A stretch of DNA of 64,000 nt, from positions 139 through 64,138 of the forward strand of contig CDRNVI010000199.1 of assembly GCA_977017575.1 (NCBI GenBank). Direction: 5' to 3'. Under the pieces are notes generated by a model. That model worked only from the letters and a program-made list of their open reading frames with translations, ran no database searches and had not been told where the DNA came from. Source of the DNA: Paramoeba atlantica. Lineage: Eukaryota > Protista > Discosea. The translations under genes and the position numbers were made by a program. Numbering within the stretch: the first letter of the stretch is position 1; each line of letters starts with the position of its first letter. Of the stretch, positions 1 to 64,000 are shown one piece after another.

Positions 1-519
1 AAGAAGGAAAGGGAAGAAAGGGAAAAGAAAGAAAGAAAAAAGTCAAGAGCAAATCATGGGAAAGATTGGCACATTACAAAGGGAAACCAACCAAGTAAGT
101 TTATTCTTTTTACCAACAAACAAAAGGAGTATTCATATGGGACAACAAATATAACAAGTGTGGAATTGACAAGAAGCAAAACAGAATGAAAGACAAAAAC
201 ACACAAGAAAAAGGACATGGTGGAGAGATTAAATCACAGATAAATGTTACAGAACACAAGATTAATTGACATAAAGATTATATAAAATAGAGAAATAAAA
301 TGGTGTGAAAATATTAAGGGAACAACTTGATTTCAGAGTGAGAACTGGGTGGGAAGAGCTCAGATGAGAGAGACAGAAATACATGTAGAATCAAAACAGT
401 TTGTATGGTCTTACAAATGTTCATCAGGGATATTCACACAACAGGGGAGCACAGTGGTGTACAAAGAGAAACAAATTAATTTGCACAACATGGAATCAGT
501 TCACACCAGGATTCTGATA
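1..519 (-). repeat. 3' LTR of Cp2 (partial)
   Basis: Matches 4625-5143; first dinucleotide reads TA instead of TG; PPT immediately upstream on the minus strand. Confidence 0.85.
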
Positions 520-3500
520 CACCCTTCCAAATGAATATGTTTCACATAAATCAGAAGAAAGAATTTCACAACACATCAGAAATCAAGAACAATTAAAGCA
601 AAGCAGCAAGACAAGTGGGATTTACATTTAGCACAGCAAATCAAGATGAGGTGAATAGACAGAGACCCATCATTGAACCAAATATCAAGCCATCAAGGAA
701 ATCAGAATGAATCACAAAATCACAAGAACAAATATCAGTTGAACAGAATGGAAAAATATAAGGGATTGGTGCAGAAGCAATCAATAATCCAAAACATATT
801 ACTTTGAAGCAAAAGAGGGATCAACACGAGAGCACAAGAGATAATCAGAGAACTTAAGGCATGGACATGGAGAACAAGACAGAAAGAATTCAATTCAGGA
901 ATTCAAAAATAATACAACCCAGGAAAGGAGAAATCAATCCAACAAAAACAGCAGGAAATAGGAAGAGAGGGATTTGTGTTCACTACTGGAGACACAGGTG
1001 GTGCATTGAATCCTCAGAAATGCTATATTCACTCATCATTGAGTGAGGAATGATTTCAATAGAGACAAAGAAATCAAAAGTCCAGCAGAAATTATCAAGG
1101 TATCACAAGCTTCAAAGATGATTGGGAACAGGCAAGAAGGACATTGGACAGAGAGCAACAGGAATGAAGTGCAACAGCAACAAAAAAGACAAAAAAGATC
1201 ATCCAGAATAGTGCTGAAAACATGGTTCAGAGGCAAAGCATTCCAGGTATGCATTTTCAAAATTCAGGGGATGAATTTTCAAAGATAAATCACACATCAT
1301 GTATGTAGAAACAAATATGTTGTCACACAAAGGATAAATGTTGATCAAATCAACAAATGTTACAATTGCATTGAGATTTGAGAAGAGAGGTGAGAAGAAC
1401 ACAAGCCAAAAGAAGAACATTGAGGAAAAATGTCATGGGGCCAGTGAAAATCCATTGCAAGGGTGAGAAAAACAAAGACTCAGAGAATCAGAGAAAATAA
1501 AACTCAGAACTTCCTTGAAAGAACAAAGATGAGGCAATGGAGTCACAAAAGAACAAAGAGGGGACATGAAAACTCCCTTCAAAGGTAACAGGTGTCTCAA
1601 AAGCAAAGTAATGTTGGAGGGCATTGTCTAAGGGATTGCAAAGACAAAAGCAGTCATCAAATTGCAGGCAGAACAGAAAGAAATGGGATAGCAATCTCCA
1701 AAAATGATGGTAATATTGAGACAGAGGAAGAAGAAACAATATTCACAATCAACCATAAAACAAGAGAGAATTGGAGAGTGAGGACCAGATCAAAAGATTA
1801 AATTGCACAACAATAATTTGACAAGAATAAACTATGGGGAATAACAAAGGAAATTGAGTAATACCAAAATGTTTTTAGGTGAAGCCAAGAAATTAATCAT
1901 GAGTCACATGAACACTCCCTTCCAATTTGATATTTTGATCTCATCACAATAAAGGCATTTCAAAACAAGAGAAAGTATTAACCATCAAATCGCAAAACCA
2001 AATCAACAGAAGAAATCCAAAATCAACTTATCAAAGACCAAGAAAAGATTTAATTCCAATAAATCAACCAATAATTAGAATAGGGTGTAAATGGTGCAAG
2101 ATGTTCAATGGAACTTGCTGAAAATAAAGCCATTACAAATCAAATTCAAGAATTGGCATCATTACCAGAGAATAAACAAAAACATGAGACTATGATAGAG
2201 GAAAATGTGAATTGAGGTTTCTCAAAGAGAAAAGAAACTTAGAACAGAGAGTATCAATGACAAGAGAGAAGCATCAGCAATCAAGTCAACTTCAAAACAA
2301 ACAGATCAAATTAGAAAGGTCATAACTTGAGGGAAAGTGCAGTAACCAAAATCAAAACAGCTTCAGGAGTGGTACATCCAAAATTACACAAACATAATTT
2401 TTTAATAAAACACCCTTCCAACACCAAAATGGGTTTCAAAATTCAAGTAGGAGTATCTGAGAGAGGAATCCAAGTGAAAATAAAGTCCAGAATCAAAATT
2501 ACAAAAGGTAAGAGGAAGGTATAAATCTGACAATTTCAAAGCAAGGAAGGAAATCAGGAGAATTTCCATCATCAACCAAAAACAAAAGAACAAGAAGAAT
2601 CATCCCAAGGCATCAATTCAAGAATGATAAATTCAGAATGACATTGTTACAAGAAAAACAAGGAGATGGAATCAATTATTTCTTCAATAAAATCAACACA
2701 GGGATGAATTCAATCAGAAATAAGAGTTTAAATTCACAGGCAGGGAATTTGAGATAACAAGGCAAAAAATCCAAAGAGGTTAACAACAGAGTACATTCAG
2801 ATTCAAGAAGTACAAATTCAATCCAGAATTACTTTAAAGATATTAAGAATTTTTAAAAACATCATTGAGACAGAGGGAAAAATCCAATTAAGCTTCGAGG
2901 AAACAAAACAAAATGAGAAATCATCAAGCATAAGAATAAATCTAGTCAGGCAAATCCACAATCACAAATTCACAATCAAAAGTGGCAGTTGAGGAACAAA
3001 AGAGGCATTGAGAAATGTTGACAAACAAAACTCAAGTCAAGATTATACAAGGAAACAGTGCTGTGTAAGCTGAAGTTGTCCAGAATGTTAATTCTAAATG
3101 ATATGCTGTTCCAAAAGCATAACCAAAGACAAATAACCAAAACAAACAATGAGAGAGAGGACTGAATTGATTTACCAACAAAAATGAAGCATGGAAATCA
3201 TCAAGAAATCATCTCAAGCGAATCAAAGGCAGAGAGAATCCATAAAACAGGAATAGAACCAAAGAACAGTTGGGCAAAACAAAGAACAAAGTCAAAACAG
3301 AGTGTCATGACAGGCAAAGAAAGACATTGACAAATACAAGAATAATCTCCAAGAAACAAGAAAAATAACATGAATCTTCCATGACATAAGGAGAAAAACA
3401 AAAACAAGTGTGATCAGAACTGTGCTTATCAAAAAATCATGTGCTAAGTCAAAGACAGCTGCTAGAAATATAATTCAAAACAGTGCACACCAGTATAAAA

Positions 3501-4560
3501 TCATAAGCTGAAAGCTAAAAAGCTGGTGCTTTATCAGGGCTGATAGAAGGGAGGAGAATAAGTGATAATATGATTGCTGAGGATAGAAGAGATGGTGTGT
3601 CCACATAAATCAAAAGGAGAAGGATAAAAGAGAATGACCAGCTCTGTATCATGAAAACAAACAAAAAATATCAATCATCCACACCAAGAGTGCCAAAAAA
3701 TCGATAACCAGGATCATCTACAAGAAAGATCCAAAAACCAAAATGGGAAGCTTAATCACAGCCATAAAACCAAAAATGACAAACAAAATTGTTGTTCAAA
3801 ACATAAAATCCAAATGGGAAAAACATTCTACAAAAGAAGGATCAAAAATACTGTAGATGTGTTGTGAACACAATAAACAGATGAGGCATGTGCTTCATAA
3901 AATGAGGAATTATTGAAAACATCTCAAGACAGGAGCAAAACCAACAAATAAACATACCAAGAGATTCAGCAAGATGAACAAACAACAGAATGATCATTGA
4001 GAACAATGAACAAAATGTAAAGGGCAAAGTGAGACAATGAGGAACAAAGTCTTGATCCAAAAGGACAAAAACAAGAAACTGAAAATGAAACAAACAGGCT
4101 TAAGGTGTAGAAGTACAAGAACAAGGATCAGAGGTGCAAAGAAATCTTCCAAGAAGAATTTCTTCACTCAAAACGAGACCAAAAGAACTTGATCTCTTTG
4201 GTTTGAAACAAAGAACAGGAATCAAAAAATGGTTTCCAATTTTGATGCTCAGTTCACAGAACAACAAACAGACTTTCTCAATGAAGAAGAAAATAAGAAA
4301 ACAAAAACAAACAAATGAATGAGAAAACAATCGAAATTCACAAACACCAGAATCACAATCACAAGAATTGGCCAAAAACTGTGACCATGACCCAAAAAAA
4401 CAAAATGTGAAAAACGAGTTTTCAACATGAAGAAAAAAAACATGCAAAAAGAAAACGAAAAAGAATGGAGAGGACAGTGATTTGAAATCACTGCTTCCAG
4501 AAAACAAAGACAAAAGAGGAGGAAGGATAAACTTTCAAAAAACAAAACTCAGGCTGGAAG

Positions 4561-4575
4561 CCTAGACTCTTAATC
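4561..4575 (-). promoter_or_regulatory. Primer-binding site complementary to the tRNA-Lys(CUU) anticodon arm
   Basis: Minus strand GATTAAGAGTCTAGG directly after the LTR; identical to the first 15 nt of the PBS at 38076. Confidence 0.8.
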
Positions 4576-5143
4576 TGTGAAGTGGCCAGGAGTTTGGAGA
4601 AGGAAAGAGTGGGCAGGTGAAGGAAAGAAGGAAAGGGAAGAAAGGGAAAAGAAAGAAAGAGAAAAGTCAAGAGCAAATCATGGGAAAGATTAGTGCATTG
4701 CAAAGGGAAACCAACCAAGTAAGTTTATTCCTTTTACCAACAAACAAAAGGAGTATTCATATGGAACAATAAATATAACAAGTGTGGAATTGACAAGAAG
4801 CAAAACAGAATGAAAGACAAAAACACACAAGAAAAAGGATGCAGTGGAGAGATTAAATCACAGATAAATGTTACAGAACACAGGATTAATTGACATAAAG
4901 ATTATATAAAATAGAGAAATAAGATGGTGCAAAAATATTAAGGGAATAACTTGATTTCAGAGTGAGAACTGGGTGGAAAGAGCTCAAATGAGAGAGACAA
5001 GAATACATGCAGAATCAAAACAGTTTGTATAGTCTTACAAATGTTCATCAGGGATATTCACACAATAGGGGAGCACAGTGGTGTACAAAGAGAAACAAAT
5101 TAATTTGCACAACATGGAATCAGTTCACACCAGGATTCTGACA
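4576..5143 (-). repeat. 5' LTR of Cp2 (568 bp)
   Basis: TG...CA termini on the minus strand; PBS directly follows its 3' end. Confidence 0.85.
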
Positions 5144-5635
5144 TTTGTTGTTGAAGAAGGAGTTTCCTAAGGGCCAACACCAAAGCTACTTCTGATATCC
5201 ACCAATCCCTTTTCCTTTCTCTTCTTATTCTTCTTCTTTCTGAGTTTAGTTATTGTTTGTTTGTTTGTTTTTTTTTTTTTTTTTTTTTTAAATAACTAAC
5301 TTCCCTCCCTCACTCTCTCTCCTTGCTTGGGTTGTTTTGGCAGCTCTTATAAACTCTTCTGAAATCCTCAGTTGCACTTGTCCATTCAATATTCAGGTTC
5401 AATTTTTTTAACATTAATTTCACCTCCCTTCTATTGTTGGGTTCCTCCACCAATGCATTTTCAATTGGTAAATCTTCTTTGTTGATGAAGACAGGGGCAG
5501 GACCAGAAACAGGTTGACTTCTCCTGTTCTCCTTCTTCTGGATTAAAGAATCAGTGTAATTTCTTGACTCACCTGCAATTTCTTTTGGTTGTGAAGAAGC
5601 AAACTTAACAAAAGAAATTACTGGGTTGGAACTCA
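5144..5635 (-). pseudogene. LINE family B ORF1, C-terminal fragment
   Basis: SSNPVISFVKFASSQPKEIAGES matches NSNPIVFSFKFAFSQPKEIVGKS at 31900-31982; bounded by Cp2 on the left and a CAC-MITE end on the right. Confidence 0.6.
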
Positions 5636-6379
5636 CACAGGGGTGAGCTCAAGCTGCACTTGCAATCATGGTGTTTTTTAGGGTTGAAGTGACTTCAGAT
5701 ATTCCTTTTGAGCCTTCAAAAAAAAAATCTGATGTCATATCCACATATTCACTCTTGTGGTCTCTCTTTTGATTTGTTTGTTTTTTGGTTGAATGAAGAT
5801 GGTGAAGGTTGAAGAAATGGAACAAAAAAGAAAAAGAAAAAGGAAAAAAAATGTATATTTGTGATTTTTTTGATGATTGGATTGTTTAATTTGAAAGAAA
5901 AGGTTGTGTGTTGAAGTTGAAGATGATGATGCTGTGGAAGGAAAAAAAAGAACCTGTTTTGTTGATTGATCCAAACAGAAAGAGATTTCTTACTGTAAAT
6001 TCATTTGATGATAAAAAAGTGAAAAGAGAAACAAATTCTTTTTTTTTCTTCAAAAAACACCTCAAAACTCACTCTCAAACACTCTTTTCAACCTTTCTTT
6101 CAGTTCTGGAGAGGAAAAACAAAACAAAAAACCAGTGGCAGCAGTTGAAAAAAAAACACAAAAAAAAAGCACTTTTTTTTTCAACAATTGATTTTTTTTT
6201 GTTTTTTTTCAACTGTCAAAATTAGTTTTTTGACAATTGAAATCTTTGTTGTTTTTTTTTGACCATTGAAGATATTTTTTCAACAGTTGAAATTTTGATT
6301 GACTTTTTTGACCATTAAAGTTATTTTTTCAATGGTTGATGTTTTTTTTGGTTTTTTTTTGATGGTTGAAAATTTGGAC
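5636..6379. mobile_element. CAC-ended non-autonomous DNA element (family E), left part of copy 1
   Basis: Begins CACAGGGGTGAGCTCAAGCTGCACTTGCA; colinear with 21615-21915, 27908-28284 and 28707-28763; cut off by the hAT insertion at 6380. Confidence 0.75.
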
Positions 6380-7356
6380 CAGAGTTGCAGCAGCCTAGGT
6401 GGGTTGGGCAGGTTGCTTCTTTTTTGTTGCAGGTTGATTAGTTGACCAAAGGTCAACTTGGACTGACCAAATTTGTCAACAATCAGAGATTGTTAACAAA
6501 TTCAACATTCAAATGAAAGATAATGTCAAAACCAATGATTGGTCCACCTCATTTGTGGAAATTTTCTCCACAGATGAGGTGGGAATAAAGTATTGATTTG
6601 TTGAACCTTGTGATATTCTTCAAACAAAAACTGGTTTCAGAAAAATTTCTCTATGATGAACCTTGATCAAATGATTGTGCAAGCCAAACTTGAAAGATTG
6701 GAAAAAAGAACTTCAGTTGTGTGGGACTATTTTCAGCAACATTCCATAGATCCACAATCAATCATTTGCTTGCCATGTTAGCCAATTGATGTGAAAGAAA
6801 TTCCTCTTTCACAGTTACAACCAATCACATGTTCAATCAACACTGGAATTGAGTCCTTAAAGCAGCACCTGGAGAGTAAACATGGCATTCTTGTCTCATG
6901 GGCTGTTGTTGAGCAGCCAACAAAAATTCACAAATTAGATGAATATCTGATGTCTATGGAGCAGCAATGATTTGTTCATGAGAAACTCTTCTGTTGGATG
7001 ACTGACAGTCATCTGCCCTATTTCTTTGTCAATAGTGAAAATTTTAAAGATTTTACAAGAGCCCTCTTTGATCTCTCTATTGATGGTTGGACCTCTGCTG
7101 CTGGGGATTCATATTTTGGGCTCATCCTCCATTTTCTTGACCAAGAAGGGATCTGGCAAGCTTTGCTCCTCAAATGCCTTCCAAAGGACGAACAAACAGT
7201 AGCAAATCTGGAATTTTCGATTCGAGAATCTTTTGAAAAGTGGGGTTTTGGTGATGAGTTGAATCTCCCAGTTGCTGAACATTGAATTCAAAAATTTACA
7301 ACAGATATCACTGCAATCATGCTGAAGATGGTCTCTCAGCTTGGTTTCTGATGGAT
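6380..7356 (+). mobile_element. hAT DNA transposon remnant (one terminus, BED finger, start of catalytic domain)
   Basis: Starts CAGAGTTGCAGCAGCC exactly where family E copy 2 continues uninterrupted (TTTGGAC|AATGG near 28763). Translates to C..NTGIESLKQHLESKHGI (BED-like) and LSIDGWTSAAGDSYFGLILHFLD (hAT first catalytic Asp). Right end lost. Confidence 0.75.
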
Positions 7357-8611
7357 GGATTGGGAGAAAGTGATCCTAAAGATGAAGAAAGTTGGAGCAG
7401 CAATCAAAAAAAGGGGTGGCAATTTTCGCTCGAGAGTAAGGATGGTCAATACCTATCTAACTCCATGCATGGGATATTTAGTGAGATTCAAACTGATTCC
7501 AAAATCTGTTGCCTCCTTGATGTGGAAGTCCATCCGCTCAGCTCTGGGTGCCTATGCCAACACAAAAACCTCCATTCTTACCTCATGCTATCCTCCCTTG
7601 GACTCAAACCCCCAACTGCGCCATCCTATTGTTTTTAACTGGGCCCTCCTCACTTCTCGTCCACCAATGAGGAGCGATTATTGGAGTCCTCTTTCCATTG
7701 GAGCCATGCGAAAGGATGCCCTTTTTGCAGCCCAAAGCCTCTCTGCCAAAGTTGTGTTTGGTCAGGCCACTCAAGTTGCTTATTCCAATATGTCTCGAGT
7801 GATCCCCATTGAAATCAAAGATCTGTATGTGGGTGAAGGAAGAGCTGAGTGTGTGGTGTACAACTTGGCACATACAATTAGGCCCCAACTTAAGAGGAAT
7901 TTGATTAAGTTCCTAATAAGAGGGCTGCCTACAAGAGACAAGTTGGCTCACTTCACAAACCAAAACTCAAGTTGCCAACTCTGCCACCATGAAAAGGAGT
8001 CATGATCTCATCTTCTGGAGGAATGTTCTGTGGCTGAGGGCCTCCTCCAAGCAATGGGAAGGAAATGTATTTTGTTGAATGTACCCAGCTGGCAAGAAAC
8101 TAAGAATGTGTGTGGCCTTGTCTCAAATTTTCTCACCAGACAAGAAACCTCTGTGGTGAGTGTTGCCCTGTTGAGTTTGTGGCTCACAGTGTGTGCAGAA
8201 GGATCAAAATCACCCCAGTATGCTACTGAAATCTTCGAAAAAATCTTGAGAAAGAATAAAATCCTCCCTCAGCCCCCAAGAACCCTAACAAAGAAAGGAA
8301 CCAAAGAGAAGGAAAGTTTTAAATTTAAAGGCTTTCAAGTGTTTTATGACGGTTCAGGCTGTACAGACCCTCATCTGGGGGGTGTGGGCTTTGCAGTTTT
8401 CAGGGAAGGGAAAGAGATATGTGGTGGGTTTGAAACCATCCCTCTTGGGTCCAACAATATTGGTGAATTTACAGGCTGTTTGAAAGGAATGCAATGTGCC
8501 AGATCAATGACGAATGAGATTGAAGTTGTTGGGGATTGTATGATTCTCACCAAGGCTGCACCCAAAACCCATGCCATCAAAAACTATGCCTTGAATGAAC
8601 TACTTTGTGAA
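7357..8611 (+). mobile_element. LINE family A copy 1, internal ORF2 fragment (post-RT region, zinc knuckle, RNase H)
   Basis: Near-identical to about 46515-47770; both ends truncated; joins LINE-B at a TGAA microhomology (8608-8611). Confidence 0.9.
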
Positions 8612-9709
8612 CCCAAAAACTATTGTTGGAGCCAAGTTGAGACCAACAAAGTTAGTGAAATCACTGGATTTCAAACTGAGACTCCCCAACTTCAACAAAA
8701 TTATCAAAGTGATTGAAAATGTGACTTCTCTTAAAGGGAAGATTTTTGTGAACATCAAGCAAGGCCATTTTGTGATCTCAGCACTCAAGAACATAGATGC
8801 TGCCAGTGTAGAAAAAGAGTTTTTGAACAAAGGTGATGAATTGGCAAAAAAACTCAAAAATCCTTTGTTTGGAGGAACAATGAGGATGCAAAATTGTAGA
8901 GGCTTAAAATTAGAGTTCCTTTCAAAGCTGAGGACAAGAAGTGAATTCAGAATCTTTTTATTGGTCCAAATTCTCTTCCAAAACATATTCTGAAGGAAGT
9001 AATACAAATAGCTCAGAATTGTATTGTTTTGTTTTACACCCAAATCCCCATCAACCTTGTCTGTCTCATTGCTCACACCAAGGGATGGTTGAGGATCAGC
9101 ACTACTCAAGCTCAAGTCTCTGTTTGGACCCCAGTAAGGCTCTTTGACACAGTGGTAAAATGTCTCACTTGTCAAATTAACCATCCTGCTTGTTTGAATT
9201 GTTTATTTGAAATTTTACAAAAAAAAGATCTAAGTGAAGTTGGCAACATGGCAAGAACAGAAATGTACTCAATCAACACCTGCAACCCCAAAGGAGTGAA
9301 GATAAGAAAACAAGCTGCCAGAGATGGTGTACAATTTAACTTTGTTCCTCCTAAAGGAGTCCCTCCATTCTATACCCCCCTTGGAAACACTGGTGTGTTT
9401 ATGGTGGTGGTCCTAAGAGATCAAACCAATTTTCCCCCAAGTCACATGCTTCATCTAAGCCTTCCATAGGTTTCTTCCCCATGAGTGTTAAAAAAGATGG
9501 TTTTAATTTACCTGTGTGTAAGTCTGAAGGTCAAGAGTTGGTGTTTTGTTCACTTAATGTTATTTCTGCAGAACTTACCCCTCCAAAGGGCCCCCCTCCT
9601 GTGAAGAAGAGCCATGAAGCTATATTCAACAACTTCAAAGTACCTTCTTCCACAACTAAGGGATCAGCTGTCCAAAGGAGCTCCTTTGTGGATTCAATCA
9701 AGTGTGGTG
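8608..9709 (+). pseudogene. LINE family B ORF1 fragment
   Basis: Colinear with the reverse complement of about 32150-33252 (NPKTIVGAKLRPTKLVKSLDF; VSVWTPVRLFDTVVKCLTCQINHPACLNC). Confidence 0.75.
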
Positions 9710-12700
9710 TTTTTTTTTTTTAAGGTTCAAACACCAGGTGCCATTTATTAGAGTTAAAAACCATCTCTAGGATGGAAAAGAGGGGGGAAGAAAGAGGGGG
9801 GGGAGGGGAGATAAGTTAAGAATTAGATTCAAGGATCTCTTCAGCATGGGATGCATTGGAGTTTCTTTACCAACTTTAGTTCTCACTAAGGGGTCTGCAT
9901 TTGATTGTCTGTCTTCTAAAACCAGGGAGTGAATTCGATTTGGAGGTTTCTATGAAGTTAATTACATTCCTTCAAAAATCTTCTTCGATAAAGCTCCTCA
10001 TCAGATTGCTCTCTTGGGACTGATGGAACCATCCTTGGATATCTTTAGTAATTATTACAGGGAGGATTAGAGCATTCTCAAGAGCAGTTTGGGCCAGAAA
10101 CAAAACATGGGGGGTTGTCACCATGTTTCCTTGGAATTTCCTTACAAAATTTCCTGGGGGGATGGAGAAAGTCCAGTCACAGGTGAGGGGGGAATTGATC
10201 CAGTTCCACAGGGTTGAATTCAAAATAATCCACTCTTCACTGGTTTCTGCAACATGTTGTGATCTTGGATCCCAATGATGGTTATTCACAGCACATGTTC
10301 CATCCTCTTTAGACCAACTTGCAGCAGTTGCAATTGCATCAGCTCGCTTGTTAAGTTTTCAGGGTACATGGATGAATTCTATCTCATCAAAGCACATTGC
10401 TAACTTACAGATTTCACAAAGTAGTTCATTCAAGGCATAGTTTTTGATGGCATGGGTTTTGGGTGCAGCCTTGGTGAGAATCATACAATCCCCAACAACT
10501 TCAATCTCATTCATCATTGATCTGGCACATTGCATTTCTTTTAGACAGCCTGTAAATTCGCCAATATTGTTGGACCCAAGAGAGATGGTTTCAAACCCAC
10601 CACATATCTCTTTCCCTTCCCTGAAAACTGCAAAGCCCACACCCTCTAGATGAGGGTCTGTACAGCCTGAGCCATCATAAAACACTTGAAAGCCTTTAAA
10701 TTTAAAACTTTCCTTCTCTTTGGTTCCTTTCTTTGTTTGAGTTCTTGGGGGCTGAGGGAGGATTTTGTTCTTTCTCAGGATTTTTTTGAAAATTTCAGTA
10801 GCATACTGGGGTGATTTCGATCCTTCCACACACACTGTGAGCCACAAACTCAACAAAGCAACACTCACCACAGAGGTTTCTTGTCTGGTGAGAAAATTTG
10901 AGACAAGGCCACACACATTCTTAGTTTCTTGCCAGCTGGGTACATTCAACAAAATACATTTCCTTCCCATTGCTTGGAGGAGGCCCTCAGCCACAGAACA
11001 TTCCTCCAGAAGATGAGTTCACAACTCCTTTTCTCAGTGGCAGAGTCAGCAACTTGAGTTTTGGTTTGTGAAGTGAGCCAACTTGTCTCTTGTAGGCAGC
11101 CCTCTTATTAGGAATTTAATCAAATTCCTCTTAAGTTGGGGCCTAATTGCATGTGCCAAGTTGTACACCACACACTCAGCTCTTCCTTCACCCACATACA
11201 GATCCTTGATTTCAATGGGGATCACTCGAGACATATTGGAATAAGCAACTCAAGTGGCCTGACCAAACACAACTTTGGCAGAGAGGCTTTGAGCTGCAAA
11301 AAGGGCATCCTTTCACATGGCTCCAATGGAAAGAGGACTTTGATAATCACTCCTCATCAGTGGATGAGAAGTGAGGAGGGCCCAGTTAAAAACAATTGGG
11401 TGGTGCAGTTGGGGGTTTGAGTCCAAAGGAGGATAGCATGAGGTAAGAATGGAGGTTTTTGTGTTGGCATAGGCACCCAGAGCTGAGTGGATGGATTTCC
11501 ACATCAAGGAGGCAACAGATTTTGGAATCAGTTTGAATCTTGCTAAATATCCCATGCATGGAGTTAGATAGGTATTGACCATCCTTACTCTCAAGCAAAA
11601 ATTGCCACCCCTTTTTTTGATTGCTGCTCCAACTTTCTTCATCTTTAAGATCACTTTCTCCCAATCCTTAAGAGGAGATAACCATTTACTTAACTTCACT
11701 CCCAGATATACAGTTTCATCACCACAGTAATTGGACCTTGCCATCTCAGCCCAGGGGCCTACAGGTTTGAAAGACTCAGTTGAGAGGACAAAGCACTTAT
11801 TAAAGTTCAGTTTAGCTCCAGTTGCTTCTTCATATTTCTTGAAGGTTGGAGTGAGAGAATTGATGGTTTCAGCTTTCTGAATCACCATCCCCAAGTCATC
11901 CATAAAGCCTGATAGGTCTTGGGGGTTGTATTTCTTCTTCAAGCTCACCAAGAGGATGTCAAACACAATTACAAACAAAAGGGGGGAGATCAGGCATTCT
12001 TGTCTGACACCAGTTCGACTTTGGATTGATTCATTGTTGCCTCCCCTCTTGGATCCACCAATATTTGGCAGCCAGGTTACAAATTCTTGAAGCACCTTCT
12101 CAACAACATAGATTGCTTGAGGGGGGGTGTTCAAACCTTTGAGAATATGAAGAAGTGCATCATGATTCACATAATCATATGCCTTGCAAAAGTCTGTTTG
12201 GAGGAGGGTCACATCTTTCCCTTCTGCCAGAGCTTTGTAAAAAGAGTCATACACTGATTTCACTGCTTCGTCAATTGACCTCCCCTTAAACATCACATGC
12301 TGTTCTTTAGAAATTACTCCACTTGCAATCTTCATCAGCCATTTTGCCCAATATCTCATCACAATTTGATAATCTGAATTGGTAACACTGATTGGTTGAA
12401 ATTGGTCAGGACGGGGGATATTCTCGACTTTGGGAATCAAACAGAGTTGGCTCTCACCAAAAGAGGGGGGGAACTCCATAATCTCACCCACTTGTTAAAT
12501 TAGTTCCACCCACATGTCAAAATACTTTTTTTGTGTTGCCTTATATAAAGAGAAAGGGATACCATCAGGTCTTGCACTGGTGTTATTGATTCTCTGAAGA
12601 AGTTTATCAACTTTCTTCCTGTCAACATCATGTCTCTCAACTGGGGGAAAGTGAGGATGATGGTCAGCAATCAATTTGTTGAGAGAATCCTTGTTATATG

Positions 12701-15700
12701 GTCTTTCTGTACTGAAAAGGCTCTCCCAAAAGTCTTTAATTGCTTTTTTAACCACATTATCATCATGAGAGATCACTCCATCTACAATTACACCTTTAAC
12801 ACAGGGAAAAGATTTACAACCAGGGTGCAAGGGGTGTTCATCCACAAAAATTCTGAGTTGTTGTTCAAAAACTACAATTCAATCCATCTCAGCTTTGATC
12901 ATTTTAGGAATAGCTTTGATTCTCCATTTCTTATCATCTTGAGAGCCATTCCATCCTATTGCAGCTGTATGAAGGAGTTTGAGTTCCAACGAAGAGAATG
13001 AGTGTATAGCTGAAGTTTTCTTTAAAATCCTGGTCTTTGCAAGGTGTTTGATGATTGTCTGGAGTTTCCATAGTTCTTTGAAAAGGTGAGCTTTTTTCCC
13101 TTTATCTTTCCACAGAGGAATTAATTCCCACACCTTCTCTTTGAATTTAATAAGACAACTAACAGGATCACCTTCCACATAGTCCCCAACTTCATTAATG
13201 AGGGCATTAATAAATTTAGAATCTTTAATGAGGTATTCAGGGATTCTCTTCTTGTTAGATTTCAACTTCCATTCTTTGATACTAGTTCCACCTATGATCA
13301 TCGCATGGTCCTTAAAGCCTGAAGGGATCGCATTGACAAAAATTCTTTCACTAGGAGTGTTTGAGGGAATAAAGACATGATCAATACATCATCCTTGGAA
13401 ATGGGTTGGTTCTGACCACCCTAGTTTTGATAAATTCCAAGATTCAGAGGATTCTACAAGCTCTTTAAAAAGGGGTTCATTAAGATCCTAGTTGAAGTTA
13501 CCTCCCAGAACATTCAGTCCATCTTTGGAGAAGAACTTTCTGATTTGGTCTTACATAAAGGGAAGTTTCAGATCACAATGATGGTAAACATTCATTACAG
13601 CATATTCAGTATTGAAAATCTTGGTTCTCAGTCCAAACAAACCACTCTCAGAGCTTTCAATTGGGTATGGTTCTATATCATAAAGGCCTTCCATTCTTCT
13701 AACTCTAATGGCAAGGCCCTGCTTCTGTTTTGAGAAGGAGTTTTTGAACCACAAATATTTCCTCAAACAATTCTTGAGATGATCAAGATCTTTTTCAGAT
13801 GTGACATGGGTTTCTTGGAGCAAAATAAACAGAGGACAGCAACTTGCAGCCATTTTACAGTAAAGGTTGAGTTTTTCATCATTATGAACACCATTGATGT
13901 TTTATGATAAAATCCTCATGTCTGGAAATTTGTTATACTGATACAGGTTTGGAAGCAGAGGTGCAGGGAAGGGAGGAAGGAAAGAAGATGAAGGGGGTTG
14001 GGACCCCAAGACAGATGCTTGAGGGGTTGGAGAGGCAAGGTTTGTTTTTTGATGAAGATCAATAACAGAAGAGTCAGAGAAAGCACAAGGGTCCTTCAGT
14101 GGTGGAAAGAAAGATTTTAAATTGTTGTTGTTTTTCTTTCCTTTCATTCTTTCCTTTATGAGGGGGAGGAAGAAGAGGAGGATGAAACATTGCTTGACTC
14201 AGGAAATTGAGCACTATCTATTGTCAACACTGTCTCACCCCATTCTATTTGATGCAAATCTCCAAAAACTGCAAAACCGTTTGAGGCAGGGATCTCCAAA
14301 AAAGGATAAGTCGCTTTTTCCTTTCTGGGGACACCAGTGGGGACACTCTTATCACAGTCATTTTCCTTTGTTTTTTCCTCTTCATCTTTCTCTTCTTCTA
14401 TCTCCTCTTTCCCTTTCTTCTCTTCCCTACTTTTCTTTTTCTTCTTCTTTGCTGGCTTCTTGATTACAGGTAATGGTTTGGTCCCAGTAGAAGTTGGTTC
14501 CTTCTCTTCAATTGTCTCTTCTAACACTACCCTCTTCTTCAGTCTGGATTTTGGCTTTAATTTCAGTTCCTCAACCACCTGATCAATAATGTGGCCAAGA
14601 AAGTCTGCATCAAAACTCGATTCCCATTTAAGCTATCCTTTTTCCAACTTGCTCTTCAACTTCCCAAGGCTATCTTCAGTCCTCTCCCACTCACACTGGA
14701 AATTCACCCCATCTAATATTTTTCAAGCCCCTTCAGTGTTATGAATAGTCATTGACCATTTGCTCCCAGAAATTGGATCAGATGAGAATTGAGGTCTGTT
14801 CACATCTGGGGAAATCTCATCCTCATCCTGAATTAAAATAACCCCCCTTTCAGTGTCAGTTTCAGCAACAATGTCTTCAAGGAAATCCATCATATCTTTT
14901 TGAGGGATTGTTGGGGTTTCTGATGTACTGCCTGAGTGAGATGATGTGGCTGGAGTTTGGGAGGGTGATTCCTTACAAGGCTTAGTAGTCTTAAGCAAAT
15001 ATTTGGGTTGGTTACTTCTTGAAGGGGCTGATTTTTCCTTGGAGAAACTTTCTCAAAGAGCAGTTTCCCTCATGTTTGTGCTTTGATCAATCTCCATCAA
15101 GGTTGTAGATGAGAGACAAGGGTCAGCAGACTTCATTGGGAGTGGTGCCCTCTGATTGGGATTTGGTAATATGGGAAATTGGGACAGAGAGAGATTTGTG
15201 CCTTGGTTCCCTTGATTTGTCAAGGACTCTGTAGGAATAATAAATCTTTTATGTGATTGTTCCCTCAATTTTGTGATTGTCACAGGACAGGAAGGAAATT
15301 TCCTCCAAGAGTCTGTCTCATTATTTAACTTTTTGATGATTCCTCCCTCTCCCTCCTTGTCCACAATCTCCTTCGCACATTTTAAATGTCTTGAGTGTGA
15401 AATCTCACACACTTGACAATTTACTTTCTCATGAAAAGGACTCATAGGGGTTCACAGAGAGATCCTACCTTGAAACTCATTGTTAATAATAAAAGAACCT
15501 CTGTGCTTAGCAATAATACATGTCAGAATAAGAGGGATTACATCATAGAAGATGACAATACAATCATCGCTGATCTGAGCCACCTCTCTTAATCTATGGT
15601 GAGGAAGAGCAGATTCACCAATAAACAATCTTTGGATCCACTCTTCCCCTTTGATTAAAAAGGGGACACAGAGTTTAAAGCCCCATAAATTCCAATCTTG

Positions 15701-16285
15701 GTTGTTCTTCCAGATAAAGGGCTTCCCAAAACCAGTTGCAAGGAAGGAACCATTTTTCAGAATGACTTTCTCCAGGGGTTTGTGCATTTTTTTGTCAAAG
15801 GTGACCACGTTGAGGTGGCCTTTCATAACACACAAGAGGAAGTTCCCTCTCAGCTTAGGGACTTTGTTGAGTGTGGCCATTGCTCTCTGATAGTTTGGCA
15901 TTCCTTCATAGAAACAAAAGGAACCCATTACAAAGATGGGATGGATTATTGCATTGTTCTTCATAAAGTTAACCTCAGTTCCAATATGGGACAAGGTTTT
16001 CAGTATTTCTTTCTTGACTTGCAACCACCATCCTTCCTCAGGCGCTCTCTTCGAGGTTGATTTGATTGGAATTTCTTCAGAATTCCCACTTGGGTTTGTG
16101 TTTTTTTGTTCATTCTTCAAATACAAGGGGGAGTGGGACCCATTCTGGGAGCCTTTAGAGGAAGAGGACTTACTCTTTCCACTGAACATAACAAATTTCT
16201 CTGAAGTGCTCAACTAGGCAGGGTTTCACCAACACAGCAGGTGAAGGAAAGAAAATCAGATTGGGCAAGGAAAGTCTCCTTGAAC
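9710..16285 (-). mobile_element. LINE family A copy 2, near full length
   Basis: Poly(A) tail 9710-9721 with AATAAA upstream; ORF2 9876-14147; ORF1 14156-16189; 5' end a few nt short. No TSD: flanks are LINE-B (3') and a transposase gene (5'). Confidence 0.95.
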
Positions 16286-18843
16286 AAGACAATCAAAACA
16301 AAGAATATAAAACCATAAGATAATATTCAAGCTTGGAAATATTAATTTCATAATTTGAATAATTTGCTTTCCTATTCTCATCATTTCATCTAAAAGGTGT
16401 TGAATCTTACTTGGTTCCAAATCTTCCCCCTCATCATTAGTGAATTTCAAACATTCCCAAAAAGAGCTTATAAATTTAATTCACTGACAAATAAATGAAA
16501 AAGCTTGTAACTTCAAATCAAATAAGGGTGGCAACTGGTGGTGAGGAAAACAGGAATAAATTGCTTCAATAACCAACTTGTGATAATTTTGCAATAGCCT
16601 TGTTGCTTGCTCTCCAATCAACCGAAATTTCAGCTTCTTTCCTTCCTCAATCTCAAGAAAGAGAGCAATCCAAAAACTCTTTTCATTTGCTCCACCATCT
16701 CTTGTAACATCTTTTTCCCAAATTCCTGATTGGAATTTGCAAACTCAACAATAGTAAGAAATAAGGCCAAAGTTGCAGAGCACTTGCTATGAAGAGGACC
16801 ATCTAGAGTAAAATGCTCACAAATTGCTAACAAAGGGGCTCCTTTTTTGCTATAATTCTCTTCCCAAATAAACTGTTGAAGGATTGTATCTCTTGCATTT
16901 TCATCTATCAACTTATCTGAAATGATTTCTTGCCATTTCACTTGAACTTTTTCCCCCATTTCTTTCATTTTTGCCAATGTTCACCTTTGTAACTTGTCTT
17001 GAGGAATATCAGCATTGTCACAAGTCACATCAAGCTAATAAATAGAGAAATAAGTTGCAGAACAACCTTGATGACCAGCCACTTTACTTTGGTAAGAAAA
17101 GTCACCAATTGAAAGAAAATGGCCATGATACAGATTTGTTTTGGTATTATTGATTTCACATAGAATTGAAACATCATTCTTTTCCACTGCTGCAATTCCA
17201 GGGTTTAAAACATTCTCACAAAGCCATTTGCTCACTTCATCATCTTCTTTGAAATTCCCACCACAAATCCAAGGCATCAATGTTGGTGAACTTCCAACTT
17301 CAACAAAGTTCACAAATTGCAAATATGTATTTATCATATCTATTTGAAAAATAGATTTTCAATTAAATCTTGTTTTGTTTCTTTTCCTCTATACTCCTCC
17401 TCAAAAAAAAAAGAAAATAATTTTTCTACTTACTTGTTTACTTTCCAGAGCACCATCAGTGAACATATTCACTAAAATTTGATTTGTCTTCTTAAAAAAG
17501 GTGAGAAATTGTTGAACTTTTGAACATTGGAGCATTGCTTTCAGTCTTTTCTCAACAACTTCTTCCAACTTTTGATAACCACCTTTAACCCCATACTCAG
17601 AAGGGAGTTCATGAAACCTATATGTTTATCTTTTGAGCAAATTGTTTTCATTGAGAAGAAGAAAAGAAGCTTATAACAAAAAAAAAAAATTCTTATTTTA
17701 CTTCAAGCTCCAATGCAAACAACATTTTCTCCCCAAAATCCATTGTAGACTTCAGAGCAGAAAGTTTTGGAAATGGAATTTCAAACTCTGGTGTTTTCAA
17801 CTGAATTAGCTTCTCAGACAAAGAATCTAAGCTTCACTGAAATATCAATCATATAATTTGGATTTTTTGGTAACCTATATCATTCATTATTATGCTTACA
17901 AACTGTGCTTGTTTCAAATTGTCAGATTTCTCAAGGTTTTGAAAGTCTATTTATTAAATTTTTAAGAAATCAGAATCCTTTAAAAACACACATACAAAAA
18001 AAAAAATTAACCTTTTCAAACAGCTTTCTTTACAACTTGCTTTCCAACAGGCAGACAAATGACTTTTTCAATCAGTCTTTTTTGAAACCTTGGATTTGAA
18101 CTTTTCAAAAGTTCTGAGAATACTTTTTCAAAAGGTTTATCCTCTTTAATCTTCGTTTCTTCATCATCTTCATTACAAAGAACCTTTGAAAAGATAAACC
18201 ACTTTAAACTTTGTAATTTCTTCTGTTTTGCTCTTGATTTGAGATGAAAAAAAGCTCTCCTTTGCCTTTACTGTTGTTTTTCACAAATAGCAGAAGTGTT
18301 GATGATTGGAAGTTGTTCTATTTTTGTTTGTAAGAAAAATTGAAAAATTGTCATTTTAAAAGAAAGTTAAACCAGGTTGGTTTGGTTCTTTTGACTTTTT
18401 TGATTTTTTTGATCTTTTTCCAAAAATCTTTCTGGTGAGTCTGCGAGATTTGAGTGTGTTCATTTTCAAAAAATTGCCCAATCTATTTGTTCTTAGACTT
18501 TAGAATATGGAGAAAAAAGTAAAACCAAAATAGAAAAGGATATCTTCTCTTTCAAAGAGAGATATTGGCAGTTTGACCAACACTTTTTTAACACTTTTCA
18601 ACATTTCTCTCATAAAAGTTGTTTTTTTGGTTCTTTAAAAATACATTGTTTTAAAGAACATCAAAAAACAAATCAAAATCAAAAAAACAAACCTTGAAAA
18701 GACTTTAAACAAAGATCAAAAAAGTGGACAGCAGAAGTGAAGAGAAGCACAAAAGAAAAACACAAGAAAACACAAGAACACAAACCCTGTCCAAAATAGG
18801 GACTCAAAAAAAGTGCACAATTTTTGAAAAATCAAATGCAGTG
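16286..18843 (-). mobile_element. CAC-ended DNA transposon (family T copy 1) of the Transib/Chapaev/RAG1-like group; 3' part lost
   Basis: Terminus on the minus strand CACTGCATTTGATTTTTCAAAAAT at 18843; about 17720-18843 is homologous to 56590-57681 of the complete-ended copy; carries the transposase pseudogene. Confidence 0.75.
16290..18354 (-). pseudogene. Intron-containing DDE transposase, RAG1/Transib/Chapaev-like
   Basis: Ordered motifs: RQRRAFFHLKSRAKQKKLQSLK, VNMFTDGA (Asp 17455-17457), SIGDFSYQSKVAGHQGCSATYFSIY (Asp 17101-17103), QR*TLAKM, NYSKKGAPLL, LDGPLH, FPSLNIILWFYIL. Candidate GT-AG introns 17978-18011, 17670-17701 and 17340-17433/17441; exon phases not all resolved; several stops; truncated by LINE-A2 before any catalytic Glu. 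Confidence 0.65.
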
Positions 18844-19342
18844 AAAAAGTTGAGGATAAATTCCCTTGGAAGGAGCTTTGGATTATAGTATGGAGTGGTG
18901 CATTTCTACTACTAATACAAACAGAACAAGGAAACAAATTGGTTTAAATCTCCTAAATTTACTATGATATCTACAACTTCTGCTCAAAGCACAACAAAAG
19001 CAATACAAACCAAATTCATGATGAAACACAAATTTGGGCAAAACAAAATGCTCCCTAATTGGGAAAACGCAGAGGAAACAACAAAACTACATCAAATTGA
19101 GAAGCATCTTCAAGAGTCAAAACACTCTTACAACCTGACAATTATTCTCTCTTCTGATGTGCATCCTCCAGCCTGAACTTGCAGAAGTTCTAAAGTTCAG
19201 CATAAAGACCAACTGAACTAAGCTGAAGTTTAAAACTTCACCTCTCATTAGAGGTTAAAAACAAACATAATTTAATGTAATTCAAATGGCTTAGATTAAA
19301 AACTACTAATTGAATAAAGTTTGTCTTAAAAAGAAAAAAAAA
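18844..19342 (+). mobile_element. SINE copy 4 (5' part lost; interrupted by a solo LTR)
   Basis: 18844-18886 and 19141-19342 match the SINE body at about 28460-28706; ends AATAAAGTTTGTCTTAAAAAGAAAAAAAAA. Confidence 0.8.
18887..19140 (-). repeat. Solo LTR of Gypsy family G2 (254 bp)
   Basis: Flanked by the 5-bp duplication ATTAT (18882-18886, 19141-19145); minus-strand ends TGTCAGG...CCATACT; homologous to 28911-29133. Confidence 0.8.
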
Positions 19343-19945
19343 ATCAACTTATTGATGTACTTGTAACCACCATTAGAGTTAAACAAGTAAGACATCATCT
19401 TGATCCACATATCATAGTTTGTCTCAGTTAACTTTAGTACTTTCACAACTGTTTTGTTCATTATGATACTACAGTGGTAGAGACACTAAACTCTTAATCT
19501 AACAAATGGAAAAATGGTGCAGAGATGAAACTGAGAAATAAACTCAGAAATTAAATCAGAGAAAAACAAAAGTGAAAGCTTTATTTTGACTTTGATACTT
19601 AGCACTAACTATTCACAAAATGCAGAGGGCAAAGGACTAAGTCACCAAGTTCACCAAAAGAAAGAATGGAAGTTTGGGAACTGAATCAGCAATTTGTCAA
19701 AAGGGAGAAATGGATCAAAAGAGTGACATCATCATTAAAACAAAAAGACCACAAGCAAGCTTTAAGCTATTGCCAATTAACAATCAATCTTCTCTTTCTT
19801 CCACTGGGTTTCATTTACAGAAACTTTCTCTTCTTCACATCAAATATGATTATCCCTAAAGGAACTTATTTTTCAAAAGAGAAAAACTAAATAAACACCT
19901 TCAACTGAGACTTTTAATTCCTTAGCATCATTTCAATTGAGTACA
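19343..19945 (-). mobile_element. Ty1/Copia remnant (family Cp4): probable 5' LTR, PBS and gag start
   Basis: PBS at 19476-19499; downstream VLKLTETNYDMWIKMMSYLFNSNGGYKYI fits the Copia gag N-terminal L-x-x-x-NY-x-x-W pattern. LTR start at 19945 (TGTAC) is a best guess. Confidence 0.6.
19476..19499 (-). promoter_or_regulatory. Primer-binding site complementary to the tRNA-Lys(CUU) D/anticodon arm
   Basis: Minus strand GATTAAGAGTTTAGTGTCTCTACC; its complement GGTAGAG(A)CACTAAACTCTTAATC is tRNA-Lys-like. Confidence 0.7.
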
Positions 19946-21921
19946 ATTCAATTTCTGTCCAATATAACATTCCCCCAGATTTTAATTCTCACTTGATAAG
20001 TAAGAATATACCTGTAAACCCATTTAAGTTTCATTAAATTAAATAATTTACCTTCAATTTCCATTATGTTAGTTTTACCTATTTTAACTTCACCCTTCAA
20101 ACCTTTCCATAATTTATAGTTACAATACAAAATTATCATTGCTGGGTTAAAAATTATTCAAACATTTAGAGATTTTTCTTGACCCCAGGTCACAGAAGTA
20201 TAAACTTTCATATTATCAGATAGAGGACAAATAGAAATATTACCATTAAATTTCGCAGAAGTGAGTTCAGCCTTGCTCAAGAACAAATCATAGTTAGATT
20301 TTTCTTTTAAATAATTTAATGAATCTACTGGAGAGTTTTCACCCTCAAATCAATCATTGACTTCTTTTCAGGACAATCTCTCATCATATGTTCAGTTTTT
20401 TGATAGTTAAAACATTTTCCTTCTTATAATAAAGTTTGTTTCTCATAAGGCACTCTTTTCTCAGATGGAACTCTCTTGGATGAAATTTTCTCAAATGGAC
20501 TCTTCAATCTTTGAGATGAACAATTACTTTGAATATGATCATGTTTTCCACAATAATAACACTTCTTCAAACCTCCAGATCCAAAACCCACATTAACAAA
20601 ACTGTAAAACAATTCTGTTTAAAAGCCATATTCTTCTAAAGAACACTAAAATGTTTCATTAAGTTAAAATTTTCAAACTTACTTTCAAAAACATTATAAT
20701 ATTTTAGAAGCAAAGCATGATACAAAATACTTTTCATATCAGCTGAATCAAAATCTATATTCAATATCTCTAAATATATCTCAAGCCAATTTATAAATAG
20801 TTTGATCCTCTTAGAAGGCTTCTGTTTCAAGAGCAGCTACACAAATTTTTTCTCACCACTCAGCACTAAAATTATCTTAAAATAAAAATGTAATAATATT
20901 TGAAATATTTATAGTAAAGTAATCTATTCTCTGAAGACTTAACTTTGAATCTCCAGAAATTGCTTTAAACAAGCAATGATGCCAAAAACTCTTATTTTTA
21001 ACATTATTTCTCATTTTCCAGTAGAAATCATTTTGAAAAAACAAAATTTTTTCAACATCATCACACAATGTATTTAACTTTAAAAAACTTTTCACAGTCT
21101 TAAGAGTTCAACTACAATCCTCCATCTCTTGTGTCATCTGAGATAAAGTTCTTTTCACTTCTTGCTCATCAACCTGAAGATAACTCCTCTCCCTGCTTGT
21201 GTTCCAAGCAGAAACTGATCATATGACCACATCTCTATCATATAGAGCTGTCAAATTGCTTATCTACCAGCCTATCTACACCACTATTTTCTAAACAAAG
21301 TCTCCTAATGCTCACATTAGATAGAAAATTCATTCAACAATAATTATCTTCTGTTTTCTTCTAAAAACAAAAAATCCAATAACACAAATTCAAGGAGAAT
21401 AATAGAAAGAACATTACCCAGAGAAGAATATAATCAAAATCTTTTTTTCTCACATTTTCCCACATCCTTACAAAAAGACCCAACCAAAACATTCCCTTTT
21501 GAAGATAGGGCAACATAGAAAAATTATCACTTGTGGCTAATGTACAACTGAAAATAAATGGAAAAAGAACCAAAACACAGAAATAAAGTGAACTTTCAAA
21601 AAAAAGTACAGATACATGGGGGTGAGTTCAAGCTGCACTTGCAATCATGGTGTTTTTTGAGGTTGAAGTAACTTCAAATATTCCTTTTGAGCCTTCAAAA
21701 AAAAAATGTAACATCATATCCATATGTTCATTTTTGTGGTCTCTCTTTTGATTTGTTTGTTTTTTGGTTGAATGAGGATGGTGAAGGTTGAAGAAATAGA
21801 ACAAAAAAGAAAAGGAAAAATGAAAAAAAGTATGTATTTGTTATTTTTTTGATGATTGGATTGTTTGATTTGAAAGAAAAGGTTGTGTGTGTTGAAGTTA
21901 AAAATAATGATGTTGGGTTAG

Positions 21922-24900
21922 TGTTGGGTTGTCATAGTTGGTTTTGTTGACTTTGTTGTTTTGTTGGTGAGTGGAAACACTGAACTATTTTGTGTGTGTT
22001 TTCCGATTGTGAATAATTGTAAATTATTTGTTGCTCTTTTTTGTACAAAAGAGGTTTTGTTCTTTAGACCCATTTGTGGGTGAAAGAGTGTAAACTTTCT
22101 TTTGTTTTTTTTGGCTTTTGGAACACATTTGATAAAAGACATTGAACCAAGCTTGTTCTTTCTTTATTCTTTGTTTTTGTTCTCTGTTCTTGTCTCTATT
22201 TCCATACTATTCTGTAGAGGACTCAACTTTTTTTTGGTCTTTTCCTTGTGTGCATTGAATTTAATCAGTTGTAAATCCATTTTTTTTTAGAAAACTTTTT
22301 CTCTATGGAGTCAGCAAAGGAGGAGGCCCATGAGATGCCCCTTAGTTTGGAACAAGAGGATCAAGATGCAGAAAGTGAAATTGAATGGATGTCATCATCT
22401 GAGTTGTTGTTATCAGTCTTGTCAGGGTCACTGGAGTCTGAGGTTGTCCAGCGTTATGACAAACTAAGAAAACTTGAACTCACATTAATGGATTAGGTGA
22501 TTAATCTCAATCTAGATAAGGGTGAGTTTCATGAAGAGGCCATTGTGAGTTTGCAGAAGCAAATTTCTATGATCCAAGTTATGTTGAAGCTCTTAAAACA
22601 AATGTTGGCTTGTGAGACAAAATTTGAGACATCAGAACCTGAGTACTCAGACATAAGAAGTTGAGTAGGACCTTCAGGTGTTCCAGGGAATTTGAGAATT
22701 CTTGGAAGAAGAATGATAAAGTTGGAAGAGAAGGAAGTCACTTCTTCAATTGAGTTGGAATCAGATTATCATGTGATGAAGAGGGAGCAGTCTGTGTCAG
22801 ATTGTTCTTCCTCGAGTGGGAGTGATTCAAGGAGGCGAGCCAGAATACCAAGGGGAGTAGCTAATCCTTCAGTTGGTTTGTTTGAATCATCCACAGGCTC
22901 AGGAGATTGGTTAAAGAAACTTGACAATCTACCAAAATTAAAAACCCCAACAAAGGATGTTGTGAAAGTCCTTGAGTTTCAGTTTTCGTTTAAGATTTTG
23001 ATGAAAGCTGAAGGTTTGCAAGAGGGAGTGCAGAAGAAGTATCTCTTGTGGGCAGTATCTGGAACAATGAAGTCTGATTTTGTACAGTCAGATACCTTGG
23101 ATTGGACAGTGAACCAGATGTTTAAGTTTTTGAAAAAATCGAATTTGGGAGCCAACTTCAGTCAGAAGGTGGAAGAACTCTTGGGTTCGGTGGTTCAGGA
23201 GGAGTCAGAATGTATAAAGAAATTTGCAAAGTGACTCTCTTGGTTTCTGTTGGAGCTTTGGTTGGATTTGAATTCAAAAGAAGCAAAATTAAAGCTCTGA
23301 GAGAATTCTTGCACAGAATATAAATTACTTTGGGTGAGGAATTTTGGTCAAGCATTTGAGCATGACCAGGAGGTTCATTGAAGAGTTTTAGTGGACCATG
23401 CCTTTGAGGTTGAAGACACAGACCAGTTTGTTTTGTTGAAGGAGGATGCAAAGATGCTAAAGAAAAAGGCAACTTGTGTGTTTTGTAAGAAAACTGGCCA
23501 TTTGGAAAGTCAGTGTTACAAGAAGAAACCATCACCTTCATTGACGTCTTCAAACGAGAATGGGAACAAGAGTGCAAAGGAGAAAAAAATTTCTTGGAAA
23601 GAGATCAAAAGAAAAAATTTGTGTATCAAATGTTTGCAACCTGGTCACAAGAAGAAAGACTGTCCTGAATGCTCGACTCCCAAAGATGGTTGTTTTCTGC
23701 TACCAGAGGAAGGAGCCAGTGTTGATGCCAGTGCTTCATCTTCAATGGAAGAAGACAAGATGTATAAACAATTTTTGAGAGATGTTAATTCACCTCTCAG
23801 TGTGAGTGAGGAGAATGCTCTTGGCCCAATTTCACCACCTCCAGATTCGATGAAATTGTATGTTCTGATTACATGGGGTGATTCGAAATCACTGGATATT
23901 TAGACTATCTATGATTCAGCAGTTACGGTGACAATGGCTGATTCAAGATTATGGGATCAGTTGGAAGGTGAAGAAGGTCAAGGGAAGCATTGGTCTGGTG
24001 GCATTGGTGCTGCAGTACAGACACTTACTTGTTTTAAGATGGTTGCTGCATATACTTTGTTTTATGCAACTGTAGTTAAGGTTTGGAGAAATCCAGCCTT
24101 GACTGGTAATTGTTTGTTGATTCATCATGAAGATGCAAAGCAGTTGGGGGTGACTGTTCAAGGAATCGAAGTGGTCTTCCCAAGTATTGCTTGTCAAGTC
24201 CAAGTTGATGATCGGCAGTGGTTGGATAATGATGAGGATTAGAGTCAAGAGGAGCAATGGGATGATGAGTCAGTCAAGTTGTTTATTCAAAGTATTGATG
24301 ATGCTTTGAAGGAAAACCAGAGACTGTAGGAAAATTCTCATTGTGTGCTCCCAGGTTCTGAGTTTAAAATTTCTTTGAAAGAAGACACTCTGAAGTTTGT
24401 GCCACAGTATCCAATCCCTGAGAAATTGAAAAGAAAGGTTATGGAGTGAGTGAACAAGTGGGTGAAAAAAGGATTTGTTAAGAAGTGGGACAAGGATGAA
24501 AAGAACTTGTGGAATTCCCCTCTTTTAGCAGTCCCTAAGAAGTCTGGTGGTCAGGTGGATCCTGATGATATCAGAGTTTGTTTGGATTTGAGAGTGGTAA
24601 ATGCTTTAACAAAGGATCCAAGTAATATTTTGCCATCTCCTGCAGAATTGTTTGAACGTGTTTGGGGTGCGAAATATTTTACCGAAATCGATCTCATGGA
24701 GGCTTATCATCATATTGTGGTGTCAGAAAAGAGTCAGCCATTGTTGGGTTTTCTGGCACCTGATAAGAGTCAGTATGTGTATGTGAGGATGCCATTTGGG
24801 CTGAAAGGTGTGGTTATGCATTTTCAAGTCCAAGGAGAATGAGTTATTGGTGTTTCAGATGAAGCTGCAAGTTATTTGGATAATTTTCTAGTTTTTTCTA

Positions 24901-27488
24901 AAGAGCTGGAAAATCATTCTAATGAAGCTTACAGAGTCATCTGAAAGTTGATGAGAGCAGGATTTTAGATTAAGATGAAGAAATCAAAATTCTGCATAAA
25001 GAGGATTCAATTCATGGGTCATTTGATTAATGGTTTTACTTGAAAGATTGATTCATTCAAGAAAAAAATGGCTCAGAAGATGGTGAAACCTCAGACTGGA
25101 AAGCAAGTTGAAAGTCTTCTTGGTTTGCTGAATTTTTTGAGGGATTTTGTCCTAAATTATGTGACTATTGCAGCTCTGTTGGACAAGTTGCGAAAGATGA
25201 GGTGTCTTGGTAAGGCGTGGGGCAAGGAGCAAGACAAGTCTTTTGATTTTTTCAAAGAGGTTATCTTGAATGCTCCAGTGTTGTCTCAGCCAGATTGGGA
25301 TCAAGAATTTCATATTGCAACTGATGCTTCACAATATGCAGTTGGTGTGGTATTGTACCAAGTTGATGCAAATGACAAGAAATGTTATATTGTATTTGCA
25401 TCGAAAACTCTTCAAGCGGGGCAACGAAATTATCCTGCACCGAAGAGGAAACTTTTGGCAATTATTTTTGCAATTAGGAAGTTCCGTTCATATGTTTTTG
25501 GGCAGAAGTTTAGAGTGGAGACGGATCATAAGGCACTTGTGTATTTGAATTCAAGTACAAAGTTTATGATTTTGGACTGGTTGGATTTTCTGTTGGATTA
25601 CAACTTCTACATTGTTTATCAAAAAGGGATCCATAATGTTTTACCAGACTATCTCTCTTGATTGTATCAAGAAAAATACCCAGTTACAGATGATTCTACT
25701 GAACCAGCAATTGATGCTTGCAATGTTGCTGTGCTTGAGTGTGAGGATGAGCCTGTTGAAGGAACTAAGAGATATCTTGAAGAGTTTATTGGGAATGTAC
25801 TTGGTAAGAAAGAACTGGAGGAAGAAGAGAAACTGCCTTTGGTGAAAGAAAAGCATGAGGAAAGTCATGCTGGTGTTTCAGGAACAGTTTGGAAACTATT
25901 TAGTGCAGGTTACTACTGGCCATCAATGAGAAGGATGGTAATTATGGTCTGTTGAGGTTGTGTGGTGTGTTTGAAATACAATCATGGGAGAATTGGATTT
26001 CATCCGATTACCCCAGTTACTTCAGTGCTGCCTATGGATATAATTGGTATGGATTTTATTTGTAGGTTGTCTGAGTCAAATGAGGGCTATACAATTGTCC
26101 TTATTGTAATAGATATTGCAAGTTGTTTTGTGATACTGTGTAAATTAATCTCCAAGGAAGCAGAGTCAGTTGCAGAAGCTTTGCTATCTGTTTTTGCAAA
26201 TTTTGGTGTCCTAAAGGAGATTCAAAGTGATCAAGACCCATTGTTTTTCAACAAAGTTATGGAGGCTTTTCGTAATGCTTCAACTGCAAAATTGAGAAAG
26301 GTGATGAGATATTACCCTGCTCAAAATGGTGCAGTTGAGAGATATGTGAGAGAAGTTTTGGGTTTGGTTGTAAAATTGCTGGAAGGAGATATGACAAATT
26401 GGGTGAAATTTTTGCCAGTTGTTCAAATGTCATTGAATGATCACTATATCTTGAGACATAAGTTTACTCCCTTTGTGGTAATGTTCGTGAGAGAGAGGAA
26501 CCAAGCAGCAAATTATGAGGGGTTGGAATTGGAAGTTGCAACTCCTGAAAAATTGTTAGAGAGAAATCAGAAGATGGTCTATTTGGTTTATCTAGCACTT
26601 GCAAAATTATCCAAAGAAGTGGGTAAGAAAGGTTGTGATGATGTGAATGAAATGAAATGGAAAAAAAGATCTTTGTGACCTAAACCTCTGGCAATTGGCA
26701 CTTCAGTTATGAAAGAAGTGGATAAAAGAACTACAAAATGGCAGCAATGCTGGGAAGGCCCTTTTTGTATTGCTAAATATAACAATGAGATGAAAGGTTA
26801 TTTGCTGGAATGTATTGATGGGAAAGTTCTTGAAGCAGAAGTTCCTATTGCATGATTGAAAGTGATTCTAGGAGAAATGAATTTATCTAATATCTATGAA
26901 TTTGAGAAAATTTTGGATGATTGGGGCAAAGATGGTGAGAAGGAGTACCTTGTCAAATGGAAATATTATGATGAGACATCTTGGCAACCTGTGAGTGATT
27001 TTTTGGCAGATGATGTGATTCAAGAATACAATGCAAAGTGGAGAAAATCGACACAGCATGTAAAAAAGAAATGAGGAACTATTTCTGTTGTGATGCTTGT
27101 TGTGTTGGTTGTTTTGTTCTTTTTGTTTTGTTTTGTTTTTATTGTGTGTTGTGAATTGCGAGCAAGTGCACTTGCGGGGGGTGTTGAGTTGTTATAGTTG
27201 GTTTTGTTGACTTTGTTGTTTTGTTGGTGAGCAAAAACACTGAACTATTTTGTGTGTGTTTTCCAATTGTGAATAATTGTAAATTATTTGTTGCTCTTTT
27301 TTGTACAAAAGAGGTTTTGTTCTTTGGACCCATTTGTGGGTGAAAGAGTGTAAACTTTCTTTTGTTCTTTTTAGCTTTTGGAATGCATTTGATAAAAGAC
27401 ATTGAACCAAACTTGTTCTTTTTTTGTTCTTTGTTCTTGTTCTCTGTTCTTGTCTCTATCTCCATACTATTCTATAAAGAACTCAACT
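21922..27488 (+). mobile_element. Ty3/Gypsy chromovirus-type LTR retrotransposon G1, structurally complete, decayed
   Basis: 307-bp LTRs 21922-22228 and 27182-27488; TSD GTTAG/GTTGG; PPT GCGGGGG before the 3' LTR; T7 after the 5' LTR. Confidence 0.93.
22305..27074 (+). pseudogene. G1 gag-pol: two CCHC knuckles, protease, RT, RNase H, integrase, chromodomain
   Basis: CVFCKKTGHLESQC, CIKCLQPGHKKKDC; IYDSAV; WNSPLLAVPKK, RVCLDLRVVN, YVRMPFGL, YLDN; IATDASQYAVG, ETDHKAL; HEESHAG, YYWPSM, GMDF, SDQDPLF, QNGAVER, WEGPF; chromodomain YEFEKILDD...EYLVKWKYYDETSWQP (about 26892-27045). Multiple stops and frameshifts. Confidence 0.92.
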
Positions 27489-28284
27489 GTTGGCACTTAT
27501 AGTTTAGTTGTAAATTCAACTATGTTTAACCTCAGGGGGGCAAGTTCAAATCCCAGTTTTTCAATATTTTAGAAAATTTTTTTGGTGCTGTAGAGTGATT
27601 TGATTGAAGTGAAGAGCTTTTGAAAAAGTGTGAAAATCAAAACAGATTACATCTCAGCCTTATCTGCTAAAAAGTTGAAAATAAATTTCTTTGGAAGGAA
27701 TTTTGGATTATTCTCCCTTTTGATGTGTATTCTCCAGCCTGAACTTGCAAAAGTTCTAAAGTTCAGCATAAAGACCAACTAAACTAAGCTGAAGTTTAAA
27801 ACTTCACCTCTTGTTAAAGGTTAAAAACAAACATAATTTAATGTAATTCAAATGGCTTAGATTAAGAACTACTAATTGAATAAAGTTTGCTTCAAAAAGA
27901 AAAAAAATGAAGATGATAATGTTGTGGAAGGAAAAAAAAGAACTTGTTTTGTTGATTGATTCAAATAAAAAGAAATTTCTTATTGTAAATTCATTTAATA
28001 ATAAAAAAGTGAAAAGAAATACAAATTTTTTTTCTTCAAAAAATACCTCAAAACTTACTCTCAAACACTCTTTTCAACCTTTTTTTCAGTTCTAAAGAGG
28101 AAAAACAAAACAAAAAACCATTGGTAGCTTTGTTTTTCAGTGGTCAAAAAAAAAACATAAAAAAGCACTTTTTTTTTGATGATTAATTTTTTTTTTGTTT
28201 TTTTTTTAACATTGAAATTATTTTTTCAACAATCAATATTTTTATTGTTTTTTTTGACCATTGAAATTATTTTTTCAATGGTTG

Positions 28285-28706
28285 GGGTTGGTGCTTGTAG
28301 TTTAGTTGTAAATTCAACTATATTCAATCTTGGGGAGCAAGTTCAAATTCCAGTTTTTTAATATTTTAGAAAATTTTTTTGGTATTGTAGAGTGATTTGA
28401 TTGAAGTGAGGAGCTTTTAAAGAAGTGTGAAAATTGGAACAAGTTACATCTTAGCCTTGTTTGCTAAAAAGTTGAGGATAAATTCTCTTAAAAGGAGCTT
28501 TAAATTATTCTCCCTTCTGATGTGCATCCTCTAGCTTGAACTTGCAGAAGTTCTAAAGTTTAGTATAAAGACTGACTGAACTAAGCTGAAGTTTAAAACT
28601 TCATTTTTCATTAAAGGTTAAAAACAAACATAATTTAATGTAATTTAAATAATTTAGATTAAAAACTATTAATTGAATAAAGTTTACTTCAAAAAGAAAA
28701 AAAAAA
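28285..28706 (+). mobile_element. SINE copy 2, full length (about 420 bp), tRNA-like head
   Basis: A-box-like TAGTTTAGTTG, B-box-like AGTTCAAATTCC, 3' AATAAA plus A tail; 17-bp TSD TATTTTTTCAATG(G/A)TTG at 28268-28284 and 28707-28723; empty site near 6322-6338. Confidence 0.85.
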
Positions 28707-29133
28707 TATTTTTTCAATGATTGATGTTTTTCTTGGTTTTTTTTGATGGTTGAAAGTTTGGACAATGGAAGAAAGTCAAGTTGAGGTTGTTTGTGAGTTG
28801 AGGTGGGCAATGACATCAGTTAACTTTCAGGGTGTTGAAACCTTTCCAACAGTTCAATTCAAACCCACAAATTGCCCTGACTGCAAGTGCAGCTTGAGCC
28901 CACCTCTGTGTGAGTGGTGCATCTAAAATTGTTTATTTAAATTTCCTAAATTTACTATGATTTCTACAACTTCTGCTCAAAGCACAACAAAAGCAATACA
29001 AACCAAATTTATAATAAAACACAAATTTGAACAAAACAAAACACTCTCTAATTAGGGAAATGTAGAGGAAACAACAAAACAATACCAAATTGAGAAGCAT
29101 CTTCAAGAGTTGAAACACTCTTATTACCTGATA

Positions 29134-29915
29134 TCCTATAAATTGAAATTTGTTGATAACATTCTTTCTGAGTTGTGCATCCTGTACAAAAGACCTTTCT
29201 TGCTCCAATTTGATTCTGAACCTATAATAGCTATTGCAAAAATACCCCATGTGAACCAAAAAACTAAGCAAATTGAAGCCTTTGACTATTACACAAGAAA
29301 AGCATTGCAAAATAGCTTGATTGAGTTGGATTATGTGCTCACTAAAGATAACTTTGCTGATATTTTTACAAAACCCCTTAGATTCAATGTGTTTACACTT
29401 CACCAAAACAATTTTATTCATTCCTGTTGCTCTGCAAATTAACTTCATGATGGAAGGGAGTGTTAGAATATCAGTATTCTTAATTTGTAGAATGTTTAAT
29501 TTAATGGAAAACATCATTTGTGAATTCTATAATCACAAGTTATGCTATCTTAAAGCACCTCATCTTCCTCTTTTGAATAGTGCTAATTCCATCTGAATCT
29601 AACAACTACACATCATAATATTGATCAATCATTGAATTGTGCCTTCAAGAATACCTTTGCCCTATTTCAAACGCAATTTGATTGCATAGTTTATTCTCCA
29701 TATTCTAATCTTTCAGCTTATGAATTTATTTGTGCTGATGTCATCTGTTGTTCCCTTCCTTAAACTTGTTGTGTCTTTGTGTCTCTTATGTGTACTTTTA
29801 TTTGTGTGTGTTTTTCTGCTTTTGCACTTGGTATCACATTGACAAATATGTGCTTGAAACCTGTTCATAAATAAACATGTGAGAGACTTTGTTTTTTCAT
29901 GTTTCTGGCTCTTGC
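29134..29915 (+). mobile_element. Ty1/Copia 3' remnant (family Cp3): RNase H C-terminus, PPT, start of 3' LTR
   Basis: FDSEPIIAIAKIPHVNQKTKQIE...KDNFADIFTKPL; PPT GGAAGGGAG (29452-29460) then TGTTAG at 29461. Right boundary approximate. Confidence 0.85.
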
Positions 29916-31680
29916 TGTTCTTGTGTTTTCTTGTGTTTTTCTTTTGTACTTCTCTTCACTTCTGCCATCCACTTTTTTAGTCTTTGTTTGAAGTCCTTTC
30001 AAGGTTTGTTTTTTGATTTTGATTTGTTTTTTGATGTTCTTTGAAATAATGTATTTTTAAAGAACCAAAAAAACAACTTTTATAGGAGAGATGTTGAAAA
30101 GTGTTAAAAAAGTGTTGGTCAAACTGCCAATATCTCTCCTTGAAAGAGAAGATGTCCTTTTCTATTTTGGTTCTACTTTTTTTTCCATATTCTAAAGTCT
30201 AAGAACAAATAGATTGGGCAATTTTTTGAAAATGGGCACACTCAAATCTCACAAAAACACCAAAAAGATTTTTGGAAAGAGATCAAAAAGATTAAAAAAG
30301 TCAAAAGAACAAAACAACCTGGTTTAACTTTCTTTTTAAATAACAATTTTTTAATTTTTCTTCTAAGCAAAAACAATGGAAAAGGAGAGCTTTTACATCT
30401 CAAATCAAGAGGAAAACAGAAGAGATTACAAACTTTAAAGTGGTTTATCTCTTTGAAGGTTCTTTGTAATGAAGATGAAGGAACACAAATTAAAGAGGAT
30501 AAACCTTTTGAAACACTGAACTTGAACTTTTGAAAAGTTCAAGTTCAGCATTTCAAAAAAACTGATTTAAGAACTCATTTATTGTCTGTCCATTGGGAAG
30601 TGAGTTGTGAAGAAAGTGATTTGAAAAGGTTAATTCATTTTTTTTTTATGTATGTTTTAAAGAATTATAATTTCTTAAAATTTAATAAATAGACTTTCAA
30701 AACCTCAAGAAATCTGATGATTTGAAACAAGCACAGTTTGTGAATATAATGATGAATGATATGGGTTACTCAAAAATCCAAATGATGTGATGATATTTCA
30801 GTGAATCTTAGATCCTTTGTTTGGGAAGCTAATACACTTGAAATCATCAAAGTTTGAAATTCCATTTCCAAAACTTCCTGCTCCAAAGTCAGTGATGGAT
30901 TTTAGGGAGAAACTGTTGCTGGTTTGATTTTAAAATAAGTTTTCAATAACAATAGTGCTTTTTCCTGGTTTTCTTGTTAAAATAATGTGGTTGTCTCAGT
31001 TTTGAATAATTCATTGGTTTTGAGAGTCCATGTGAACCACTTGCTTTCTTTCAACTCATTCTTCCAACAATTTTAGAAACCTGTATTGTGTGAATTCAAA
31101 AATTTTTAAAAATAATAAAAATAATAAAAAAAAAAAGAAAAGAAAAAAGAGAAAGGAAAAAAAAGGAGAAAAAAAGAGAGAATAAAAAGGAAGAATAAAA
31201 AAGAAGAAAAAAAAAGAAAGAAAAAAAGGGAAAAAAAACAAAAGAAAAAAAAGAAAAAAAAAGAAAAACAAGATGATCAAACGGAAACATAACCTTCTCT
31301 TCAAGCACTTTCCAAAACACTAAACTCTTATTTGTTTTTACAAGTTTTCATAAAATCAAAAAACAAAAATAATCAAATAATAAAGGTGAAGGAGGAGAGA
31401 GAAAGTAGAATAACTATCCTTAGATGGCTCTGAAAAATGAACAGGAGGAAACAATAACATCAAGAGAGGAAAAGGGTTTTTTGGTGATAATGTCTATAAA
31501 GAAGAAAACAAAGAATCATGAGGAATTGGTTGACAGAGCAAGAATTCCATTTTTAATCTCCTTCTTTTCTTTTTTTGTGATTGAATTCATTTTTTTCTTT
31601 TGAAATTGAATCTGGCAAGCATTTTGAAAAAAGAATCAAAAATTTGAAAGAAAAAAAAGCAAAAAAATTAGCAATTTTAG
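29916..31680. mobile_element. Family T copy 3, internal fragment, inverted relative to copies 1 and 2
   Basis: Reverse complement of about 55790-57620; both TIRs missing. Confidence 0.8.
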
Positions 31681-31895
31681 AAAGTGCTTGAAGAGAAGGT
31701 TGTGTTTCTATTTAATCATCTTGTTTTTCTTTTTTTTTCTTTTTTTTCTTTTGTTTTTTTCCCCTTTTTTTCTTTTTTTTTTTTTCTTCCTTTTTATTCT
31801 TCCTTTTTATTCTCTCTTTTTTTCTCCTTCCTCTTTTTTCTCCTTCTTCTTTTTTCTTTTCTTTTTTTTATTTTATTATTTTTATCATTTTTAAA
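31090..31895. repeat. Local inverted duplication (arms about 31090-31312 and 31681-31895)
   Basis: AAAGTGCTTGAAGAGAAGGTT at 31681 is the reverse complement of AACCTTCTCTTCAAGCACTTT near 31290; the second arm runs into LINE-B ORF1. Confidence 0.75.
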
Positions 31896-31899
31896 AAAA

Positions 31900-33565
31900 C
31901 TTGACTTGCCCACAATCTCTTTTGGTTGTGAAAAAGCAAACTTAAAAGAAAAGACTATAGGGTTGGAATTTATGTTCACCAATAGCTAGGTATCCTTCTT
32001 TTTCAGTTGAGTTTATGACCACCAGGCTGGTGATATGGGGGGCACTGAAGTTCCACTGACTTGTTTGTTGCTCTCACTAATAGTTTTAATTTTAGAAGTG
32101 GTTTTGGTCCTAATGTGAGAGAACAAACTCATCTTAATCAAAGTTGTAGCATTATGCTTGACTGGACCCACAGAGGAACTTCTTTGAACAGCTGATTCCT
32201 TAGTTGTGGAAGAAGGTACTTTGAAGTTGTTGGGTATGGCTTCATGGCTCTTCTTCACAGGAGGGGGGCTCTTCAGAGGGGTAGATTCTGCAGGAATAAC
32301 ATTGGGTGAATGAGACACCAACCCTTAACCTCCAAAATTACATGCAGATAAATTTAAGCCATCTTTTTTAACACCAATGGGGGAGAGACCTTCAGAAGGC
32401 TTAAACGAAGTGTATGACTTAAGGAAAAATTAATTTGTTCTCTCAGAACCCACTGCTATAGACTCACCAGTATTTCCAAGGGGGGTACTAGATGAAGAGA
32501 CTCTGTCAGGAGGAACAAAGTTAAATTGTACACCATCTCTGGCAGCTTGTTTTCTTATCTTAACTTCTTTGGGGTCATGAATGTTGATCAAGTACATTTC
32601 CATTCTCACCATATTGCCAACTTTACTTGAATCTTTTTTTTGTAAAATTTCAAATAAACAATTCAAACAAGCAAGATGGTTAATTTGACAAGTGGGGCAT
32701 TTCACCACTGTATCAAAGGGCCTCACTGGGGTCCAGACAGAGACTTGAGCTTGAGTAGTGCTAATTCCCAACCATTCTTTGGTGTGGGCAATGAGCTGGA
32801 CAAGGTTGATGGGGATTTGGGTGTAAAACAAAACAATACAATTCTTGGCTATTAGTACTACTTTCTTCAAGTTATGTCTTGGAAGAGAATTTGGACCAAT
32901 AAAAAGATTCTGAATCCACTTTACACCCTTGGCTTCAAAGGGAACTTTGATTTTAAGCTTTCACAATTTTGTGTCCTCATTGTTCCTCTAAGTAAAGGAT
33001 TTCTTGAGTTTTTTAGCCAATTTGTTGCCTTTGTTCAAAAACTCTTTTTCTACACTGGCAGCATCTATGCTCTCAAGTGCTGAGATCACAAAATGGCCTT
33101 GCTTGATGTTCACAAAAATTTTCCCTTTAAGAGAAGTCACATGTTCAATTGCTTGGATAACTTTGTTGAAGTTGAAGAGTCCTGGTTTGAAATCCAGTGA
33201 TTTCACTAACTTTGTTGGTCTCAACTTGGCTCTAACAATAGTTTTTGGGTTCAGAAGCATGACTAAACCTTGATATAGTCTGACATTGTTCTGATCTATT
33301 TTGTGCAGCACATCACTAAGACCTTTGGAGGCTGGAATGCTTTCCTTGGTTTTGAGAGGTTTTTTCTTTCTTTCACTTTTTTTAACAACTTGAGCAAATG
33401 ATTCACTATTTGTTCATTCTGACCAGATGTTCCTGGTAGAAAATCCCTCTCCTTCCTTTACATTGGGTGAAGAGGTTTTCATAATATTTTCTGTGGCAAC
33501 CAACCACAAAGATACACACTATAGCAAAAGATAGGAAATTCAGACAAATTGTATCTTGAACCTTC

Positions 33566-33601
<36 letters not shown>
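31900..33601 (-). mobile_element. LINE family B, 5' part (A tract, 5' UTR, ORF1)
   Basis: ORF1 from an ATG near 33482; CIVLFYTQIPINLVQLIAHTK...VSVWTPVRPFDTVVKCPTCQINHLACLNC aligns with family A CIVIFYDVIPLILTCIIAKHR...ISLWTPMSPFHEKVNCQVCEISHSRHLKC; A34 tract at 33568-33601. Confidence 0.75.
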
Positions 33602-33604
<3 letters not shown>

Positions 33605-33770
33605 ATCCTCATTCAACCAAAAGACAAACAAATCAAAAGAGAGACCACAGGAGTGAACATGTGGATATAATATCAGATTTTTTTTTAAAAGACTCAAAAG
33701 GAATATTTGAAGTTACTTCAACTCTAAAAAACACCATAATTGTAAGTGCAGCTTAAGCTCACCTCCATAT
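33602..33770. mobile_element. Family E copy 3, left-end fragment (inverted)
   Basis: Reverse complement of the first about 170 bp of family E including the TIR (33742-33770). Confidence 0.75.
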
Positions 33771-33818
33771 GTTAGCATCAATTTCAACAACAATATCTTT
33801 GAGAAAGTCCATCATATC
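33771..33818 (-). pseudogene. Short old LINE-A ORF1 remnant serving as the target of LINE-A copy 3
   Basis: GATATGATGGACTTTCTCAAAGATATTGTTGTTGAAATTGATGC resembles ORF1 DMMDFLEDIVAETDA. Confidence 0.65.
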
Positions 33819-36800
33819 TTTTTTTTTTTTAAATTCAGACACCAGGTGCCATTTATTAGAGTTAAAAAACCATCTCTAGGATGGAAAAGAGGGGGGAAGA
33901 AAGGGGGGGGGGAGGGAAGATAAATTAAGAGTTAGATCCAAAGATCTCTTCAGCATGGAATGCATTGGAGTTTCTTTACCAACTTTAGTTTTCACTAAGG
34001 GGTCTGTGTTTGATTGTCTGCCTTCTAAAACCAGGGAGTGAGTTCGGTTTGAAGGTTTCTATGAAGTTAATTACATTCCTTCGAAAATCTTCCTCAATAA
34101 AGCTCCTCACCAGATTGCTCTCTTGGAACTGATGGAACCATCCTTGGATATCTTTAGTAATTATTACAGGGAGGATTAGAGCATTCTCAAGAGCAGTTTG
34201 GGCTGGAAACAAAACATGGGGGGTTGTCACTGTATTTCCTTGGAATTTCCTTACAAAATTCCCTGGGGGGATGGGGAAAGTCCAGTCATGGGTGAGGGGG
34301 GAATTGATCCAGTTTCACAGGGTTGAATTCAGAATAATCCACTCTTCACTGGTTTCTGCAACATGTTGTGATCTTGGATCCCAATGATGGTCATTCACAG
34401 CACATGTTCCATCCTCTTTAGACCAACTTGCAGTTGCAATTGCATCAGCTCACTTGTTAAGTTCTCGGGGTACATGGATGAATTCTATCTTGTCAAAGCA
34501 CATTGCTAACTTACGGATTTCACAAAGTAGTTCATTCAAGGCATAGTTTTTGATGGCATGGGTTTTGGGTGCAGCCTTGGTGAGAATCATACAATCCCCA
34601 ACAACTTCAATCTCATTCATCATTGATCTGGCGCATTGCATTCCTTTCAAACAGCCTGTAAATTCACCAATATTGTTGGACCCAAGAGGGATGGTTTCAA
34701 ACCCACCACATATCTCTTTCCCTTCCCTGAAAACTGCAAAGCCCACACCCCCCAGATGAGGGTCTGTACGGCCTGAACTGTCATAAAACACTTGAAAGCC
34801 TTTAAATTTAAAACTTTCCTTCTCTTTAGTTCCTTTCTTTGTTTGGGTTCTTGGGGGCTGAGGGAGGATTTTGTTCTTTCTCAAGATTTTTTCGAAAATT
34901 TCAGTAGCATACTGGGGTGATTTTGATCCTTCTGCACACACTGTGAGCCACAAACTCAACAGGGCAACACTCACCACTGAGGTTTCTTGTCTGGTGAGAA
35001 AATTTGAGACAAGGCCGCACACATTCTTAGTTTCTTGCCAGCTGGGTACATTCAACAAAATACATTTCCTTCCCATTGCTTGGAGGAGGCCCTCAGCCAC
35101 AGAACATTCCTCCAGAAGATGAGATCGTGACTCCTTTTCATGGTGGCAGAGTCGGCAACTTGAGTTTTGGTTTGTGAAGTGAGCCAACTTGTCTCTTGTA
35201 GGCAGCCCTCTTATTAGGAACTTAATCAAATTCCTCTTAAGTTGGGGCCTAATTGCATGTGCCAAGTTGTACACCACACACTCAGCTCTTCCTTCACCCA
35301 CATACAGATCCTTGATTTCAATGGGGATCACTTGAGACATATTGGAATAAGCAACTCAAGTGGCCTGACCAAACACAACTTTGGCAGAGAGGCTTTGGGC
35401 TGCAAAAAGGGCATCCTTTCACATGGCTCCAATGGAAAGAGGGCTCTGATAATCGCTCCTCATTGGTGGACGAGAAGTGAGGAGGGCCCAATTAAAAACG
35501 ATTGGATGGTGCAGTTGGGGGTTTGAGTCCAAGGGAGGATAGCATGAGGTAAGAATGGAGGTTTTTGTGTTGGCATAAGCACCCAGAGCTGAGCAGATGG
35601 ATTTCCACATCAAGGAGGCAACAGATTTTGGAATCAGTTTGAATCTCACTAAATATCCCATGCATGGAGTTAGATAGGTATTGACCATCCTTACTCTTGA
35701 GCGAAAATTACTACCTCTTTTTTTGATTGCTGCTCCAACTTTCTTCATCTTTAGGATCACTTTCTCCCAATCCTTAAGAGGAGATAACCGTTTACTCAAC
35801 CTCACTCCCAGATATACAGTTTCATCACCACAGTAATTGGATCTTGCCATCTCAGCCCAGGGGCCTACAGGTTTGAAAGACTCAGTTGAGAGAACAAAGC
35901 ACTTATTAAAATTCAGTTTAGCTCCAGTCGCTTTTTCATATTTCTTGAAGGTTGGAGTGAGAGAATTGATGGTTTCAGCTTTCTGGATCACCATTCCCAA
36001 GTCATCCATAAAGCCTGATAGGTCTTGGGGGTTGTGTTCCTTCTTCAGGCTCACCAGGAGGATGTCAAACACAATTACAAAAAGAAGGGGGGAGATTGGG
36101 CATCCTTATCTGACACCAGTTTGACTTTGGATTGATTCATTGTTGCCTCCCCTCTTGGATCCACCAATATTCAGCAGCCAGGTTACAGATTCTCAAAGCA
36201 CCTTCTCAACAACATAGATTGCTTGAGGGGGGGCATTCAAACCTTTGAGAATATGAAGAAGTGCATCACGATTCACATAATCATATGCCTTGCAAAAGTC
36301 TGTTTGGAGGAGGGTCACGTCTTTCCCTTGCCAGAGCTTCATAAAAAGAGTCATACACTGTTTCCACTGCCTTGTCAATTGACCTCCCCTTAAACATCGC
36401 ATGCTGTTCTTTAGAAATTACTCCACTTGCAATCTCCATCAGCCATTTTGCCCAATATCTCATCACAATTCGATAATCTGAATTGGTAACACTGATTGGT
36501 CGAAATTGGTCAGGGTGGGGGATATTCTTGACTTTGGGAATCAAACAGAGTTGGCTCTCACCAAAAGAGGGGGGGAACTCCATCATCTCACCCGCTTGTT
36601 GAATTAATTCCACCCACATGTCAAAATACTTTTCTTGTGTTGCCTTATATAAAGAGAAAGGGATACCATCAGGTCCTGCGCTGGTGTTATTGGTTCTCTG
36701 AAGAAGTTTATCAACTTTCTTCCTGTCAACATCATGTCTCTCAACTGGGGGAAAGTGAGGATGATGGTCAGCAATCAATTCGTCAAGAGAATCCTTGTTA

Positions 36801-38075
36801 TATGGTCTTTCTGTACTGAGAAGGCTCTCCCAAAAGTCCTTAATTGCTTTTTTTACCACATTATCATCACGAGAGATCACTCCATCTACAATTACACCTT
36901 TAACACAGGGAGAGGATTTATGACCAGGGTGTGAGGGGTGTTCATCCACAAAAATTCCGAGTTGTTGTTCAAGAATTGCAGTTCAATCCATCCCAGCTTT
37001 GATCATTCTAGGAATAGCTTTGATTCTCCATTTCTTGTCATCTTGAGAGCCATTCCATCCTATCGCAGCTGTATGAAGAAGTTCAAGTTCCAACGAAGAA
37101 AAAGAGTGTATGGTTGAAGTTTTCCTTAAAATCCTGGTTTTTGCAAGGCGTTTGATGATTGTCTGAAGTTTCCATAGTTCTTTGAAAAGGTGAGCTTCTT
37201 TCCCTTTGTCGTTCCACAGAGGAACTAATTCCCATGCCTTCTCCTTGAGTTTAATAAGACAACTGACAGGATCACCTTCCACATAGTCCCCAACTTCATT
37301 AATGAGGGCATTAATAAATTTAGGATCTTTAATGAGGTATTCAGGGATTCTCTTCTTGTTAGATTTCAACTCCCATTCTTTGATACTAGTTCCACCTATG
37401 ATCATCGCATGGTCCTTAAAGCCTGAAGGGATCGCATTAACAAAAATCCTTTCACTAGGAGCGTTCAAGGGAATAAAGACATGATTGATACATTGTCCTT
37501 GGAAATGGGTTGGTTCAGACCACCCCAGTCTTGATAGATTCTGTTACAATCCTGTTGGCTCTTGTGTTTTCCATTTGGAGCCATTCTCACTCCCTCTTCT
37601 GCCAAACAACTGATCTCTCTCTCCCTGTTCTCCCTGATTGACACTCTCTCTCTTCCCTCTCTTTTCCTTCTTCTCTTTTTTCTCTCTTTCTCTTCTTTCC
37701 CTTCCTCTTCTCTCATCCTTCCTCCCTCCTTCTCTCTCTTTCCTCTTTCCTTCCTTTCCCTTTTCTTTTTCCCCTTTTCTCACTTTTCCTCCCCTCTCTT
37801 TTCTCCTGTCTTTTTCCTTTTCTCTGTGCTTTTCAGAATGTTGATTCATGAATGATCCACCTGTGTTCTATTGCAGTTATCTGCCACTAAAACGCTCTTT
37901 TCATGCCATTTTCACTGTCTTTCTCTCCTTTGTTTTGTGTTGTTTTCCCCCCTTTTTCTCTGCTGTCACAAATCATTTGTTCCCCCTTTTCTGTTTGTTG
38001 ATACAAATAAATCATTCTCTTCAGTTCCTTTGTTGTATTTTTCTTGTCCCCCTCCTTCTTCCCCTTGGCCACACA

Positions 38076-38098
38076 GATTAAGAGTCTAGGGCTCTGCC
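38076..38098 (+). promoter_or_regulatory. Primer-binding site complementary to tRNA-Lys(CUU) positions about 18-40
   Basis: GATTAAGAGTCTAGGGCTCTGCC directly after the LTR; complement GGCAGAGC-C-CTAGA-CTCTTAA-TC reads as D-arm end, anticodon stem, CUU loop, first two 3' stem bases. Confidence 0.85.
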
Positions 38099-41000
38099 CT
38101 GGGTGAAGTTATTAGCAAGGAAGAGGTCTACTCTCCCATCACACCCCTTTCTTGTTTTGTTTTTGTTTTTTGTTTTATTTGTATCCCTCGATCCACAATA
38201 TCAAATGGCCTTCCCCGATTACAAACCCGACATTTCCCAGAACATCCAGTTTGGGCAATTTAAGGAGAAGTTTAATGCAATGGATTTTAAGTCTTGGTTC
38301 AATTCACTCAACAGTCACCTTTACATGTTAAGACTCGATCATCATTTGACTATTGATGATGCTGCTGAAGTACCCACTGCACAAGCTAATGAGGGAGTAA
38401 TCCCCGAGAAATCATTGATAAGAGTTGAAAATCAGAAAACCAATTGCCTCCAAGTTGTGCAACTCATCTGAAACTGCTTACAACCAGACCTGAAGCAGGC
38501 GACACAAAATATGAGATTTCTTGGAAAACTGTATACTCTAATCAAGTTCTTAAGAAAAACATATTTGGTGGATGAGGATGAGAAGAAGAAGGTGCTGAGG
38601 AAAGAATTTGATGCTTTTCAAAGATTGCAAGGCGAATCATTCAAGCAGATGACCACCCGCATATCATTAATAATATTGATGTGTGAAAACAGTGGTGTTG
38701 AAATCTCAAATGAAGAAAAAGTAACCACTCTTCTACACAGAATTGGAAGTCAAATGTGGGCCCAAACCATTCTGACAATCTGACAAACTGCAGAAGGGAA
38801 GAATTGGGATTTCAAATGGATGAAAAAAGACCTAGTTGAGAAAGAAAAAGCGATGAAAGAAATAATGAACAAGAGCCACTTGGCTAATGTTGCTCATCAA
38901 GCATTTGCCAGCCCAGCACCTGTTTCCTTGTCCTCTTATTCTCCATCTATTCAAGTTCCTGCATCTTTTCCTTCTCCAGCACCTCCATTCTCTCCTTCTC
39001 CCTCTCCCACTTCTGTTCCCTCTCCTTCCCCTGTCCTGTCCCAATTGCCTATCCAACCCCCTACTCAATCCCCAGCCCCACCTAATATTCCTCTACAATA
39101 CAATCAAAATGCATCTTATCAGCGAAATCAACAATCCTATGCTCCTCAGTATTGTCAAGATCCGTACTCTGCTCTTCGAACTCGACCTGGTTGGGAAGAA
39201 CCACCAAAGAGACCATATAAATGTTTTAATTGTGGTCTTGGACACCATACAGCGTGAAAATGCTTTCTCTCTAAGGCACCAGCTGGTGAAATTGCTTTTT
39301 GTGAGTTCCTTGAATTCCAACAACAGTTTGAAGAATGGAAAGTTAAGATGACCAATAAAGGGTTTCCTGTGTGCTTTTTGTCTGTTTTAAAATCTTTCTC
39401 TGCCCCTGAAACAAAAAGACTTCAACTCTTCTCAGATAATGAAGTGATTATTGATTCTGGATGCACAACTTCTATTCTGAAATCAAGAAAATACCTTGTG
39501 AATGCCTGTAAACCTGATGAAATTCTTGAAATCTCGCAAGCCAATGGTGATTTAATCCAAGTTGTCCTTCAAGGTGATTTAAATTTAGCAAAAGATATGA
39601 AACTTCTCGAGAATATTTCTGTTGTGCCAGATTGTACCCTGAACTTGCTCTCTGTATCTCAAATGTGTGAGACTTGGAATGCCTTGATTATTTTCGACAA
39701 GGATGGTGTCAAAGTGACAAGAAAGAAAATTCCACTTTCTGAAGCTGAAATGATTTTATCTGGAAGCCAAAGAAATGGACTTTATCACTTGCCACTCCCT
39801 AATATGAACCATGTTTATTGTACTCAAAAAGTAATTGAAGAAGCTGATGCAGATGAATACATTGCTCCTGATGAAACTGGACCAAAGAAGAGAGTTTGTA
39901 GAACCTTGAATTGTGAACATGAAAAAGAATTGAAGTTATGGCATCAAAGACATGGTCATCTTTCCAGTTTGTGTAGAACAATTGGTGTGAAAGCCATTCA
40001 TGGGCTGCCTCCCAACTACAAAGACCTGATTGCTGATCCTGACCAAGTTTGTGATGCCTGTATTTTTGTGAAGAACAAGATGAGACCTCATCATAGTGGT
40101 TGCTGCACTTTTCAACGCTGTGGTGAGATGTTACACATTGATTTGCATGAGAAGTCTACTCTCTCTTACCATAACAACAAATACTCAATCTCGATTATTG
40201 AAGACTACTCTGGCTGTGATTTATCTCAATTTATTAAAAGAAAATCTGATGCTGGCAATAAGATAATTGATGTAATTCGAAAATTGGAGAGACAAGCTGG
40301 TGTGAAAGTGAAGATTTTACAATGTGATGGAGCCTCTGAATTTATTGGGCAAGAAACCTCTCTTGGTATATACTGTCGCAAGAAAGGAATAGAAATCCAC
40401 CATTCCAGCCCTTGCTGCCCTCAAGAAAATGGTGTTGCTGAAAGAGGAAATTATACCCAATGGAGTACTGCCCAAGCGATTTGTCTGGCTGTTGGATTAC
40501 CTGCTAATTTTTGGGAATTTGCTGAAAGAATGGCTGCAAAATTAATCTCTATGACTGTGAAAGAAGGTGAGAAGATTATTCCTCTTGAAAAATTGTATGA
40601 GAGAAAACCCTCAATGGATTTAATTAGAACCTTTGGCTGCCACGCTTTCACTCATATTTCTTGAGAAATGCGCTCCAAAACTGACCCTGTTTCAAGAGCT
40701 GGAATTAATTTGAGACCTGCCAACAATATGCATGGATTTTTGCTATTTGACCCAATCCAACAGAAAACTTTCCAAAGCTTGAGCGTTTTATTTGATGAAT
40801 ATGCTTTTGGAATCCCTGAATTGAAGAAGAGAAATGCCCTGGGAAGATTGCCAAGATATTATGTGGAAGGTGAAAACAAAACAAATTTAGACAATAGTGA
40901 TGATGTCACAAGTTGCAAAGTGAATGATTTTGATTTTTATGATGATGAAGAAAATTTTATTGAACCCCCTGAATCTGTTCCAAACTCTTGGGAAGAACTC

Positions 41001-41992
41001 GCTGTATCTGATGATGAATTTGTGGAAACTAATAGTCCAAATGGAGAGCAAATTGAAGCTGGCTCACAGGATATCTTGCCAATATCTGAATCTCCAAGAA
41101 GACATTCCAATGTGCATTTATCTGATGATACTGAAAATGAAGAACCTATTCCTGAGGATGAAGAAATTCTAAAGTTAATGAATATCAACCTTGAACCAAT
41201 TGAAAAGGAAAAAGAAGAATTAATTGAATCCTCCAATGTTGAAAAAGCTGATGATATAGTTATCAATTTTTCTCCATATAGAACCGACCCAAACTCTCTG
41301 AGCACCCCTTTGAAGACTCAAAGAGCGCCTCTACGAGTGAACAAACGCCTTGATCCTCTGTCCCAATCAAGTGCTCGCTCTAGCACTGCTTGTAGAACCC
41401 TTTTTAATGACCCTGAACCTGAATCTGAACCTGATATTGAATCTGATTCAAAAGATAACTCAAATTCTAATTCTGAGAATGAACATGAATCTGTAAAAGA
41501 AGAACCACAACCCTGTTGATCTGGCAGAATTGCTGCTCCACCTGCACATCACCCTTTGATGGATCCAAATCTCGCTCTTGACCATCTACATGGACACAAT
41601 TTCCTCTCTCATCTTCACCATGCAATGTTTGCTGACACTATTATCTTGAACAAGAAAACACCTTGCTCGTTCTACCAAGCACAAAGAAGTGAACAAAGAA
41701 ATGAATGGATTGAAGCCTGTCACCATGAAATTGCTGCTCACCATGAAAATAAGACTTGGACGCTTGTTCCCTGCCCAAAACCAAACCAAGATGGAAAGAA
41801 ACACATAATTATGAGAGGTATTTGGCACTTTCGAATTAAAACTGAGGATGGAAAAATCAAAAGTTACAAGGATAAAAAAAAAAAAAAATCAGGTTGGTTC
41901 AAGGAGACTTTCCTTGCCCAATCTGATTTTCTTTCCTTCACCTGCCGTGTTGGTGAAACCCCACCTAGTTGAGCACTTCAGAGAAATCTGTT

Positions 41993-44026
41993 ATGTCCAG
42001 TGGAAAGAGTACGTCCTCTTCCCCTAAGGGCTCCCAGAATGGGTCCCACCCCCCCTTGTATTTGAAGAACAAACAAAAAAATGCAAACCCAAGTGGGAAT
42101 TCTGAAGAAATTCCAATCAAATTGACCTTGAAGAGAGCGCCTGAGGAAGGATGGTGGTCGCAAGTTGAGAAAGAAATACCAAAGACCTTGTCCCATATTG
42201 GAACTGAGGTTAACCCTGTGAAGAACAATGCAATAATCCGCCCCATCTTTGTAATGGGTTCCTTTTGTTTCTATGAAGGAATGCCAAACTACCAGAGAGT
42301 GATGGCCACACTCAACAAAGTCCCTAAGCTGAGAGGGAACTTCCTCTTGTGTGTTATGAAAGGCCACCTCAACGTGGCCACCTTCAACAAAGAAATGTGT
42401 GAACCCCTGGAGAAAGTCATTCTGGAAAATGGTTCCTTCCTTGCAACTGGTTTTGGGAAGCCCTTTGTCTGGAAGAACAACCAAAATTGGAATTTATAGG
42501 GCTTTAAACTCCGTGTCCCTTTTTTAATCAAAGGGGAAGAGTGGATCCAAAGATTGTTTATTGGTGAATCTGCTCTTCCTCACCATGGATTAAGAGAGGT
42601 GGCTCAGATCAGTGATGATTGTATTGTCATCTTCTATGATGTAATCCCTCTCATTCTGACATGTATTATTGCCAAGCACAGAGGTTCTTTTATTATTAAC
42701 AATGAGTTCCAAGGTAAGATCTCTCTGTGGACCCCTATGAGTCCCTTTCATGAGAAAGTAAATTGTCAAGTGTGTGAGATTTCACACTCAAGGCATTTAA
42801 AATGTGTGAAGGAGATTGTGGACAAGGAGGGAGAGGGAGGAATCATCAAAAAATTAAATAATGAGACAGACTCTCAGAGGAAATCCCCTTCCCTTCCTGT
42901 GACAATCACGAAATTGAGGGAACAGTCACATAAAAGATTTATTATTCCTACAGAGTCCTCAACTAATCAAGGGAACCAAGGTATGAATCTCTCTCTATCC
43001 CAATTTCCCATATTACCAAATCCCAATCAGAGGGCACCACTCCCAATGAAGTCTGCTGACCCTCATCCCTCATCTACAACCCTGATGGAGGTTGATCAAA
43101 GCACAAATGTGAGGGAAACCGCTCTTCGAGAAGGTTCCTCCAGGGAAAAATCAGCTTCTTCAAGAAGTAACCAACCCAAATCTTTGTTCAAGACTACTAA
43201 ACCTCATAAGGAATCGCTCTCCCAAACTCTGGCCACATCATCTCACTTGGGCAGTATGTCAGAAACTCCAACAATCCCTCAAAGAGATATGATGGATTTC
43301 CTTGAAGACATTGTTGCTGAAAATGATGCTGAGAGGGGGGTTATTTTAATTGAAGATGAGGACGAGATTTCCCCAGATGTGAGCAGACCTTGATTCTCAT
43401 CTGATCCAATTTCTGGGAGCAAATGGTTGATGACTATCCACAACACTGAAGGGGCTTGGAAAATATTAGATGGGGCGAATTTCCAGTGTGAGTGGGAGAG
43501 GACTGAAGATAGCCTTGGGAAGTTGAAGAGAGAGTTGGAAAAAGGACAGCTTAAATAGGAATTGAGTTTTGATGCAGACTTCCTTGGCCACATTATTGAT
43601 AGGGTGGTTGAGGAACTGAAACTAAAGCCGAAATCCAGACTGAGGAAGAGGGTGGTGTTGGAAGAGACAGTTGAGGAGAAAGAACCAACTCCTACTGGGA
43701 CCAAACCATTACCTGTAACCAAGAAGCCAGTGAAGAAGAAGAAAAAGAAAAGTAGAAAAGAGGAGAAAGGGAAAGAGGAGATAGAAGAAGAGAAAGATGA
43801 AGAGGAAAAAACAAAGGAAAATGACTGTGATAAGAGTGTTCCCACTGGTGTCCCCAGAAAGGAAAAAGTGATTTATCCTTTTTCAGAGATCCCCACCTCA
43901 AACGGTTTTGTGGTTCTTGGAGATTTGCATCAAATAGAATGGGGTGAGACAGTGTTGATGATGGATAGTCCTCGATTCCCTGAGTCAAGCAATGTTTCAT
44001 CCTCCTCTTCTTCCCCCCCCTCATAA
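41993..44026 (+). pseudogene. LINE-A ORF1 (about 677 aa) with a C-x2-C-x3-H-x4-C knuckle and a Lys/Glu-rich C-terminus
   Basis: All ORF-track fragments (41969, 42554, 43562) share one frame; ATG at 41993; internal stops only. Confidence 0.85.
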
Positions 44027-44034
44027 AGGAAAGA

Positions 44035-47000
44035 ATGAAAGGAAAGAAAAACAACAACAATTTAAAATCTTTCTTTCCACCACTGAAGGACCCTTGTGCT
44101 TCCTCTGACTCTTCTGTTATTGATCTTCATCAAAAAACAAACCTTGCCTCCCCAACCCCTCAAGCACCTGCCTTGGTGTCCCAACCCCCTTCATCTTCTT
44201 TCCTTCCTCCCTTCCCTGCACCTCTGCTTCCAAACCTGTATCAGTATAACAAATTCCCAAACATGAAGATTTTATCATGGAACATCAATGGTGTTCACAA
44301 TGATGAAAAACTCAACCTTTGCTGTAGAATGGCTGCAAGTTGCCATCCTCTGTTTATTTTGCTTCAAGAAACCCATGCTGCATCTGAAAAAGATCTCAAT
44401 CATCTCAAGAATTGTTTGAGGAAATATTTGTGGTTCAAAGACCCCTTCTCAGAACAGAAGTGGGGTCTTGCCATTGGAGTCAGAAGAATGGAAGGCCTTC
44501 ATAATATAGAACCATACCCAATTGAAAGCTCTGAGAGTGGTTTGTTTGGACTGAGAACCAAGATTTTCAATACTAAATATGCTGTGATGAATGTCTACCA
44601 TCATTGTGATCTGAAACTTCCCTTTATGCAAGATCAAATCAGAAAATTCTTCTCCAAAGATGGACTGAACGTTCTGGGAGGTGACTTCAACTGGGATCTT
44701 AATGAACCCCCTTTTAAAGAGCTTGCAGAATCCTCTGAATCTTGGAATCTATCAAGACTGGGGTGGTCTGAACCAACTCATTTCCAAGGACAATGTATCG
44801 ATCATGTCTTTATTCCCTTGAATGCTCCTAGCAAAAGGGTTTTTGTTAATGTGATCCCTTCAGGCTTTAAGGACCATGCAATGATCATAGGTGGAACTAG
44901 TATCAAAGAATGGGAGTTGAAATCTAACAAGAAGAGGATCCCTGAATACCTCATTAAAGATCCTAAATTTATTAATGCCCTCATTAATGAAGTTGGGGAC
45001 TATGTGGAAGGTGATCCTGTCAGTTGTCTTTTTAAACTCAAGGAGAAGGCATGGGAATTAGTCCCTCTGTGGAAAGACAAAGGGAAAGAAGCTCACCTTT
45101 TCAAAGAACTATGGAAACTCCAGACAATCATCAAACACCTTGCAAAAACCAGGATTTTAAGGAAAACTTCAGCCATACACTCTTTCTCTTCATTGGAACT
45201 CGAACTTCTTCATACAGCTGTGATAGGATGGAATGGCTCTCGAGATGACAAGAAATGGAGAATCAAAGCTATTCCTAGAATGATCAAAGCTGGGATGGAT
45301 TGAACTGCAGTTCTTGAACAACAACTCGGAATTTTTGTGGATGAACACCCCTCGCACCCTGGTTGTAAATCCTCTCCCCATGTTAAAGGTGTAATCGTAG
45401 ATGGAGTGATCTCTTGTGATGATAATGTGGTAAAAAAAGCAATTAAGGACTTTTGGGAGAGCCTCCTCAGTACAGAAAGACCATATAACAAGGATTCTCT
45501 TGACGAACTGATTGCTGACCATCATCCTCGCTTTCCCCCAGTTGAGAGACATGATGTTGACAGGAAGAAAGTTGATAAACTTCTTCAGAGAACCAATAAC
45601 ACCAGCGCAGGACCCAATGGTATCCCTTTCTCTTTATATAAGGCAACACAAGAAAAGTATTTTGACATGTGGGTGGAATTAATCCAACAAGTGGGTGAGA
45701 TAATGGGTTTCCCCCCCTCTTTTGGTGAGAGCCAACTCTGTTTGATTCCCAAAGTCGAGAATATCCCCCGTCCTGACCAATTTCGACCAATCAGTGTTAC
45801 CAATTCAGATTATCGAATTGTGATGAGATATTAGGCAAAATGGCTGATGGAGATTGCAAGTGGAGTAATTTCTAAAGAACAGCATGCAATGTTTAAGGGG
45901 AGGTCAATTGACGAAGCAGTGGAAACAGTGTATGACTCTTTTTATGAAGCTCTGGCAGAAGGGAAAGACATGACCCTCCTCCAAACAGACTTTTGCAAGG
46001 CATATGATTATGTGAATCATGATGCACTTCTTCATATTCTCAAAGGTTTGAACGCCCCCCCTCAAGCAATTTATGTTGTTGAGAAGGTGCTTTGAGAATC
46101 TGTAACCTGGCTGCTGAATATTGGTGGATCCAAGAGGGGAGGCAACAATGAATCAATCCAAAGTTGAACTGGTGTCAGACAAGGATGCCCGATCTCCCCC
46201 CTTCTGTTTGTAATTGTGTTTGACATCCTCCTGGTGAGCTTGAAGAAGGAATACAACCCCCAAAACCTATCAGGCTTTATGGATGACTTGGGGATGGTGA
46301 TTCAGAAAGCTGAAACCATCAATTCTCTCACTCCAACCTTCAAGAAATATGAAGAAGCGACTGGAGCTAAACTGAATTTTAATAAGTGCTTTGTCCTCTC
46401 AACTGAGTCTTTCAAACCTGTAGGCCCCTGGGCTGAGATGGCAAGATCCAATTACTGTGGTGATGAAACTGTATATCTGGGAGTGAGGTTGAGTAAACGG
46501 TTATCTCCTCTTAAGGATTGGGAGAAAGTGATCCTAAAGATGAAGAAAGTTGGAGCAGCAATCAAAAAAAGAGGTGGCAATTTTCACTCGAGAGTAAGGA
46601 TGGTCAATACCTATCTAACTCCATGCATGGGATATTTAGCGAGATTCAAACTGATTCCAAAATCTGTTGCCTCCTTGATGTGGAAATCCATCCGCTCAGC
46701 TCTGGGTGCTTATGCCAACACAAAAACCTCCATTTTTACCTCATGCTATCCTCCCTTGGACTCGAAACCCCAACTGTGCCATCCAATTGTTTTTAATTGG
46801 GCTCTCCTCACTTCTTGTCCACCGATGAGGAGTGATTATCAGAGCCCTCTTTCCATTGGAGCCATGCGAAAGGATGCCCTTTTTGCAGCCCAAAGCCTCT
46901 CTGCCAAAGTTGTGTTTGGTCAGGCCACTCGAGTTGCTTATTCCAATATGTCTTGAGTGATCCCCATTGAAATCAAGGATCTGTATGTGGGTGAAGGAAG

Positions 47001-48306
47001 AGCTGAGTGTGTTGTGTACAACTTGGCACATGCAATTAGGCCCCAACTTAAGAGGAATTTGTTTAAGTTCCTAATAAGAGGGCTGCCTACAAGAGACAAG
47101 TTGGCTCACTTCACAAACCAAAACTCAAGTTGCCGACTCTGCCACCATGAAAAGGAGTCATGATCTCATCTTCTGGAGGAATGTTCTGTGGCTGAGGGCC
47201 TCCTCCAAGCAATGGAAAGGAAATGTATTTTGTTGAATGTACCCAGCTGGCAAGAAACTAAGAATGTGTGTGGCCTTATCTCAAATTTTCTCACCAGACA
47301 AGAAACCTCTGTGGTGAGTGTTGCCCTATTGAGTTTGTGGCTCACAGTGTGTGCAGAAGGATCGAAATCACTCCAGTATGCTACTGAAATTTTCGAAAAA
47401 ATCTTGAGAAAGAACAAAATCCTCCCTCAGCCCCCAAGAACCCAAACAAAGAAAGGAATTAAAGAGAAGGAAAGTTTTAAATTTAAAGGTTTTCAAGTGT
47501 TTTATGACGGTTCAGGCTGTACAGACCCTCATCTGGGGGGTGCAGGTTTTGCAGTTTTCAGGGAAGGGAAAGAGATATGTGGTGGGTTTGAAACCATCCC
47601 TCTTGGGTCCAACAATATTGGTGAATTTACAGGCTGTTTGAAAGGAATGCAATGCGCCAGATCAATGATGAATGAGATTGAAGTTGTTGGGGATTGTATG
47701 ATTCTCACCAAGGCTGCACCCAAAACCCATGCCATCAAAAACTATGCCTTGAATGAACTACTTTGTGAAATCCGTAAGTTAGCAATGTGCTTTGACAAGA
47801 TAGAATTCATCCATGTACCCCGAGAACTTAACAAGTGAGCTGATGCAATTGCAACTGCTGCAAGTTGGTCTAAAGAGAATGGAACATGTGCTGTGAATGA
47901 CCATCATTGGGATCCAAGATCACAACATGTTGCAGAAACCAGTGAAGAGTGGATTATTCTGAATTCAACCCTGTGGAACTGGATCAATTCCCCCCTCACC
48001 CGTGACTGGACTTTCCCCATCCCCCCAGGGAATTTTGTAAGGAAATTCCAAGGAAATACAGTGACAACCCCCCATGTTTTGTTTCCAGCCCAAACTGCTC
48101 TTGAGAATGCTCTAATCCTCCCTGTAATAATTACTAAAGATATCCAAGGATGGTTCCATCAGTTCCAAGAGAGCAATCTGGTGAGGAGCTTTATTGAGGA
48201 AGATTTTTGAAGGAATGTAATTAACTTCATAGAAACCTCCAAACCGAATTCACTCCCTGGTTTTAGAAGGTGGACAATCAAACGCAGACCCCTTAGTGAG
48301 AACTAA
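44035..48306 (+). pseudogene. LINE-A ORF2 (about 1423 aa): APE endonuclease, RT, zinc knuckle, RNase H, unknown C-terminal domain
   Basis: ILSWNING, LQETH, GGDFN, IDHVF, DH; QFRPISV, LQTDFCKAYD, GVRQGCPISPLLF, FMDDL; CRLCHHEKES*SHLLEEC; FYDGSG, SNNIGEFTG, VVGDC, HVPRELNK*ADAIA. One frame with eight internal stops. Confidence 0.95.
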
Positions 48307-49926
48307 AGTTGGTAAAGAAACTCCAATGCATCCCATGCTAAAGAGATCTTTGGATCTAACTCTTAATTTATCTTCCCTCCCCCCCCCCTTTCTTCCCCCC
48401 TCTTTTCCATCCTAGAGATGGTTTTTTAACTCTAATAAATGGCACCTGGTGTCTGAACCTTAAAAAAAAAAAAGTTACAAGGCTCATTATTGTGCTGATG
48501 GAAGTGGTGTGACAAAGAAATTGAATTCTGACCCTGAACTTGGCTTTGAAGACAATTACTCTGGATCTGCAACATCCACCTCTCTTAATCTAACCTATGT
48601 GGTTGCTGCAATGTATAGCCTTGAAGTTGACTCTGGTGATGTCCCTGGTGCCTATCTTCAATCAGAAATGCCAAAAGGAAATATTGTTTATTATGTGGAG
48701 CAACCAGAAGGATTTAAAGACCCTACTCATTCTGACTGGGTTTGCATGTTGAACAAAGCCTTGTATGGAGTGCCAATTGCTGGACAAAGATGGAATTTGA
48801 CCTTTTGAAAATTCCTTGTGGAAGAATTAGGATTCAAATGCAGTAAACCAGACCCCAATCTCTACATTCGACATGATGATGATGGTAATTTCTGCCTATT
48901 TCCGACTGTTGTTGATGATACCCTCAATGTATGCTCCTCTGATGCATTAAGAGAAGAAATCCACACAAAATTGTATGATCGTTTCAAGTGGAAAAATGAT
49001 GGTAAATGCTCTTGGTTCCTTGGATGCGCTGTGAAACAAAATGCTAATGAGATAACTGTTGATCAATGTGCCTACCTCAAAACTGTGCTGAAATCCTTTG
49101 AGAAATATGATGTCAAGCTCTCCAATGTGCCTGCAAATACCAAGCTCCTATCTGCCCCGACTGAAGATGAACCAATTACTGATTTTCCTTACTCAAGCCT
49201 TGTTGGATCTTTAAATTGGCTGATGAAAACTAGACCTGAAATATCCTTTGCTGTCTCACAATGCTCTCACTACCTTCACAACCATGCCCAGTGTCATGAT
49301 GAAGCTGCTTTGAAAGTTCTTGGATATTTGAAGAAAAATCCAAATCATGGTCTGTGTTTCCCTAAATCTCATTTCAACAAAGAAAAATTATTTGTAGATG
49401 CCTGTGCTGACTTGAGCAATGCTGATTGCCTTGATGATCGAAAATCCTCCTATGGATACACTCTGAGAGCCAATGGAAGACCCCTCTCTTGGTGCTCCAA
49501 GAAATCCCCACAAGTTTGCTTATCAAGTTGCAAAGCTGAATACCATGCTATAAGTGAATGTGCCCAGGAAATCAAATTTGCAAGAAACCTATTGAAAGAC
49601 CTTGAATTACCATCCAATGATGTTATCCCTATGCGAGTTGATTCCAAACCTGCAACTGCCATTGCTGAAATTCCTAGAGTAACCCAAGGCAACAAACATT
49701 TTGATGTTTGTGACCATTTCATTCGTGATGCCATTGATGATAAAGTCCTTAAAATTGATCGAACCCCATCTGCTGAGAATATTGCTGATATATTCACAAA
49801 ACCTTTGCCTCCAGCAAAATTTATCCCCTTCAGAGAAAGCTTTGTGGCCCCAATTCCCACTTCTGCTCCTTGATCTGTCTTGTTCCTTGCTTTTGCATTT
49901 TGTTCTCATTTGAACAGTGCTGCTTG

Positions 49927-50455
49927 TGTGTGGCCAAGGGGAAGAAGGAGAGGGACAAGAAAAACACAACAGAAAGGAACTGAAGAGAATGATTTATTTG
50001 TATCAACAAACAGAAAAGGGGGAACAAATGATTTGTGACAGCAGAGAAAAAGGGGGAAAAACAACACAAAACAAAGGAGAGAAAGACAGCAAAAACAGTG
50101 TGAAAAGAGTGTTTTAGTGGCAGATAACTGCAATAGAACACAGGTGGATCATTCATGAATCAACATCCCAAAAAGCATGAAGAAAAGGAAAAAAACAGGA
50201 GAAAAGAGAGGGGAGGAAAAGTGAGAAAAGGGGAAAAAGAAAAGGGAAAGGAAGGAAAGAAAGAGAAGGGGGGAGGAAGGATGAGAGAAGAGGAAGGGAA
50301 AGAAGAGAAAGAGAGAGAAAAGAGAAGAAGGAAAAGAGAGGGAAGAGAGAGAGTGTCAATCGGGGAGAACAGGGAGAGAGAGATCAGTTGTTTGGCAGAA
50401 GAGGGAGTGAGAATGGCTCCAAATGGAAAACACAAGAGCCGACAGGATCATAACA
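49927..50455 (-). repeat. Inverted Cp1 LTR (529 bp) with its PPT on the minus strand
   Basis: Reverse complement of 50492-51020; minus-strand GAGGAGGGTG (50456-50465) directly precedes its TG start. Confidence 0.92.
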
Positions 50456-50491
50456 CACCCTCCTCAATTTGGAGCCATTTGAACAACAAGC

Positions 50492-51020
50492 TGTTACGAT
50501 CCTGTTGGCTCTTGTATTTTCCATTTGGAGCCATTCTCACTCCCTCTTCTGCCAAACAACTGATCTCTCTCTCCCTGTTCTCCCCAATTGACACTTTCTC
50601 TCTTCCCTCTCTTTTCCTTCTTCTCTTTTTTCTCTCTCTCTCTTCTTTCCCTTCCTCTTCTCTCATCCTTCCTCCCCCCTTCTTTTTCTTTCCTTCCTTT
50701 CCCTTTTCTTTTTCCCCTTTTCTCACTTTTCCTCCCCTCTCTTTTCTCCTGTCTTTTTCCTTTTCTCTGTGCTTTTCGGGATGTTGATTCATGAATGATC
50801 CACCTGCATTCTATTGCAGTTATCTGCCACTAAAATGCTCTTTTCACGCTGTTTTCGCTGTCTTTCTCTCCTTTGTTTTGTGTTGTTTTCTCCCCTTTTT
50901 CTCTGCTGTCACAAATCATTTGTTCCCCCTTTTCTGTTTGTTGATACAAATAAATCATTTTCTTCAGTTCCTTTCTGTTGTATTTTTCTTGTCCCTCTCC
51001 TTCTTCCCCTTGGCCACACA
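50492..51020 (+). repeat. Cp1 terminal 3' LTR (529 bp)
   Basis: TGTTAC...CACACA followed by the TSD GATTC; preceded by CAAGC and not by a PPT. Confidence 0.93.
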
Positions 51021-53898
51021 GATTCCAAGATTCAGAGGATTCTGCGAGCTCTTTAAAAGGGGGTTCGTTAAGATCCCAGTTGAAGTCACCTCCCAGAATG
51101 TTCAGTCCATCTTTGGAGAAGAACTTTCTGATTTGGTCTTGCATAAAGGGAAGTTTCAGATTGCGATGCCAGTAGACATTCATCACAGCATATTCAGTAT
51201 TGAAAATCTTGGTTCTCAGTCCAAACAAACCACTCTCAGAGCTTTCAATTGGGTATGGTTCTATATCATGAAGGCCTTCCATTCTTTTGACTCCAATGGC
51301 CAGGCCCTGCTTCTGTTCCAAGAAGGGGTCTTTGAACCACAAATATTTCCTCAAACAATTCTTGAGATGATCAAGATCTTTTTCAGATGCAGCATGGGTT
51401 TCTTGAAGCAAAATAAACAGAGGATGGCAACTTGCAGCCATTCTACAGCAAAGGTTGAGTTTTTCATCATTGTGAACACCATTGATGTTCCATGATAAAA
51501 TCCTCATGTCTGGGAATTTGTTATACTGATACAGGTTTGGAAGTGGCAGCACAGAGAAGGGAGGAAGAAAAGAAGATGAAGAGGGTTGGAACACCAAGGC
51601 AGGTGCTTGAGGGGTTGGGGAGGCAAGGTTTGTTTTTTGACAAAGATCAATAATGGGAGAGTCAGAGGGATCCTTCAGTGGTGGAAAGAAAGATTTTAAA
51701 TTGTTGTTGTTTTTCTTTCCTTTCATTCTTTCCTTTATGAGGGGGAGGAAGAAGAGGAGGATGAAACATTGCTTGACTCAGGGAATCGAGCACTATCCAT
51801 TGTCAACACTGTCTCACCCCATTCTATTTGATGCAAATCTCCAAGAACTGTGAACCTGTTTGAGGCAGGGATCTCTGAAAAAGGATAAATCGCTTTTTCC
51901 TTTCTGGGGACACCAGTGGGGACACTCTTATCACAGTCATTTTCCTTTGTTTTTTCCTCTTCATCTTTCTCTTCTTCTATCTCCTCTTTCCCTTTCTCCT
52001 CTTTCCTACTTTTCTTTTTCTTCTTCTTCGCTGGCTTCTTGGTTACAGGTAATGGTTTGGTCCCAGTAAGAGTTGGTTCCTTCTCCTCAACTGTCTTTTC
52101 TGACACCACCCTCTTCCTCAGTCTGGATTTCGGCTTTAATTTCAGTTCCTCAACCACCCTATCAATAACGTGGCCAAGGAAGTCTGCATCAAAACTCGAT
52201 TCCCATTTAAACTGTCCTTTTTCCAACTCTCTCTTCAACTTCCCAAGGCTATCTTCAGTCCTCTCCCACTCACACTGGAAATTCGCCCCATCTAATATTT
52301 TCCAAGCCCCTTCAGTGTTGTGGATAGTCATCAACCATTTGCTCCCAGAAATTGGATCAGATGAGAATCAAGGTTTGCTCATGTCTGGGGAAAACTCGTC
52401 CTCATCTTCAATTAAAATAACCCCCCTCTCTGCATCAGTTTCAGCAACAATGTCTTCAAGGAAATCCATCATATCTCTTTGAGGGATTGTTGGAGTTTCT
52501 GACGTACTGCCCGAGCGAGATGATGTGGCCAGAGTTTGGGAGAGTGATTCCTTATGAGGTTTAGTAGTCTTGAGCGAAGATTTGGGTTGGTTACTTCTTG
52601 AAGGGGCTGATTTTTCCTTGGAGGAACCTTCTTGAAGAGCGGTTTTCCTCACGTTTGAGCTTTGATCAACCTCCATCAGGGTTGTAGATGGGGGACAAGG
52701 GTTAGCAGACTTCATTGGGGGTGGTGCCCTCTGATTGGGATTTGGTAATATGGGAAACTGGGATAGAGAGAGATTCGTACCTTGGTTCCCTTGATTAGTC
52801 AAGGATTCTGTAGGAATAATAAATCTTTTATGTGACTGTTCCCTCAATTTCGTGATCATCATGAGAAGGGAAGGAAATTTCCTCTGAGAGTCTATCTTAT
52901 TATTTAACTTTTTGATGATTCCTCCCTCTCCCTCCTTGTCCACAATCTCCTTTGCACATTTTAAATGCCTTGAGTGTGAAATCTCACACACTTGGCAATT
53001 TACTTTCTTGTGAAAGGGACTCATAGGGGTCCACAGAGAGATCCTACCTTGGAACTCATTGTTAATAATAAAAGAACCTCTGTGCTTGGCAATAATATGT
53101 GTCAGAATGAGGGGGATTACATCATAGAAGATGACAATACAATCGTTGCTGATCTGAGCCACCTCTCTTAATCCATGGCGAGGAAGAGCAGATTCACCAA
53201 TAAACAATCTTTGGATCCACTCTTCCCCTTTGATTAAAAAGGGGACACGGAGTTTAAAGCCCTATAAATTCCAATCTTGGTTGTTCTTCCAGACAAAGGG
53301 CTTCCCAAAACCAGTTGTGAGAAGGGAACCATTTTCCAGAATGACTTTCTCCAGGGGTTCGCATGTTTCTTTGTCAAAGGTGGCCATGTTGAGGTGGCCT
53401 TTCATAACATGCAAGAGGAAATTCCCTCTCAGCTTAGGGACTTTGTTGAGTGTGGCCATCGCTCTCTGATAGTTTGGCATTCCTTCATATAAGCAAAAGG
53501 AACCCATTACAAAGATGGGGCAAATTATTGTGTTGTTCTTCACAGAGTTAACCTCAGTTCCAATATGGGACAAGGTCTTTGGTATTTCTTTCTTGACTCG
53601 CAACCACCATCCTTCCTCAGGTGCTCTCTTTGAAGTCGATTTGATTGGAATTTCTTCAGAATTCCCACTTGGGTTTGCATTTTTTTGTTCGTTCTTTGAA
53701 TACAAGGGGGAGTGGGACCCATTCTGGGAGCTCTTAGGGGAAGAGGATGTACTCTTTCCACTGGACATAACAGATTTCTCTGAAGTGCTCAACTAGGCGG
53801 GGTTTCACCAACACAGCAGGTGAAGGAAAGAAAATCAGATTGGGCAAGGAAAGTCTTCTTGAACCAACCACTTTTTTTTTTTCAAAGTCCATCATATC

Positions 53899-54270
53899 TT
53901 TTTTTTTCTTTTTAAAACAAACTTTATTCAATTAGTAGTTTTTAATTTAAACCATTTAAATTACATTAAATTATATTTGTTTTTAACTTCTAACAAGAAG
54001 TGAAGTTTTAAACTTCAGTTTAGTTCAGTTGATCTTTATGCTGAATTTTTGAACTTCTGTAAGTTCATTCTAGAGGATACACATTAGAAGGAAAAATAAT
54101 CTAAAGTTCCTTCCAAGAGAATTTATTTTCAACTTTTTAGTAAATAGAGCTGAAATGTAATTTATTTCAATTTTTATACTTTTTTAAAAGTTCTTCACTT
54201 CAATTAAATCATTTTACAGCACCAGAAAAATTGTCTAAAATATCAAAAAACTAAGATTTGAACTTTTTTT
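53899..54270 (-). mobile_element. SINE copy 3, heavily decayed, head truncated
   Basis: Reverse complement of the SINE from the B-box region to the A tail; its A tail abuts the LINE-A3 TSD. Confidence 0.75.
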
Positions 54271-54813
54271 ACTTAATTTAATTTTCTTTATTTTAAAATA
54301 CAAACCAGCATTCCATAAAACTTTTAAACTTCAAAAACATTTTTTCTGATGTAGTACAGTTAAAAAAAAATAATTTTCTATAAACTTTTTGATTTACCAA
54401 AAAGATTTCATATAATAAACTTTTTATCTTTTTTTTATTATAGTTTTTTCAAACAAATAGTTTTTCTCACTGATCACCAATGAAAAGCTAACATATAAAC
54501 TGTATATAAAAATTCTATAATAATTTAAGTATTTAATTTTAAAATTTTATATTTTTAATTTTTAGAATTTTAATTTTTAGAAATTGTTTTTTAGAATTTT
54601 AATTTTTAATTTTTGAAATTTTAATTTTTAAAGGTTGATTTTTAAAATTCTAATTTTAATTTTTAAAATTCTAATTTTCAAAAGTTTATTTAAAATTGAG
54701 TTGAAATTGTTTATTTGTAAAGATGAAATTTTTTTTTTAAAATTTTAAAAAGACTCAATAAAAGTTTTTAAATGTTCAAAAAATAATAAAAAAAAAAAAA
54801 TTAAAAAAATTCT

Positions 54814-55185
54814 GAGCTTAGAACTTTAGTAGAGGGTGAAATCCAAAGTTTTACATTTTCTAAAATTTCTCTTTACAAAACTTATTCTCTTGGAGAGTTG
54901 AACTTATACCCTTTAAAAAGAGTCACACACTTTTTTCCACTGAACCAAATATAAAAAGTTAAAAAAGTAAAAATTTTAAATTATTTTTAAATGACAAAGA
55001 TCAAAAAGTTAAATATCATTCATAAAAAGAACTTTTTTGTTAAATTTACTCATGACTTTATTGAAAAAAAATCATCATTTTCCATGAAGGATGTGAATTC
55101 AATTCTTCAAAAGATTGAGTTTTGAGAAGAGAAATTTTGGGAAATGCAAAACTTTGGATTTCACCCTTTGCCAAAGTTCTGGGTC
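54814..55185. mobile_element. Mutator-like MITE / foldback element (about 370 bp)
   Basis: Imperfect TIRs of at least 60 bp (AGAACTTT-G-AGGGTGAAATCCAAAGTTTT...), G...C ends, 9-bp flanks AAAAATTCT/TAAAATTTT (7/9). Confidence 0.55.
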
Positions 55186-55270
55186 TAAAATTTTCAAAAA
55201 AAAAAAAATTTTGTTTTTTTTTAACTTTCAAGGGTTTTTTAGAAACTCTCAATACAGTTAATTTAGATAA

Positions 55271-57681
55271 CACTGCATCTGATTTTTGAGAAAATGTGAA
55301 TTTTAAAAATAAAATTTGGGTCCATTTTTTTTAGTAGCAATCCAGTGTTTAAAGGTGTCGTAAGCAACTTTTTGATGGTTGTTAAGGTGATAATTTTGTG
55401 TTTTTTTTTCAAATATCAGATGCACAAACCCAGCACCCATAATTCAAAATCCATTTTCATTTTTCAAAGACTGTGTTTCCAAATGTAACCCAACTTGGTT
55501 AACTCAAAACTTGATGTATTTTCCCATCCTAAATAAAAGAGAAGAGAAAGCCTAATATCTTTTTTGTCATGATGAAGAACTGTCCCACAAGCAATTGAGA
55601 GCCAAAATTCTTCAATCAAGCAAAAATCTTTGTTGAAAGAGTCTTCGAGAAGGAGTTCAGGTTCGAACAGAGTGAGCAATTTGTTTAGACATTTGAGAGA
55701 AAAACAAAAAACAAGAAGAAAAAAAAAGAAAAAAAAATAAAGGACTTGAACTAAATCATTTTGACTGTATTTTTTGAATAAAAAAAAAGAAAAAAAGTAA
55801 TCTGAAAAAAATCCAAGATGAAAATTGCTAATTTTTTTGTTTTTTTTTCTTTCAAATTTTTGATTCTTTTTTCAAAATGCTTGCCAGATTCAATCTCAAA
55901 AGAAAAAAATGAATTCAATCATAAAAAAAGAAAAGAAGGAAATTAAAAATGGAATTCTTGCTCTGTCAACCAATTCCCCATAATTCTTTGTTTTCTTCTT
56001 CATGGACATTATCACCAAAAAACCCTTTTCCTCTCTCGATGTTATTGTTTCCTCCTGTTCATTTTTCAAAGCTATCTAAGGATAGTTATTCTACTCTCTC
56101 TCTCCTCCTTCACCTTTATTATTTGATCATTTTTGTTTTTCGACTGCACGAGAATTTGTAAAAACAAATAAGAGTTTAGTGTCTTGGAAAGTGCTTGAAG
56201 AGAAGGTTATGTTTCTGTTTGATCATCTTGTTTTTCTTTTTCTTTCTTTTTTTTCTTTTGTTTTTCTCCCCTTTTTTTCTTTCTTTTTTTTTCTTCCTTT
56301 TTATTCTTCCTTTTTATTCTCTCTTTTTTTCTCCTTTTTTCTCCTTTTTCTTTTTTCTTTTCTTTTTTTTTTTATTATTCTTATCATTTTTAAAAATATC
56401 TTTTTTGAATCCACACAATACAGATTTCTAAAATTGTTGGAAGAATGAGTTGAAAGAAAGCAAGTGGTTCACATGGACTCTCAAAACCAATGGATTATTC
56501 AAAACTGTGACAACCACATTATTTTAACAAGAAAACCAGGAAAAAGCACTATTGTTGTTGAGAACTTATTTTAAAACCAAACCAGCAACAGTTTCTCCCC
56601 AAAATCCATTGCCAGCTTTGGAGCAGGAAGTTTTGGAAATGGAATTTCAAACTCTGGTGATTTCAAGTGTATTGGCTCTCTAAACAAAGGATCTAAGACT
56701 CACTGAAATATTATCACATCATTTGGATTTTTTAGTAACCCATATCATTCATCATCATATTCACAAACTGTGCTTGTTTCAAATCATCAGATTTCTCAAG
56801 GTTTTGAAAGTCTATTTATTAAATTTTAAGAAATTATAATCCTTCAAAACACACACAAAAAAAAAATGAATTAACCTTTTCGAATCACTTTCTTCACAAC
56901 TTGCTTCCCAATGGGCAGACAATGAATGAGTTCTTGAATCAGTCTTTTTGAAATGCTGGACTTGAACTTTTCAAAAGTTCAAGTTCAGTGTTTCAAAAGG
57001 TTTATCCTCTTTAATCTGTGTTCCTTCATACCTTCGAAGAGATAAACCACTTTAAAGTTTGTAATCTCTTCTGTTTTCCTCTTGATTTGAGATGTAAAAG
57101 CTCTCCTTTCCCATTGTTTTTCATGAATAACAGAAGTGTTGATGATTGGAAGTTGTTCTATTTTTGTTTGGAAGAAAAATTGAAAAATTGTCATTTAAAA
57201 AGAAAGTTAAACCAGATTGTTTTGTCTTTTTGACTTTTTTAATCTTTTTGATCTCTTTCCAAAAATCTTTTTGGTGTTTCTGTGAGATTCAGGTGTGCCC
57301 ATTTTCAAAAAATTGCCTGATCTATTTATTCTTAGACTTTAGAATATGGAGAAAAAAGTAGAACCAAAATAGAAAAGGACATCTTCTCTTTCAAGGGGAG
57401 ATATTGGCAGTTTGACCAACACTTTTTTAACACTTTTCAACATCTCTCCCATAAAAGTTGTTTTTTTGGTTCTTTAAAAATACATTATTTCAAAGAACAT
57501 CAAAAAACAAATCAAAATCAAAAAACAAACCTTAAAAAGACTTCAAACAAAGATCAAAAAAGTGGATGGCAGAAGCAAAGAGAAGTATGAAAGAAAAATA
57601 TGAGAAAACACAAGAACACAAACACTGTCCAAAATAGGGACTCAAAAAAAGTGTGCGATTTTTGAAAAATCGAATGTGGTG
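55271..57681. mobile_element. Family T copy 2, both termini present, non-autonomous (2.4 kb)
   Basis: Inward-reading termini CACTGCATCTGATTTTTGAGAAAATG and CACCACATTCGATTTTTCAAAAATCG; right 1.1 kb homologous to the transposase 5' region; 5-bp flanks GATAA/GATTG match only 3/5. Confidence 0.78.
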
Positions 57682-57989
57682 GATTGATAAATTCATAACT
57701 TGAAGTTCATAATTTAGCTAATTTGAAATGATTTTCACTTTCTTTTTTTGAAAAGAGAGTTAGATATGATGTTATTTATTAAAATTAAAAAACCATCAGT
57801 AAATACAAGAAGTGAGTTTAGTTTGAGGTTTTTTTTTTTAAGTTTTTTATAAAATCCTTTTCATAAAATGAAATTGGGAAACTATCTTTAAATATTTTTA
57901 GTAAAAATTACAAGGAAAATTAAAGTGTTTATAAATTAAAGTGTTTTCAAGAGTAGTTTGAATTGAAAATAAAATGTGAAGAGTAGTTA

Positions 57990-58990
57990 CTATGTTTCCT
58001 CAGAACTTCCTAACAAAATATGTTGAAGGGATTGGGAAAGCCTAGTTACAGACTAGAGGGGAATTGATCCAATTCCACAAAGTTGAGTTTAAAACAATCC
58101 ACTCTTCACTAGTTTCAGCAACATGTTGTGCTCTTGAATCTCATTGGTGGTCTTTCACAGCACATTTTCCATTCTCTTTAGACCAACTTGCAGCAATTGC
58201 AATTGCATCAGCTTACTTATTCAACTTCTGAGGTACATGGGCAAATTCCACCTTGTTAAAGTGAACTGCCATCTCATGAATTTCACAAAGTAATCCATTC
58301 AAGGAATAATTGTTGATGGTGTGAGTTTTGGGAGCTGCCTTGGTGAGAATTATACAATCTCCAACAATCTCAATCTCATTTGTCATTGATCTATAACATT
58401 GCATCTCTCTCAGGCAACCTGTGAATTCACCAATATTGTTTGGTCTAAAAGAGATGGTTTCAAGTCCACCACATATCTCTTTCCCTTCTCTGAAAATTGC
58501 ATAACCTGCATCCCCTAGGTGAGGGTCTGTTCACCTTGAGCCATTATAAAACACTTGAAAGTCTTTGAAATTAAAACTTTTCTTCTCATTAGATCTCTTC
58601 TTAGCCTGAAATCTTGGAGGCCAAGGGAGGATTTTGTTCTTTCCAAAATTTTCTCAAAAATTTCAATGGCAATTGAATGGCAATAGATTGGGATCCTTCA
58701 GCCCATGGTCCACAGACTCAAAAGAGCAGCACTCACCACTGAGGTTTCTTGCCTGGTAAGATACTTTGAGACAATACCAAAAAAAAACACACACCCTTGG
58801 TCTCTTGCCAGCCTGGAACTTTCAATTTTGTAAATTCACTTGAAAGCAACTAACAGCATTGATACCAAATCCTGATTAGTGACTTAGGTGACCTGCATCC
58901 ACCCTTGATGTAATCACAAATGAACTACCAAAATCCTGGCTTGTTCCTTCATCAGTGAAATGAGGAAGGATATTAATATGCTTATATTGA
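57990..58990 (-). pseudogene. Diverged LINE (family C) ORF2 3' fragment with RNase H
   Basis: KVPGWQETK...VSKYLTRQETSVVSAALLSLW and IEIVGDCIILTKAAPKTH...EFAHVPQKLNK align with LINE-A ORF2; boundaries approximate. Confidence 0.85.
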
Positions 58991-59056
58991 GGCAGGAGGT
59001 ATGTGATGAGTCAGCCAATTGCAGTATCATCTTGACAGTGTTCATTCACCTCAAGT

Positions 59057-59560
59057 TTAGAAGAAGTGTTGGAACTCTGGACATTTTTCATGCCTTTTAT
59101 TGTTTCCTTTGCTGTCTTTCTTGTCTTTCTTTTTTTGAGGGGAGATTATATAATCCCTCTTCAGCCTGTCCATCACAGTGTCAACTAACTTCTCTTCATC
59201 AGCCCTTTTCCTCTTCTTGTTACTGGAATCAGAAAGTGGATTCTGTCGACCTGATCTGCCCTCTCCTTGTTTGCATTGCCACGTCCAGTGTTGTTTCATT
59301 CACACAAAATTGCTTTCCTTGTTCGCTCGCCTCAGCCTTTTTTGGGCAGTCTTTGCGCAAATGGCCAGGTTGAAGACAAACAAAGCAGTTCGGCTTGGAT
59401 TTAACTTTCAGTTCCGCTTCTTGGCCACCATTCTGAAATCGGTTGGAACCCAACACGAATCGCTTTAGCACTCTTCCAACTCTCTGCAAAACAAGAATCT
59501 TCTACTTTCGCCTCAAACAAAACTCGAAGTGTCTCATCATTTGAAAACTCTCTTCTTCTT
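59057..59560 (-). other. CCHC zinc-knuckle ORF fragment, probably retroelement ORF1/gag
   Basis: CFVCLQPGHLRKDC followed by basic/acidic tracts; lies just upstream of and in the same orientation as the LINE-C fragment; no clean start or single frame. Confidence 0.45.
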
Positions 59561-59838
59561 TACATCGAGTATCCAGCGTTCTGGAGACCAGATGAACAGA
59601 AAAGGGAAAAAAGAAATACAAACTTTGCGTTTGAGAGAATAAAAAAAGGGCGCTATTTTAGAAATGAAGGAGAATCTTTTTTTCTTTTTTTTTTTTCGCT
59701 TTTCTTTTTTTGAAAGCGAAAAAAATTGTTTTCCGCTTCTTGTCTTAGGGCCCCTTCTGAAAAAGAAAAGAGAGAGAAGAGAGGAGAGAGAGAAGAATAC
59801 ATTTTTAAAAACAAAAGAGAGAGGGGAGAAAATAGATC

Positions 59839-60387
59839 ATGGATGGTGGAGGGGGGCAGATGATTTTGTCGAGCCATTTGGAGAAGAAAGGGGAGAAAGG
59901 ATTGGGGGGGAAGATATTTCGGAAGCGTTGGTTTGAGATGAAGAAGAAGGAGGGAGGGGGGAGTGGTGATGTTTTTATTGCTTATTTTTTTGAGGGGAAG
60001 GAGTTGGGGAGGATTGATGTTAAGGATGTGAGAGGTTTTTTTTTTTTTTTTTTTTGGGGGGGGGGGTTTGGTTTTTTGTTTTTTGTTTGGTGGTTTTGTT
60101 TGTTGTTTAAAGAAAGAGAGAAGAAGGAAAAGAAGAGAGAGAGAAAAGAAAGAAAAAAAAACAAACAAAAAAGACAAAAAAAGAAAAAGAAATGGAAAAA
60201 ATTAAAAAAAAAAAAATAAGAAAAAAAAAAAATAGATGTGCGAGTAGGGCAACAAATTGGAGAGTTTGATTTGATCACTGATAAAAGAACTTATTATTTG
60301 AGAGCTCTTTTTGAAGAGGACTTTGAAAAATGGACTCGCATTCTTTGTCAGTTTTGTTTTTTTTTTTTTTTTTTTGTTTTTTGTTTT

Positions 60388-60418
<31 letters not shown>

Positions 60419-60731
60419 TGTTTGTTTTTTTTTGTTTTTTGTTTTTTTTTTGTTTTTTGTTTTTTTTGTTTTTATTTGTTTTTTTTTTTTTTGTTTTTTG
60501 TTTTTTTTGTTTTTTATTTGTTTTTTTTTGTTTTTTTTGTTTTTGTTTTTGTTTTTTTTGTTTTTTTTGTTTTTTTTGTTTTTTTTTGTTTTTTTTGTGT
60601 TTTGATTGATTATTGAAATTTATTATTCTTATTATTTCTTTTTTGTTGATTATTTTTTTTTCTGTTTCATTCTTTCTTTTTCTTTCTTTTTTCTCACAAG
60701 AAAATGCACAGAACAATTGGGAGAGAATTAA
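59839..60731 (+). CDS. Small pleckstrin-homology (PH) domain protein; exons 59839-60034, 60236-60350, 60701-60731
   Basis: HLEKKGEKGLGGKIFRKRWFEM...IAYF...GRIDVKDV and FDLITDKRTYYLRALFEEDFEKWTRIL are PH beta1/beta2 and C-terminal helix patterns; GT-AG introns with matching phases. An AG just before the ATG means upstream exons are possible. Confidence 0.8.
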
Positions 60732-61063
60732 TTAATCCTCATCTTCCATCTCAAGAAGACAACAGCCTAAATCCTTCTGCTCATTGTTCTCTCTTTTCTT
60801 TCTTTCTTACTCTCTCTCTCTCTTTCTCTCTCTTTAATTTCATTTAATTTGTTGTTTGGTTGAATTTATTGTTGTGGATTTAGTTTGTTGTTTCTTGATT
60901 GAATTTGTTGTTTTTCGATTTTATATTTATTTTTAAATTAAATTCATTATTTATTTTTAAATTAAATTCATTCTTTATTTTTAAATTAAATTCATTATTT
61001 ATTTTCAATTTTATTCATTTTAATTAAAAAAACAAAACAAAAAAAATAGGGGATGGTTCAAAG

Positions 61064-61981
61064 ATGAATGTATATCGAGTAAGTATGTTGCAAAAAGGTT
61101 TTGATGATGTTCGTCATGGTGAAAATGGATCTTCAGTTTTGTTTTCTTTTTATTTTATTTTGTTTTATTTTGTTTTGTTTTATTTTGTTTTGTTTTATTT
61201 TGTTTTATTTTATTTTATTTTATTTTTTTTAATTATTTTAATTTTGTTTTTGGTGTTTTTTTGTTTTTATTTGTGTGTGTGATTTTTTTTTATATTTTGT
61301 TTTTCTTCTGTTTTTGTTTTATTTTGTTTTTGTTTTTGTTTTTGTTTTCTATTTTGTTTTCTATTTTGTTTTCTATTTTGTTTTCTTTTTTTGTTTTTAT
61401 CTTCTTTTTTCTCTCTTTTTAATCCAAGTAAATAAAACAGTACCTCGATCAAGTTAGCAGTGTTGATGAATTTAATGAGTATTTTTTTTTCTTTTTCTAT
61501 TTCTTTTCTTTTTCTTTTTTTTCTTTTTCTTTTTCTTTTTCTTTTTCATTTCATTTCTTTTTCTTTCTTCTTTTAATAATTGAAAAAAAAAAAAACAGCA
61601 CCCGATCTGCAACAGATTATTATGGAAAGAAACCAGTTCAAGAAGTCCAAGGTCTTGGTTATGGCGGGGTATCATTTTTTCTTTCTCTCTTCTCTCTCTC
61701 TTTTTTTTTTTTCTCTTTTTTCTCTTTTTTTTCTCTCTTTGAGATTTTTTGATTTTTTTTTTCTCCTTTTTTCTTTTCTTGAAAAACATTCTTCTTTCTC
61801 TCTTCTCTCTTCTCTCTCTTCTCTCTCTTCTCTCTCTTCTCTCTCCTAAATTACCTTTTTCTTTGTGAAGTTGGTCGATAAAATTCACGGAGATTTGTCT
61901 CGAAAACCAGAAATTACAACAATGGCTGATAAAAATCGTCAGAAAGAAGAAGATTTTCCAGAAGAATATGCTTCCTTTTAA
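61064..61981 (+). CDS. 96-aa protein of unknown function; exons 61064-61135, 61441-61478, 61599-61668, 61871-61981
   Basis: Four high-complexity islands joined by GT-AG introns with consistent phases (0, 2, 0), ending in TAA. Confidence 0.7.
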
Positions 61982-62206
61982 AAAAGAAAAAAAAGAAAAA
62001 GAAAAAAGAAAAAAGAAAATATTCTTTCAAAAAGGAAAGGTTTTTGTTTTGTGGTATTTCATCCTCTATTGCTTGAAAGTAAATTTTGTAAATTTCAATT
62101 TTTATTCTCTCTTCTTTTTTTTTTTTCTTTTCTCTTCAAAGATTTTAAAAAGACCATTTTTCTTTTCCAAAAAATCAAGAAGAACACCCTTCTCTCCTTC
62201 CTCTCT

Positions 62207-62238
<32 letters not shown>

Positions 62239-63734
62239 CTACTGAGGCTCAGGAAAAAAACTAGAATTTTCTGTTTTAATCGCTTCAAATAATTTGGAAT
62301 CATAAACAGCAACTGTACGAGAAGAAATTGCTCCAATGTATAATACATACACTTCTATTGCACAGACTACTTGTTTTGGATTTGGATTTGGAATCGATTT
62401 TTTGATTATGTCTGTGTAGATTTGACCCTGTTTGTTTTTGGAAAGAGAATGAGAGGAGAGAGAGAAGAGAGAGAAGAGAGAGAATGAGAGAGAGAAGAGA
62501 GAGAATGAGAGAGAGAGAGAGAGAATGGGAGAAAGGTTAGAGAAAGAAGAGAAAGAAAAATAGAAATAAAATCCAAAAATAAAAAAATAAAAATAAAATA
62601 AAAATTGAACCTTTGAATCCCAAAGAGACTCTTTTTCACCACTCTCACGATATGAAGAAACTACTTTTTGTACTTGAGGAACGACATCCATCCTTCCCTA
62701 TTTCCCAATCATTTGTAAAGAGAGAGAGAGAGAAAAGAAAGAAAGAGAAAAGAGAGAGAGAGAGAGAGAGAGAAAAGAAAGAAAGTTAGGAGAGGGGAGA
62801 AGAAGAAGAGGAGGGTGAGAATGAGGAATGAAGAGAGAAAAGAGAGAAAGAGGAGAAAGAAATAGGAATTGAGAAAGAGAAAGAGAAAGAGAAAGAGAAA
62901 GAGAAAGAGAGAGAGAGAAAAAACCTTATGATCAACAAGAGACAAACGATAAGAATAAGTAAAATCATCAAATTTCATTACCATTGAACTATTTCCCTGT
63001 TTTATTTGATTCATTTATTTTAATCTTTTTTGAATTATTCTTTAAATTATTTTTTATTATTTATTATGTATTTTTCATTTATTTTCAAAATTTATTTTAT
63101 TTTTTATTATAAAATAAATAAATCAATGATTTATTTTTTCTTTAAATCCAACAAAATGAATTTGTTTTAATTTTTTGAATAAAATAATAACTCAATTAAA
63201 CCAACCTCCCAAAACATTTCTTGACTTTGGTGATACAAATCAACAACTCTTCTTCTTAAAATTTGCACCATTTGATGAGATTGATCTTCATTGCTGGAAT
63301 GAGAGGAAAGAAAGAAAGAAAGAGAAGATGAGAAGCAAATACAAAAAAGGAAAGAAGACTAAAAAAAACAAAAGAGAGAAAGAGAGAGAAGAGAGAAGAG
63401 AAAGAGAAGAGAAGAGAGAAAGAAGAGAAGAGAAAGAGAGAAAGAGAAGAGAGAGACCAAGGATAGAGACGACCATGAGCAGGCATAATACTTGGTGCAA
63501 TCACCTAAAATAGGAAAAAACTAAATTTAAAAAAAAAAAAGCATACAAGAGAAAGAAAAGAAAAGAGAGAGAAAAGAACAGAGAGAAAGGAAAGAGAGAA
63601 AGGAAAGAGAGAGAAAGGAAAGAGAGAGAAAGGAAAAGAAAGAAGAGAGAAACCTTTTGAGTGGTTCGATTAACAGCGATAAAATGAACAAGACCAGGAA
63701 ATCTCAGTTGATAATAAACTATTGGTCGATGCAT
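62239..63734 (-). CDS. HPS1: HPS1-like (BLOC-3 subunit, third longin domain), 3' part; exons 63654-63734, 63458-63504, 63206-63293, 62925-62996, 62611-62697, 62239-62427
   Basis: FPGLVHFIAVNRTTQKVIAPS, ILRRRVVDLYHQSQ, MKFDDFTYSYRL, GQIYTDII...IEVYVLYIGAIS follow the order of the HPS1 C-terminal motifs as I recall them; all intron phases are consistent; gene continues beyond the window. Confidence 0.7.
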
Positions 63735-64000
63735 CTTTTTTATTATTATTTATTTTTTATTTTTTATTTTTTATTTTTTATTTTTTATTTTTTATTTTTT
63801 ATTTTTTATTTTTTATTATTTATTATTTATTATTTATTTATGATTTATTATTTATTATTTATTAATATTTGTTAAAGAGAGAAGAGGGAAAGAGAGAGGT
63901 GGAGAGGAGAGAAGAGAGAAAAGAGAGAGAGAAAGGGAGGAGAGGGGAGAGAAGGGGGGGTTAGAATGCTAAAAGAAAAAGGAAAGAGAAGAAAAAGAAA

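Follow-up and report, generated by a model that had tools for sequence, protein, structure and literature searches.

In the window analysed here (the whole stretch of 64,000 nt of Paramoeba atlantica DNA), the motif GATTAAGAGT(C/T)TAG is found at three sites, and the question raised by this locus is whether it represents a primer-binding site (PBS) at which a fragment of tRNA-Lys(CUU) primes the reverse transcription of Copia retrotransposons. The choice of the primer tRNA is of interest both as a lineage marker of LTR retroelements and as a point that is open to interference by host small RNAs. The three occurrences listed in the first-pass annotation were recovered by a motif scan of the window, compared with 0.09 matches expected by chance, and none of 100 shuffled windows reached three matches. 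The coordinates of the elements concerned are summarized in Table 1.

Table 1. Features of the window that relate to the primer-site motif. nt, tRNA nucleotide position where a tRNA is named.
Feature	Position	Strand	Remarks
14-nt core GATTAAGAGTYTAG	4562-4575, 19486-19499, 38076-38089	-, -, +	motif scan of window
Element A, 3' LTR	1..519	-	cut by window start; preceded by purine tract GGAAGGGTG
Element A, internal region	520..4560	-	T-rich on element strand; without gag and pol
Element A, PBS	4561..4575	-	core 4562-4575, directly after CA of LTR
Element A, 5' LTR	4576..5143	-	TGTCAG...CTTCACA
Fragment B, gag-like start	19345..19461	-	39 codons; truncated by SINE piece 19140-19344
Fragment B, tRNA-Lys(CUU) complement	19462..19499	-	spans ~nt 12-40 (or as far as nt 42); two transition differences, one extra base
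Family F2 (fourth Copia family), 3' fragment	29101..29915	+	RNase H end and LTR
Element C, left target-site duplication	37537..37541	+	GATTC (5 bp); overlap of split LINE halves
Element C, 5' LTR	37542..38075	+	TGTTAC...CACACA; ~95% identical to 50492-51020
Element C, PBS	38076..38098	+	core 38076-38089 complementary to tRNA-Lys(CUU) nt 40-27
Element C, gag-PR-INT	38205..41896	+	single frame; five in-frame TGA stops (38469, 38781, 39255, 40662, 41517)
LINE inserted in C	41897..48473	+	APE, RT, RNase H, poly(A) tail; not a Copia part
Element C, RT-RNase H (RVT_2)	48474..49873	+	two in-frame TGA stops
Additional C-family LTR copy, inverted	49927..50455	-	36 bp from 3' LTR; rearrangement
Element C, 3' LTR	50492..51020	+	adjoined by right target duplication 51021-51025

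The three sites had been assigned to three Copia families, and the present analysis retains this status for element C only as far as coding elements are concerned: A has no coding capacity, and B is a fragment. In element C the domains follow the Ty1/Copia order, gag-PR-INT-RT-RNase H, and the RT is of the RVT_2 type. The Pfam matches Retrotran_gag_2, Pol_BBD, gag_pre-integrs and SH3_retrovirus, all located upstream of RVT_2, were obtained with the separate ORF pieces of the C polyprotein as they stand, with no repaired, consensus or read-through sequence. All seven stops that interrupt the reading frame are TGA, which prompted the consideration of a variant genetic code with TGA as a sense codon; this was rejected because the sister copies carry sense codons at these positions, differing from TGA by CpG-type transitions on either strand. 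The insertion of C has split a minus-strand LINE, the two halves of which overlap by the target duplication, and the 3' end of the element is rearranged.

No ORFs were found in element A, nor was the Copia domain order; it lacks gag and pol and is therefore regarded as non-autonomous. A full copy of A in locus L130 has two LTRs and a 5-bp duplication, AAAAA. As had been claimed, the LTR bodies of A and C are unrelated, the matches between the two being of low complexity only. The location of the motif immediately after the 5' LTR was confirmed for A and C, where it abuts the terminal CA, but not for B. In B, the motif is preceded by something other than the usual CA, and no LTR pair was found: the region 19345-21615 has no second copy, either elsewhere in the window or in ~140 kb of sister contigs. 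An ATG located 24 nt past the B motif opens a Copia-gag-like start, which gave a weak Pfam score to DUF4219 (E = 0.15); the Copia domain order was not found in this fragment.

The 14-nt core complements nt 27-40 of tRNA-Lys(CUU) (CTAGACTCTTAATC) without a mismatch. The paired stretch takes in the anticodon loop CUCUUAA, which includes U33 and A37, together with the 5' stem strand before it and two bases of the 3' strand after it. Neither ARAGORN nor Rfam found any host tRNA gene, tRNA-Lys included, in ~200 kb (the window, L001-L006, L130 and L131); therefore, the match refers to the tRNA-Lys(CTT) genes of other organisms. ARAGORN-confirmed genes of this kind, eukaryote-type ones included, have exactly this anticodon arm, and the host's own tRNA-Lys(CUU) presumably has it too. 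The earlier proposal that the PBS is complementary to this arm, up to about nt 40, is supported. In local alignments to the tRNA, the sites scored 29-39, compared with 11-12 ± 2 in shuffles.

Beyond the core, the similarity to the tRNA is uneven. The D-arm match continues in B and in a distant relative, L132 (p about 0.001), and in C the nine nucleotides after the core are similar to what would pair with nt 26-18. For C, F3 and A, however, the extension into the D arm did not reach significance, and L133 lacks it. The complement GG(T/C)AGAGC-N-CTAGA-CTCTTAA-TC, which had been read from all three sites, is exact in C and applies to B with one extra base and CTAAA, but its D-arm part does not hold for A. 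A point against the tRNA reading is the 15th base of the site, G in five families, which cannot pair with nt 26: among 87 tRNA-Lys(CTT) genes that have this arm, A, G and T occur at that position, but C does not.

In this one genome, 12 copies representing at least six families have the identical 14 bases after the LTR. Except for F3 and F4, which are related to each other, the LTR bodies of these families are unrelated, and PR-INT identity ranges from 41% to 67%. In C, A, F2 and F4, the LTRs have TG..CA termini, the insertions are flanked by 5-bp target duplications (GAATG for F2 in L006, TTATC/TTGTC for F4), and the motif starts at the first base past the terminal CA. A purine tract precedes the 3' LTR in A, F2 and F4. 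This PBS is also present in the full copies of F2 in L001, L002, L003 and L006; with 99% identity between its LTRs, F2 has a recent insertion, and the coding region of the recent copy consists of five ORF pieces. An ORF of 928 aa in L130 encodes the domains rve, SH3_retrovirus and RVT_2, in this order.

The two best full-length relatives come from other metagenome samples, namely L132 (37% identity) and L133 (33%). Both have intact polyproteins, and in both of them the same 14 bases follow the LTR-CA, so that the site is invariant though the proteins have diverged to about 35% identity. In a quick tree, from which the rows for C, F2 and L127 had been removed at the coverage filter, L132, L133 and the genome of the window form one clade with an SH-aLRT support of 100. 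The Copia radiation suggested by the first-pass annotation is thereby larger than had been claimed, as it includes at least six families in this genome and two distant intact relatives elsewhere. Protein searches with Copia INT, Copia RT and LINE RT, and HMMER, found no close named relative, fungal proteins were absent among the 20 best matches with names looked up, and a scan of IMG/VR for LTR-CA followed by the PBS gave no match.

What is observed is that the site complements the tRNA, lies at the LTR edge, is conserved across families with unrelated LTRs and across distant relatives, and has no alternative primer site beside it. Based on these features and on analogy to known systems, it is probable that the elements are Ty1/Copia-type retrotransposons and their non-autonomous derivatives with a PBS for the internal nt 27-40 of tRNA-Lys(CUU), which would use a 5'-fragment primer in the manner of Hemivirus elements. 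The site adjoins the 5' LTR, and its complement is an internal tRNA segment that terminates within the anticodon stem instead of the 3' CCA end; as regards a better match to the CCA end of another RNA, which had been named as an alternative, no conventional 3'-end tRNA PBS was found within 150 nt of the site. According to the proposed mechanism, cleavage of tRNA-Lys(CUU) behind nt 40 (nt 41 for L132), within the anticodon stem, would leave a 3'-OH, the 5' fragment would serve as the primer, as in Drosophila copia and yeast Ty5, and reverse transcriptase would extend its 3' end into U5. That a fragment rather than the whole tRNA acts as the primer, as well as the cut site and the cutter, we infer by analogy.

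The closest competitor is that whole tRNA-Lys(CUU) anneals to the site in a non-primer role, e.g., as a packaging or chaperone ligand, or becomes a primer only after cleavage inside the particle instead of being drawn from a pre-existing cellular pool of tRNA halves, as the first-pass annotation had suggested. The timing or occurrence of a tRNA cut is beyond the reach of sequence data, and the complementarity of B and L132 covers a much larger part of the 5' half than would be needed for a primer site of 14 nt. Nevertheless, this is considered unlikely, given that the site abuts the LTR edge, where the 3' end of a primer must lie to define U5, that other primer sites are absent, and that cleaved primers have precedents in copia and Ty5, as cited in PMC10886601. 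A cis-element conserved in this Copia clade, for instance a signal for dimerisation or packaging, with a coincidental likeness to the anticodon arm of tRNA-Lys, would agree with a perfect match of only 14 nt and with the absence of the host tRNA from the ~200 kb searched. It would leave to chance that the match fits the tRNA architecture (a 7-nt loop with U33, CUU anticodon and A37, and a 5-bp stem strand), that complementarity reaches the D arm in B and L132, and that the position is that of a PBS, the FunCo1 site having been independently read likewise (PMC5445492); such a coincidence is very improbable. Self-priming, in which the transcript pairs its own 5' end with the site and cleavage then yields the primer, is known in Tf1/Sushi elements and has been proposed for some plant Copia elements (PMC6317226). 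A Tf1-type PBS pairs with the start of the element's own transcript, whereas in none of the six families did an exact complement within the 600 nt upstream exceed 6 nt, some having none, and an invariant site combined with unrelated LTRs is the reverse of what self-priming predicts, which makes this explanation extremely improbable.

For B alone, an origin from a tRNA-Lys pseudogene in decay or from a tRNA-derived SINE, as its head, has also to be weighed. B covers ~30 nt of the 5' half of the tRNA, has neither an LTR nor the terminal CA, and resides in a genome in which tRNA-derived SINEs are abundant. Against this, the match ends at nt 42 with the T arm absent, Rfam yielded no tRNA at the site even at E-values up to 10, and the ATG and Copia-gag-like start follow B on the strand expected for a PBS. 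Moreover, the intact Copia element L132 has the extended form of B, including the same extra base. A tRNA origin of B outside a retrotransposon is accordingly judged quite unlikely.

To the question whether this variant has already been described, the literature gives a positive answer. The PBS ATTAAGAGTCT of the FunCo1 clade, Copia elements of Pezizomycotina, was matched to an internal region of tRNA-Lys by Donnart et al. (2017), in a single sentence that does not discuss the primer end or a D-arm extension (PMC5445492). This 11-base PBS falls inside the 14-nt core found here, and the likeness is one of the PBS. FunCo1 hosts are Pezizomycotina, whereas the nearest relatives of the present elements are metagenome proteins. 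Since the same site was reported for FunCo1 in 2017, the elements described here add another instance of it rather than a mechanism that is new, and the known picture of half-tRNA priming is unchanged; they add a CpG-methylating host and environmental relatives to the few Copia lineages with a probable tRNA-Lys(CUU) 5'-fragment primer.

Priming on half of tRNA-iMet is known from Drosophila copia, Ty5, Volvox Osser, and plant Bryco and Gymco-II (PMC8515867, PMC6317226, PMC10886601). In these Copia elements, the PBS likewise pairs with the anticodon stem-loop region, but of the initiator Met tRNA, in contrast to elongator Lys(CUU) here. Candida Tca2 primes on a tRNA-Arg fragment. Copia-type primers have their 3' end at about nt 39-40, within the 3' strand of the anticodon stem, as is predicted for the present case, and the cleavage position in the copia primer was reportedly given by Kikuchi et al. 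in 1986. Plant Bianca uses half of tRNA-Ile, and Puccinia Copia families and Helenus TRIMs use the anticodon loop in tRNA-Tyr, Ile, Asp, Asn or iMet (PMC6317226, PMC10886601). Tca2, Bianca and the Puccinia families illustrate repeated switches of tRNA species in Copia half-tRNA priming, none of them to Lys, and Helenus TRIMs, similar to element A, share the PBS of an autonomous Copia partner. A Copia element in L127 belongs to the same superfamily and has the same domain order, but its iMet PBS uses the 3' CCA end of intact tRNA and its RT is only ~30% identical to the families described here. That iMet PBS was also considered for the 40%-identical relative in L127, and was rejected, as it belongs to this neighbouring element.

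It is possible, though doubtful, that the elements of this genome, L132 and L133 constitute a deep Copia clade, known to date from environmental sequences only and distinct from FunCo1, in which half-tRNA-Lys(CUU) priming is ancestral and the 5' leaders retain, to varying degrees, a copy of most of the 5' half of the tRNA (in B and L132 as far as nt 12-15). Such a tRNA footprint might originate if plus-strand strong-stop synthesis copied a long part of the primer, in which case modified bases would be marked by the mismatches and indels that recur at nt 26, at nt 20 and in the D loop. Alternatively, it could reflect a functional extended pairing of tRNA and genome, similar to the extra boxes of Ty1. 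The recent F2 copy, the intact L132 and L133, and a non-autonomous partner make these elements a clean system for the study of primer cutting.

The copies of these elements differ at CpG sites in 63% of pairwise comparisons, compared with 4-6% in other contexts, which also speaks against the variant genetic code considered for C. RIP was rejected, as TpA is depleted (O/E 0.43), not enriched; the host shows mutation of the CpG-decay type, not of the RIP type, a point of difference in the comparison with the fungal FunCo1. Apart from an ankyrin-repeat gene, no host gene was seen.

The 14-nt motif GATTAAGAGTYTAG occurs in the window at 4562–4575 (−), 19486–19499 (−) and 38076–38089 (+). In dinucleotide-preserving shuffles, 0.09 matches are expected and none of 100 shuffles reached three, which bears out the triple occurrence reported by the first-pass annotation. 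That annotation had also ascribed the sites to three Copia families, in each immediately after the 5′ LTR. The element at the third site (C) is a genuine Copia, but that at the first (A) is non-autonomous and the second site (B) belongs to a mere fragment. In C and A the motif adjoins the terminal CA of the LTR, and for B no LTR could be demonstrated. The observation was essentially correct and its interpretation correct in kind.

Coordinates of the repeats and related features in the window
Feature	Position	Strand	Remarks
Element A, 3′ LTR	1–519	−	truncated by window start
Element A, 5′ LTR	4576–5143	−	
LINE copy	9710–16285	−	
SINE-like repeat, ~420 bp	27489–27907, 28287–28704, 53891–54265 (−); partial 19140–19344		many copies in L001–L004
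CCHC zinc knuckle and decayed second knuckle	20380–20560	−	gag of some other retroelement
Ty3/Gypsy element	21921–27488	+	LTRs 21921–22228 and 27181–27488, 94% identical
F2 family, 3′ fragment	29101–29915		
LINE copy, two halves	33818–37541 and 51021–53882	−	insertion target of C
Element C, LTRs	37542–38075 and 50492–51020	+	start TGTTAC, end CACACA; flanked by 5-bp duplication GATTC
Element C, in-frame stops	38469, 38781, 39255, 40662, 41517, 48806, 49871		all 7/7 TGA
LINE copy inside C	41897–48473	+	6.6 kb, poly(A) tail; between SH3_retrovirus and RVT_2 parts
Inverted C-family LTR	49927–50455	−	own purine tract; 36 bp (50456–50491) from 3′ LTR of C
T-rich microsatellite-like tracts	60256–61500		units such as T(n)G; G+C 23%

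In element C, the core begins at the first base past the terminal CA of the LTR. The broken ORFs, searched piece by piece as separate queries, matched Retrotran_gag_2, Pol_BBD, gag_pre-integrs and SH3_retrovirus, followed by RVT_2 beyond the LINE insertion. The two halves of the LINE copy that served as insertion target overlap by the duplicated bases. This LINE family (APE, RT, a weak zf-RVT match, RVT_3-type RNase H and a poly(A) tail) and C are mutually nested, C lying inside one copy and another copy inside C. A polypurine tract of its own is not evident at the 3′ end of C; the extra inverted LTR forms a 1.1-kb near-palindrome with the 3′ LTR.

Since the 4-kb interior of element A contains neither gag nor pol, the element is non-autonomous, and it has the primer site and LTR termini in common with the Copia families. 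A complete copy, with both LTRs and a 5-bp duplication, was found at a sister locus (L130). The motif of fragment B differs by one C-to-T; an ATG 24 nt downstream of it opens 39 codons resembling a Copia gag start (Pfam DUF4219, E = 0.15 only), the frame is cut by the partial ~420-bp repeat, and it does not resume beyond. The 2.3 kb upstream of B proved single-copy when compared with the window and sister loci, and the zinc knuckles occupy the expected LTR position. Rfam made no tRNA call at site B, by which a tRNA gene was ruled out.

All close protein relatives of C came from ENA assembly ERZ24900291, which stems either from the window's own genome or from one very similar to it, as its repeats are 85–96% identical to those of the window. 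With window and sister loci counted together, 12 copies, from at least six families, have the core directly after ...CA (C, two copies; A, three; F2, four; F3, F4 and B, one each), and decayed copies carry the expected transition changes inside it. PR-INT identity across families is 41–67%. The LTR bodies, described earlier as unrelated, are indeed so between families, except for F3 vs. F4 (78%). The F2 copy in L006 inserted recently, as indicated by 99% identical LTRs and a GAATG duplication.

The complement of the core, CTAGA-CTCTTAA-TC, reads as a 5-bp stem strand, a 7-nt loop (U33, anticodon CUU, A37) and the opening two bases of the opposite stem strand; in no alternative register is U33 combined with a purine at 37. 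JGI metagenomes, scanned for tRNAs with the same anticodon arm and a T loop, yielded at least 120 loci and at least 87–92 distinct tRNA genes with the arm, both archaeal-type and eukaryote-type, and those tested were called tRNA-Lys(ctt) by ARAGORN, in support of the proposed match to tRNA-Lys(CUU). Local alignments of the family leaders to a eukaryote-type gene (L049) scored 29–39, vs. 11–12 ± 2 (maximum 23) for shuffles. Among the matches listed, none has C at tRNA position 26, which is occupied by A, G or T, so that the G following the core in five families makes no Watson–Crick pair and perfect complementarity spans 14 nt (nt 27–40). Tested separately, continuation of the match into the D-arm is clear in B and in L132, a locus from another sample (p about 0.001), marginal in F2 and F4 (p 0.06–0.07), without significance in C, F3 and A, and wholly absent in L133, also from another sample.

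Sequence and analogy together make Hemivirus-style priming by a 5′ fragment of tRNA-Lys(CUU) the most likely interpretation. A fragment with its 3′ end after nt 40 (nt 41 in L132) would pair with the core and be extended into U5, and the LTR edge would thus coincide with the primer end. The position of the core and its complementarity are direct observations, and the analogous case of copia and Ty5, a precedent for tRNA-fragment priming cited in PMC10886601, lends further support; the tRNA cut, its timing and the enzyme responsible we infer, and the tie to a cellular tRNA-half pool proposed by the first-pass annotation is hypothetical. Self-priming of the Tf1 type, in which the core would pair within its own transcript, is excluded because complements of the core in the 600 nt upstream are at most 6 nt long. 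That the core stays invariant although the adjoining LTRs are unrelated speaks for a partner encoded by the host. Under tRNA-fragment priming, the longer tRNA footprint of B and L132 may stem from plus-strand strong-stop synthesis that copied far into the primer, or may reflect additional functional pairing.

A full HMMER search with the 928-aa INT-RT ORF from L130 retrieved two informative full-length relatives from different JGI samples, P0111 (the best, 37% identity) and P0119 (33%), both intact polyproteins on contigs of 5–6 kb; no close named relative of the window-genome proteins was found in the protein searches. In L132, ...TCTCCA and one A precede the core, and the tRNA match extends as far as nt 15, sharing the extra base of B; in L133, the core follows ...CCCA and is itself followed almost directly by the start codon. 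In a quick maximum-likelihood tree (rows C, F2 and L127 left out by the coverage filter), the window-genome RT, P0111, P0119 and four unnamed JGI proteins form a clade (SH-aLRT 100) separate from the 74 remaining representatives, among which are named proteins of plants, animals, algae and fungi. More distant Copia relatives lie in other hosts: in L127 (JGI 3300063414), which also has a tRNA-Leu gene, a classical Copia beside the relative is about 30% identical and bears the customary TGGTATCAGAGC site, a classical tRNA-iMet 3′-end PBS; in L129 (ENA ERZ25067893, 671-kb contig), domains of animal type (BESS, HTH_animal, Harbinger DDE and GIY-YIG) lie close by.

Use of a short tRNA segment is the feature by which Hemivirus was set apart by ICTV (PMC8515867), and plant surveys list half tRNA-Met in Osser, Bryco and Gymco-II and half tRNA-Ile in Bianca (PMC6317226). 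The closest precedent, compared through its published PBS, is the fungal clade FunCo1 of Donnart et al., found in 270 species, nearly all Pezizomycotina (PMC5445492). Whether the variant was already known, a question left by the first-pass annotation, is answered by FunCo1: together with the earlier half-tRNA reports, it means that the primer type is already described and novelty is low. A literature search for the literal motif gave no further relevant paper. The present case contributes one more host, a clade that may be FunCo1 itself or a separate one, information on how deep the conservation reaches, a non-autonomous partner, a definition of the predicted primer end, and the D-arm footprint.

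The window DNA is AT-rich (23–44% G+C), with window-wide O/E values of 0.14 for CpG and 0.43 for TpA. Repeat copies differ by transitions vs. transversions at about 15 to 1, and at CpG sites 63% of the comparisons among them show a difference. As judged from these sequence figures, the pattern points to heavy CpG methylation decay rather than RIP. A variant genetic code, which the stops of C might suggest, is countered by sister copies, where the same positions are sense codons differing by CpG-type transitions; that all seven stops are TGA is attributable to CpG decay. For L003 and L004, the collection gene calls translated with table 11 do not give the recorded products, and one call has 8 stops; these genes were presumably called under another code owing to many TGA stops.

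The abundant ~420-bp repeat, tRNA-like at its head (A-box and B-box-like, ...GTTCAAATCCC) and A-rich at its tail, is probably a tRNA-derived SINE; its pieces interrupt the gag of fragment B and an F2 LTR in L002. A second tRNA-like sequence, in L005 at about 7795–7885 (−), with T arm GGTTCAAATCC and no ARAGORN tRNA call, may be another SINE head. The Ty3/Gypsy element has the domain order zf-CCHC, RVT_1, RT_RNaseH_2 and rve. The long T-rich tracts dominate the repeat-finder output.
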